DNA of 38,114 nt from an uncultured Rikenellaceae bacterium (GTDB lineage Bacteria; Bacteroidota; Bacteroidia; Bacteroidales; VadinHA17). This document shows, piece after piece, positions 1 to 38,114 of the stretch; positions within the stretch are counted from its first letter, which is position 1; each line of letters opens with the position of its first letter. The stretch covers positions 1 through 38,114 of the forward strand of contig CAYOFK010000004.1 in NCBI GenBank assembly GCA_964403185.1, given 5' to 3'. The notes below the pieces were generated by a model. The model worked only from the letters and a program-made list of their open reading frames with translations, was not told the DNA's origin and searched no databases. Both the position numbers and the translations under genes were made by a program.

Positions 1-52
1 ATTCCTGCTTTCGCAGGAATGATATGTAATCTGACTTTTGAGACAGCCCCTT
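1..52. repeat. Right part of a MITE/REP-like intergenic repeat, cut by the window edge; identical copy at 31580-31631
   Basis: By direct comparison, 52 of 52 nt match 31580-31631, and identity breaks at 53/31632. Contains the perfect hairpin ATTCCTGC-TTTC-GCAGGAAT (1-20) and the arm CTTTTGAGACAGCCCC (35-50). Confidence 0.8.
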
Positions 53-141
53 ATTCACATTGAACCCCTTCAGGGTTTGATTCTTACCAGAATCCAGTTC
101 CTTCAAAAGGATACAGATCTGCCTGATGCACTTCGGCCTTA

Positions 142-3100
142 TTACTTATTACTTCCCTTTGCAAACCCTTTCAGCAAACAGAGGTATGCATCTTCCAGCA
201 ACGGTGTCACATTAACAGCAGACGGATAGGGTTTTTCTTTTGATATGATCCTTACACTGATCTCATCACCATCAAGCATATGTTGCACAACCATTTGTTT
301 GTTTTCGAGTGCATCAAATTCTGCAGCCGGTATTTTGAACTGCCACACAAATTTTTCTGCCAGTTTGGTCATCTCCTGAGGTATTCCGGTATATTTCACT
401 TCCCCCTTATCAAGGACAGCCACCAGGTTACAGGAACTGGAAATGTCTTCGATAATATGTGTTGAGAACAATACGATGCGGTCGCGGCTCAATTCAACCA
501 GCATGTTACGGAACCGTATCCGTTCACGGGGATCCAGTCCGGCAGTAGGCTCATCCACAACAAGAATTCTTGGCAGGTGCAGCAGTATCTGTGCAATCCC
601 AATACGTTGTTTCATACCCCCGGAATAAGATCCGATCTTTTCGTTCCGTCGCTCATATATGTGTACTGATTTCAGGACATGCTCCAGTCTTTTCTTCCGG
701 GTTTCACTGTTTGAAATGCCCTTCAGGATGGCCTGGTAATCTAAAAACTCCCAGGCTGTAAGGTGTTCGTACGTACCAAACTCCTGGGGCAAATAACCGA
801 TCTGCCCCTGCAATTCCTCCCGTTTTTCAAGCGTGTCAATACCATTGATCCATATCTTTCCATAGCTTTGATCCAGGATGCCACAGATGATCCGCATCAT
901 GGTGGATTTGCCGGCGCCATTCGGACCCAGAAGTCCGAACATTCCGGCACCAATATCGAAAGACACCCCGTTGAGGGCTTTAAATGGCTGACGGCGCTTT
1001 CCAATCAGGGGAATTTGCTTAACCAGGCGCAATAAACGCCGGCGCAAGATTCCAAAACGACCCGAAATTCTTTCAATATTCACATGTTCCCTATACAATC
1101 TTTCCGCCGTCCTGTTTACTATCAGGGCCAATAACCACAGCACTCCCACCACGATCACCATACCTATATTCTTCCACATCTGCGAGAAGATATAGAAATT
1201 GATGAGAGGAATGCCCCAGTATAAAATCCCGGACAAGTATTTATCAACATTCTTAATAACTGATTTGCCCTGTTTATGGGTGAACTTTGACAGAACAATT
1301 CCGATGGGTTTGTATAAAAGAAGAATATAGAGATAGGTAATTATAGACCCGATTACGATCCAAAAGTCAGATTGCAGGAAAAAGTAGGTGAAATAGGTCA
1401 GGAATCCAAGCAGTGGCAATTGCCATATAAAATTATTATAATCGCTGATCTTGTTGTACTCCTTTTCCAGGCCGGCCCGTTGCCTGATGGCAATTCCTCC
1501 TTTCCATTCCCTGACCACCCTTGGATCTCTCTCATAGATCTTTACAAGCCTCTGGATCTTAATACGGATGGTTTCATCAGGGGCAATAAGTTTGGTGCTG
1601 GCTCTTCTCAGGCTGGTAAGAAAAAACCAGGCTGATCCAGGGATCAGTATGATCATCAGAACAAACAAGATCATCCTCCATAAAAAGGAATCCACTCCGG
1701 TGACCACCAGGTATCCACCAAGAACAAATGCTGCAATTTGCAGGATAATTACTTTCAGGTCGAGAGATTTGAACCAGGAAATTGCATTTTCCATGCCGAA
1801 AAAGAAAGTCGGGATAAATACCAGTGTAAAGACTGTGCTCAATGACAGGCCTCCGATTACCGTAATGGCAAAGGGCGCTCCGATGATGCTAACATATTCG
1901 GCCTGACCCATGGCAAGGGGGATCATGGCCACAATGGTGGTAATGGCTGTGATCAGAATGGGCCTCACCCGGGATAAACCTGAAACCATCAGGGCACGGG
2001 TCATACGGTAGCCTCTTTTTCGTAAAATGTTGGCATAATCGATAAGCAGGATGCTATTATTAACCACGATTCCAATCAGGATGAGGAACCCGGTGAGTGT
2101 ATTGGCATTCAGCAGGCTGTTGCCCGTCAATATCAGAGCAATAAAGGAACCAACTGCAGCCAGTGGAATTGAAAACATTAAGACAAGAGGTGTGGTAAAC
2201 GACTCAAATACCGAAGCCAGGATCATATATATCAGGATAAAGGCCGCTAAGATGAGGAATTTAAATTCTGCCAGCTCATCTTCTTCATGGATCACCTCCA
2301 CAGCCACACCTGATGGCAGATTATAGGCCGCAACGATATCATCAATTTCAAGACGGTAGGCCTCCAGAAGATCTTTGGAATCCTCTGCTTCGGAAATAAA
2401 TGAGTAGTTTATCTCGATCTGTTTTTCCTGATCGACCCTGTTGATCCTCCTTAAGCCGTCAGCATACACAATATCTGCAATGGTTTGCAGCGCATGGGTG
2501 CCTCCACTCTGATCATAAACAGGCAATGCTCTGAGGTCTTCAATGGTCTTGTCACTTTCCCCCTGGATAGTGTCAGTATTCTCCTTTATGATGATGTCAT
2601 ATTCATCGGTTCCCTGTTTAAAGGTCATGCCGGAAGAAAATTCCCTGGAAAAAGAACCGAGTTCCGTACTGATGGCATTGAGTGTAATCCCGTATTCAGT
2701 CATCAGCACCTGGTCGAAAAAAAGGTGGATTTCCGGTTGATTGTTGGATACATTTACCGAAACCCTCCGGATGGATTCCAACTCATCAATAAAGTACCTG
2801 ATATCCTCAGCCACACCCTCCATTACTCCAAAATCATCTCCTTTTATAACGATCCGTTCACTACTGCTTCCCATTCCCAGCATGCGTTCAAAGCTTTGGG
2901 CTGTTTTACTGCCCGATGATCCCCTGAAACTATTACCCGATGTTGGTTGGGTCAGACTGATCTCAGCGTTGGCAATGGATTCCATTGATCCTTCCACTTC
3001 CGATTTTATATCCTCAAGTTTGCGTTCAGAAGTTTTTTTATAGTCTTCCTTCAATCGAACGGTTACAATGGCCTCTTCTTCCTGGACCTGGGAAATTACA

Positions 3101-4866
3101 TCCTGTTTTTCTTCCAGGTTTTCGAGTTGTTCTTCGATCTTTTGCACAACAAGATCGGTCGTCTCAAGGTTGGAACCGGATGGCATTGTAGCATAAATTT
3201 TAAATTCTTCTGTTTCCACCTCTGACAAGGAGGTGACATTTATGGAAAGGGCAATAAATACGGCGATAAAAAAGAATACCACGGCGCCAATAATGGTCCT
3301 TGCCGGGAATCTCATGCTGGTTTTCAGTACGAGAATATATATTTGAACAATGCGGTTACTTGTGGTTACTTTCTCATAGAAAATATTCTTGTCGCGTCCC
3401 CGTTTAAGGTAGTAATGAGCCGCCATGGGAATAAACAAAAGGGCCACCAATAAGGAGACCAGGAGGGTTGAAACAATGGATACACCCACCTGCAGGCCAT
3501 ACAGTTTCACAAGAAAATTGGAAGTAAATACAAAGGGCAGGAAAATGACTACGGTGGTTAAGGTTGCTGCAAAAATGGCTCGCCAAACCTCTTTCGTCCC
3601 CTTGTTTATGGCCGATTCCGGATCGAATCCGCCGGCAGATAAGCGGTAAATGTTTTCCAGTACAACCACCGAATTGTCCAGCAGCATCCCCACCGCCAAC
3701 GCAATTCCAACAAGGGTCAGGCTGTTGATGGTAACTCCGGTTGCATAAAAGAAGTTAAAGGCGGTAAAAACAGATATGGGAATGGCCAGTGCAACAATAG
3801 AAACGATGCGCAGATTCTTAAGGAACACCCACAAAACGAATATGGCCAGCAGCCCCCCGATCAGCGCCAGGTTAATGATCTGGTTGATATTCCGTTCCAT
3901 GGATTCAGCCACGCTTGACTGCACAACAATTTCAATATCCTGGCTTTTATATTTTTCATTAAGCCTGTCTATCTGGTTCTGTGTTTTCCGTGACAATTCA
4001 ATCAGGTTGGCCCGGGCATCATTAACCAGAAGGACCGTGATGGCATTTTTACCATTAACCCTGCTATATGAAGTTTCTTCTTTGACCCCAAAGAAAACTG
4101 TAGCAATATCCTTTAATAATACGGATCCTGATCCGACTGCAATATTTTCTATTTCGCTGATGTTAGAATATTCAGCACTGACATTAACGAAGTAACGCTT
4201 TCCTGAATCTGTTATGTATCCTGCAAATGATTTTTCCAGGGCATTTCTTCGCAAGGCATTCTGTATTGTAGCGGGTGTAATATCATAGGCCTGGCATGCA
4301 TCCATATTCAGCCTGATCTCAATGGACTTGGTCCGGCCACCATACACATTTGCCGAGGCAATGCCATCAATATTCTCAAATTCAGTTTTAATTTTCTGAT
4401 CAACCAGTGTCCGTACCCTGTCGATATCTCCCCCTCCCCGGACCTGAAGTTCCATAAACTGGTTGCTCAGACTTGCCAAATCCACCTTGGATACAAATAT
4501 CTGGAAATTTTCCGGGATGGTTGATCTGGCAATGTCAACCTTTTCCTGGAGTTTCAGATAGGCATATTTAAAATTCACATTTTGCCGGTAGCTGACAATG
4601 ATCTGGGTGGACCTTGAGCTGATAAAGGATTCTATACTTTCGATTCCTTCAAGAGTACCGATGGCACCTTCCAGCGGAATGACCGCCTGGTTTTCCATAT
4701 AATCCGGATCGACTTCAACAGGTGAAGATATACGGATGAAAAGGATGGGCAGCTCAGCATTTGGATACAACTCTACAGGTAAATTCTTATAGGACACCAC
4801 TCCCAACAGGGACAGGCCTATAAACAACATGCTGATCAGAATTTTTCTATGAATTACCAGCTTCAT
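142..4866 (-). CDS. RND (AcrB-like) efflux permease fused C-terminally to a six-TM segment and a complete ABC-transporter ATP-binding domain (1574 aa)
   Basis: Uninterrupted ORF with ATG at 4866-4864 and stop at 144-142. aa 1-~1035 (nt 1762-4866) have an RND layout: an N-terminal TM, two large periplasmic loops, TM4 motif GMLLDNSVVVLENIYR and TM11 motif SRVRPILITAITTIVAMIPLAMG. aa ~1036-1255 (nt 1102-1761) carry six extra hydrophobic segments. aa ~1256-1574 (nt 145-1101) form an ABC NBD with Walker A GPNGAGKST (901-927), Q-loop GYLPQE, signature YSGGMKQR, Walker B ILVVDEPTAGLD (Glu codon 550-552) and H-loop FSTH. Confidence 0.85.
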   Translation of the reverse strand: MKLVIHRKILISMLFIGLSLLGVVSYKNLPVELYPNAELPILFIRISSPVEVDPDYMENQAVIPLEGAIGTLEGIESIESFISSRSTQIIVSYRQNVNFKYAYLKLQEKVDIARSTIPENFQIFVSKVDLASLSNQFMELQVRGGGDIDRVRTLVDQKIKTEFENIDGIASANVYGGRTKSIEIRLNMDACQAYDITPATIQNALRRNALEKSFAGYITDSGKRYFVNVSAEYSNISEIENIAVGSGSVLLKDIATVFFGVKEETSYSRVNGKNAITVLLVNDARANLIELSRKTQNQIDRLNEKYKSQDIEIVVQSSVAESMERNINQIINLALIGGLLAIFVLWVFLKNLRIVSIVALAIPISVFTAFNFFYATGVTINSLTLVGIALAVGMLLDNSVVVLENIYRLSAGGFDPESAINKGTKEVWRAIFAATLTTVVIFLPFVFTSNFLVKLYGLQVGVSIVSTLLVSLLVALLFIPMAAHYYLKRGRDKNIFYEKVTTSNRIVQIYILVLKTSMRFPARTIIGAVVFFFIAVFIALSINVTSLSEVETEEFKIYATMPSGSNLETTDLVVQKIEEQLENLEEKQDVISQVQEEEAIVTVRLKEDYKKTSERKLEDIKSEVEGSMESIANAEISLTQPTSGNSFRGSSGSKTAQSFERMLGMGSSSERIVIKGDDFGVMEGVAEDIRYFIDELESIRRVSVNVSNNQPEIHLFFDQVLMTEYGITLNAISTELGSFSREFSSGMTFKQGTDEYDIIIKENTDTIQGESDKTIEDLRALPVYDQSGGTHALQTIADIVYADGLRRINRVDQEKQIEINYSFISEAEDSKDLLEAYRLEIDDIVAAYNLPSGVAVEVIHEEDELAEFKFLILAAFILIYMILASVFESFTTPLVLMFSIPLAAVGSFIALILTGNSLLNANTLTGFLILIGIVVNNSILLIDYANILRKRGYRMTRALMVSGLSRVRPILITAITTIVAMIPLAMGQAEYVSIIGAPFAITVIGGLSLSTVFTLVFIPTFFFGMENAISWFKSLDLKVIILQIAAFVLGGYLVVTGVDSFLWRMILFVLMIILIPGSAWFFLTSLRRASTKLIAPDETIRIKIQRLVKIYERDPRVVREWKGGIAIRQRAGLEKEYNKISDYNNFIWQLPLLGFLTYFTYFFLQSDFWIVIGSIITYLYILLLYKPIGIVLSKFTHKQGKSVIKNVDKYLSGILYWGIPLINFYIFSQMWKNIGMVIVVGVLWLLALIVNRTAERLYREHVNIERISGRFGILRRRLLRLVKQIPLIGKRRQPFKALNGVSFDIGAGMFGLLGPNGAGKSTMMRIICGILDQSYGKIWINGIDTLEKREELQGQIGYLPQEFGTYEHLTAWEFLDYQAILKGISNSETRKKRLEHVLKSVHIYERRNEKIGSYSGGMKQRIGIAQILLHLPRILVVDEPTAGLDPRERIRFRNMLVELSRDRIVLFSTHIIEDISSSCNLVAVLDKGEVKYTGIPQEMTKLAEKFVWQFKIPAAEFDALENKQMVVQHMLDGDEISVRIISKEKPYPSAVNVTPLLEDAYLCLLKGFAKGSNK

Positions 4867-4887
4867 GTCCTTTCCCGGGGTCTATTG

Positions 4888-7800
4888 TTACACTTCTTTT
4901 TTTTCAGAACTGGAAAATACAAACCGCAATCTGTCCAGGACATCATATACGCAGGGGATCACGATCAGGGTCAATAAAGTAGAGGTTACCAGGCCCCCGA
5001 TCACAGCCAGAGCCATAGGGGACCGCAGGGATGCACTTTCACCAAAACCAAAGGTAAGTGGCAGCAAAGCCAGTATAGTAGTGAGACTTGTTATAACGAT
5101 CGGTCTGATCCGCTGTTGGCCGGCCTGTATGATCGCATCCAGGCGTTGCATTCCTTCCTGGCGCAACTGATTGATCCTGTCAACCAGGATGATGGAATCG
5201 TTTACCGCAATTCCGGCGAGCATAATGATGCCGATAATGGCCATAATATTCAGGGGCCTTCCCATGAAAAAGAACAAAAAAATGGTCCCCACAGCAGCCA
5301 GGGAAATGGTTAGCAATATGGTGAACGGATGGATCAGTGATTCGAATTGTGAAGCCAGTACCATATATACCAAAACCAGGGATAAGATCAATGCAAATTT
5401 CAAGTTATTCATCGACTCCTTTCGTTTTTCTTCCTCTCCGGTCACAGTGATACTGTAGTTTTCAGGCAGCACCAGGGAACTAACCCGGGTCTCGATTTGT
5501 TGTGCAATTTTATCCAGGGCAATGCCCGTTTCCATCTGGGCCATTACTTTCCCTATCCTGTTCTGATTGCGTCTGAATATTTCTTTCGGGGATACCGAAG
5601 ATCTGATCCTGGCGACTTCATCGAGTCGTATTACTTCATTACCATTCACGATGATCATATCATTCAGGTCGGAAAGTATTTTTTCAGGAATCCGTAATAC
5701 AATGCGGGTTAATTCGCCGTCCTTTTCCATGTCACCGGCATCTTTGCCTTCCAGTTGATCCTGTATCTGAGTGATTATTGTAGAAACATCTAAATTGTAC
5801 AGGCCGGCCCGCATTCGATCCACAACAATTTCCACTTCGGGAGATCCACCTTCAATAGTGGTTTTTACATTATATATCCCGGACATTCCGGCCAGAATCT
5901 CTTTGACCTGCAATGTCAGGTCCTCGATCACATTCAGGTCTTCTCCCCTGACTTCAACCACCAGGGGTGCTTCTTCGGTCCCCAGGATGCTATTTAAGGC
6001 CGATTCGTTCTGAACAAAGCTGAACTCCACTCCGGGAATACTGTCGGTTAAGCTGCTGATAGCCCTGATGACCTCAAGTGAAGAATAGTTAGATTCCGGA
6101 TTCAGGTTGACCTTGATATTTCCGGTATTCTCGCCTTTAAAGACCGCCTGGATATCTCCCGACAAATTGCTTTCCGCTCCGGCATGACTATAGATAGACA
6201 CCATGTGGTCACCCAGGAGTTCCGTGATTATTTCCTCAAGATTTCTAATGGCCGAAGCCGTTCTGTTCAGGTGGGTTCCTTCGGGCATCTTTACTTCAAT
6301 ATCAAATTCATGGGTGCCGGTTTTGGGCATAAATTCCGTTCCGATCCCGGTGAGCAGGTAGAATGACACCCCCACAAGAGCTGCCGATAAAACTATGACC
6401 AGCCATTTTCTGAGGAGAACCTGACCAAGAAAGTTTCCATAGGCATTAAATGTAACAGACCGTTTAGCTACCGGAGCTGAACGTTTCCCATAGATCAGGT
6501 GGTACAACACAGGGATAAGAAAAATGGCCACGAACAAGGACGACAGAAGTGAAAATGTTACGGTCCATGCCTCATCTTTAAAAAGTTCACCGGATGCTCC
6601 ATGCAGGTAAACAATGGGAAGGAACACCACTATTGTGGTAATGGTGGATGCCGTGATGGCCCCGCCAACCTGGGCTGTTCCCTGTACGATGGCCTCCTTC
6701 ACCGGCATTCCGCTTTCATGGTTTCTGAATATATTCTCAATAACAATAATGGCATTATCCACCAGCATGCCTGCACCCAGGGCCAGTCCCCCAAGGGTCA
6801 TAATATTAATGGTCAGGTGCCCGAAATACATCAGGTTGAATGTAGCGATGATGGACACAGGAATGGCAGTACTTACTATTAAGGTTGTTCCAAAGCGCCT
6901 GAGGAAAAGGAAAAGCACAAATACCGCCAGCACCACCCCCAGTATTGCAGTGTTTTTAACCTCATTAATGGAATTATCAATATAGGTGCCCTGGTCTGAA
7001 ACAACGGTCAGGTCATAGCCCGGCAGGGCTTTTTCAATTTCCACCATCGATTCTTTTATCTGATCAACGGCTTTTACTGTATTAAACCGTGTTTCTTTAA
7101 AAACGGACAGGCCGATACATCTTGCCCCGTTCAGCCGGACGATATTTGCAGGTTCTTTATTTGAAAAACGAATCTCCCCCACCTCTTTCAGAAAAATTGG
7201 GGCATATCCCTGATTTGAAGATGTGGGTTCCCCCACGGAGGCTTCAACGGGTTTATAGCCGACAATTATAGTACCCAGGTCTTCAACTTCTTCAATAATA
7301 CTCACACCTTTAATAATGTACTGCATTCCCATTTCAGTAATGGATCCGCCGGAAATATTCCGGTTAAAGTTTTGTATTTTTTGACTTATTTCATCCAGAG
7401 TCAGGTCAAAAGCATCCAGTTTGTACTGGTTTGTTAAGAACACCACTTCTCCCTCTTCCTGTCCGGACAACTCAACTTCTGCCACACCTTCCAGGCGAAC
7501 CAGTTTATTCCTGATATAGGTCTCAGCCACTTTCCTCAGTTCATTCATATCGGTGATGTCCTGGTGTGTTAATCCGATGAGCATTACCGGCGCTGTGTTG
7601 GGATCATGCTGGGTAATATTGATCTCATCGATTTCAAGGTTTTGGCTCAAGGCATTCAGCTCTTTCTGTAAGTCCAGAAAAGCTTCATCCATATCTTTGT
7701 TCCAGACATATTCAACGGTTATCTGGGCAGAGCCATTCCGGGATATTGAAGAAACCTGGATTACATCGCTTTGGCGTATGGCCAGGGCCTCAATATTTTC

Positions 7801-7995
7801 AACGAATTGTTTTTCCATTTCCTCAGGAGGCCGTTCGCCGGATAGTATTTCAACAAAAATGCGTGGATTATTCAGGTCAGGAAACAGATCAACGCCCAGT
7901 TTTCCATAAGAAATGATTCCCAGGAGGATGATCGCCAGAACAACCATAAAGATTGTTACGGGATAATTGACTGCAAATTGTACAAGTTTCTTCAT
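4888..7995 (-). CDS. Efflux RND transporter permease subunit (AcrB/HAE-like), unfused paralog
   Basis: ~1035 aa with a typical RND N-terminus (MKKLVQFAVNYPVTIFMVVLAI), TM4 GMLVDNAIIVIENIFR, TM10 AGIAVNDSIILVDRINQL and TM11 QRIRPIVITSLTTILALLPLTFG. I prefer the ATG at 7995 over the TTG at 8025 given in the ORF track. It ends 21 nt before the next gene. Confidence 0.9.
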   Translation of the reverse strand: MKKLVQFAVNYPVTIFMVVLAIILLGIISYGKLGVDLFPDLNNPRIFVEILSGERPPEEMEKQFVENIEALAIRQSDVIQVSSISRNGSAQITVEYVWNKDMDEAFLDLQKELNALSQNLEIDEINITQHDPNTAPVMLIGLTHQDITDMNELRKVAETYIRNKLVRLEGVAEVELSGQEEGEVVFLTNQYKLDAFDLTLDEISQKIQNFNRNISGGSITEMGMQYIIKGVSIIEEVEDLGTIIVGYKPVEASVGEPTSSNQGYAPIFLKEVGEIRFSNKEPANIVRLNGARCIGLSVFKETRFNTVKAVDQIKESMVEIEKALPGYDLTVVSDQGTYIDNSINEVKNTAILGVVLAVFVLFLFLRRFGTTLIVSTAIPVSIIATFNLMYFGHLTINIMTLGGLALGAGMLVDNAIIVIENIFRNHESGMPVKEAIVQGTAQVGGAITASTITTIVVFLPIVYLHGASGELFKDEAWTVTFSLLSSLFVAIFLIPVLYHLIYGKRSAPVAKRSVTFNAYGNFLGQVLLRKWLVIVLSAALVGVSFYLLTGIGTEFMPKTGTHEFDIEVKMPEGTHLNRTASAIRNLEEIITELLGDHMVSIYSHAGAESNLSGDIQAVFKGENTGNIKVNLNPESNYSSLEVIRAISSLTDSIPGVEFSFVQNESALNSILGTEEAPLVVEVRGEDLNVIEDLTLQVKEILAGMSGIYNVKTTIEGGSPEVEIVVDRMRAGLYNLDVSTIITQIQDQLEGKDAGDMEKDGELTRIVLRIPEKILSDLNDMIIVNGNEVIRLDEVARIRSSVSPKEIFRRNQNRIGKVMAQMETGIALDKIAQQIETRVSSLVLPENYSITVTGEEEKRKESMNNLKFALILSLVLVYMVLASQFESLIHPFTILLTISLAAVGTIFLFFFMGRPLNIMAIIGIIMLAGIAVNDSIILVDRINQLRQEGMQRLDAIIQAGQQRIRPIVITSLTTILALLPLTFGFGESASLRSPMALAVIGGLVTSTLLTLIVIPCVYDVLDRLRFVFSSSEKKEV

Positions 7996-8029
7996 TGGAT
8001 TACCTGATGATGGTTTCCGGAGCAAGCAA

Positions 8030-9088
8030 CTACTGGATAATTTTTATCTTGGCTCTGTCGCGCAATGTCTCAAATCCTTTGATTACCAGCCTTTGGTTGG
8101 TTTCCAGTCCGCTTATGATCTCTACTTCATATTGATTTTCCAGTCCCGTTGTGATGCGCCGCATTCTGGCTGTGGATTGTTGCACAATAAAAACACGTTT
8201 GCCACGCGCATCCGAGAGTATGTATTCTTTGGGAATGGTAATGATATCCGATTTACGTTGTATTACAATATCTGCTTTCACAAACATACCGGGCCGCAAT
8301 TTCAACTTCGGGTTTTGAACCAGCAGTTTGCATTTAAAAGTCCGTGTCTCAGTACTGATGGCCGGTGAGATCTCACTGATCCTGCCTGAAAGGGTATCTT
8401 CAGGAAAAACATAACTGGTGATGTAAACATTTTGTCCGGTTTTGAGGTCCTGTAAATGTTTTTCAGGAAGGTTGATTTCCATATACATATTGGAATAAGC
8501 CATTAGTTTTACCATGGATTGCCCGGTATTCACTCTGGTTTCAGGAGTATGATAGGGGAGGTCAACGATCGCACCGCCAAAAGGCGCCACAACTTTCATT
8601 TTTTCCAGTCTTATTTGAGCGCTCTCATAATCATATTTTGCATTAATATAAGCGACTTCAGAATTTCTAAACTCTCTGAGTGTCACCCCGCCTTTCTCAT
8701 AAAGTGATTCCTGTTTTCTGAATTCCATTTCTGAGATATCAAAATTGAGTTTCTTAGCCTCAATGGCTATGCCGTTCTCATATTCTTTATCTTCCAGATA
8801 AATGATTACCTGGCCCTGTTTCACCCGGTCTCCCAATTTATAAGGCCGGCCGGTTAAGGGATTAGTGGCGATCCTGTATCTCCCGGTAATTTCAGACATT
8901 AATTCGGTTTCGTGTGTGGCCAGCACTGTTCCCGTGGTATTCACATAGGTTTCAATGTCGCCGGTTTTAATATCCATAACCGATACCGGAATGGCCAGGT
9001 CTGTTTCAATATCATCCGGTTGCCGGTTGCATGATAAAATCCCCAGCAGACCGATACAAGCTAATATAAGGTTCCCTGATTTTTTCAT
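8030..9088 (-). CDS. Efflux periplasmic adaptor (membrane-fusion protein, HlyD/AcrA-like), probable lipoprotein
   Basis: 352 aa. Signal peptide ends in ...GILSC (lipobox-like Cys20). Has the barrel-sandwich / coiled hairpin / beta-barrel pattern typical of MFPs (…GQVIIYLEDKEYE…VVAPFGGAIVDL…). Sits between the TolC-like and RND genes with a 4-nt gap to the upstream gene. Confidence 0.85.
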   Translation of the reverse strand: MKKSGNLILACIGLLGILSCNRQPDDIETDLAIPVSVMDIKTGDIETYVNTTGTVLATHETELMSEITGRYRIATNPLTGRPYKLGDRVKQGQVIIYLEDKEYENGIAIEAKKLNFDISEMEFRKQESLYEKGGVTLREFRNSEVAYINAKYDYESAQIRLEKMKVVAPFGGAIVDLPYHTPETRVNTGQSMVKLMAYSNMYMEINLPEKHLQDLKTGQNVYITSYVFPEDTLSGRISEISPAISTETRTFKCKLLVQNPKLKLRPGMFVKADIVIQRKSDIITIPKEYILSDARGKRVFIVQQSTARMRRITTGLENQYEVEIISGLETNQRLVIKGFETLRDRAKIKIIQ

Positions 9089-9092
9089 GTGT

Positions 9093-10613
9093 TTATTTTA
9101 ATGTTTCAAGAATGGCCTCCGAATCATTGAATAACTCAGAGGGGATTACCGGTTTATTCTTCTCAAAATCGTACAATGATTGAATTTTGAGGTTCAGTAA
9201 TTCGATTTTGTAATTAATTAATGCCTGTGCCAGGCTCATTTTCTTCTCAGACAATTGGGTTTGGAACAGGTTCAGATCCATCCCGGTCAGATCCCCGTTC
9301 TCATAACGTTCAAGGTTGATTTCATAGGTTAACTGGGCATTTTTATCATTTTGCCGGGCGATGTCGATTTGATTGAGCTGGTTCTCCAGATTCCGGTACA
9401 CTTTTCTGATATCAATGATAATCTGTAGTTTTTGCTGGTCGAAGTTAAGCTCCTGGGTTTTGATAACGGCTTCCTGTGCTTTGATCCGGGCCTTTCTTTC
9501 ACCCCAGTCCCACAATGGTACATTAAAAGCTAAAGATACCCGTGGATTTTGAGTGGGATTATCGTAGATATTCCGGAATTGTTCATTTTCACTAAAAACC
9601 CCGACCGAGATCTGGAGATCTCCCCTGAATTCATTTAGCGACCTGGTGCGGATCAACTGAAACTGGGAGGTTTCAATATCGATTTCACGCTGGCGCAGTT
9701 CCATTCTGGAATTCAGACCGTAATCAACTGCTTTTTCGAGATCCACTGCCACAGTATCTGAAGAAATATCCGCAATTATTATAATGTTTTCATACAGGTC
9801 CATCCCCAGGAAAAATTTGAAATCATCCTTAGCATTTTCAAGAGCAACTGAGTTGTTGTACAGATTCGACCGTGCAGTGCTTAAATTCAGCTCTGCCTGG
9901 TATAACTCTTCCCGGGCTGCCAGCCCTGCATCCACTTTATTGCGAATAATATCAAAACTGTTCTGTGTGTTGGTTAATTCTTCCTGGGCAATGACCAGGC
10001 TCATTTGAGCCAGATGCACATTATAGAAAAACTGCGTGACATTTTTTTCAAGGTTCAGCAACTGCAATGCATAACTGATATTGGCATTCTCATAGTCCAG
10101 TTCAATTTCAGTTAGTTCCAGTTTTTGCCTGTTGTAGGTAAACAAGGGTTGCGTCAGGCTCAGGTACAGATCGTTAGAAAAGGTTTTAATGATCTCTTCT
10201 GATCCTGTAAAATCAGATTTATTATACTGCCATCCCAGGGTATTAACCAGGGAAAGAGTCCCGTCTGTCCATAAAACAGGCTGATCCACCCTGAATGTTC
10301 CCGAAGAAGTGAAATTTTCATTCGTGAACCACTGGGAGAACCGGTTATCAAATGTACGCCTGTTACTGTATTCCATCGGATTCACCGATAAAGAAAACTG
10401 AGATTTTAAGGAGGCCCTTTGCGCGTTCAGGGATTCCCGGGCACGCATCAGGTTAAAAAGCGAGCGCTGGATATCGGGACTGTTCCGGCCCGCAAATTCA
10501 ATCGCTGCATCCAGGGTTATTACCGATTGTGACAAAACAGGCAACCATGCCCCTGAGATCAGGATCAATAAGGTTATTAATATTATTAACCGCTTCATGA
10601 TACTATATTTCAT
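9093..10613 (-). CDS. TolC-family outer-membrane efflux protein
   Basis: ~506 aa with signal peptide MKRLIILITLLILISGAWLPVLSQ. Two internally repeated alpha-helical/beta segments rich in L/Q/E heptads, typical of the OEP family. ATG candidates at 10613 and 10598; the ORF-track start at 10622 is TTG. Confidence 0.85.
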   Translation of the reverse strand: MKYSIMKRLIILITLLILISGAWLPVLSQSVITLDAAIEFAGRNSPDIQRSLFNLMRARESLNAQRASLKSQFSLSVNPMEYSNRRTFDNRFSQWFTNENFTSSGTFRVDQPVLWTDGTLSLVNTLGWQYNKSDFTGSEEIIKTFSNDLYLSLTQPLFTYNRQKLELTEIELDYENANISYALQLLNLEKNVTQFFYNVHLAQMSLVIAQEELTNTQNSFDIIRNKVDAGLAAREELYQAELNLSTARSNLYNNSVALENAKDDFKFFLGMDLYENIIIIADISSDTVAVDLEKAVDYGLNSRMELRQREIDIETSQFQLIRTRSLNEFRGDLQISVGVFSENEQFRNIYDNPTQNPRVSLAFNVPLWDWGERKARIKAQEAVIKTQELNFDQQKLQIIIDIRKVYRNLENQLNQIDIARQNDKNAQLTYEINLERYENGDLTGMDLNLFQTQLSEKKMSLAQALINYKIELLNLKIQSLYDFEKNKPVIPSELFNDSEAILETLK

Positions 10614-10628
10614 CTGTTTCAATAATTT

Positions 10629-13600
10629 TCAATGTTCATCTTGTTTGACAAGCTTTACTGCATCTGCTATCACCTGCCGGCCATCACCAAGATTTGTAAG
10701 TTCAATAACTGCCGTATCGGGTGAGAAATAAAAGGAGCCCAGGCTGTTCCATCCGCCCGAAATATCATTCAGGTCAAGGAGCGGAGTTCCCTGTCCATCA
10801 TCATGATTAATTATAAACTGGTACTTGCCGGCATCCCCGGTTCCTCCCCTGTCTCCTTGTTTCATGACAAAGCCTCTACCCCCGGCTTGTTGAGATTCCA
10901 TATAGAAATAGACTTCGTAATACCCGCTTTCAGGAATTGGAACGTTCCAGATTGCTTTCCTGTCCCCGGCACCCTGTCGTGTATAATATGCCGACCGGAC
11001 GTATCTTCCAAAGAATTTTGAATTGGTGGTCAAGGTCCAGTTCACCGGGATTCTCCAGGTTCTGTATCCCTGATATCTTTGTTCTTCTTCCTTATTCTTT
11101 GACAGAAGTTTAGCAAAAAAACCTTCACTTTCAGGTTGCATGAAGGTAAATTCCGGATCTTCATTATCGACAATGATCTCATTCGGCAGGATCAGATCAA
11201 CCGGGTCATCAACAATCACCTCGCCTTCAAACGGAACCTTTTTATTATTGTCTTCAATAGTCCGGAATGTGTTAATCAATTCCAAAGGGATGTTCTTTGA
11301 AGTTAAAGTTTGGATGGTCATGGCCCTGGGCGCCTGGTCAAGCAAGTAACTGATCTCCTTATTCTGGTTTCCTTCAAGAAAGATCAGTTTTTCAATTGTG
11401 TTGTCTTCCCCGGGCCCGCCGAAACCACCCCTGTCACTGCCACGGCCTCCACCACCTATTCTGAAATTGATCTTCACAATACCAGGAACGGGCTCCAGGT
11501 TTGAGACCTTAAACTCCACCATGGTTTTCATCATTTCCTGGGTTCTCACATTTTCAGCCGTTACGGGACTGAAGATGAATCCCGGCAAAGCTTTGGACTG
11601 GAACCAATCGTCAATAAACTTCTGCAGATCAATGTTAAAACGCTGATCAATCTCATTGGCAAAATCACTGAACGGAACCACATTGAATTTATGACCTTCG
11701 AGATAGGCATATAAAAAAGTTTCAAAATCTTCTTTTCCGGCGGTGGCCTTGATACTTGAGAACAGGAACTCTCCTTTTAGCTTGATCACATTATCAATGA
11801 TCTGAACTTTTTCCGGATCACTCAACAGTTCTGAAAAGCTTTTTTCCTGAAGGGCCATATTTGCTTTTTCATCTTCACTGATCCCTGAGAATTGACGCAT
11901 CCATGAAGTCCTCATATCTGCAAAAGTGCTTTTCAGGTAGGATTCTAAAACCCTGTTAAAAATGGGCAAATCTTCCGCTGCGATATAGTTGACGTAATTG
12001 TAGAAGTTCGGGAAAATGTAATAGGGATTGGCACGTTCCTCAGTTTGCATTTGTCCCCTTCTGTAATTAAAACTGCCCCTGCCCTGTTCATTCGCAAATA
12101 AACCCGCAAAATTATTCAGTGCCCTGACCTCATAATCCATTTTAGTCAGACCCGGGCCGCCTCTTTTCGAGCGCCTCTCCATTCTGTCAATAGTGCCGGC
12201 AAAATTTGCTTCCCGCAAACCCGCTCCCATCTCAGGAATTAAAACCATTTCGGGCTGCACTGATTCAAATCCTCCGGACCAAACATGCTGGAAAGATGCA
12301 TATTGAACCGGCACTTCAACAATGGTAAATCTCTTGTATGGATACCGGAGGTTTATCTTTCTTTCATAATCCTGCAATCGTTCTGAAATGATTTCTGACA
12401 GTGTATCTTTCAATTCCGGAAAAACATCCACAAAATAATCATGATCAGGGTGGAATAGTACAATAAATTCCACGCTGTCAGCCATCAGGGATTTCTTTTC
12501 ATAATTTCCCATAAGCAGGGATAGAAAGGGTAAGGAATTCTCCGGAGTGAAACGCACACCCTCCGGCAGTTTCTCCTCCACGCCCTGGGAAACAGGCATC
12601 AAATCATAGGATGAACGCACATCAAGGGTGAAATCTGTAAAATCCTGGTGTAACCATCCGGGATTGCTGTTGCTGTATGTCACTCCACCGGTTGGATACC
12701 AATTGGTCTCCGGGGTCAGCATAAGATAATCAGGCGAAAGGAATGCGTACCTGTTCTGATAGTATTTTGTCAAGTCCTGACGCGATTCAATATCCATATC
12801 CAGATAACACACTGCTTCATTGATGTTGCCTTCATAGCTGATGGAGAAACTTGCAGATTGCCCGGGAGCCAGAGGCTTCTCAGGCTGAATAAACAACAGG
12901 TGGTGATCGCGGAAAAAGTCCACCTGTTGGCCATTATTTGTAATACCCAACACCTCAAGCCCCGGATTCAGGCTTAGCAGTATCTTTTCGCGGGAGGCCT
13001 CCGTTGTATTCTGTATTGTTATATCTGAACGGACTTTTATACTGTTGCCAAGATGCTCCAACCGGAGATGGTTGGATTGGATTGAAACCACAGGGAAATT
13101 TGCATAATCGTTATTTAATTCAATCATTAAGCCGCGCAGGTTCTGGTTCGATTGAAACTTACTTACATGTAAATATCCAAGATAAAATCCCGCAATCACA
13201 AATACAGCAGCAAAAACCGTTGACAAAATACTTGCCGGTTTCGACTGTGGCAGTCTTTTCAGCAGTACAATGGTCCAGAAAATAAATCCAATCCCTGTTA
13301 ATAAGTATATTCCCCTGTGTATTAGAATTTCATTCATGTTACCAAAACCTGCAATTTCAGATTTCATCATGGGAACATTGTAAGCCATATAATCAAACAG
13401 GTAATACACTTTACCCTTTAAATAAAACACCGTAAGTGCAATATATCCCAGTAAAAGGAGAAAAGTGATGCCCTGGTTCCGGATCACACTCATGATCAGG
13501 AATGAAAGGCCAAGTATAAATATCAGGGTGGGAATGCTGATAAAAAGTAAATATTGCAGATATGCCAAACCATCAAATCCGGTACGTTGTGATACCAGGT

Positions 13601-14033
13601 TAAATATGGCTACCATGACCAATACGACCAGATTCAATGTAAGGAAAACAATGAGGTTTCCAAGGGTTTTTCCCAGTACATAATCGACGTTGCTCATCGA
13701 CCGCATATAAATAACTTCAGTGGTATCCAGTTTTTTATCCCTTTTTAAGAAATCAGAGGCCAGGAAGGCTGCGATGATGGCCTGTGCCATGTTCAGGATC
13801 AGCAAACTCATGTATGGGATCCCGGCGGGAATGATTGAAATGTCCCAGTTGCCGGAACCAAATACTTCGGCCTGGGTCACCAGATTATAAAAGAACAATA
13901 CGACCAGGGCTATGATTCCAAAAATTCTGAAAAACCAGCTCCTGGTGAGGGTGATCATTTCGTATTTTGCAACGGTCCAGATGTGAAAACCAAGCATAGT
14001 GTTGTATTTTTCTGTTAAATTATTCCAAGTCAT
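10629..14033 (-). CDS. ABC-2-type permease (7 TM) fused to a large extracytoplasmic M1-aminopeptidase-like region lacking HEXXH and a golvesin/Xly-CBD-like C-terminal domain (1134 aa)
   Basis: The ATG at 14033 overlaps the upstream ATPase gene by 14 nt. aa 1-~295 hold seven hydrophobic segments. An M1-like layout follows (…RYPYKRFTIVEVP…SGGFES… in place of GAMEN; …FETFLYAYLEGHKFNVVPFSDFANEIDQRFNIDLQKFIDDWFQSKALPGF…). No HEXXH occurs anywhere in the protein. The C-terminus (…GYYEVYFYM…GGWNSLGSFYF…VIADAVKLV) resembles the golvesin C-terminal-like domain. Confidence 0.8.
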   Translation of the reverse strand: MTWNNLTEKYNTMLGFHIWTVAKYEMITLTRSWFFRIFGIIALVVLFFYNLVTQAEVFGSGNWDISIIPAGIPYMSLLILNMAQAIIAAFLASDFLKRDKKLDTTEVIYMRSMSNVDYVLGKTLGNLIVFLTLNLVVLVMVAIFNLVSQRTGFDGLAYLQYLLFISIPTLIFILGLSFLIMSVIRNQGITFLLLLGYIALTVFYLKGKVYYLFDYMAYNVPMMKSEIAGFGNMNEILIHRGIYLLTGIGFIFWTIVLLKRLPQSKPASILSTVFAAVFVIAGFYLGYLHVSKFQSNQNLRGLMIELNNDYANFPVVSIQSNHLRLEHLGNSIKVRSDITIQNTTEASREKILLSLNPGLEVLGITNNGQQVDFFRDHHLLFIQPEKPLAPGQSASFSISYEGNINEAVCYLDMDIESRQDLTKYYQNRYAFLSPDYLMLTPETNWYPTGGVTYSNSNPGWLHQDFTDFTLDVRSSYDLMPVSQGVEEKLPEGVRFTPENSLPFLSLLMGNYEKKSLMADSVEFIVLFHPDHDYFVDVFPELKDTLSEIISERLQDYERKINLRYPYKRFTIVEVPVQYASFQHVWSGGFESVQPEMVLIPEMGAGLREANFAGTIDRMERRSKRGGPGLTKMDYEVRALNNFAGLFANEQGRGSFNYRRGQMQTEERANPYYIFPNFYNYVNYIAAEDLPIFNRVLESYLKSTFADMRTSWMRQFSGISEDEKANMALQEKSFSELLSDPEKVQIIDNVIKLKGEFLFSSIKATAGKEDFETFLYAYLEGHKFNVVPFSDFANEIDQRFNIDLQKFIDDWFQSKALPGFIFSPVTAENVRTQEMMKTMVEFKVSNLEPVPGIVKINFRIGGGGRGSDRGGFGGPGEDNTIEKLIFLEGNQNKEISYLLDQAPRAMTIQTLTSKNIPLELINTFRTIEDNNKKVPFEGEVIVDDPVDLILPNEIIVDNEDPEFTFMQPESEGFFAKLLSKNKEEEQRYQGYRTWRIPVNWTLTTNSKFFGRYVRSAYYTRQGAGDRKAIWNVPIPESGYYEVYFYMESQQAGGRGFVMKQGDRGGTGDAGKYQFIINHDDGQGTPLLDLNDISGGWNSLGSFYFSPDTAVIELTNLGDGRQVIADAVKLVKQDEH

Positions 14034-14919
14034 CCACCCACTGGTCTAGTTTACTTTCCATAAAATAGACGTAGGCATGTTCAAGATTTGGTTCGATGTT
14101 CTTACCGTTAAAACCATTGATATTATCTGCCACTACCTGCACTTCCCATCCTCCGGAAATGGGCACGGTTGAAACCACCGGGAATTTTTCACTGATCTGT
14201 TGAAACTCCGTTTCAGTTGCCTGAATAACCCAGGCATGGCCTTTTACCATTTCAATAAGCGCATCGGGTGCACCATTATAGGCCAGAGATCCCTGGTGCA
14301 GGAGTGCCATATTTTTACATGTACTGGAAATATCGCCAACTATATGAGTGGACAGGATGATGATCACATCCCTTTTACTTATGGTCGCCAGTAAATTCCT
14401 GAACCGGATTCGCTCTTCAGGATCCAGTCCGGTGGTCGGTTCATCAACAATGATGATGTCCGGATCGTTTATTAATGCCTGGGCAATTCCAAGGCGCCGC
14501 TTCATACCTCCTGAAAGTTTGTTTGTTTTGCGGTCCCTTGCTTCAAACAATCCAACATTTTCAAGCATGGAAGCCACTGCTTCTTTCCGTTTCGCACTGC
14601 TTTTCATGCCGGCCAACCGGGCTGTATAATCCAAAAATTCATAGGTCTTAAGCTTCGGGAAAAACCTGAAATCCTGGGGCAGATATCCAAGCATGGCCCT
14701 GATCTCCCGCCGGTTTTTCATCAGGTCCAGGTTGTTAACAGTCACCTTGCCGGCCGTCGGCTTAATTAATGTTGACAAAATACGGATCAGGCTGGACTTT
14801 CCGGCACCGTTTGGACCAAGCAGACCAAAAATGCCATTTTCAATTTTGATGCTGACCTGTTTTAAAGCCCGGTTTCCGTTTTTGTAAGTTTTACTGAGAT
14901 TTTCGATGACTATTTCCAC
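14020..14919 (-). CDS. ABC transporter ATP-binding protein (ABC-2/DrrA-like), first gene of the operon
   Basis: 299 aa with a GTG start; an in-frame TAA lies 2 codons upstream and there is no ATG before the conserved first strand IVIENLSKTY. Motifs: Walker A GPNGAGKSS, Q-loop GYLPQD, signature LSGGMKRR, Walker B IIIVDEPTTGLD, H-loop LSTH. Confidence 0.9.
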   Translation of the reverse strand: MEIVIENLSKTYKNGNRALKQVSIKIENGIFGLLGPNGAGKSSLIRILSTLIKPTAGKVTVNNLDLMKNRREIRAMLGYLPQDFRFFPKLKTYEFLDYTARLAGMKSSAKRKEAVASMLENVGLFEARDRKTNKLSGGMKRRLGIAQALINDPDIIIVDEPTTGLDPEERIRFRNLLATISKRDVIIILSTHIVGDISSTCKNMALLHQGSLAYNGAPDALIEMVKGHAWVIQATETEFQQISEKFPVVSTVPISGGWEVQVVADNINGFNGKNIEPNLEHAYVYFMESKLDQWVDDLE

Positions 14920-15218
14920 AGAATGTTAATTAAGTTATATCAAGGTGATCGCTTATCTGTCTGAAATTCAATTATGCTTGAATATTATTGTTGAAGCTAA
15001 TTAAAAAATCCTTCTCCATATGATGTTATAGAGCCTGTTTAAATATTAGTTGCACATACTTTTAGACGCTTGTAAATCCAAAAGATTACAGATTCGTTTT
15101 CCCGGCAACCATTGGACTGGCAATTCTTTTGATTTATTCCCTTCTCTCTTACAAAAAAAAGTGATGGGAAATTTGGTTTATATTATAAACTTATTTATAT
15201 TTGAAATAAATTTAAAAA

Positions 15219-15432
15219 ATGGAAACGGATAAAACAATTGAAAACGGCGCACAAAACCTTGAGATCATTACTAAGATGATCCGGAGGACCAAACTCAACA
15301 TCCAGCAAGGGAGTTTTCATTTACTTTATTGGAAATGAATTTTCGCTGCTTATTTCAGCTGTGGCTGTAGCATGTGGGTATCTGATCCCCGGTTATATAC
15401 TAAAAACAAGATTTGTCAATGGTCAGTTTTAA
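15219..15432 (+). pseudogene. Remnant (internal deletion plus frame change) of the small multi-TM protein gene that usually precedes HTH_34-type regulators
   Basis: 15219-15338 encodes METDKTIENGAQNLEIITKMIRRTKLNIQQGSFHLLYWK*. From memory, this matches the N-termini of ~200-aa membrane proteins found upstream of such regulators. A second frame (15328-15432) gives …FSLLISAVAVACGYLIPGYILKTRFVNGQF*, which overlaps the regulator ATG by 14 nt as coupled genes do. The middle of the gene is missing. Confidence 0.4.
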
Positions 15433-15709
15433 AAATCTCGATCCCTTATTGCATTCTCAGATCAGGTTGGCTGTAATGTCATTATTAATGAGTGTTGAGG
15501 AGGCTGATTTCAGCTTTATTAAGAAAGAAACGGGGGCTACGGCCGGGAATTTAAGTGTGCAGATCAATAAGCTTAAAGATGCAGGGTACATAAATGTTTC
15601 TAAAAGGTTCAGAAAGAACTATCCGCAAACTTCATGTAAGGTTACTCAGCAGGGAAGAGAGAAATTTGAAGATTATGTAAAGGCATTGGAGCAATATCTG
15701 AAACCGTAA
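15419..15709 (+). CDS. Winged-helix DNA-binding transcriptional regulator (HTH_34 / ArsR-like)
   Basis: MVSFKNLDPLLHSQIRLAVMSLLMSVEEADFSFIKKETGATAGNLSVQINKLKDAGYINVSKRF…TQQGREKFEDYVKALEQYL shows the typical pattern of this ~95-aa family. ATG at 15419; the ORF-track start at 15413 is TTG. Confidence 0.8.
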   Translation: MVSFKNLDPLLHSQIRLAVMSLLMSVEEADFSFIKKETGATAGNLSVQINKLKDAGYINVSKRFRKNYPQTSCKVTQQGREKFEDYVKALEQYLKP

Positions 15710-15715
15710 AACATC

Positions 15716-15925
15716 GTGGAAAACCTACGAGGTTTTCAAAAACCTCGTAGGTTTATTATCGTATATTGAAGGGCTGTCTGGCGGTTCAGAACCGCTTAAC
15801 GCTTTTCCCCCGTTAATAGAAATTTTACCGACACTTCCAGGGCCGTTGGACGCTGGAAGGTCTGGAAAATCTAAGAGGTTTAAACCTTTAGGTTTATTAC
15901 TTTCAGGGCTGTTGAACGTCAGATG
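15716..15925. repeat. Two degenerate copies of a palindrome-plus-tail unit (15716-15785 and 15862-15925) flanking further hairpins
   Basis: Copy 1 is GGAAAACCTACGAGGTTTTCAAAAACCTCGTAGGTTTATTATCG…GAAGGGCTGTCTGGCG. Copy 2 is GGAAAATCTAAGAGGTTTAAACCTTTAGGTTTATTACTT…TCAGGGCTGTTGAACG. The hairpin CTTCCAG-N12-CTGGAAG (15834-15859) lies between them. Confidence 0.55.
15721..15760 (+). terminator. Candidate intrinsic terminator / palindromic repeat unit after the regulator gene
   Basis: AAACCTACGAGGTTTT (15721-15736) pairs perfectly with AAAACCTCGTAGGTTT (15739-15754) and is followed by ATTATCGTAT. It starts 12 nt after the stop codon. Confidence 0.5.
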
Positions 15926-16169
15926 GTCTGCATTAATAAAGCACTAAAGCACTCAGGTACTTCGGCAGCATTCCCCCGACGAGCTATGTTGTCGGGGTTA
16001 ATTCGTCTTTTGAATTTGGCTACCATAGTTAGCCAAATCCAGGTCTCATTAACATTATTCCAATCAATTTTTTGTGTTACTTTGCAGTCTTATGAGTAAC
16101 AGTTGCATATATAAATACAATCCGGCATACGGTGAAAGAAGGGAGCAAGGAAAATCTAAAGCGGAAAAA

Positions 16170-17831
16170 ATGAAAAAAGAAGGAGAGTCCCGTGAATCCC
16201 TGAATTTCATTGAGCAAAAAATTGAAGACGACATCCGGAATAAAAAGAACCGGGGACTAGTGGTTACCCGTTTTCCTCCGGAACCGAACGGATACCTTCA
16301 TATCGGGCATGCCAAATCTATCTGTCTGAACTTTGGGTTGGCTCAAAAATACGGAGGAAAATGTCATCTGCGTTTTGACGATACCAATCCCGAAAAAGAA
16401 GAAGAAGAATATGTACAGTCCATCATGAAGGATATAAAATGGCTTGGATTTGAATGGGAAGGTGAGGCCAGGTATGCCTCCGGTTATTTTGATCAATTGT
16501 ATGAATGGGCAGAAAAAATGATCCTGGGCGGAAAGGCTTATGTAGATGATCAGAGTGCTGAAGAGATCGCCACACAAAAAGGCTCTCCCACGGCCCCGGG
16601 TCAGGAAAGTCCTTACCGGGATCGCACTCCGGAAGAGAACCTGGCCTTTTTCAGGGACATGCGGGAGGGAAAATATAAGGAAGGAGAAAAAGTTCTCAGA
16701 GCTAAAATTGACATGGCCTCACCGAACATGCATATGCGCGATCCCATCATGTACCGTATTATGTTTAAAACACACCACCGAACCGGAAATAAATGGTGTA
16801 TTTACCCCATGTATGATTATACGCACGGGCAATCGGATTACATTGAGGGGATCACCCATTCACTGTGCACCCTTGAATTCGAGGTCCACCGCCCCTTGTA
16901 CGACTGGTTTCTCGATCAGATCATCACCACTGATTACCGTCCTGAACAAACAGAATTTGCCCGGCTCAACCTGAGTTATACGGTCATGAGCAAACGGATG
17001 CTTCTTGAACTGGTTGAGGAAGGCTTTGTAAGTGGCTGGGACGATCCGCGCATGCCCACCATTTCCGGATTCAGGAGAAGGGGCTATACAGCTGCCTCTA
17101 TCAGGAATTTCTCCGACCGCATAGGGGTAGCAAAAAGGGATAATATGATTGATGTAGCCCTCCTTGAACACAGTGTGCGTGAAAACCTCAACAAAATAGC
17201 ACCCAGGGTCATGGCCGTACTGGATCCACTGAAGGTAATCATTACCAATTACCCCGTGGGTGAGGTCGAAGATATGGCGATCACCAATAATCCGGAGGAT
17301 GAAAGTATGGGATTACGGACCATACCCTTCTCGCGTGAGATCTATATTGAACGAAACGATTTCATGGAAGATCCCCCGGAAAAATTCTTCCGTCTTGCAC
17401 CGGGCGCTGAGGTGCGTTTGAAAAGTGCCTATATCATTAAATGTGATGAGGTTGTAAAGGATGCCTCAGGAAAAATTATTGAACTCCGTTGCAGCTACGA
17501 CCCGGAAACCCGTAGTGGATCGGGCGTCAGCAGAAAAGTGAAAGGCACTTTGCACTGGGTTTCCGTTGCACACGCAATAGACGCTGAAGTACGTTTATAC
17601 GACCGGCTCTTTACGGTTGAGGATCCGGATGGGGCAAAAGATAAAGGGTTTAAGGAATTGCTGAACCCACACTCTCTTGAGGTCATCAACAATGCCAAAA
17701 CCGAACCCTCCCTGAAAAGCGCAAAAGCCCTGGAACATTTTCAGTTTCAACGCCTGGGATACTTCAATGTAGATCCGGATTCAAAAGATGGCAAGCTGAT
17801 ATTCAACCGCACCGTTCCTTTACGGAGATAG
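16170..17831 (+). CDS. glnS: Glutamine--tRNA ligase
   Basis: Class I motifs TRFPPEPNGYLHIGHAKS (HIGH) and LSYTVMSKRML (KMSKS-like), plus GlnRS-typical LNFIEQKIEDD near the N-terminus. I chose the ATG at 16170 by comparison with GlnRS N-termini. Alternatives are the ATG at 16092 and the GTG at 16074. Confidence 0.93.
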   Translation: MKKEGESRESLNFIEQKIEDDIRNKKNRGLVVTRFPPEPNGYLHIGHAKSICLNFGLAQKYGGKCHLRFDDTNPEKEEEEYVQSIMKDIKWLGFEWEGEARYASGYFDQLYEWAEKMILGGKAYVDDQSAEEIATQKGSPTAPGQESPYRDRTPEENLAFFRDMREGKYKEGEKVLRAKIDMASPNMHMRDPIMYRIMFKTHHRTGNKWCIYPMYDYTHGQSDYIEGITHSLCTLEFEVHRPLYDWFLDQIITTDYRPEQTEFARLNLSYTVMSKRMLLELVEEGFVSGWDDPRMPTISGFRRRGYTAASIRNFSDRIGVAKRDNMIDVALLEHSVRENLNKIAPRVMAVLDPLKVIITNYPVGEVEDMAITNNPEDESMGLRTIPFSREIYIERNDFMEDPPEKFFRLAPGAEVRLKSAYIIKCDEVVKDASGKIIELRCSYDPETRSGSGVSRKVKGTLHWVSVAHAIDAEVRLYDRLFTVEDPDGAKDKGFKELLNPHSLEVINNAKTEPSLKSAKALEHFQFQRLGYFNVDPDSKDGKLIFNRTVPLRR

Positions 17832-17986
17832 GGACAGCTTCTTTTTATGCATGATCTTCCCCGGACAGCATTGTTTCAGGTGTACTTATTTGGAGGAAAC
17901 TTTGACTCCTTCATTGTAAGCTCGCAAGAATTTTGTATTTTCCTGCCCTCTCTTATAAACCTAATATTTTGCCAGGAGGAAAACTC

Positions 17987-19054
17987 ATGAGAACCATATC
18001 ACGCAGAAATTTTTTTAACAAATCCGTCGGGCTTAGCGCCGGAGCCATATTTTTTAAAAGCCTGCCTCTGTTTGGAGCCCAAAAGGGGGAAACCATGCCA
18101 ATGATCATTACTGACCACACCAATGAAACCGGCAAACAGGCCATGGAGGTGGGTTGGAAGATCCTTGCCGAAGGCGGTCTGGCTATTGATGCCGTTGAAA
18201 AAGCTGCCAATGTTATTGAAGTGGATCCTGTGGATGCCAGTGTGGGTTATGGTGGCCTGCCCAACGAGGCCGGAGTGGTGCAGTTGGATTCTTCAATCAT
18301 GGACGGCCGCACCTATAACGCAGGGTCTGTAGCCTGTCTTGAAAATATTAAAACCCCTTCTTCCGTGGCCCGCATCGTCATGGAACGTACCGATCATGTG
18401 ATGCTGGTCGGACAGGGAGCGCTGGAATTTGCAAAAAAATGGGGATTCAAGGAAGAAAACCTGCTCACTGAAAAGGCCCGCAAGATCTGGCTTCGCTGGA
18501 AGGAGAATGTAAGTAAGACTGACGATTGGGGCCCTCCGGATCATTTACGGGATATCGAAAAGCTTGAATCTTACTGGCAGGGTTTTCCTGAGGTTGAACA
18601 CCATTATGGAACCACCAATCTTCTGGCTGTGGACCAGAATGGCGATGTGGCAGGAATTACCACAACAAGCGGGCTCAGTTTTAAAATTCCCGGCAGAATC
18701 GGAGATTCACCGGTTATTGGAGCCGGGCTTTATGTGGATAATGCGGTGGGGGCAGCAGGAGCTACCGGACGGGGCGAGGATGTGATCAAATCCTGCGCAT
18801 CCTACTACATTGTCCTGCGCATGAAAGATGGCCGCAGCCCTCAGCAGGCATGTGAGGATGCCTTGCATATGATCATAGACAAATACAAGCACATCAATCC
18901 CAATTTTTTTCCCAGTGAAAAGTTTGTAGCCATCAACAAATGGGGTGAAATGGGCTGTGCCTCCATGCGCGGCAGCAGGGTGCCGGCCATGTCTGTACGC
19001 ACTGAAAAAGGGGCTGATAAATACCAGGGTAAAGTGGCCTACCCGGATAAATAG
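17987..19054 (+). CDS. Ntn-hydrolase asparaginase family protein (glycosylasparaginase / isoaspartyl peptidase-like, Asparaginase_2), secreted
   Basis: Twin-arginine-like signal MRTISRRNFFNKSVGLSAGAIFF. Family motifs GYGGLPNE, HYGTTNLLAVDQNGDVAGITTTSG (Thr nucleophile region) and GDSPVIGAGLYVDN…GATGRGEDV. AGGAGG lies 7 nt before the ATG. Confidence 0.8.
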   Translation: MRTISRRNFFNKSVGLSAGAIFFKSLPLFGAQKGETMPMIITDHTNETGKQAMEVGWKILAEGGLAIDAVEKAANVIEVDPVDASVGYGGLPNEAGVVQLDSSIMDGRTYNAGSVACLENIKTPSSVARIVMERTDHVMLVGQGALEFAKKWGFKEENLLTEKARKIWLRWKENVSKTDDWGPPDHLRDIEKLESYWQGFPEVEHHYGTTNLLAVDQNGDVAGITTTSGLSFKIPGRIGDSPVIGAGLYVDNAVGAAGATGRGEDVIKSCASYYIVLRMKDGRSPQQACEDALHMIIDKYKHINPNFFPSEKFVAINKWGEMGCASMRGSRVPAMSVRTEKGADKYQGKVAYPDK

Positions 19055-19109
19055 TACAGCTCTTAACACCGCCTGGAGGTTGGACTGAAATATTAAGCAT
19101 ACAGCAAAA

Positions 19110-19140
19110 GAAGCTGCCATTGATGAGGCGGCTTCTTTTT
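19110..19140 (+). terminator. Rho-independent terminator after the asparaginase gene
   Basis: GAAGCTGCC (19110-19118) pairs with GGCGGCTTC (19127-19135), including one G-U pair and an 8-nt loop. A TTTTT run follows (19136-19140). Confidence 0.65.
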
Positions 19141-19286
19141 GTTAATAAATGTTATCCATTCATCCTGACTTCTTAAAATGTGTTAATTCCCGGATTGTTT
19201 TAAGCTTTTTTAACAATACTTTTTTTGGCCCTCTGAGTAATGGATATAGATTTCGATCAAAAACGAAATCCCGAAAAATCCATCTT

Positions 19287-19814
19287 ATGAAAAACTTTAA
19301 ACTTTTGATCCTGATTTTTTTCTTACCAGCCTTTTGCCTGGGAATCAATGCTCAGGAGCCCCTTAAGATCGGACATGTAACAACAGTAGATATATTACAG
19401 GCTCTGCCTGCAAGCGACAGTGCTCAAACCCTGCTTGAGAAAGACCGGAAAGATTTTGAAAGCATGCTTGAACAAATGGACGTGGAATACAACCGGGTAG
19501 TGGAAGATTACAAAACAAACCTTTCCGGCTACTCTCAGGTGGTCCGTGATGCCAGGGAAGCAGAGATCCTGGATATGCAGGATAAAATCCAAACCTTCCG
19601 GAATAATGCCTCATTGCAATTGCAACAACGCAATATGGAATTGTTTCAACCCATTTACGATAAGCTGCAAAAAGCCATCGACCGGGTTGCATCCCAACTC
19701 CGTTTCACCTATATTCTTGATGTCAGTAAAGGTTCTGTAGTATATATATCTGCCTCAAGCCAGGCGATTGATTCACTTGTTTTAAAAGAGCTGGGTGTGG
19801 GATTGCCAAACTAA
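19287..19814 (+). CDS. OmpH/Skp-family periplasmic chaperone
   Basis: Signal peptide MKNFKLLILIFFLPAFCLGINAQE. Long coiled Q/E/K-rich body (…LQLQQRNMELFQPIYDKLQKAIDRVA…FTYILD…) typical of OmpH. The ATG at 19287 is preferred over the upstream ORF-track start. Confidence 0.75.
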   Translation: MKNFKLLILIFFLPAFCLGINAQEPLKIGHVTTVDILQALPASDSAQTLLEKDRKDFESMLEQMDVEYNRVVEDYKTNLSGYSQVVRDAREAEILDMQDKIQTFRNNASLQLQQRNMELFQPIYDKLQKAIDRVASQLRFTYILDVSKGSVVYISASSQAIDSLVLKELGVGLPN

Positions 19815-20192
19815 CAATACGCCGGACTACCGTAAGTGGCCCGGCGATTTCATACAAATCCTTCTGTGAGGTCATATATCTAACTTCTGGCTTTTGCCAG
19901 GGGTTCAGGAGGGTTATGATCACAGCTCCGACCCCCGATACCATACAAAAGAAACTGCCATACCCATGAAGGTTAATTGCTGATTGCATACATCCATTGC
20001 AGGAAAGGTTTTTCTCAAAATCTCACCAGATCATGCTTGCCAACCCCCTTGATTTCATTTAGGGAATGAAAATTGCGGTAATGAAACAATAACGTTGAAT
20101 CTGTTAAGTTGATTAATTAGCAAAACCGCCGGATCTCATCCTGGAATTTTCTTTGATCTGGCAATAAATATAATAACCCTGATTCACTTGGC

Positions 20193-21458
20193 ATGAAAAA
20201 AATCATTCTTGTTATTTGCAGTATTATATGTTTTTCCCCATTGTTCTCACAAACCGATTCTTCTTCCGTTAACAGAAAAGACGCTCTTAATATTTTCCTG
20301 GATTGTATGTTTTGTGACCAGAGTCATATACGAAGGGAGATCCCCTTTGTTAACTATGTGAGGGACCGGCTGGAAGCCCAGCTGCACGTGATGGTTACCA
20401 TGCAGATGACCGGGGCAGGAGGTGTGGAATACACATTTCATTTTCTGGGACAGCAGGAATTTGATAATGTGAATGATACATTGGTATTTGTCAGTTCATC
20501 TGATGATACTGGTGAAAATATTCGTGAAGGCCAGGTCAGGACCCTAAAGGCCGGATTGATACAATATGTCGCAAAAACACCCCTTATTGAAAATATCAAC
20601 ATCTCATATACAGAAAAAATTGAGGAAGAGGTTAAAGATGATCCCTGGAACAGTTGGGTATTCAGAGCCCGGATAAATGGTTCTGCAGATGGACAGAAAA
20701 CCTATAAAAGCTGGAGATTAAGTGGTTCTGTGAGAGCCAGCAGAGTCACCCCGGAATGGAAGATAGAAATGGATGCTTATTATTCACGATATGAGAATTC
20801 CTATGAGATTGGTGATGAGATAATCGTTAACAGTCAGCATAATGAATCTTTTGATGCCCTTATTGTTAAAAGTTTGACTAACCATTGGTCGGCAGGTGGT
20901 GGATTTGATATGTATTCATCATACTATAGCAACTACGACCTCCGCGCAAGCCTGTCTCCCGGAATTGAGTATAATATTTTTCCCTACTCCGAATCAACCA
21001 GAAAACAACTGCGCATCCTTTACCGTGCAGGGATTGAATTCAACAATTATATTGACACCACAATTTATAATAAAATTGAGGAATTGCTTTACCTCCAAAG
21101 GTTAAGCTTAAATTTCCAGGTTACCCAGAAGTGGGGTTCAGTTTACTCCTCTTTAGGTTGGAAGAATTACTTCCACGATTGGAGAATCAATAACCTGAAC
21201 TTTTTTACTTCATTTAATATCAGGATCACAAAGGGATTGCGTTTAAACATTGGAGGAAGTGCAGGCCTCATTCACGACCAGATAAATTTACGGAAAGGAG
21301 TGGCCTCCGATGAAGAGATCCTTCTGCGCAGGCGCCAGCTTGAAACAAGTTTCAGATACAGTATTCATTTTGGTATTTCTTACACTTTTGGATCCATTTA
21401 TAATAATGTTGTCAATCCGCGCTTCGGAGGCTCCGGAGGTATGTACATTATATATTGA
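20193..21458 (+). CDS. Hypothetical secreted protein, probable outer-membrane beta-barrel
   Basis: Signal peptide MKKIILVICSIICFSPLFSQ. The C-terminal two thirds show alternating hydrophobic/aromatic beta-strand patterns (…SLNFQVTQKWGSVYSSLGWKNYF…FGISYTF…) and end in an aromatic residue. I did not recognise a family. Confidence 0.6.
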   Translation: MKKIILVICSIICFSPLFSQTDSSSVNRKDALNIFLDCMFCDQSHIRREIPFVNYVRDRLEAQLHVMVTMQMTGAGGVEYTFHFLGQQEFDNVNDTLVFVSSSDDTGENIREGQVRTLKAGLIQYVAKTPLIENINISYTEKIEEEVKDDPWNSWVFRARINGSADGQKTYKSWRLSGSVRASRVTPEWKIEMDAYYSRYENSYEIGDEIIVNSQHNESFDALIVKSLTNHWSAGGGFDMYSSYYSNYDLRASLSPGIEYNIFPYSESTRKQLRILYRAGIEFNNYIDTTIYNKIEELLYLQRLSLNFQVTQKWGSVYSSLGWKNYFHDWRINNLNFFTSFNIRITKGLRLNIGGSAGLIHDQINLRKGVASDEEILLRRRQLETSFRYSIHFGISYTFGSIYNNVVNPRFGGSGGMYIIY

Positions 21459-21813
21459 TGCCGCTATTTATAACTTAGGTTTCTGAACCTCATTGCTGAT
21501 ACCTGGTAAATCCATTCTCCCCTTCATATTTCTCCCCGGGAAACATAATAGGCCATGACCGCAAATTCAGGCTCCGGATTATCAATACCTGTACACGAAG
21601 CCAGGATATTTAAAAGAACCGGCACACAATAAAGATTTTGTAATTTCAAAGTCAGAGTGAAAGAAAGCAGCAATCTTGAGTTTGATGGGGTAAAAGGGCC
21701 CCAATCACCCGGCATGCCATTATGGCGTTAATTATGATGCCATACATGCCAATGTGTCACTCCTATTTGTTTCTCCCTCCCATTTTGTCATAAAAAACCC
21801 TATGGTATACCAT

Positions 21814-21837
21814 TTGATCTGTTGGTTAACAAATCAA
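21814..21837 (+). promoter_or_regulatory. AT-rich inverted repeat (candidate operator or 5'-UTR hairpin) upstream of hsp20
   Basis: TTGATCTGTT (21814-21823), spacer GGTT, then AACAAATCAA (21828-21837); 9 of 10 positions are complementary. It lies 39 nt upstream of the ATG and abuts a near-match to the Bacteroidetes -33/-7 promoter pattern (TTTG 21784-21787; TAccaTTTG 21808-21816). Confidence 0.3.
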
Positions 21838-21875
21838 GTATTAATTATTTAATTTAATTATAAGGAGGAAACGAG

Positions 21876-22319
21876 ATGAAAACATTAGTCAGAAGAAACA
21901 GATTCTATCCTGAAATTCCATCCCTGTTTGATGAGTTTTTCAGGAATGATTGGTTTGACAATACCAATTACGCCATTCAGGGAGGAACACTTCCTTCGGT
22001 AAACGTCAGGGAAAATGACGATGCCTACGAGTTGGAAGTGGCAGCTCCGGGAATGAAAAAAAACGACTTTAAAGTGGAGTTGGATAACAACATCCTGAAA
22101 ATTTCCAGCGAGAAAGAAGATCAGATGGAACAAAAGGAAAAGGATTACACACGTAAGGAGTTCTATTACCAGTCGTTCTGCAGGACCTTCAGCCTCCCTG
22201 AAAACAAGGTTGACGCCGGAAAGATCTCTGCCAAATACAAAGACGGGATCTTGTTCCTGAGCCTTCCCAAAAAGGAAGAAGCTAAAGTGAAGCCGGTGCG
22301 GATGATTGAAGTGGGTTAA
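21876..22319 (+). CDS. Hsp20/alpha-crystallin family small heat-shock protein
   Basis: 147 aa. The alpha-crystallin domain pattern is …PSVNVRENDDAYELEVAAPGMKKNDFKVELDNNILKISSEKE…FCRTFSLPENKVDAGKISAKYKDGILFLSLPK. A strong AAGGAGG (21862-21868) lies 7 nt before the ATG. Confidence 0.9.
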   Translation: MKTLVRRNRFYPEIPSLFDEFFRNDWFDNTNYAIQGGTLPSVNVRENDDAYELEVAAPGMKKNDFKVELDNNILKISSEKEDQMEQKEKDYTRKEFYYQSFCRTFSLPENKVDAGKISAKYKDGILFLSLPKKEEAKVKPVRMIEVG

Positions 22320-22337
22320 ATGACAGCGGTTTCAAAA

Positions 22338-22372
22338 AGAAGAGGCTGACTCAAAAGAGGCAGCCTTTTTTG
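22338..22372 (+). terminator. Candidate intrinsic terminator after hsp20
   Basis: AGGCTG (22343-22348) pairs with CAGCCT (22361-22366) and is followed by a T run (22366-22371). Confidence 0.5.
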
Positions 22373-22391
22373 TTATGATGATGGAGCCAAA

Positions 22392-22763
22392 ATGCTAAAT
22401 TGCAAATCAAACTTTGGTGTGAGTTCTGTAGAGCGATTTTGCAAATCGCTAATCGACTTACAAAGTCGATCTACATTGGCTTTTCCTCAGCCTTCACCTT
22501 CGCCTCAGCCTATATCCGACCGACCGACTGGAGCGGGCGGGCGGAACTGGCTTGAACATGTTAGGGAAAAGTGTCCAAAAGTGAAATTCATCGCCCATTA
22601 TGCATTACTTGGCCAATATGATTTCCTTGACATTTATGAGGCTCCTGATGAAAACACTGCTGCCAAGGTCTCGATAATCAGCCAGGCCAACGGGGCTTAT
22701 TCGGCACAAAGTCTTCAGGCCATTCCTTACAAGGATTTCCTGGAGCTGATCAAAGAGATTTAG
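22392..22763 (+). CDS. GYD-domain protein with a non-homologous, repeat-derived N-terminus (possibly a 5'-truncated pseudogene)
   Basis: The C-terminal ~75 aa (…KVKFIAHYALLGQYDFLDIYEAPDENTAAKVSIISQANGAYSAQSLQAIPYKDFLELIKEI) fit the GYD family. The first ~50 aa run through two 8-bp hairpins and a PSPSPQP tract, and lack the family's N-terminal strand. Confidence 0.5.
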   Translation: MLNCKSNFGVSSVERFCKSLIDLQSRSTLAFPQPSPSPQPISDRPTGAGGRNWLEHVREKCPKVKFIAHYALLGQYDFLDIYEAPDENTAAKVSIISQANGAYSAQSLQAIPYKDFLELIKEI

Positions 22764-22781
22764 ATAAGCCAATGGTGCCGG

Positions 22782-23733
22782 TTAAAACCAGAACCGGTAG
22801 TTCAATCCCACCCATTTGTGAGACATTCCGGTTTTAATCTCAGAGCTCAGGAAGTTTTGTTGAATGGTTAGTTGATGGCGACCATAATTCAGGGTTACAC
22901 CCAGGAAATGATGGAGCACCAGGGATTCTATCTGGTCTCTGGGAATGGCATAAATATTTTTTCCATTTATAAAGACACCCCCTTGTAAGGTGGCATCATA
23001 AAATACGAATTTGACAGCAGTTCCAAAATTGATATCAAACTGGAATTTTTGGTCAGTAGTCACCGTTGCAGGTATCAGATCATTAAAAAATCCCGTCATT
23101 TTTCCCATTCGGATATTTGTCCCAATCTGGTAATTGGTATATAATGATCCCAACTGTGCTTTTGATTCGATGATCCATTCAAAGTGCTTTGAAAGGCTCA
23201 GTCCTTTTTGGACTTGAAGGTTATAGTTGAGAAGGATGTCATTCCTGATCTGGTATTCCCATCCTTCCGGCGGATTAGATGGGGTTATATAGTGGATAAA
23301 GGTCTGTACCTCAGCCCCCATTGCCAGGCTCCCTATAAGACCAAGTTGCAGGCTGCCGGTAATTCTTAAAGCTTTATCAGGATCCAGGAAGGTTTTTGTA
23401 CTGGCTGACAGAGAAATAGCCGGCATAAGGACGATCAAAGGGACTTCTGTATGGATCCTGAGTATCAGCAGGGGAGTACATGCGATGTTCAACAGATAGG
23501 CCATACTTAAAAAATCCCCCTGAAGTTTTCCAAACGGGGAATAATATTTTGTTGACCGGGGATACCTTGTAAATTTCAGAGGTGTACGCAATGCTTAGGC
23601 CATTTGTATAGTACCTGTCTGTTTGCAGCCAGAAATCATTATCCCAGTGAAAACGAAGTGAATTGTTTCTCTCCCGGGCATTCCCGGTCAGTAAACAGAA
23701 AACAAATACGATCAACAAACCCGCCTTACGCAT
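22782..23733 (-). pseudogene. lpxR: Lipid A deacylase LpxR-family (DUF2219) outer-membrane protein, split by a frameshift
   Basis: Two overlapping minus-strand ORFs. 23733-23377 carries the signal peptide plus …LRFHWDNDFWLQTDRYYTNGLSIAY…DRPYAGYFSVS. 23591-22782 carries …TKTFLDPDKALRITGSLQLGLIGSLAMGAEVQTFIHYI…EGWEYQIRNDILLNYN…LNYRFWF. Together they give one ~317-aa LpxR-like protein. The frame switch maps to about 23395-23410, next to a T5 run (23393-23397). Confidence 0.65.
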
Positions 23734-23816
23734 GTTACTAAAATGAATGCATCTTAATCACAAAAAACATACCAAAAGGGAGGGCTCATACGATTAACCA
23801 CAGTAAACGGAATATT

Positions 23817-25340
23817 TCAGTGTTCTTTTTGAATGTGGTTCATGCCTATACGAAACCGTTCCATGGTTTCTTCCCTGCCAAGCAAGGCCATACTATCAAA
23901 CAAGTGCGGACCGGTACCGGCACCCATTAGAAGGAGTCTGCATACGCTGAGGATCTGACCCATATTCAGACCGTTTTTTGTGATCCAGTCTTTAACCAGG
24001 CTTTCGACATATTCCGATATGAAAGAATCTGAATCTTCAAACAGGTTTATCAGCTCTTGTATATGCCCGGGAGTATCTTTTTTCCATCTTTTCCCGATGA
24101 TCTTTTCATCATAGGCTTCCGGTCTTTTAAAGAAGAACCAGGAGTGTTCCCAAAGTTCATCAATAAAAGAAACCCGTTCTTTAATCAATCCGCAAACTTT
24201 TACAAGGTAATCATGATCTGGCGCAATATTTTTTTCTTCAAGCGATGGCCTGAACAGATCCGCCAGTTCTTCATTGCTTTTTTTCCTGAGGTATTGTTGG
24301 TTGAACCACCTGGCTTTCCCGGGGTCAAACCGGGAGCCTGCTTTAATGATGCGCTCCAGCGAAAAAGCATCTATCAGTTCTTCCATTGTGAACAACTCCT
24401 GAGTGGTCCCCGGGTTCCATCCCAGGAATGCCAGAATATTAATAAAGGCTTCAGGAAAATATCCTGCTTCCCGGTAGCCGCTTGAGATTTCACCCGTATC
24501 AGGATTCTTCCATTCAAGGGGAAATACCGGGAATCCCAAACGATCCCCATCGCGTTTACTCAACTTTCCCTTACCATCGGGTTTCAGGGTCAGAGGCATG
24601 TGCGCAAATTCCGGAGGGTCCCAGCCAAAAGCCCTGTATAACAGAATATGCAATGGTAAAGATGGCAGCCACTCCTCACCCCTGATCACGTGTGATATTT
24701 CCATAAGGTGGTCGTCCACCACATTGGCCAGATGATAGGTTGGCAATCCGTCTGATTTAAACAGGATCTTATCATCCAGGGTTGCTGTTTCCACTGAGAC
24801 CGTACCTCTGACAATATCCTGAAATTCGAGTGTTTCATCTTCCGGAACACGAAACCTGATCACATAGGATTGCCCCCCTTTGATACGGGATTGCACTTCA
24901 TCACCCGGAAGGTTCAGGCTGTTTTTCAACCGGTTCCTGAATTCTGCATTATAAGTAAAAACCGATTGTTCTTTTTCTTTTTGGGTTCTGAGGGCATTTA
25001 ATTCCTCAGGTGTGTCAAAAGCATAATAGGCATCACCGTTTTTGATTAACCTGTCAGCAAATTCCTTATACTGTCTTCCGGATTGTCTGTAAGGGCCAAA
25101 GTCCCCTCCTTCCTTCACACCCTCATCAATATGTATTCCGCACCATTGGAGGGCTTCATTAACATACTCCTCCGCTCCTTTCACATAGCGCTTTTGATCG
25201 GTATCCTCAATCCTGAGGATCATGGTTCCTCCATGTTTGCGGGCATATAAATAGTTGAACAAAGCTGTTCTCGTCCCACCAATATGTAGTGGCCCGGTAG
25301 GACTTGGAGCAAAACGCACCCTAACTGGTTTTGTTGTCAT
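23817..25340 (-). CDS. gltX: Glutamate--tRNA ligase
   Basis: VRVRFAPSPTGPLHIGGTRTALFNYLYARKHGGTMILRIEDTDQKR (HIGH region) and GKLSKRDG (KMSKS equivalent). 507 aa. Confidence 0.95.
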   Translation of the reverse strand: MTTKPVRVRFAPSPTGPLHIGGTRTALFNYLYARKHGGTMILRIEDTDQKRYVKGAEEYVNEALQWCGIHIDEGVKEGGDFGPYRQSGRQYKEFADRLIKNGDAYYAFDTPEELNALRTQKEKEQSVFTYNAEFRNRLKNSLNLPGDEVQSRIKGGQSYVIRFRVPEDETLEFQDIVRGTVSVETATLDDKILFKSDGLPTYHLANVVDDHLMEISHVIRGEEWLPSLPLHILLYRAFGWDPPEFAHMPLTLKPDGKGKLSKRDGDRLGFPVFPLEWKNPDTGEISSGYREAGYFPEAFINILAFLGWNPGTTQELFTMEELIDAFSLERIIKAGSRFDPGKARWFNQQYLRKKSNEELADLFRPSLEEKNIAPDHDYLVKVCGLIKERVSFIDELWEHSWFFFKRPEAYDEKIIGKRWKKDTPGHIQELINLFEDSDSFISEYVESLVKDWITKNGLNMGQILSVCRLLLMGAGTGPHLFDSMALLGREETMERFRIGMNHIQKEH

Positions 25341-25596
25341 ATCATTGTGGTATACATTTTACAAAGATAGTGAGTTCAACAAAACTCACTTTGTCTGAAA
25401 AAGAGAAAAACGTTGATGCCAGAATATTCCTTACATTAGCTCTGGTAAAGAAGCATGAATTAAATCTTTTTTTTACGGTTGTATTTATATTAATTTCGGA
25501 AAATAAAATGTGATGAATTGTATTCCAACCAGGAATTCTGAGCATTAAAACTGATTTAAAACTCTAACATATTAATTACCTGGCTTTATTACAAGG

Positions 25597-26622
25597 ATGA
25601 AAGCACTCGTAAAGGCAAAACCCGTAAAAGGGATATGGATGGAAGAGATACCTGTACCGGAACCCGGGATCAATGATGTGATTGTAAGAATCAGAAAAAC
25701 AGCCATATGTGGTACGGATCTCCACATCTATCTGTGGGATGAATGGGCAAAGAAAACTATAAAAACCCCAATGGTGATTGGTCACGAATACATGGGAGTG
25801 GTCCATCAAACCGGTTCGGGGGTTAAGAATGTAACTATCGGTGACCGCGTTACCGGCGAGGGCCATATTGCCTGTGGTTATTGCCGCAATTGCCGGCGTG
25901 GCAAAAAACATGTATGCCAGAATACCATCGGGGTTGGAGTAAACCGCGATGGTGCTTTTGCAGAGTATGTATCCATTCCGGCCGGGAATATCATTCACCT
26001 TGATGACAGGATCAGTGATGAAATTGCCTCCATCATGGATCCTTTTGGTAATGCTGCTCATACGGCACTTTCATTTTCCGTCCTGGGGGAGGATGTTCTT
26101 ATTACAGGAGCAGGTCTGATTGGAAGCATGGCTGTTGCCATCTGTAAATTTGCAGGTGCACGATATATCGTAGTGAGTGACTTAAGTGATTCACGACTGA
26201 AAATAGCAAAAGAATTAGGAGCCACAAAGACTGTTAACCCCTCCAAAGGAGAAAAAATTCAGGACTGTGTTAAAGCACTGGGAATGGCTGGTTTTGATGT
26301 TGGCCTGGAGATGTCGGGATCATCCGAAGCCATTAATGAAATGATTGAAAACATGTACAACGGATCGAAAATTGCTCTCCTTGGAATCTTACCTAACGAC
26401 ACAAAAGTGCCCTGGGACAAAATAATATTTAAAGCATTAAGCCTCAAAGGAATTTACGGAAGGGAAATGTTTGAAACATGGTACAAGATGGAACAAATGC
26501 TTATTTCCGGGCTGGACATTTCACCGATCATTACCCATCGATTAAGTGCTGAAGATTTCCAGGCAGGTTTTGATGCAATGGAATGCGGAGACAGTGGAAA
26601 AGTAATTTTAAATTGGGAATAA
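25597..26622 (+). CDS. tdh: L-threonine 3-dehydrogenase
   Basis: A zinc-dependent alcohol dehydrogenase-family protein of 341 aa: MKALVKAKP…ICGTDLHIY…GHEYMGVV…[21 protein letters not shown]…[11 protein letters not shown]. Immediately followed by kbl (6-nt gap), the classic tdh-kbl pair. Confidence 0.93.
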
Positions 26623-26628
26623 TAAAAA

Positions 26629-27861
26629 ATGTACGGGAAATTTAAAAAACATCTGGAACATCAATTAAACGGGATGCGTGAAGCCGGGCTTTACAAAGAA
26701 GAACGGATCATTACCACCCCCCAGAACATAGAAATTGAAACCACACAAGGTTTGAACGTCCTGAATTTCTGTGCGAACAATTATCTGGGTTTATCCTCGC
26801 ACCCCCGTGTAATTGAAGCTGCAAAAAGAACGCTCGACACTCACGGATTCGGCATGTCATCCGTACGTTTTATTTGTGGCACACAGGACATCCATAAAGA
26901 ACTTGAAGAAAAGCTGTCCGGTTTTTTGGGAACGGAAGACACCATTCTTTATTCATCGGCCTTTGACGCCAACGGGGGTGTATTTGAACCCCTGCTGGAC
27001 TCAGAGTCAGCCATTATTTCGGATGAATTAAACCATGCTTCCATCATTGATGGTGTGAGACTTTGCAAAGCAAAAAGGTACAGATACCGCAACAACAACA
27101 TGGAAGATCTTGAGGAGCAGTTAAAGCAAGCCGATAAGGATGAGGCAAAGTATAAACTGATTGTCACCGATGGGGTATTTTCCATGGATGGCATCGTTGC
27201 CCGGGTTGACAATATCTGTGATATCGCAGAGAAATATGATGCACTGGTAGTGGTGGACGACTCCCATGCCACTGGTTTTGTTGGCAAACACGGGCGTGGC
27301 AGTGCCGAACACTGCAATGTTTTGGGCCGGGTTGATATCATAACCACTACTTTTGGAAAAGCTCTGGGAGGAGCCTCCGGAGGATGTGTATCAGGAAAAA
27401 AGGAGATCATTGACATGCTTCGGCAAAGATCGAGGCCCTATTTGTTTTCTAACTCACTGTCCCCGGTAATTGCCGGAGCCACTCTGGAAGTCCTTAAGAT
27501 GTTAACAGAGACCACCCAACTCAGGGACCGGCTGGAGCAAAATACCAGAATGTTCCGGGAAGGCCTGGAAAAATCCGGTTTTATAATTGTCCCGGGAAGC
27601 CATCCCATTGTACCCATCATGTTGTTTAATGCAAAGCTATCGCAGGATGTATCCGGGGATCTCTACCGGGAAGGCATTTATGCCATTGGATTCTTTTTTC
27701 CGGTAGTGCCAAACGGGCAGGCCCGGATAAGGATACAGATCTCTGCAGCGCATGAACGGCGCCATCTTGATAAAGCCCTGGAAGCATTTACAAGAGTTGG
27801 GGAAAAATATGAGATCCTTGGATTGACCAGGCAGGAAATCATTGCTAAGTACGGATTGTAG
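26629..27861 (+). CDS. kbl: Glycine C-acetyltransferase (2-amino-3-ketobutyrate CoA ligase)
   Basis: PLP-dependent alpha-oxoamine synthase pattern: …NFCANNYLGLSSHP…DELNHASIIDG…VVDDSHATGF…DIITTTFGKALGGASGG (PLP-binding Lys). 410 aa. Confidence 0.93.
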   Translation: MYGKFKKHLEHQLNGMREAGLYKEERIITTPQNIEIETTQGLNVLNFCANNYLGLSSHPRVIEAAKRTLDTHGFGMSSVRFICGTQDIHKELEEKLSGFLGTEDTILYSSAFDANGGVFEPLLDSESAIISDELNHASIIDGVRLCKAKRYRYRNNNMEDLEEQLKQADKDEAKYKLIVTDGVFSMDGIVARVDNICDIAEKYDALVVVDDSHATGFVGKHGRGSAEHCNVLGRVDIITTTFGKALGGASGGCVSGKKEIIDMLRQRSRPYLFSNSLSPVIAGATLEVLKMLTETTQLRDRLEQNTRMFREGLEKSGFIIVPGSHPIVPIMLFNAKLSQDVSGDLYREGIYAIGFFFPVVPNGQARIRIQISAAHERRHLDKALEAFTRVGEKYEILGLTRQEIIAKYGL

Positions 27862-27897
27862 GGAGTTGTTTATTGGTTGAGGGGTTGAGAAGTTGAA

Positions 27898-28160
27898 GAG
27901 GATGTCCAAAAACGGACATCAGGCTTAATTTTAGCTGCAAAATAGCAGATTTCAGCACCTGAGTTTGATTGCTGGCTGCGTCAAGCCCCAATCGGGGCGG
28001 AAGATAATAGCCCCGGGCGATGCCCGGGGTATCCCGTACCATCATGAAACCGGTCCGTGAGGGATGTTGGAGCAGGGTACAGGTACAAATACGGACCGGA
28101 TTAGTAAAAGGCCGGTTTCATCAATCCCCCTTAAGAGGACATCTGTTTTTGGACATCCTC
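27898..28160. repeat. 263-nt inverted-repeat-bounded, hairpin-rich MITE-like element in the kbl/nrdJ convergent gap
   Basis: A perfect 16-nt inverted repeat: GAGGATGTCCAAAAAC (27898-27913) and GTTTTTGGACATCCTC (28145-28160). The flanks are similar direct sequences, AGGGGTTGAGAAGTTGAA on the left and AGGGGTTGAACTGAAAG on the right. The interior holds several perfect short hairpins. Confidence 0.6.
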
Positions 28161-28253
28161 AGGGGTTGAACTGAAAGACCTGAATACCATCTCCGGTTGA
28201 ATTGGGGATATCCATAATTTATTCCGGGAAACCAATTACTTTACCGGAGGATC

Positions 28254-30875
28254 TTACCCACACTTGGTGTGTCCGCACTCGCCACATATCAGGCACCCTT
28301 CCTGATATACCAGGTTGGTTGATTGGCATTCGGAGCAGGATATACCGGATGCGGCTTCGGTACCATCCGGTATGAATTTCTTCAACGCACGTTCAACCCC
28401 GGTTTTCCACGAGTTGATATTTTCACTGTCAAGCTGAAGTTTGGATACCAGGTCCACTACATTTTTAAGGGGCATGCCATGTCTCAAAATTCCGGAGATC
28501 AGTTTGGCATAATTCCAGTATTCCTTATTAAACATATGAGACAGTCCGCCCACAGTGTTCCTGTAGCCATACTTATCGGTATATTGAAAGTCATACCGGT
28601 TATTCCCTGATTCATCCCGGGTTTTGAGGATGCTCCCTTTAACGATGGATTTGGGAATTGCCAGCACGTCTTCATCCACAATTCCTGTAAAGATCTCATA
28701 CGGCCGTCCGTTAAGAATGCCCACAAAGGCAATCCATTTGTCATTATTATTCTGGAAACGTACCACTTCCGCTCCCAGTGTTTTAGGCCGTTTAGGAGAG
28801 TTAAATTCCTGCTGTGCATCCCCTTTCTGATTATAATCCGAGGCAACAAGGACACCGGAACGGGAACCATCCCTGTACACGGTTGCACCTTTACATCCTG
28901 TATCCCAGGCCGTCACATACAAATGGCCGACCATGTCTTCCGAAACATCCTGCGGAAGATTCACTGTCACACTTATGGAATGGTCTACCCACTTTTGTAT
29001 GGAGCCCTGCATTTTTATTTTTGCCACCCAATCCACATCATTTGATGTGGCCTGGAAATAAGGGGATTTTTCTATCAGTTTTTGAATTTTTGCCTCGGAA
29101 TAATGCATGACATCATTGACATTGTAACCATTCACCTTCAGCCATGTCTGGAATTTATGATGGAACACATTATATTCCTCCCATGCATCGCCCACTTCAT
29201 CCACAAATGAAACCTTAACATCCGCATCATTAGGATTTACTTTTCTTCTTCGTTTATAAACCGGAAGAAATACGGGTTCAATCCCGGATGTGGTTTGAGT
29301 CATCAGGCTGGTGGTCCCTGTAGGCGCAATGGTAAGGAGGGCTATGTTCCGCCGGCCCTTCTTCTCCATGTCGTCATATAAGGCCGGATCGGCTTTTCTC
29401 AGTCGTTGTATGAACGGATTATTCTTTTCTCTTTGAATGTCAAAAATCGGAAAGGCTCCCCGTTCTCCGGCCAGGTTTACTGATGCCCTGTACGCCTCCA
29501 GTGCAAGGGTTTTATGCACTTCAATTGAAAAATCTATGGCGTTATCACTTCCGTATTGCAATCCGAGGGCAGCCAGCATGTCGCCTTCAGCTGTGATGCC
29601 GATTCCTGTACGGCGGCCTTCCCGTGCTTTGATCTTTATATTTTCCCACAGGTTGCGCTCTACTCTCTTAATCTCATCAACCTCAGGATCTTTATTGATC
29701 TTATTAAGAATGAAATCCACTTTCTCAAGTTCCAGATCAATAATGTCATCCATAATCCGCAGGGCATATCCCACATGCTCTTTAAACAGGTTAAAATCAA
29801 ATTTTGCCTTTGAAGTAAACGGATCCTTCACAAAAGAATAAAGGTTGATGGCCAGAAGCCTGCAGCTATCGTATGGACAGAGAGGTATTTCACCACAGGG
29901 ATTTGTTGAAACAGTTGTATATCCAAGGTCGGAGTAACAATCCGGAACAGATTCACGGATTATAGTATCCCAGAACAGGATTCCCGGTTCTGCTGATTTC
30001 CAGGCGTTGTGCACAATGTTATCCCACAATTTTCTCGCTCTGACTTTTTTTGTGAAAACCGGATTATCCGAATCCACCGGGAATTGTTGCACGTATTTCT
30101 TATCCTCCACTACGGCCCTCATGAATTCATCATCGATCCTTACAGAGATGTTTGCTCCGGTTACTTTGCCTTTTTTAAGTTTGGCATCAATAAAAGCAGT
30201 GGAATCAGGATGTTTGACAGATATGGTAAGCATCAAAGCCCCTCGTCGTCCGTCCTGGGCCACTTCCCTGGTGGAGTTTGAATACCGTTCCATAAACGGA
30301 ACCACCCCGGTGGAAGAAAGGGCGCTGTTCAGTACCGGGCTTCCTTTGGGCCTGATGTGAGACAGGTCGTGGCCTACTCCTCCCCTTCTTTTCATCAGTT
30401 GCACCTGTTCCTGGTCTATCTTCATAATGGCTCCATAAGAATCTGAAGATCCTTCGCTGCCAACCACAAAACAATTGGACAGGGATGCAATCTGATGGTT
30501 GTTTCCTATCCCGGTCATTGGTCCACCCTGGGGAACAATATAATTAAAGCCTTCTAAAAGCTTATAGATCTCTTCATCTGATAGTGGATTTGGATAGTTC
30601 TTTTCAACTCTTGCAATTTCAGATGCAAGTCTTTGGTGCATGTTGTCCGGAGTCAACTCATATAAATTCCCGTCAGAATCTTTTAATGCGTACTTATTCA
30701 CCCAAACCCTGGCAGCCAATTCATCGCCTTTAAAATATTTCTTAGAGGCTTTAAAGGCATCCTCAAAAGAATATGCTTTTAATTTTTTTCCGGTACTCCG
30801 TGATTTAACAAGCGTTTCTTTAGTCACAGGATTCTTTAAATCGATGGTTTTTTGTTTGGCATGAGAATCATCCAT
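28254..30875 (-). CDS. nrdJ: Adenosylcobalamin-dependent (class II) ribonucleoside-diphosphate reductase
   Basis: 873 aa. RNR core motifs …VSTNPCGEIPLCPYDSCRL… and …LLTIAPTGTTS…. The Cys-rich C-terminal tail CSECQSTNLVYQEGCLICGECGHTKCG is typical of class II enzymes. No nrdB-like partner gene is adjacent. Confidence 0.88.
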   Translation of the reverse strand: MDDSHAKQKTIDLKNPVTKETLVKSRSTGKKLKAYSFEDAFKASKKYFKGDELAARVWVNKYALKDSDGNLYELTPDNMHQRLASEIARVEKNYPNPLSDEEIYKLLEGFNYIVPQGGPMTGIGNNHQIASLSNCFVVGSEGSSDSYGAIMKIDQEQVQLMKRRGGVGHDLSHIRPKGSPVLNSALSSTGVVPFMERYSNSTREVAQDGRRGALMLTISVKHPDSTAFIDAKLKKGKVTGANISVRIDDEFMRAVVEDKKYVQQFPVDSDNPVFTKKVRARKLWDNIVHNAWKSAEPGILFWDTIIRESVPDCYSDLGYTTVSTNPCGEIPLCPYDSCRLLAINLYSFVKDPFTSKAKFDFNLFKEHVGYALRIMDDIIDLELEKVDFILNKINKDPEVDEIKRVERNLWENIKIKAREGRRTGIGITAEGDMLAALGLQYGSDNAIDFSIEVHKTLALEAYRASVNLAGERGAFPIFDIQREKNNPFIQRLRKADPALYDDMEKKGRRNIALLTIAPTGTTSLMTQTTSGIEPVFLPVYKRRRKVNPNDADVKVSFVDEVGDAWEEYNVFHHKFQTWLKVNGYNVNDVMHYSEAKIQKLIEKSPYFQATSNDVDWVAKIKMQGSIQKWVDHSISVTVNLPQDVSEDMVGHLYVTAWDTGCKGATVYRDGSRSGVLVASDYNQKGDAQQEFNSPKRPKTLGAEVVRFQNNNDKWIAFVGILNGRPYEIFTGIVDEDVLAIPKSIVKGSILKTRDESGNNRYDFQYTDKYGYRNTVGGLSHMFNKEYWNYAKLISGILRHGMPLKNVVDLVSKLQLDSENINSWKTGVERALKKFIPDGTEAASGISCSECQSTNLVYQEGCLICGECGHTKCG

Positions 30876-31402
30876 ATGCTAAAATTATCTAAAGCATTGA
30901 CAGCGTGAAAACTAATAATTGTTGGTTGTATTTAAGTCCGCTATGCAATTTATAAAACGCAAAAAATCTGAACAACACAGATCAATCCATACTTATTAAC
31001 AATTGGATCAAGTTATTAACGATGTCTTATAACACACTACATATCTGTATTTTATGAATATGTCTGTAAATTGTTAATTGCCGTAATATAAGAACACCAA
31101 ATTTTTAATTTCCTAAAGACCGGAGTTTCAAAGCCGGAAGTTGGAGCGAAGCAGATCGAAGATGCTAACCGGTAGCATCAGCAAATCCCGACCAAAGCGT
31201 TGGGGTCAAGAGATACTGTTTTAGTCCCTTTAGGGACAAAATATTTATAGTTTATCCATAGGATGTTTTAGTGAGTGCCATAGGCCAGGCCTGCCGGAAG
31301 GCAGGTACGATATATTATATTGACTTCTGGTTAACATTTTTCTATTCCGGTCCGGCATGACCATTTCTTCTGGTTGGCCTTAAGACCGGACCGTTTTCCT
31401 GG

Positions 31403-31462
31403 TTGCCCGGATACCCAGGGCGATGCCCTGGGCTATTTACATCCCGCCACTTCGGGGGCTCA
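31403..31462 (-). repeat. Two-hairpin repeat module, homologous in reverse orientation to 27985-28040
   Basis: The reverse complement GAGCCCCCGAAGTGGCGGGATGTAAATAGCCCAGGGCATCGCCCTGGGTATCC aligns with 27983-28035 AAGCCCCAATCGGGGCGGAAGATAATAGCCCCGGGCGATGCCCGGGGTATCC. Both carry the CCCRGGGC-N3-GCCCYGGG hairpin. Confidence 0.55.
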
Positions 31463-31497
31463 AATCATTTTATTACCTGGAGATATCCTGATCAGGC

Positions 31498-31629
31498 GGG
31501 GCTGTCTCAAAAGCAACCTAATGGCATCATTCCGTACTTGATACGGAATCTTTGTAATGTGAAAATCAGGCTCTTATGGATTCCTGCTTTCGCAGGAATG
31601 ATATGTAATCTGACTTTTGAGACAGCCCC
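31498..31629. repeat. 132-nt inverted-repeat-bounded MITE/REP-like element; its right part recurs at 1-52
   Basis: A perfect 16-nt inverted repeat: GGGGCTGTCTCAAAAG (31498-31513) and CTTTTGAGACAGCCCC (31614-31629). Internal perfect hairpins are ATTCCGTA-CTTGA-TACGGAAT (31529-31549) and ATTCCTGC-TTTC-GCAGGAAT (31580-31599). Confidence 0.7.
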
Positions 31630-31652
31630 TTTGCTTTATTTCAAATACCTGC

Positions 31653-34600
31653 TTAGAAGATATACCTGAATCCGATCTGAGCCTGCCATCTTGAACTGTT
31701 GATGCCAGAATCATCGATAAAGTATTTGTTCGAAGGAGTTGAGAAACTGTAGGTTGGTGTGGATCCGTCTGCAGCAAACCCCTCAAAGTCAATCAGCCTG
31801 AACTGACCGTTGGATACATAATACCTGCGCCCCCAGTTTTTATTCAACAAATTGGTAAAATTGAACATGTCAAAGGTGAATTGCAAGGTATGTTTCCTGG
31901 GACCGAAATCTGCAAACACGTCCTGAATAAATTTAAGGTCAAGAATGCCAACAAAAGGAAGGCGGGCTCCATTTCGTTCGGCATATTCTCCCCTGTGTTG
32001 GCTCAGGTAAGGATCATCCTCAATAAAAGCATTTAAATCGGTCCATTGCTGGCTTGCAGTTGTAGGATCATCAAATACAATTTCGCTCTGACCGGCAGGT
32101 ATATAGATCAGGTTGTTGTTACTTTCACCATTACCATTCATATCACCATAATCATTGTATATAAATGAATAGGGTCTGCCTGATTGGCCATTGTAATACA
32201 AGCTCACGGTGGTTGAGAGGTGGTTCAGGTATTCTTTCCTGTAACTCACGAACCCAACAAAACGGTGTCCCATATCAAAATCAGAATAGGAGAGTTCCAG
32301 GTTATTCAAACCATTGACTTGCTCCATATAACGCCACTGTGATGAGTTCTGTGACGAAGTTCCATCATTGATGGCTTTCGCCCTTCCATAGGTATAGGCC
32401 ACCATGGCCGTAAAGCCACTTTTAAAGGGCTTCTGCAATTGTATTGTAAGGTTATAGGTAAAGCCCTTATTGGTATTGGTTCCCACCATCACCCTGGTAT
32501 AATCTCCATCGATCCGCGATTCATCCCAATAGGGCCTGTTATCAGCACCTGTCAGGTTTCTTAACGGATCCTTGGGAACGTTCATGTTGTAATACAAAAC
32601 ATTGTTGATGGTTTTGGTAAACATACCTTCCAGGGTAAGAATGATCCCAAGGGGCAGTTTTTGGTCGTAACCGGCATTGACCCTGAACATTTGCGGGAAC
32701 TTAAAGTCCTTGGCAAACAGGTCTATCTGGCCACCCCATGGATCGTCAGTACCTCCAAAATCAGCACGTTTATACTGGTTGTCCCATTGTGGCCTGAAGA
32801 AGATATCCGTACCCCAGTAACTCCTGTGATACACACCGCCGATGGTGGTTCCGTTGTTTGTATAGGAACCGCCCGGCCATACAAGTGGAAGGCGGCTGGT
32901 AAAGATCCCGAGGCCACCCCGCAATTGAGTTGAAGCATCTCCTTTAATATCCCAGTTGAAACCCACACGGGGCGAAAACAACAAACGGCCTTTAGGCATT
33001 TGGCCTGCCTGGGCGCCAAACATATCCCAACCTTCAGCTTCTAAAGCCGGTTTGGTATTCTGATTGAAATTCACATCTTCTTCCGGCTGTTTCAGGAACA
33101 GGGGCATATCAACGCGTAAACCTGCTGTTATTTTCAGGTTATCGTTTACCTGGATCTCATCCTGGGCATACAGGCCCCATTGCAGCAGACTGAATTCAGC
33201 AGCAGCTTTGGAGCCGTCGCCGGTTATATCGTCAACCAGTGAGTAACCTCTTTCATACTGGTAGGCCGGCACTTCACCCCCGCTGCCATCACCTGCACCG
33301 GTTACGGTCAGAAAATCAGCTATGGAACTATATCTGTATTCACCAAAGTTCTTTCTCATAAAGAGGTTATAGGTTTTTGAATACTCAATATTGGCACCTA
33401 CCGTAATGGTATGTTTTCCTTTGTATATGGTGAAATTATTGGTCAGTGTCAGGATATCCTGATCCAGTTGATTGGCGGTTGAATAGGGTTCGGAACCGGC
33501 ATAAATGGTGGCCGAACCATCATAGATCCGCAGGGCTGGAAAGTTCTGTCCGAGAGGATCTCTGCTATCGCGAACAGAGGTAAATCCAAGGATCAGATTG
33601 TTTGAAAAACCATCATAATTACTCTTTAATTCAACTGCTGAAGAGTTGGTTACGCTGGGAAAATACACTGAATTATTTTCAAAGCCTACTGAACGGCCGC
33701 TCGAGGAGCTAACTCTGAACGCTTCGTTATTGGTATAGGAATGCCTGGCTGTGAGTTTATGATGCTGGCTGATGTTCCAGTCCAGCCGCAGGAGAAATTT
33801 ATCAGAATTCAGCTTTCGTGTTTTGTCTTTCCAGGGCCCCGGTTCATAACCTAAGGAACGCAGCTTGGTTGCAACCTGATCGATTCCTGCCTCCCCACTG
33901 TCCCCTTGGTATGGTCCGTTAAAAGACTGGGGAGTCACATCCCGTTGCATTTCAAAACTGGTAAAAAAGAACAGTTTGTTCTTTATAATGGGTGCACCAA
34001 TACGGGCACCTGTGGTAAATGAGGTAAAGTCCGGGAGTCTTTGCCTGTCAATATCCTCAATTGTCTCATCATCGGTTGGCTGCCGGCCTGCCAGTCCCTG
34101 GTGTCTGAAAAGGTAATATACAGAGCCTTCAACCCTGTTTGAACCACTCCTGGTTACGGCATTGATACTGGCGCCTGCAAATCCCGACTGACGCACATCA
34201 TAAGGCGCCAGGGTGATCTGGAACTGTTCAATGGCATCCATACTGATTGGCGTGCCACCGGTCTGGCCACCATTGGTTCCGGTTGCGGCCAGTCCAAAAA
34301 CATCATTATTGACGGCTCCGTCAATAGAAATAGCATTATAACGGTTATTGATACCGGCAATAGAAATAACGCCATCACCCATAATAGAAGCCTGGGGAGT
34401 CAGCCTGGCAAAATCGGTCAGATCCCTGGCAACTGTAGGCAACACATCAATTTGTTCATTGCTGATAACTGTTTCCGCGCCGGTCCGGTTGCCGTCAAAG
34501 GCATTATATTCTCTCGTCCGGGTCCCAACAACAGCCACTTCAGCCAGCTGCACCGCAGATTCTCCAAGGGTAATATTCAGACGGAATGTTTGCCCCAGAG

Positions 34601-34898
34601 ACAGATAGATGCCACTTTTCTCGTAAGGCTCGAATCCAATAAAGGATACCGTTACTTTATAAGGTCCGCCAACATTCATATTGGGCAGACGAAAATATCC
34701 CTGGGCATCAGAGATGCCTCCGAATTGTGATCCTGTAGGCGTGTGTACGGCCATGACCGTAGCGCCCGGCAAGGGCCCACCATCAGTATCAGTGATTTTT
34801 CCATTCATCCCTGATGTGGTAGTACCCTGACCAAAAGATATGGCAGATGCTATAAAAAACAGCATCGCCCCAAGCATAACTTTGATCTTCACTTTCAT
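31653..34898 (-). CDS. TonB-dependent outer-membrane receptor with N-terminal carboxypeptidase-regulatory-like domain (Oar-like)
   Basis: 1081 aa. Signal peptide, then GKITDTDGGPLPGATVMAVHTPTGSQFGGISDAQGYFRLPNMNVGGPYKVTVSFIGF (CarboxypepD_reg pattern), a plug region (…VISNEQIDVLP…ISIAGINNRYNAISIDG…), a long beta-barrel, and the terminal …QIGFRYIF. No SusD-like partner gene is adjacent. Confidence 0.88.
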   Translation of the reverse strand: MKVKIKVMLGAMLFFIASAISFGQGTTTSGMNGKITDTDGGPLPGATVMAVHTPTGSQFGGISDAQGYFRLPNMNVGGPYKVTVSFIGFEPYEKSGIYLSLGQTFRLNITLGESAVQLAEVAVVGTRTREYNAFDGNRTGAETVISNEQIDVLPTVARDLTDFARLTPQASIMGDGVISIAGINNRYNAISIDGAVNNDVFGLAATGTNGGQTGGTPISMDAIEQFQITLAPYDVRQSGFAGASINAVTRSGSNRVEGSVYYLFRHQGLAGRQPTDDETIEDIDRQRLPDFTSFTTGARIGAPIIKNKLFFFTSFEMQRDVTPQSFNGPYQGDSGEAGIDQVATKLRSLGYEPGPWKDKTRKLNSDKFLLRLDWNISQHHKLTARHSYTNNEAFRVSSSSGRSVGFENNSVYFPSVTNSSAVELKSNYDGFSNNLILGFTSVRDSRDPLGQNFPALRIYDGSATIYAGSEPYSTANQLDQDILTLTNNFTIYKGKHTITVGANIEYSKTYNLFMRKNFGEYRYSSIADFLTVTGAGDGSGGEVPAYQYERGYSLVDDITGDGSKAAAEFSLLQWGLYAQDEIQVNDNLKITAGLRVDMPLFLKQPEEDVNFNQNTKPALEAEGWDMFGAQAGQMPKGRLLFSPRVGFNWDIKGDASTQLRGGLGIFTSRLPLVWPGGSYTNNGTTIGGVYHRSYWGTDIFFRPQWDNQYKRADFGGTDDPWGGQIDLFAKDFKFPQMFRVNAGYDQKLPLGIILTLEGMFTKTINNVLYYNMNVPKDPLRNLTGADNRPYWDESRIDGDYTRVMVGTNTNKGFTYNLTIQLQKPFKSGFTAMVAYTYGRAKAINDGTSSQNSSQWRYMEQVNGLNNLELSYSDFDMGHRFVGFVSYRKEYLNHLSTTVSLYYNGQSGRPYSFIYNDYGDMNGNGESNNNLIYIPAGQSEIVFDDPTTASQQWTDLNAFIEDDPYLSQHRGEYAERNGARLPFVGILDLKFIQDVFADFGPRKHTLQFTFDMFNFTNLLNKNWGRRYYVSNGQFRLIDFEGFAADGSTPTYSFSTPSNKYFIDDSGINSSRWQAQIGFRYIF

Positions 34899-35081
34899 AA
34901 TTATTTGGTTAGGTTAAAAAAAATAGTTTGGTAAATTAAATTTATGGTTAAAAAAACAGATACTTCAAATTAAATATTGATGCAAACGATTGCAATACGC
35001 TTATTCTTCATTTCCACGGGAAAGCCTATGATTCGGGGAGTAAAGGAATTAAATTTAGATAAAAAACAGAGTTCTAAAATC

Positions 35082-36317
35082 TTAAAGAATTAACAAAATA
35101 TCAACAATGGATTTGGTGGCTCCCAGGTGATCGTTCACATAAGATTTTGCTATGTTCCCTGATTTTTTAATAGTTTGAGGATTGCTTATAAGGCTGGTCA
35201 GGGTGTTCATTAATTCTTCATAACTTGAAATAGTATAAGCACCCTTATTTTCAATCAGATCATTGGCTTCCTGAAATTTCTTGAAACAGGGTCCGAAAAT
35301 GACCGGAATTCCATATGTAGCCGGCTCCAGAATATTGTGAATACCCTTTCCAAAACCTCCCCCGATATAAGCCAGATGGCCATATCCATACAAAGAGGAT
35401 AACAGGCCGATATTATCAATCAGAAGCACCTTGATATTTTCATCCATATTCTCATCAGCTTCCGAGAACCTGATGAACGGAACTTTCAGATTTGAGGTAA
35501 TATACCGAAGGCGACCTTCGTGAATCTCATGTGGCGCCAGTATCCATTTGGTTCCGGAGTCCGATTCATTAATGTACCTGACCAATAATTCCTCATCTTC
35601 CTTCCAGGTGCTTCCGGCAACAACAACGGTTTTATCACTTGAGAAAGATTCTGCAACGGGAATGGATTTCCTGTTTTCTGCTAAATGAACCACGCGGTCG
35701 AATCGTGTATCTCCGGCTACCATCACATTCTGAAAACCATGTGCTGATAGCAGGGATGCAGACTGCTTGTTCTGAACGAATAAATGTGTGAAATATCCCA
35801 GAACTTTTCGGAATGAGGTTCCGTACCATTTGAAAAACCAGTGCGAGTCCCTGAAATTTGCTGAGATCAAATATGTGGGGATGTTCCTGTTATGCAACTG
35901 CTCCAGGTAATGGTACCAGAATTCATATTTTATAAAAACCGCAAATCCGGGATGAAAATATTCCAGAAACTTCAGGGTGTTGCACTTGAAATCAACAGGC
36001 AAATAAAGAACCCTGTCAGCATATTGGTAATCCTTTCTGATCTCATAACCCGAGGGCGAGAAAAATGTCAATAAAATAAAGGTGTCAGGCTTTTTCTTCC
36101 TGTAGGCTTCAATAACCGGGCGTCCCTGCTCAAACTCACCCAGTGAGGCACAATGAAACCAGGCCACGGGTTTATCAATTCTTTCGCCCGATTTCAGGAT
36201 TGCCCTGCTTTGCCGTTGTCCCATGATCCAAAGCCGGGCTTTCCTGTTAAACAAGGAAGCAGCCAGAATTCCCAGGTAATATCCCCGGATTAACAGACCA
36301 TATACAATATTAAACAT
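35082..36317 (-). CDS. waaA: 3-deoxy-D-manno-octulosonic acid (Kdo) transferase
   Basis: 411 aa. …PVAWFHCASLGEFEQGRPVIEAYRKKKP…LLTFFSPSGYE… and the C-terminal …AYIGGGFGKGIHNILEPATYGIPVIFGP… are typical WaaA/KdtA motifs. Confidence 0.9.
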   Translation of the reverse strand: MFNIVYGLLIRGYYLGILAASLFNRKARLWIMGQRQSRAILKSGERIDKPVAWFHCASLGEFEQGRPVIEAYRKKKPDTFILLTFFSPSGYEIRKDYQYADRVLYLPVDFKCNTLKFLEYFHPGFAVFIKYEFWYHYLEQLHNRNIPTYLISANFRDSHWFFKWYGTSFRKVLGYFTHLFVQNKQSASLLSAHGFQNVMVAGDTRFDRVVHLAENRKSIPVAESFSSDKTVVVAGSTWKEDEELLVRYINESDSGTKWILAPHEIHEGRLRYITSNLKVPFIRFSEADENMDENIKVLLIDNIGLLSSLYGYGHLAYIGGGFGKGIHNILEPATYGIPVIFGPCFKKFQEANDLIENKGAYTISSYEELMNTLTSLISNPQTIKKSGNIAKSYVNDHLGATKSIVDILLIL

Positions 36318-36431
36318 ATTTTGAGTGCCCGTTCAGGAACATAAAACCACGACTAAAAACCTTTTGCGAAAGTAGGAAATTTAACAAAATCTTCCTTTTG
36401 AAAATGAATTATTTCCAAAAGTTTGATTGAA

Positions 36432-37652
36432 TCAGAATGCTGCAAGGAGAAGTTCAATATCTTTCGACATGATCCCGAATTTATTCCCGACAAAACGGTT
36501 GGTAAGGATTCCGTTATAAACATATATTCCTTTTCTGAGTCCGGCATCCTCTCTTAAATGTGTTTGTAAACCACCGGAATTACCAATTTGTAAAAGGATT
36601 GGTGTAAAGACATTGCTTAATGCTATGGAAGCCGTCCTGGCTACCCGTGCGGGTATATTTGAAACTGCATAATGAATAACGTCATGTTTTATAACCACGG
36701 GATTTTTGTGATTGAGGCATTCTGAGGTTTCAACACATCCTCCCTGGTCGATGCTGATATCCACAATCACAGATCCTTTTTTCATCTTTTTCACCATTTC
36801 TTCGGTGATGTAATATCTGGGTCCTTCATCTACCAGGTGCACGGCTCCGATGACAATATCGGCCGATTTCAGAGTTTTTTCAAGAACCTGCGGATGAAAA
36901 ATAGATGTGTGCAGGCGCTGACCTATATGGTTTTGCAGCCGCCTCAATTTATGCACAGAACTGTCAAAAATCTTCACCGTTGCACCCAATCCCAGGGCGG
37001 CCCTGGCAGCAAACTCTGCCGCCGTTCCGGCGCCCAGAATAACCACTTCGGTGGGAGTGATCCCGGTAATGCCACCCAGCAATACACCTTTCCCCTTATG
37101 TACATTACACAGATATTCCGATGCAAGCAAAACAGAAGTAATGCCGGCAATTTCACTCATAGAGCGAACAACCGGGAAGCGGTCATATTGGTCTTTAATG
37201 TTTTCAAATGCAATTCCTGAAATTTTTTTCCTGATCAAATCACGGAAATAAGACTCTTTTTGAGTGGCCACATGAAGGGAAGAGATCAGAACCTGGCTGC
37301 CTTTTAACAGGGCCAGTTCTTTATCCGTAAGTGAGGCTACCTTTAGGATGACATCACTTTGAAAAATCTCCTTGCCCGAGTCAACGATCATCCCTCCGCA
37401 TTCACTGTAATCGGTATCAAGATAACTGGCTTCTTTCCCTGCGTTGGTTTCAATCCTGACCTCATGTCCATTGTTTACCAGTAATTCAACTGCTTCGGGA
37501 GTCAGGCAAACCCTGGTTTCGTATTCAGAAGATTCTCTGGGAATTCCAATCGATAAGGTTTTACTTTTCCTTGCGGTTTCAATCATCTCTTCCTGCGGAA
37601 GCAACCTGCTTCTTCCAAACTTAATACCGGGGTTCTTTTCGGGATCGGTCAT
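36432..37652 (-). CDS. ald: Alanine dehydrogenase-family NAD-dependent enzyme
   Basis: 406 aa. The AlaDH/PNT N-terminal domain is …IGIPRESSEYETRVCLTPEAVELLVNNGHEVRIETNAGKEA…. The Rossmann motif is VVILGAGTAAEFAARAALGLGATVKIFD, followed by …DIVIGAV…. Confidence 0.8.
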   Translation of the reverse strand: MTDPEKNPGIKFGRSRLLPQEEMIETARKSKTLSIGIPRESSEYETRVCLTPEAVELLVNNGHEVRIETNAGKEASYLDTDYSECGGMIVDSGKEIFQSDVILKVASLTDKELALLKGSQVLISSLHVATQKESYFRDLIRKKISGIAFENIKDQYDRFPVVRSMSEIAGITSVLLASEYLCNVHKGKGVLLGGITGITPTEVVILGAGTAAEFAARAALGLGATVKIFDSSVHKLRRLQNHIGQRLHTSIFHPQVLEKTLKSADIVIGAVHLVDEGPRYYITEEMVKKMKKGSVIVDISIDQGGCVETSECLNHKNPVVIKHDVIHYAVSNIPARVARTASIALSNVFTPILLQIGNSGGLQTHLREDAGLRKGIYVYNGILTNRFVGNKFGIMSKDIELLLAAF

Positions 37653-37802
37653 TCCTGTACGTGTTTAAAAATCGTGATTGAAAGGAGTATCCTAAAATAC
37701 GACAATTAAGAAAAGAAATCAAATCAACCCCGGTTATTACTTCGTAAAACCGGTTACTCACCCCATGACTATCAGAGCAGAGGGTTCTGAGAAACCATAA
37801 AT

Positions 37803-38114
37803 CTAAAGGGTTTGATCCACGGAGATGATTCTGGCACCATCTTTCCCAACTTTAACTGATACCCTGACCGTATCCTGGGGCAAAAGGATTTCAATCAATT
37901 CAGGCCATTCGATAAAGCAATAGTTATGCTGGTAAAAATACTCTTCATAGCCAAGATCAAACACTTCGTTGACGGATTCAATCCGGTAAAAATCAAGATG
38001 AAAAACTTTCCTGTTTTGAGATGTTGTGTATTCATTCACCAAAGCAAATGTAGGGCTTGTAACCACATCCTCAACCTGAAGCCGTTTACATAATGCTTTA
38101 ATAAATGTTGTTTT
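37803..38114 (-). CDS. tsaE: tRNA threonylcarbamoyladenosine (t6A) biosynthesis protein TsaE, 5' end outside the window
   Basis: The frame stays open to the window edge: KTTFIKALCKRLQVEDVVTSPTFALVNEY…VFHLDFYRI…CFIEWPELI. KTTF is the end of the Walker A motif, so the M at 38066 in the ORF track is internal. Confidence 0.8.
   Translation of the reverse strand, partial: KTTFIKALCKRLQVEDVVTSPTFALVNEYTTSQNRKVFHLDFYRIESVNEVFDLGYEEYFYQHNYCFIEWPELIEILLPQDTVRVSVKVGKDGARIISVDQTL

Follow-up and report, generated by a model that had tools for sequence, protein, structure and literature searches.

Gene content of the locus

The window is a stretch of 38,114 nucleotides from an uncultured Rikenellaceae bacterium. 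A cluster of efflux and ABC-type genes is found at its start, all on the minus strand, so that the first gene of the cluster has the highest coordinates and the gene for an RND permease fused to an ABC nucleotide-binding domain (NBD) lies closest to the window edge. The features are listed below.

1..52, no strand assigned: MITE-like repeat (full length about 128 nt), truncated at the window edge
142..4866, minus: RND–NBD fusion gene, 1574 aa from ATG to stop, stop codon at 142-144
4888..8025, minus: RND1, plain RND paralogue, 1045 aa from TTG (Pfam ACR_tran, E 5e-210)
8030..9088, minus: periplasmic adaptor (MFP) of the RND type (TIGR01730, 190 bits against a cut-off of 94.9; synteny)
9093..10622, minus: TolC-like outer-membrane factor (OMP; Pfam OEP, E 3.9e-41; synteny)
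10629..14033, minus: large ABC-2-type membrane protein (Pfam, TM profile)
14020..14919, minus: free ABC-2-class ATPase, first gene of the cluster, 299 aa (Pfam ABC_tran)
15413..15709, plus: divergent winged-helix regulator ORF (Pfam HTH_34, E 2.5e-32)

The RND1 gene, for which an alternative ATG start exists at 7995, ends 21 nt upstream of the fusion gene and is found directly upstream of the fusion in relatives as well. Two paralogous RND genes and one MFP gene in one operon, with conserved synteny, give an MdtBC-like gene layout. The large ABC-2 protein has about 7 TM helices in its first 290 aa, followed by a domain of about 840 aa in which Pfam identifies an M1-peptidase-like region and Golvesin_C. 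An active M1 peptidase was considered and rejected, since neither HEXXH nor GxMEN is present in the M1-like region of any of 8 homologues of the large protein. The family of this protein is recorded as TC 3.A.1.145 (PMC3924187). The free ATPase carries canonical motifs; its best NCBIfam matches are DrrA and GldA, both below cut-off. The divergent HTH_34 ORF is a candidate local regulator.

The sequence at 1-52 is identical to that at 31580-31631, and the repeat has the terminal inverted repeats GGCTGTCTCAAAAG / CTTTTGAGACAGCC. It lies about 90 nt 3' of the fusion stop codon and occupies the position of a small ABC-2 permease gene in relatives. This permease gene is not visible in the window, which extends only 141 nt past the fusion stop and there contains the repeat element. 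Rfam and tRNA scans of the window returned no match, and scans for promoters and terminators performed no better on it than on shuffled sequence.

The RND part of the fusion protein

The initial annotation described a single ORF of 1574 aa at 142-4866, and such an ATG-to-stop ORF is present in the ORF list and its translation, on the minus strand, which had been omitted. ACR_tran and ABC_tran are both found in this one chain by Pfam, as had been expected (PF00873 and PF00005). The features of the RND part are as follows.

1798..4863, minus: complete RND permease domain, aa 2-1023 (Pfam, alignment to MdtB/MdtF, residue conservation)
3670-3684, minus: D397-N398 of TM4 (alignment to MdtB/MdtF)
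2053-2067, minus: N936-N937 of TM10 (alignment to MdtB/MdtF)
1954-1971, minus: R968 of TM11 (alignment to MdtB/MdtF)

The ACR_tran match covers aa 2-1023 (E 8.7e-165, 550 bits) and profile positions 3-1018 of 1021. The match is full-length and the hydropathy profile shows 12 TM helices along with both large periplasmic loops, so the permease is a complete member of PF00873. Its best PDB sequence match is MdtB. The NCBIfam cut-off of 1250 bits for NF033617 (RND_permease_2) is not reached by the fusion (444) or by RND1 (575).

The AcrB-type proton relay consists of D407 and D408 in TM4, K940 in TM10 and R971 in TM11. In the fusion the D408 equivalent is N398 and the K940 equivalent is N936, while D397 and R968 are retained and are invariant across 72 sequences. 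Unfused RND1 and distant homologues show the same pattern, so the lack of D408 and K940 is a trait of this subfamily and not a degeneration, nor does it mark a loss of proton-motive-force (PMF) coupling in the fusion. A degenerate relay in the fusion had been considered, based on VNN at TM10 against VND in RND1. This idea was dropped because the asymmetry is not conserved: 66 RND1 sequences have VND (31), VNN (26) or VNS (6) at this position, with 3 unmatched, and distant RND1 sequences mostly have VNN. Judged by its residues, the RND permease of the fusion looks PMF-competent.

The fused NBD and six additional TM helices

The part of the fusion that follows the RND permease contains the features below.

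1597..1758, minus: TM13 and TM14, the first two extra helices, aa about 1037-1090, linking the RND C-terminus to NBD β1
1534..1569, minus: NBD β1 with A-loop Tyr1111, IRIKIQRLVKIY, aa 1100-1111
991..1527, minus: insertion of about 180 aa in the β1-β2 loop (AlphaFold; class B comparison)
about 1090-1449, minus: TM15-18 within this insertion, aa about 1140-1259 (AlphaFold)
367..990, minus: NBD core from β2 (Pfam, NCBIfam, motif coordinates, Foldseek)
901-927, minus: Walker A GPNGAGKST, aa 1314-1322 (motif search)
781-795, minus: Q-loop YLPQE, aa 1358-1362 (motif search)
604-627, minus: signature YSGGMKQR, aa 1414-1421 (motif search)
532-567, minus: Walker B/D-loop ILVVDEPTAGLD, aa 1434-1445, catalytic E1439
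454-468, minus: H-loop STH, H1470 (motif search)
145..366, minus: β-rich C-terminal domain, aa about 1501-1574 (strands at 482-516 of the C-terminal module in AlphaFold)

ABC_tran matches aa 1298-1442 (E 1.6e-29, 103.7 bits against a cut-off of 25). Walker A, the Q-loop, the signature, the Walker B glutamate, the D-loop, the H-loop and the aromatic residue of the A-loop are all present, in agreement with the motifs quoted in the initial annotation, and they are invariant or nearly so in an alignment of 75 sequences. By its motifs and fold the fused NBD is thus predicted to be catalytically intact and competent. DrrA and GldA are its closest NCBIfam families, with 177.7 bits for DrrA (TIGR01188, cut-off 312.45) and 176.6 bits for GldA (TIGR03522, cut-off 402.6); they are the nearest class, yet the fusion is a member of neither. 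The best Foldseek matches of the NBD are the ABC-2-type ATPase 4yer, NosF and LptB. The matches to 4yer and NosF span 283-302 columns, compared with roughly 210 for NBD-core matches such as LptB; the greater length is further evidence for the β-rich C-terminal domain.

Both hydropathy and the AlphaFold model support the six further hydrophobic segments that had been proposed after the RND part. TM13 and TM14 correspond to AlphaFold helices 12-32 and 36-65 of the C-terminal module. The NBD itself is split, which the initial annotation had not noted: its β1 strand follows these two helices and is separated from β2 by the other four, as seen in the AlphaFold model and in the alignment with the class B fusions. 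Two architectural classes can be distinguished in the family. Class A, to which the fusion of the window belongs, has six extra TM helices, four of them between β1 and β2, while class B has none. In class B some 100 residues separate TM12 from the NBD, and the β1-β2 loop holds only about 28 aa where class A has its insertion. The displaced β1 of the fusion matches the contiguous β1 of class B fusions and of free ATPases, and the strand is predicted only when the NBD is included in the modelled module. It is structurally unusual for the β1-β2 loop of an NBD to hold four TM helices. The possibility that the extra helices form an ABC-2 TMD, which would make the C-terminal module a half-transporter, was rejected: Foldseek finds no PDB fold match for these helices with an E value of 0.001 or better, and the hhalign probability against the small and large ABC-2 TMDs of the cluster is 0.2-1%.

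Conservation of the fusion

In 71 of 80 genome loci, among them those of cultured Prolixibacteraceae (isolates of Mariniphaga, Draconibacterium, Maribellus, Prolixibacter and Tangfeifania), the frame runs without interruption for 1507-1613 codons. Among 80 metagenome loci, 56 are full length and 22 are open up to the contig edge. Nearly all loci without a full frame in these two sets end at a contig boundary. The linker between the RND part and the NBD is conserved and contains invariant residues.

A missed stop, a frameshift or a chimeric assembly that merges two adjacent genes could in principle produce such an ORF, and a few database entries are indeed in pieces (P0029/L001, P0228/L092, L102 and L163). 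However, L001 lies on a long-read MAG contig and the other three on contigs of 2-4x coverage, while the same unbroken frame occurs in 71 genome loci, independent isolate genomes among them, and in 56 metagenome loci, and the linker is conserved. Since 1574 open codons cannot arise by chance and the frame recurs in this way, an artefact has a vanishingly small probability. The initial annotation had named a hidden stop or frameshift at the RND–ABC junction as a concern; the comparative evidence makes read mapping across the junction unnecessary. The fusion is a genuine conserved membrane protein.

Three entries were examined as natural unfused variants and rejected. P0228 (539 aa) results from a split, with overlapping ORFs, on a contig of 2x coverage. 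The closest relatives of P0440 (483 aa) read through upstream, which marks it as a fragment, and P0029 is frameshifted on its long-read contig. No credible unfused variant was found among about 160 loci, which suggests that the covalent link itself is under selection.

At 50% identity the fusions form at least 25 class A and at least 6 class B clusters, down to 33% identity. Named fragments of the fusion come from Bacteroidota, Acidobacteria and Latescibacterota, and the fusion is also found on contigs from human-gut metagenomes. The GC content of the loci ranges from 35 to 76%. A homology search with the 170-aa class B linker returned generic NBDs only. A further candidate for an unfused variant, a protein of 390 aa from Deferribacteres (P0494), has two TM helices and an NBD without β1.

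Conserved synteny and ABC-2 partners

Genes for ABC-2-type membrane subunits, with which NBDs of this class usually work, stand beside the fusion in nearly every lineage sampled. In all 72 Prolixibacteraceae loci a small ABC-2 permease gene begins 5-30 nt past the fusion stop, and it is located 3' of the fusion in 77 of 80 metagenome loci. A small permease is likewise beside the fusion in the distant loci L083, L086, L087, L088, L089 and L092. The small permeases have 6 TM helices and an E..GTLE motif, and their genes are next to an NBD-encoding gene. The TMD of the large ABC-2 protein is homologous to the small permease (hhalign probability 91%), and the large gene is upstream of the OMP gene in 65 loci.

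The gene order is ATPase-large-(OMP)-MFP-RND1-fusion-small in class A and MFP-ATPase-small-RND1-large-fusion-OMP in class B. Thus the order is shuffled while the parts list is constant: the plain RND and its fused paralogue, an MFP, an OMP, a free NBD in addition to the RND-fused one, and two homologous ABC-2 membrane proteins, of which the large one bears a catalytically dead M1-like domain. The full list has been co-inherited at least from Bacteroidota into genomes of much higher GC content. The swap of NBD/TMD adjacency between the two classes argues for one assembly. In L083, the fusion is accompanied by the small permease only, whereas a free ATPase, a large permease, RND1 and MFP are all missing from the vicinity. 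No one heteromeric complex can thus apply to every member of the family.

A possible ATP-driven exporter tethered to an RND pump

Because the fusion is conserved in several phyla and nearly always stands beside genes for ABC-2 membrane subunits, we infer that the fused NBD powers the ABC-2 permease or permeases of the cluster and thereby tethers an ATP-driven inner-membrane exporter to a PMF-driven RND/MFP/OMP pump. We assign this reading a probability of about 0.5. The proton motor of the RND part would be kept and most likely not replaced by the fused NBD, which would instead act as an ATPase subunit in an ABC-2 transporter whose membrane part consists of the ABC-2 proteins of the cluster. 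In the simplest arrangement, the free ATPase and the fused NBD would sit on the pair of small and large permeases. An ATP-driven inner-membrane exporter or extractor would then be hard-wired to the RND/MFP/OMP pump, and this pump would take the substrate from the periplasm or the outer leaflet and expel it across the outer membrane. The stoichiometry in this model is speculative, given that RND pumps are trimeric while NBDs function in pairs. A heterotrimer of two RND1 protomers and a single fusion protomer would carry just one tethered NBD; MdtB2C is a precedent for such a mixed RND trimer (PMC4462101). A precedent also exists for inner-membrane pumps that feed trans-envelope pumps (PMC4338810). 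Whereas the architecture, the intact motifs, the conservation and the synteny are direct observations, complex formation, its stoichiometry and the two-step relay are proposed. The initial annotation had listed an RND transporter physically tethered to an ABC exporter as its last alternative, and with ABC-2 genes adjoining the fusion this alternative fits the evidence best.

The same genes could instead encode two independent pumps without substrate hand-over, one made of a fused-NBD homodimer with the small permease and the other of the free ATPase with the large permease, in which case the fusion to RND would serve co-expression or co-localisation only. Class A shows the classic order of NBD then permease twice (ATPase-large and fusion-small), L083 has the minimal two-gene unit of fusion and small permease, and both NBDs have the fully canonical motifs expected of homodimers. 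However, class B swaps the adjacency to ATPase-small and large-fusion, the whole parts list is co-inherited over the 35-76% GC range, and about 160 loci contain no credible unfused variant. For a fused-NBD homodimer, two neighbouring protomers of the RND trimer would also have to be fusions. We consider two separate pumps unlikely, at somewhat better than one chance in five.

Doubtful to a still greater degree is the lead idea of the initial annotation, in which ATP drives, gates or assembles the RND transporter. Here the fused NBDs would pair with each other across fusion protomers, or with the free ATPase, and by binding and hydrolysing ATP would directly power, gate or license the RND permease, either in its conformational cycle or in its assembly, with the ABC-2 proteins being accessory or separate. 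The covalent link has been conserved for long and in two architectural classes, and in class B no TM helix separates the NBD from TM12. Every ATPase motif is conserved, D408 and K940 of the AcrB type are lacking in this RND subfamily, and the L083 fusion has no RND1 or MFP beside it. But the pattern of the TM4 Asp and the TM11 Arg is identical in unfused RND1, and the gene for a cognate ABC-2 permease is adjacent in nearly every sampled lineage. NBDs transmit force via the coupling helices of ABC TMDs, and the RND part shows no evident element of this type. Nor does an RND trimer, with its three-fold symmetry, match an NBD dimer, which is two-fold. To our knowledge, ATP binding or hydrolysis that drives or licenses a PMF-dependent RND cycle is known for no RND transporter. 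With the relay kept as in RND1 and ABC-2 subunits encoded alongside, the idea is not favoured, although covalent tethering would also be compatible with direct regulation of the RND permease.

RND and ABC exporters are the two main efflux engines of diderm bacteria, and in textbooks they are separate machines with separate energy sources. The family described here, which is conserved in multiple phyla, joins parts of both covalently. Our literature search found no paper on the fusion of an RND permease with an ABC NBD or on its characterisation, in line with the initial annotation, which knew of no characterised protein that joins the two. Under the usual annotation, "efflux RND transporter permease subunit", the ATPase goes unnoticed. 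If the tethered exporter is real, it would represent a hard-wired two-stage efflux with an inner-membrane pump feeding a trans-envelope pump, an idea so far based on the cooperation of separate pumps (PMC4338810), and would make the passing of substrate from pump to pump accessible to study in a tractable system. If ATP instead drives or gates the RND part, this would be the first ATP-coupled RND transporter.

Comparison with known systems

Among the known systems nearest to the cluster is MdtABC-TolC of E. coli, which also has tandem genes for diverged RND paralogues, a single MFP gene and an outer-membrane factor. In contrast to the fusion, MdtB and MdtC have neither an NBD nor extra TM helices, and the mdt operon contains no ABC-2 genes. 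The relay is DD/K in the Mdt proteins and D-N/N here. A 2:1 heterotrimer like MdtB2C is a candidate stoichiometry for the present cluster.

MacAB-TolC and DevBCA-type exporters likewise combine ATP hydrolysis with an MFP and a TolC-like channel for export across the envelope. MacB, however, is an FtsX-type permease with four TM helices, a periplasmic domain of its own and an N-terminal NBD, and it has no RND component. Pfam and NCBIfam find no FtsX or MacB_PCD domain in the fusion or elsewhere in the cluster, and the MFP of the cluster is of the RND type (TIGR01730). Neither the fusion nor the cluster is thus a MacB-type tripartite exporter.

ABC-2 (type V-like) exporters such as DrrAB, NosDFY, YbhFSR and GldAFG are the closest systems for the NBD, both by family (DrrA, GldA) and by structure (4yer, NosF). 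They have separate ATPase and permease subunits with about 6 TM helices per permease, and none has an ATPase that is fused to an RND protein or split by TM helices in the β1-β2 loop. YbhFSR is a precedent for two different ABC-2 permeases in one system.

The large protein of the cluster is laid out like TC 3.A.1.145 (e.g. M. xanthus Q1D520), with an ABC-2 TMD at its N-terminus and an M1-like domain at its C-terminus. It differs in having about 7 TM helices instead of 13 and an M1-like domain devoid of HEXXH and GxMEN. The TC 3.A.1.145 entry covers the permease only, and the paper on it mentions no link to an RND–NBD fusion (PMC3924187). The cluster provides the first functional context for this uncharacterised ABC-2/M1-like family.

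Structure of the fusion protein

The fusion is encoded by a single open reading frame of 1574 codons, which runs from ATG to stop at 142..4866 on the minus strand according to the ORF list and the translation. The initial annotation had coordinates and length right but left the strand unstated. Its claim of one chain joining an RND permease to an ABC domain is borne out by Pfam, which recognises a full-length AcrB-type permease (ACR_tran, residues 2-1023; E 8.7e-165, profile 3-1018 of 1021) together with ABC_tran at 1298-1442 (E 1.6e-29) in the same uninterrupted chain; the protein passes the Pfam tests for both domains. All motifs quoted earlier for the nucleotide-binding domain (NBD) were located in the translation, and their residues are invariant or near-invariant in an alignment of 75 relatives.

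Motifs of the fusion NBD
aa 1314-1322: Walker A, GPNGAGKST
aa 1358-1362: Q-loop, YLPQE
aa 1414-1421: signature, YSGGMKQR
aa 1434-1445: Walker B and D-loop, ILVVDEPTAGLD, catalytic E1439
H1470: H-loop, STH

The stretch between the RND part and Walker A is more than a simple linker. RND TM12 is followed by two extra TM helices, the segment IRIKIQRLVKIY (aa 1100-1111), a stretch of about 180 residues that holds four further TM helices, and finally FKALNGVSFDIGAGMFGLLGPNGAGKST. The IRIKIQRLVKIY segment has the form of NBD strand beta1 and ends in the A-loop aromatic residue. In free ATPases, including the operon's own, a beta1-type strand stands immediately before beta2. An AlphaFold model of aa 1026-1574 (mean pLDDT 82.7) shows the segment as a 12-residue strand, while in a model of the linker only (pLDDT 84.3) it turns into coil and its confidence drops to about 60. 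Since the strand forms with the NBD and is lost without it, beta1 belongs to the NBD fold. In fusions of this kind (class A) the four TM helices are predicted to sit inside the beta1-beta2 hairpin of the NBD, a split that the AlphaFold models support. The fusion NBD superposes on the ordinary ABC-2-class ATPases 4yer, NosF and LptB. The six extra helices have no structural relative in the PDB and no profile similarity to ABC-2 membrane domains (TMDs; hhalign probability 1% or less).

A second group, class B, comprises fusions of 1389-1451 aa with ACR_tran, ABC_tran and a linker of about 100 residues in which no TM segment is found. Their beta1 is contiguous and followed by just about 28 residues (PVFKLKKLGYFIPS..GARPEG) where class A has its insertion; the ends of this short loop resemble those of the class A insertion. 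The fused NBDs of both classes cluster together in a rough neighbour-joining tree, which carries no support values, and separately from the free ATPases encoded at those loci. This is consistent with a single ancient fusion, after which the TM insertion was either gained or lost.

Three class B proteins (P0179, P0181 and P0201) share a short interfacial motif, WRW(I/V)LLFWNP, after TM12 and a basic loop, KIYPVFKxKKL..IPS..Y..G.RP.EG, in the beta1-beta2 hairpin, which may be membrane- or partner-contacting elements. A 390-aa protein named from a Deferribacteres MAG and present on 33 contigs (P0494) has two TM helices and then an NBD, with a class A-type segment before beta2 (..IPIIRPPQPEVVAL..) and without the beta1 strand. 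It may represent a relative of the C-terminal module (aa 1026-1574) that is naturally split or truncated.

Occurrence of the fusion

A scan of one genome per species gave 80 loci that encode this module at 56-62% identity, all from Prolixibacteraceae and allies, including the isolates Mariniphaga sediminis, Maribellus luteus, Draconibacterium orientale, D. mangrovi, D. sediminis, Prolixibacter bellariivorans and Tangfeifania diversioriginum. The stop-to-stop frame measures 1507-1613 codons in 71 of these loci; eight are cut by contig ends and one, on a long-read MAG contig, is frameshifted. A metagenome scan added 80 loci, 56 of full length and 22 open to the contig edge; the other two are interrupted and lie on contigs with 2-4x coverage. 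When 1.84 billion cluster representatives were searched exhaustively without a profile, the fusion architecture turned up in at least 25 further clusters (50% identity level), with identities over the module as low as 33%. Named fragments that contain both domains are assigned to Prolixibacteraceae, Bacteroidales, Odoribacter, Acidobacteria and Candidatus Latescibacterota. An assembly artefact is refuted for practical purposes. The fusion is real, strongly conserved, present in several phyla and uncharacterised.

Several contigs of the metagenome loci derive from human-gut assemblies. Contigs so labelled carry the homologues of L163, L165, L167 and nearby loci (52-54% identity), which places the system in gut Bacteroidales-like organisms, beyond sediment and marine Prolixibacteraceae.

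The gene cluster and its relatives

In the window, the fusion gene is one of six closely packed genes, all on the minus strand. Housekeeping chromosomal genes surround them, and the cluster is thus chromosomal and on no obvious mobile element.

Cluster genes and surrounding genes in the window
142-4866 (-): fusion
4888-8025 (-): RND1, plain RND paralogue
8030-9088 (-): RND-type periplasmic adaptor (MFP)
9093-10622 (-): TolC-like outer-membrane factor (OMP)
10629-14033 (-): large ABC-2-type membrane protein with M1-peptidase-like and Golvesin_C domains
14020-14919 (-): free ABC-2-class ATPase
16074-17831 (+): GlnRS-like
23817-25340 (-): GluRS-like
28254-30875 (-): class II-type ribonucleotide reductase
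35082-36317 (-): Kdo transferase

Neither the HEXXH nor the GxMEN motif of active M1 peptidases occurs in any of eight large proteins examined, whose M1-like region probably serves for binding or as a scaffold, not as a peptidase. The Golvesin_C domain is C-terminal. Divergent from the first gene of the cluster, a 98-aa winged-helix ORF (15413-15709, plus strand; HTH_34, E 2.5e-32) lies in a 1.15-kb low-GC gap and is a candidate local regulator.

The order OMP-MFP-RND1-fusion is kept in every complete Prolixibacteraceae locus, and the large ABC-2 gene precedes the OMP gene in 65 of 65 loci with enough flank. These relatives have a seventh gene, starting 5-30 nt past the fusion stop in all 72 loci whose downstream flank is long enough. 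Its product is a polytopic protein of about 240 aa that carries an ABC-2 E..GTLE motif, and an HMM built from these proteins matches ABC2_membrane proteins after distant fusions (E 1e-24 and 4e-9). This small permease gene also follows the fusion in 77 of the 80 metagenome loci. Its product is homologous to the TMD at the N-terminus of the large protein (hhalign probability 91%, E 9e-7). The window stops 141 nt past the fusion stop codon, inside a MITE-like repeat, and no small permease gene is visible in this short stretch.

Divergent class A loci (L086, L087, L088 and L089), on contigs of 47% to 76% GC, have the order ATPase-large-MFP-RND1-fusion-small, and L083 has the fusion and small permease alone. 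Class B loci L085 and L090 read MFP-ATPase-small-RND1-large-fusion-OMP, with partial clusters of this type in L082 and L091. The order is shuffled while the parts stay constant, with two RNDs, two NBDs, two homologous ABC-2 TMD proteins, a single MFP and a single OMP. The gene of the fused NBD lies by the small permease in class A, and the free ATPase by the large protein; in class B this adjacency is swapped.

The repeat, an intergenic MITE/REP-like element of about 128 nt, lies at 1-52 and 31500-31631, and 22344-22357 may be a third terminus. The element is bounded by terminal inverted repeats (GGCTGTCTCAAAAG / CTTTTGAGACAGCC) and contains two perfect hairpins between them. The full copy is 3' of a TonB-dependent receptor gene, and the edge-cut copy (1-52) lies about 90 nt 3' of the fusion stop, the site of the small permease gene in relatives. 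In seven of the metagenome loci L093-L172, the small permease gene is followed by another MFP-like and another fusion/RND-like match (MFP>RND1>FUS>SMALL>MFP>FUS); these loci may hold a tandem second efflux cluster. Some distant clusters have natural-product-like or protease neighbours, inconsistent across loci: CmlA_N/Lactamase_B and TauD flank L086, and a thioesterase and two M4 peptidases flank L088.

Proton relay and proposed mechanism

The AcrB-type DD/K relay is absent from the fusion. TM4 has D397-N398 versus D-D in AcrB and MdtB, the position of AcrB K940 is N936, and the TM11 Arg is retained as R968. The TM4 Asp and TM11 Arg are invariant across 72 fusion sequences; as judged by sequence, this pattern is a trait of the RND subfamily, seen in the fused and the unfused paralogues alike, with no sign that the fused RND has abandoned proton coupling. 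A degenerate relay in the fusion, proposed from the VND in TM10 of the window operon's RND1, was dropped, since RND1 orthologues vary (VND 31, VNN 26, VNS 6); distant RND1s are mostly VNN.

From architecture and synteny we favour, with a probability of about 0.5, an ABC-2 exporter tethered to an RND/MFP/OMP pump for two-stage efflux. The free ATPase and the fused NBD would act on the small and large TMD pair as a single ABC-2 transporter, the simplest reading of the constant parts list and the swapped NBD/TMD adjacency. A covalent link would anchor this transporter to a hetero-oligomer of RND1 and the fusion, which in turn would work with MFP and OMP. An (RND1)2(fusion)1 trimer, for which the MdtB2C heterotrimer is a precedent (PMC4462101), would give exactly one tethered NBD. 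The inner-membrane transporter would hand substrate to the periplasm or outer leaflet, from where the RND pump would expel it. Two-stage efflux is known from separate cooperating pumps (PMC4338810), which the fusion would hard-wire.

Two independent homodimeric ABC-2 pumps, fused for co-localisation only, would fit the gene order of class A as well as L083, where fusion and small permease form a minimal pair. We consider this unlikely, as the adjacency is swapped in class B and no credible unfused variant occurs among about 160 loci. Less probable again is that ATP directly drives or gates the RND part, the lead idea of the initial annotation. Points in its favour are the geometry of class B and a link that is both covalent and permanent; it is disfavoured by the intact subfamily proton relay, the ever-present ABC-2 partners, the mismatch of three-fold and two-fold symmetry and the lack of an evident coupling element in the RND part. 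If true, it would give the first ATP-coupled RND transporter. The favoured tethered exporter would be a built-in two-stage efflux machine.

Comparison with known systems

Full-text literature searches turned up no relevant account of an RND-ABC fusion, and none is mentioned in the main review of tripartite pumps. Automatic database names are "efflux RND transporter permease subunit" and "AcrB / ABC-type multidrug transport system ATPase subunit". We class the fusion cluster as a hybrid in which an RND tripartite pump and an ABC-2 exporter are covalently joined. The closest systems are the ABC-2 exporters such as DrrAB, NosDFY, YbhFSR and GldAFG, together with MacAB-TolC, MdtABC-TolC and TCDB family 3.A.1.145. 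The fusion scores under the curated NCBIfam cut-offs for DrrA and GldA, as for RND_permease_2. MacAB-TolC is an ATP-driven system for tripartite export; none of its FtsX/MacB features is found in the fusion. The family of the large protein corresponds to the uncharacterised TCDB 3.A.1.145, in which an ABC-2 domain is likewise joined to an M1-like one (PMC3924187). MdtABC-TolC, like the cluster, combines tandem RND paralogues with one MFP and an OMP.

What the first reader, a model, noticed from the sequence alone, without database searches (positions are those of the whole stretch)
142..14919. Six-gene operon combining a complete ABC module, a complete RND module and only one adaptor and one TolC
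The genes are co-directional with minimal spacing. ATPase/permease overlap by 14 nt. Permease to TolC is 15 nt (6 nt if the TTG start is used). TolC to MFP is 4 nt, MFP to RND 34 nt, and RND to the RND-ABC fusion 21 nt. I saw no internal terminator-like hairpins, so this is most simply one transcript of ~14.8 kb. Both MacB-type ABC pumps and AcrB-type RND pumps use an MFP plus TolC, yet here a single MFP/TolC pair sits between an ABC pair and an RND pair. The last gene also physically links the two transporter classes. Either two inner-membrane engines share one periplasmic/outer-membrane conduit, or they form one supercomplex. The huge periplasmic domain on the ABC permease suggests a specific, possibly macromolecular or peptide substrate rather than generic drug efflux. 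The only nearby regulator is a divergent winged-helix gene at 15419-15709.
Basis: partly seen in the sequence, partly recalled or inferred. Interest (0 to 1): 0.8.

Follow-up and report, generated by a model that had tools for sequence, protein, structure and literature searches.

The report
RND efflux pump fused to ABC ATPase
A conserved gene cluster builds a cell-envelope export machine in which a proton-driven RND pump subunit is covalently fused, through six extra membrane helices, to an ATP-driven ABC motor; this hybrid is widespread in Bacteroidota and related phyla, and I found no description of it in the searched literature.

Summary
Six co-directional minus-strand genes (14919..142), with overlaps or gaps of -14 to 34 nt, encode an ABC ATPase, an ABC permease with a large periplasmic domain, a TolC-like channel, an adaptor, an RND pump and an RND-ABC fusion.

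Four corrections apply.
1. The ABC parts are ABC-2 (type V), not MacB-type.
2. The permease's periplasmic part has an M1-aminopeptidase fold without the zinc site, followed by a Golvesin_C domain.
3. The cluster is incomplete. In every relative with enough sequence, a seventh gene (a ~240-aa ABC-2 permease) follows the fusion. Here the contig stops 141 nt after the fusion, inside a repeat.
4. The fused ATPase is split. Its first strand and A-loop tyrosine lie about 175 residues, containing four membrane helices, before the rest of the domain.

The fusion and gene order are conserved in Prolixibacteraceae (including cultured Tangfeifania and Gaoshiqia), in Rikenellaceae, and in contigs whose fusion clusters include Latescibacterota and KSB1 proteins.

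Best reading: one supercomplex links an MdtBC-like two-paralogue RND pump to a two-ATPase, two-permease ABC-2 transporter for stepwise export. The substrate is unknown. I found no paper describing it. I rate it a new variant of known kinds.

The parts
14020..14919 (-). g1: stand-alone ABC-2-class ATPase (NBD-A), 299 aa, GTG start
   Evidence: ABC_tran E 1.3e-32. DrrA and GldA models score about 197 bits, below their cut-offs. Walker A, Q-loop, signature, Walker B and H-loop are all canonical. Orthologs are 45-88% identical to one another in relatives.
10629..14033 (-). g2: ABC-2 permease fused to a large inferred-periplasmic domain, 1134 aa; overlaps g1 by 14 nt
   Evidence: Pfam finds ABC2_membrane_2, Peptidase_M1 and Golvesin_C. 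Hydropathy gives about 7 hydrophobic segments. AF2 model: pLDDT 83.5, pTM 0.81. 2144 homologues found, the top 120 at 46-59% identity and full length.
13104..14033 (-). g2 membrane domain (aa 1-310): amphipathic N-terminal helix plus about 7 membrane helices
   Evidence: ABC2_membrane_2 E 1.1e-5, 25.3 bits against a cut-off of 27.2. Hydropathy, model helices. JGI names homologues NosY-type 'multi-copper enzyme maturation permease'.
11454..13085 (-). g2 M1-aminopeptidase-fold domain (aa ~317-860) without zinc site; probable pseudo-peptidase
   Evidence: Foldseek matches IRAP, ERAP1, APN and F3 at E down to 4e-19 over about 640 columns, 10-13% identity. HExxH is absent in 69 of 70 family members. 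The catalytic Tyr of F3 'YGKG' is Leu752 in 68 of 70. The boundaries are approximate.
10647..11042 (-). g2 C-terminal Golvesin_C beta-sandwich
   Evidence: PF25275 E 1.1e-15, 58 bits against a cut-off of 31.6. [quoted passage not shown] That this is the same domain as Pfam Golvesin_C is my inference.
9093..10622 (-). g3: TolC-family outer-membrane factor, 509 aa
   Evidence: OEP E 3.9e-41 with two repeats. Hydrophobic N-terminal segment at aa 12-30. Present in the Bacteroidota loci, absent from the cluster in L016 and L017, divergent in L020.
8030..9088 (-). g4: periplasmic adaptor (MFP), 352 aa
   Evidence: TIGR01730 RND_mfp, 190.4 bits against a cut-off of 94.9. Present in every related locus whose sequence reaches that position.
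4888..8025 (-). g5: RND permease paralogue 1 (probable start ATG at 7995)
   Evidence: ACR_tran E 5e-210, full length. 26% identical to the RND part of g6. TM4 reads D-N, TM10 reads N-D instead of K-N, and the TM11 Arg is kept.
1777..4866 (-). g6 RND part (aa 1-1030): RND permease paralogue 2
   Evidence: ACR_tran aa 2-1023 matches profile positions 3-1018 of 1021, E 8.7e-165. The best solved relative is MdtB, 9lyq_B. TM4 D-N and TM10 N-N are aligned to MdtB K-K-N and MexB A-K-N.
1597..1758 (-). g6 extra membrane helices TM13-TM14 (aa 1037-1090)
   Evidence: Hydropathy. AF2 helices 18-38 and 42-71 of the model, pLDDT about 90. Conserved in 98 sequences.
1528..1569 (-). g6 displaced first strand and A-loop of the ATPase (IRIKIQRLVKIYER, aa 1100-1113)
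   Evidence: Aligns to g1 'EIVIENLSKTYK'. I1102, L1107, V1108, K1109 and Y1111 are invariant in 98 of 98 sequences. AF2 predicts a strand at aa 1102-1111, pLDDT about 91. An equivalent '[NS]L[TV]KI[YF]'-type motif sits about 190 aa before Walker A in the Rikenellaceae locus and the loci linked to Latescibacterota and KSB1.
1000..1527 (-). g6 insertion inside the ATPase (aa 1114-1289): conserved amphipathic helix, four membrane helices (TM15-18), cytosolic helix
   Evidence: AF2 secondary structure and hydropathy. R1119, E1120, W1121, G1124, I1127, R1128, R1130 and G1132 are at least 90% conserved. No Pfam hit at E<=10.
145..999 (-). g6 remainder of the ATPase (NBD-B) plus C-terminal ~70-aa beta-rich domain (aa 1290-1574)
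   Evidence: ABC_tran E 1.6e-29. Canonical catalytic motifs. Foldseek matches TM_1403, NosF, ABCA1/4/7 and LptB. 39% identical to g1 in the multiple alignment.
14920..15412 (.). 493-nt AT-rich intergenic region upstream of g1; probable promoter region
   Evidence: It is the only long non-coding gap in the cluster. The sigma-70 scan is uninformative for Bacteroidota promoters. No promoter was mapped.
15413..15709 (+). Divergent winged-helix (HTH_34) gene; possible local regulator, not conserved with the cluster
   Evidence: PF13601 E 2.5e-32. Relatives show two-component systems or unrelated genes instead.
1..52 (-). 52-nt repeat with an 8-bp/GAAA hairpin at the contig end, downstream of g6
   Evidence: The 20-nt hairpin matches exactly at 31580-31599. 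The pairwise alignment shows the last 52 nt of the contig end identical to 31580-31631. Both copies lie just 3' of minus-strand genes. The contig stops inside it, where relatives have g7.

Best explanation
The window holds six of the seven genes of a conserved envelope-spanning export system.

RND side. Two divergent RND paralogues (g5 and g6, 26% identical) sit next to one adaptor (g4) and, in Bacteroidota, one TolC-like channel (g3). This layout resembles MdtABC-TolC.

ABC side. There is a type V (ABC-2) transporter made of two paralogous, catalytically intact ATPases and two different ABC-2 permeases. The ATPases are g1 and the C-terminus of g6. The permeases are the N-terminus of g2 and g7, and g7 lies beyond the contig end.

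The link. The two sides are joined covalently. RND paralogue g6 continues past TM12 into two extra membrane helices, then the first strand and A-loop of the ATPase. A ~175-residue insertion with an amphipathic helix and four membrane helices follows, and then the rest of the ATPase.

Inferred mechanism. The ABC-2 module uses ATP to move or extract an amphipathic substrate from the cytoplasm or inner leaflet to the periplasmic face. There the zinc-less M1-fold and Golvesin_C domains of g2 bind or guide it. The tethered RND trimer then captures it and expels it through the adaptor and channel. This would be a two-step relay built into one complex.

Stoichiometry is open. A g5(2)g6(1) trimer carrying one g1:g6C ATPase heterodimer is an attractive possibility.

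Shown: the architecture, its conservation, the intact ATPase motifs, the split ATPase, and the loss of the M1 zinc site. Inferred: complex formation, direction of transport, the relay, the periplasmic location of the g2 domain, and the substrate.
For: - Fusion is real and conserved. The linker-plus-ATPase query gave 120 listed hits at 54-88% identity, mostly covering 90-100% of the query, many also carrying ACR_tran. Ten full-length orthologs were found in the genome scan, including Tangfeifania DSM 27063.
- The 268-aa linker occurs in only 97 clusters among 1.84 billion representatives. In all 15 members of at least 1500 aa it sits at about aa 1023-1295 of a 1550-1585 aa protein.
- Proteins clustering at 90% identity with fusion representatives are named Rikenellaceae, KSB1 and Latescibacterota.
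- Gene order g1 to g6 is conserved wherever the locus reaches.
- g7 lies within about 50 nt of the g6 stop, or overlaps it, in every relative with enough sequence.
- g7 is an ABC-2 permease: 3 of 11 orthologs hit ABC2_membrane_2, best E 5.8e-8.
- The ATPases form two separate paralogue clades, 35-44% identical across clades, and both keep all catalytic motifs.
- The split ATPase is supported.
- The RND part is full length.
- g2 has an M1 fold without HExxH or the catalytic Tyr.
- There is no excess of terminator-like hairpins and the junctions are tiny.
- From my own background knowledge, not looked up here: RND pumps capture substrates from the periplasm or outer leaflet and cooperate with single-component inner-membrane transporters, and MdtB2C is a heterotrimer. 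The review read does say that MdtBC is one of the rare heterotrimeric RND pumps. The E. coli ABC-2 exporter YbhFSR has been studied (PMC7190983, listed, title and abstract only). That its operon also encodes an adaptor, YbhG, is from memory.
Against: - There is no experimental or transcript evidence.
- No multimer model could be run, so contacts between ATPases, between permeases, and between the ABC and RND parts are untested.
- The KSB1-linked locus L017 has only adaptor, RND, RND-ABC and g7 on an 11.4-kb contig. g1 and g2 are therefore not strictly required next to the fusion, and a g1:g6C heterodimer is not obligatory.
- Both RND paralogues lack two of the four canonical AcrB proton-relay residues (D408 to N, K940 to N). 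Their energy coupling is therefore uncertain.
- The six extra membrane helices match no known ABC membrane-domain fold. They show no detectable homology to g7 or to the g2 membrane domain.
- In this genome g7 is not seen. The 141 nt after g6 are unrelated to the g6-g7 junction of the closest relative.
Confidence: 0.5

Rival explanations
1. Two functionally independent pumps. An ABC-2 exporter or exporters and an RND pump are merely co-expressed. They may use the single adaptor and TolC alternately. The fusion only secures co-localisation or equal dosage and transmits no substrate or energy.
For: Both modules look complete on their own. There are two intact ATPases and two ABC-2 permeases and full-length RND proteins with adaptor and channel. 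The channel gene comes and goes. The KSB1-linked locus lacks g1 and g2. Sharing of an outer-membrane channel between pump classes is known, for example FarAB and MtrCD sharing MtrE (PMC8277102).
Against: A covalent link through six conserved membrane helices has been maintained from Bacteroidota to contigs linked to Latescibacterota and KSB1. The linker is found in no full-length protein (at least 1500 aa) of another architecture; the shorter hits look like fragments, though this was not verified for each. That is hard to explain by dosage alone. The strongly conserved cytosolic helix in the insertion suggests a functional interface (R1119, E1120, W1121 and others).
Confidence: 0.2
2. ATP-assisted or ATP-gated RND pump. 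The fused ATPase, with partner g1 or a second g6, drives or gates the conformational cycle of the RND trimer through TM13-18. This would replace or supplement the proton relay.
For: In g5 and g6 of every ortholog examined, AcrB D408 is Asn (Ser in one g5 copy). AcrB K940 is invariably Asn. The ATPase is anchored directly to RND TM12 by membrane helices.
Against: The TM4 Asp and the TM11 Arg (Lys in one g6 copy) and Thr are kept, so a reduced relay may still work. g5 shows the same substitutions yet has no ATPase. A dedicated ABC-2 permease (g7) is translationally linked to the ATPase. This points to an ordinary ATPase-permease partnership. I know of no precedent for an ATP-driven RND.
Confidence: 0.12
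3. Periplasmic mechanotransducer. The ABC-2 module does not translocate a substrate. Like NosDFY, LolCDE or FtsEX, it uses ATP to move the g2 M1-fold and Golvesin_C domains. These would hold, unfold or hand a periplasmic peptide or glycan-bearing molecule to the RND or adaptor entrance.
For: The ATPases resemble NosF (Foldseek 7osf_B, 7o14_B, 7o0y). JGI labels g2 homologues NosY-type permease. g2 carries a large inferred-periplasmic binding-type domain with a dead active site and a Golvesin_C module. Acidic residues E590, Q593, E595 and E601 are conserved in 69-70 of 70 sequences, in the region I guess corresponds to the M1 substrate-amine-binding segment (the equivalence is not verified).
Against: This reading does not explain the second permease and ATPase being tied to the RND. 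It also does not explain the KSB1-linked locus without g2. No ligand is known. It partly overlaps with the best explanation.
Confidence: 0.15
4. Artefact. The 1574-aa ORF results from a sequencing or assembly error that joined an RND gene to a downstream ABC ATPase gene.
For: The window is a metagenome-type contig that ends in a repeat. Some long-read assemblies do show frameshift-fragmented copies.
Against: The same uninterrupted 1550-1598-aa ORF occurs in ten independent assemblies, including a cultured isolate, and in distant loci. The junction region is itself conserved sequence.
Confidence: 0.01

Closest known systems
MdtABC-TolC (E. coli heteromultimeric RND pump)
   Same: Two adjacent paralogous RND genes follow one adaptor gene and use a TolC-family channel. 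MdtB is the best solved-structure match of g6 (9lyq_B, E 3e-65). MdtC and MdtB are among the better NCBIfam hits of both g5 and g6.
   Different: g5 and g6 are only 26% identical to each other. They fall far below the MdtB and MdtC equivalog cut-offs (384 bits against 1774; 350 against 1584). D408 and K940 are replaced by Asn. One paralogue carries six more membrane helices and an ATPase. An ABC-2 system is encoded in the same cluster.
YbhGFSR (E. coli ABC-2 exporter; the adaptor YbhG is recalled from memory)
   Same: It is an ABC-2/type V exporter with two ATPase domains and two different ~6-helix permeases. From memory, it is encoded together with a periplasmic adaptor (YbhG). PMC7190983, seen only as a title and abstract, covers YbhFSR.
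   Different: In YbhF the two ATPase domains are fused to each other, not to an RND pump. There is no RND partner, no M1-fold domain and no membrane insertion in the ATPase. No sequence comparison with YbhFSR was made here.
TCDB family 3.A.1.145 (ABC-2 permease fused to an M1 peptidase domain; e.g. Myxococcus xanthus Q1D520)
   Same: An N-terminal ABC-2 membrane domain is fused to a C-terminal M1-type domain in a protein of about 1100-1200 aa. The family is functionally uncharacterised (PMC3924187).
   Different: Q1D520 is described with 13 membrane segments and a 'zinc dependent' peptidase. g2 has about 7 helices, no HExxH, an added Golvesin_C domain, and sits in an RND cluster. Direct homology to Q1D520 was not tested.
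NosDFY (ABC-2 complex with a periplasmic partner for N2O-reductase maturation)
   Same: NosF is among the best structural matches of the fused ATPase, including its C-terminal domain. JGI labels g2 homologues as NosY-type permease. The idea of an ABC-2 motor acting on a periplasmic domain is shared.
   Different: There are no NosD, NosL or NosZ genes here. The periplasmic domain is M1-like and covalently attached, and RND, adaptor and TolC are present.
   Same: It is an ATP-driven inner-membrane component that works with an adaptor and TolC.
   Different: MacB has 4 helices with the periplasmic domain between TM1 and TM2, and an FtsX-type fold. g2 has about 7 helices with a C-terminal periplasmic domain and hits ABC2_membrane_2. 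No FtsX or MacB model was hit.

Membership tests
RND superfamily, HAE-1/MdtBC-like tripartite pump | Full-length ACR_tran architecture (12 membrane helices, two large periplasmic loops) | tested here: met
   g5 aa 15-1030 and g6 aa 2-1023 cover the whole 1021-position profile (E 5e-210 and 9e-165).
RND superfamily, HAE-1/MdtBC-like tripartite pump | Cognate adaptor (MFP) and outer-membrane factor encoded alongside | tested here: met
   g4 scores 190 bits on TIGR01730, above its cut-off. g3 hits OEP at E 3.9e-41. The OMF is missing from the cluster in L016 and L017.
RND superfamily, HAE-1/MdtBC-like tripartite pump | Canonical proton relay (AcrB D407, D408, K940, R971, T978) | tested here: not met
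   The D407, R971 and T978 equivalents are present. D408 is Asn and K940 is Asn in g5 and g6 here and in the orthologs examined, with rare Ser or Lys exceptions at the D408 and R971 positions. The alignment to MdtB and MexB is shown.
RND superfamily, HAE-1/MdtBC-like tripartite pump | Equivalog-level similarity to MdtB or MdtC | tested here: not met
   g5: MdtC 384 bits (cut-off 1774), MdtB 350 (cut-off 1584). g6: 258 and 242 bits.
RND superfamily, HAE-1/MdtBC-like tripartite pump | Heterotrimer formed by the two paralogues | not testable with these tools
   Only adjacency and co-conservation of g5 and g6 are shown.
ABC-2 / type V ABC exporters | ATPase with intact Walker A, Q-loop, signature, Walker B and H-loop, of the DrrA/NosF/ABCA type | tested here: met
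   NCBIfam hits are DrrA and GldA. PDB sequence hits are ABCA3 and ABCA4. Foldseek hits are NosF, ABCA and TM_1403.
ABC-2 / type V ABC exporters | ABC-2 family membrane domain (~6 helices) | tested here: inconclusive
   The g2 N-terminus scores 25.3 bits on PF12679, just under the 27.2 cut-off, but many homologues carry the precomputed hit. For g7, 3 of 11 orthologs hit ABC2_membrane_2 (5.8e-8) and 2 hit ABC2_membrane_3. No solved relative was found by sequence.
ABC-2 / type V ABC exporters | Contiguous ATPase fold | tested here: not met
   In g6 the first strand and A-loop (aa 1100-1113) are separated from the rest (from aa ~1290) by an insertion containing four membrane helices.
MacB / type VII tripartite ABC pumps | Four membrane helices with the periplasmic domain between TM1 and TM2; FtsX/MacB_PCD domains | tested here: not met
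   No FtsX or MacB_PCD hit was found. g2 has about 7 helices followed by a C-terminal large domain.
M1 zinc aminopeptidases | M1 fold (N-terminal beta domain plus thermolysin-like catalytic domain) | tested here: met
   Foldseek finds IRAP, ERAP1, APN and F3 at E down to 4e-19 over about 640 aligned columns. Pfam Peptidase_M1 scores E 1.4e-6 on the distal half only.
M1 zinc aminopeptidases | HExxH-(18)-E zinc site and catalytic Tyr | tested here: not met
   No HExxH in 69 of 70 family members; the single match is at an unrelated position. The Tyr of 'YGKG' is Leu in 68 of 70.
TCDB 3.A.1.145 (peptidase-fused ABC-2 permeases) | ABC-2 membrane domain fused N-terminally to an M1-type domain | tested here: met
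   The architecture is shown. The family description comes from PMC3924187. Sequence relatedness to the TCDB members was not tested.
Gliding-motility GldAFG ABC transporter | Equivalog scores for GldA and a GldF-type permease | tested here: not met
   g1 scores 196.7 bits on GldA against a cut-off of 402.6. g7 orthologs give no GldF hit.

The most novel reading that the evidence does not exclude
This would be a true hybrid primary/secondary active transporter. One RND heterotrimer (g5(2)g6(1)) would carry a single built-in ABC-2 heterodimer, with ATPases g1:g6C and permeases g2:g7. ATP hydrolysis and the proton gradient would then drive successive steps of one export pathway across the whole envelope inside one complex. 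The split ATPase, with its four-helix membrane insertion, would act as the mechanical coupler between the two engines.
Probability: 0.25. Interest if true: 0.9.

Novelty: new variant of a known kind. Interest (0 to 1): 0.72.

Why it matters
RND pumps (proton-driven) and ABC pumps (ATP-driven) are treated as separate engine classes of tripartite efflux systems. They are thought to cooperate only functionally. A conserved covalent RND-ABC fusion, embedded in a fixed seven-gene cluster, is natural 'Rosetta-stone' evidence that the two engines can work as one machine.

It offers a tractable system for asking how substrates pass from inner-membrane transporters to RND pumps. Tangfeifania diversioriginum DSM 27063 and Gaoshiqia sp. 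Z1-71 are named strains whose genomes carry the cluster (DSM 27063 is a culture-collection strain).

It also reveals two structural oddities worth study in their own right. One is an ATPase domain interrupted by a four-helix membrane insertion. The other is an ABC-2 permease carrying a zinc-less M1-peptidase-fold domain.

On the practical side, automatic annotation calls these proteins simply 'efflux RND transporter permease subunit' or 'hypothetical protein', which hides the architecture.

Tried and rejected
- Homology among membrane parts. Profile-profile comparison (hhalign) of the g6 linker against g7 and against the g2 membrane domain gave probabilities of 1.2% or less. No homology is detectable, so I dropped the idea that the six extra helices are a duplicated ABC-2 membrane domain.
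- Fold match for the linker. Foldseek of the linker-plus-ATPase model matched only the ATPase part. Long alignments to ABCA proteins have rmsd above 20 A. No known membrane-domain fold can be assigned.
- Pfam on the linker, and on one g7 copy, at E<=10 gave nothing. g7 was only placed by scanning 11 orthologs. A profile search of solved structures found nothing.
- Recovering sequence beyond the contig end. Exact look-ups of g6 and of the 100%-identical g2 record were not on record. An exact DNA scan of metagenome contigs with the g6 3' junction gave 0 matches. Whether g7 exists in this genome stays open.
- Stand-alone linker-plus-ATPase proteins. The shorter hits look like contig-end or frameshift fragments, as searches showed for two of them. 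This was not verified for each, for example the 526-aa P0275.
- GldAFG, MacB and MdtB/MdtC equivalog membership were rejected on scores and topology.
- Literature. Five usable searches found no paper describing an RND-ABC fusion (one more query was rejected as malformed). Absence from this library is not proof of absence elsewhere, and TCDB could not be consulted.
- Promoters. The sigma-70 scan gave chance-level counts (38 against 33.8 +/- 4.9) and is not suited to Bacteroidota promoters. I drew no conclusion from it.

Full report
**1. The observation**

ORF listing finds six long minus-strand ORFs:
- g1, 14919..14020
- g2, 14033..10629
- g3, 10622..9093
- g4, 9088..8030
- g5, 8025..4888
- g6, 4866..142

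Pfam and NCBIfam give the following content:
- g1 is an ABC ATPase of the DrrA/GldA type.
- g2 is a 1134-aa protein with an N-terminal ABC-2 membrane domain, a weak Peptidase_M1 hit and a C-terminal Golvesin_C domain.
- g3 is an OEP/TolC-family protein.
- g4 is an RND-type adaptor, above the NCBIfam cut-off.
- g5 is a full-length AcrB-family RND permease.
- g6 is 1574 aa: a full-length RND permease (aa 2-1023) followed by an ABC ATPase domain (aa 1298-1442).

The g4-g5 gap is 4 nt if the TTG start is used.

Terminator-like hairpins are at chance level, 19 against 16.0 +/- 4.7.

**2. The fusion is real and old**

A search with only the linker plus ATPase (g6 aa 1030-1574) listed 120 best hits at 54-88% identity. 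Most cover 90-100% of the query, and many also carry ACR_tran. Source names include Prolixibacteraceae, Draconibacterium, Mangrovibacterium and Bacteroidales.

A genome scan returned ten loci with a full-length ortholog (61-64% identity over aa 1 to ~1570). One is the cultured Tangfeifania diversioriginum DSM 27063.

Scoring the 268-aa linker alone against 1.84 billion representative proteins gave only 97 clusters. In all 15 members of at least 1500 aa the linker sits at about aa 1023-1295 of a 1550-1585-aa protein. The linker is therefore known only inside this architecture, although the shorter hits were not all checked.

Members of the 90%-identity clusters around these representatives are named Bacteroidota, Rikenellaceae, candidate division KSB1 and Latescibacterota. 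An assembly artefact is excluded.

**3. The cluster is conserved, and it has seven genes**

tblastn of g1 to g6 against the loci shows the same order wherever the sequence reaches.

Every relative that extends past g6 has a further ORF of about 232-245 aa. It begins within about 50 nt of the g6 stop, or overlaps it. I call this gene g7.

It has no Pfam hit in the Prolixibacteraceae copies. However, 3 of 11 orthologs hit ABC2_membrane_2 (best E 5.8e-8), and others hit ABC2_membrane_3 or _4. g7 is therefore a divergent ABC-2 permease.

Distant loci show the following:
- L016, whose fusion clusters with Latescibacterota proteins: g1, g2, adaptor, RND, RND-ABC, g7, with no channel gene.
- L019: all seven genes.
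- L020: the channel gene is divergent upstream, and the other six follow in order.
- L018, Rikenellaceae: a partial upstream ORF that is probably g2 (not verified), then channel, adaptor, RND, RND-ABC, g7.
- L017, whose fusion clusters with a KSB1 protein: only adaptor, RND, RND-ABC and g7 on an 11.4-kb contig.

The constant core is thus adaptor + RND + RND-ABC + g7. g1 and g2 are nearly always present, and the channel gene is variable.

The window is itself a whole 38,114-bp contig that stops 141 nt after g6. Those 141 nt carry no g7 start. They end in a 52-nt repeat with an 8-bp/GAAA hairpin, which recurs identically at 31580-31631.

The closest relative found (88% identity in the ATPase, L022) has g7 starting 21 nt after the g6 stop. 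Whether this genome has g7 is unknown.

**4. Anatomy of g6**

Hydropathy shows the 12 RND helices plus about six more.

An AlphaFold2 model of aa 1020-1574, built with 97 homologues, has pLDDT 83.8 and pTM 0.66. In order, it predicts:
- two membrane helices (aa 1037-1090);
- a confident beta-strand at aa 1102-1111 (IRIKIQRLVK);
- an amphipathic helix;
- four membrane helices (about aa 1149-1259);
- a cytosolic helix;
- the ATPase from its second strand onward.

The strand aligns to the first strand and A-loop of g1 (EIVIENLSKTY). Its I..., L-V-K-x-Y residues are invariant in 98 of 98 sequences. The same 'nLtKiY' motif lies about 190 residues before Walker A in the Rikenellaceae copy and in the copies linked to Latescibacterota and KSB1.

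NCBIfam alignments of the contiguous part lack the first 4-14 profile positions, which fits this picture.

The ATPase is therefore split by a membrane-embedded insertion. I know of no precedent for this (my own knowledge). I could not inspect coordinates, so pairing of the displaced strand with the ATPase sheet is inferred.

Foldseek matches only the ATPase and its C-terminal ~70-aa domain: TM_1403, NosF, ABCA1/4/7 and LptB. The extra helices match nothing. They show no profile similarity to g7 or to the g2 membrane domain.

**5. The two ATPases**

g1 and the g6 ATPase are 39% identical to each other. Across loci they fall into two clean paralogue clades: 45-88% within the g1 clade, 47-88% within the g6C clade, and 35-44% between the clades. 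All catalytic motifs are canonical in both.

Sequence therefore does not decide between a g1:g6C heterodimer and separate homodimers.

**6. The RND pair**

g5 and the RND part of g6 are 26% identical. The best solved relative of g6 is MdtB.

Alignment to MdtB and MexB shows that AcrB D408 is Asn (Ser in one g5 copy) in both paralogues. AcrB K940 is Asn in every ortholog examined, including the distant ones. D407, R971 (Lys in one g6 copy) and T978 are kept.

The relay is non-canonical. It is equally so in the unfused paralogue, so by itself it does not show ATP dependence.

**7. g2**

Hydropathy gives about 7 hydrophobic segments, and the model gives an amphipathic helix followed by membrane helices. 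With the usual N-in topology this places the C-terminal ~820 aa in the periplasm, which is an inference.

The model has pLDDT 83.5 and pTM 0.81. It matches M1 aminopeptidases (IRAP, ERAP1, APN, F3) at E down to 4e-19 over about 640 columns.

HExxH is absent in 69 of 70 family members. The catalytic Tyr is Leu in 68 of 70. A different acidic motif, E-x-[VI]-Q-P-E-...-E-K-G, is conserved in 69-70 of 70. The domain is probably a binding pseudo-enzyme.

The C-terminal Golvesin_C domain clears its Pfam cut-off. [quoted passage not shown] That this is the same domain is my inference.

An ABC-2 permease fused to an M1 domain is a catalogued but uncharacterised architecture, TCDB 3.A.1.145 (PMC3924187).

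**8. Surroundings**

Upstream of g1 lies a 493-nt AT-rich gap, then a divergent HTH_34 winged-helix gene, followed by housekeeping genes: GlnRS, asparaginase and OmpH.

In relatives the neighbours differ. L001 and the Gaoshiqia locus L021 have two-component systems. No conserved regulator is evident.

**9. Interpretation**

What is shown:
- a conserved seven-gene cluster;
- a covalent RND-ABC link through conserved membrane helices;
- two intact paralogous ATPases and two ABC-2 permeases;
- one adaptor;
- a zinc-less M1-fold domain, inferred to be periplasmic.

What I infer is that these parts form one complex. The ABC-2 transporter would deliver substrate to the periplasmic face, the g2 domain would bind or guide it, and the RND pump would expel it through the adaptor and channel.

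The inference rests on two things. One is the fusion, taken as evidence of physical partnership. The other is established knowledge that RND pumps capture substrates from the periplasm or outer leaflet. The review read here confirms that MdtBC is a rare heterotrimeric RND pump (PMC8277102). The rest is from my own knowledge.

Rival readings remain open:
- independent pumps sharing the adaptor and channel;
- an ATP-gated RND pump;
- a NosDFY-like mechanotransducer.

The substrate is unknown. The ABC-2 class, the Golvesin_C module and the M1-like domain would fit an amphipathic, glycan-bearing or peptide-bearing envelope molecule, but nothing tests this.

**10. Novelty**

Five usable full-text searches found no description of an RND-ABC fusion (one further query was rejected as malformed). 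Databases label the protein 'efflux RND transporter permease subunit', 'hypothetical protein', or a compound AcrB/ABC ATPase name.

All the parts belong to known families, but the combination is new as far as I could determine. That combination is the covalent RND-ABC link, the split ATPase with its membrane insertion, and the fixed association with a peptidase-fold ABC-2 permease. I rate it a new variant of a known kind, with interest 0.72.

Noticed in passing
window 1-52 and 31580-31631: An identical 52-nt repeat contains a perfect hairpin, ATTCCTGC-GAAA-GCAGGAAT. Both copies lie just downstream of minus-strand genes: g6 and the TonB-dependent-receptor-like gene at 31653-34898. The contig ends inside one copy. 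It may be an intergenic repeat or terminator-like element that broke the assembly.
   Followed up: partly
window 53-141: The sequence right after the g6 stop has no similarity to the g6-g7 junction of the closest relative. In L022, g7 starts 21 nt after the stop. So g7 is either displaced, lost, or separated by misassembly in this genome.
   Followed up: partly
g5 and g6, TM4 and TM10 (window about 6745-6790, 5210-5250; 3650-3700, 2040-2080): Both RND paralogues, in the orthologs examined including distant loci, have Asn in place of AcrB D408 (Ser in one copy) and K940. Whether this reduced proton relay is typical of a larger Bacteroidota RND subfamily was not checked.
   Followed up: partly
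L012 9535-10000 (Tangfeifania diversioriginum): The g5-g6 spacer is about 466 nt in this isolate, against about 20-70 nt in most other loci. The content of the spacer was not examined.
   Followed up: no
L001 8568-10615; L021 5687-8010: OmpR-type response regulator and histidine kinase pairs lie next to the cluster in two relatives, downstream in L001 and divergent upstream in L021. In the window the neighbour is an HTH_34 gene. Regulation may differ between lineages.
   Followed up: no
window 16074-17831 and 23817-25340: Two class-I Glx-type aminoacyl-tRNA synthetase genes lie within 8 kb. One is GlnRS-like with tRNA-synt_1c_C domains. The other is GluRS-like with Anticodon_2. This looks like ordinary housekeeping content.
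   Followed up: no
L001 and L002 (ERZ25039483, ERZ25039461 contigs): In these assemblies the RND, RND-ABC and g2 genes are split into several ORFs by apparent frameshifts. This explains why many database 'homologues' of the fusion are 500-950-aa fragments.
   Followed up: partly
g2 aa 590-603 (window about 12225-12266): The motif E-x-[VI]-Q-P-E-x-[VI]-[LF]-x-P-E-K-G has E590, Q593, E595 and E601 conserved in 69-70 of 70 family members. It lies in the M1-fold domain that has lost its zinc ligands. It may be a ligand-binding site. Its equivalence to the M1 'GxMEN' segment was not verified.
   Followed up: no
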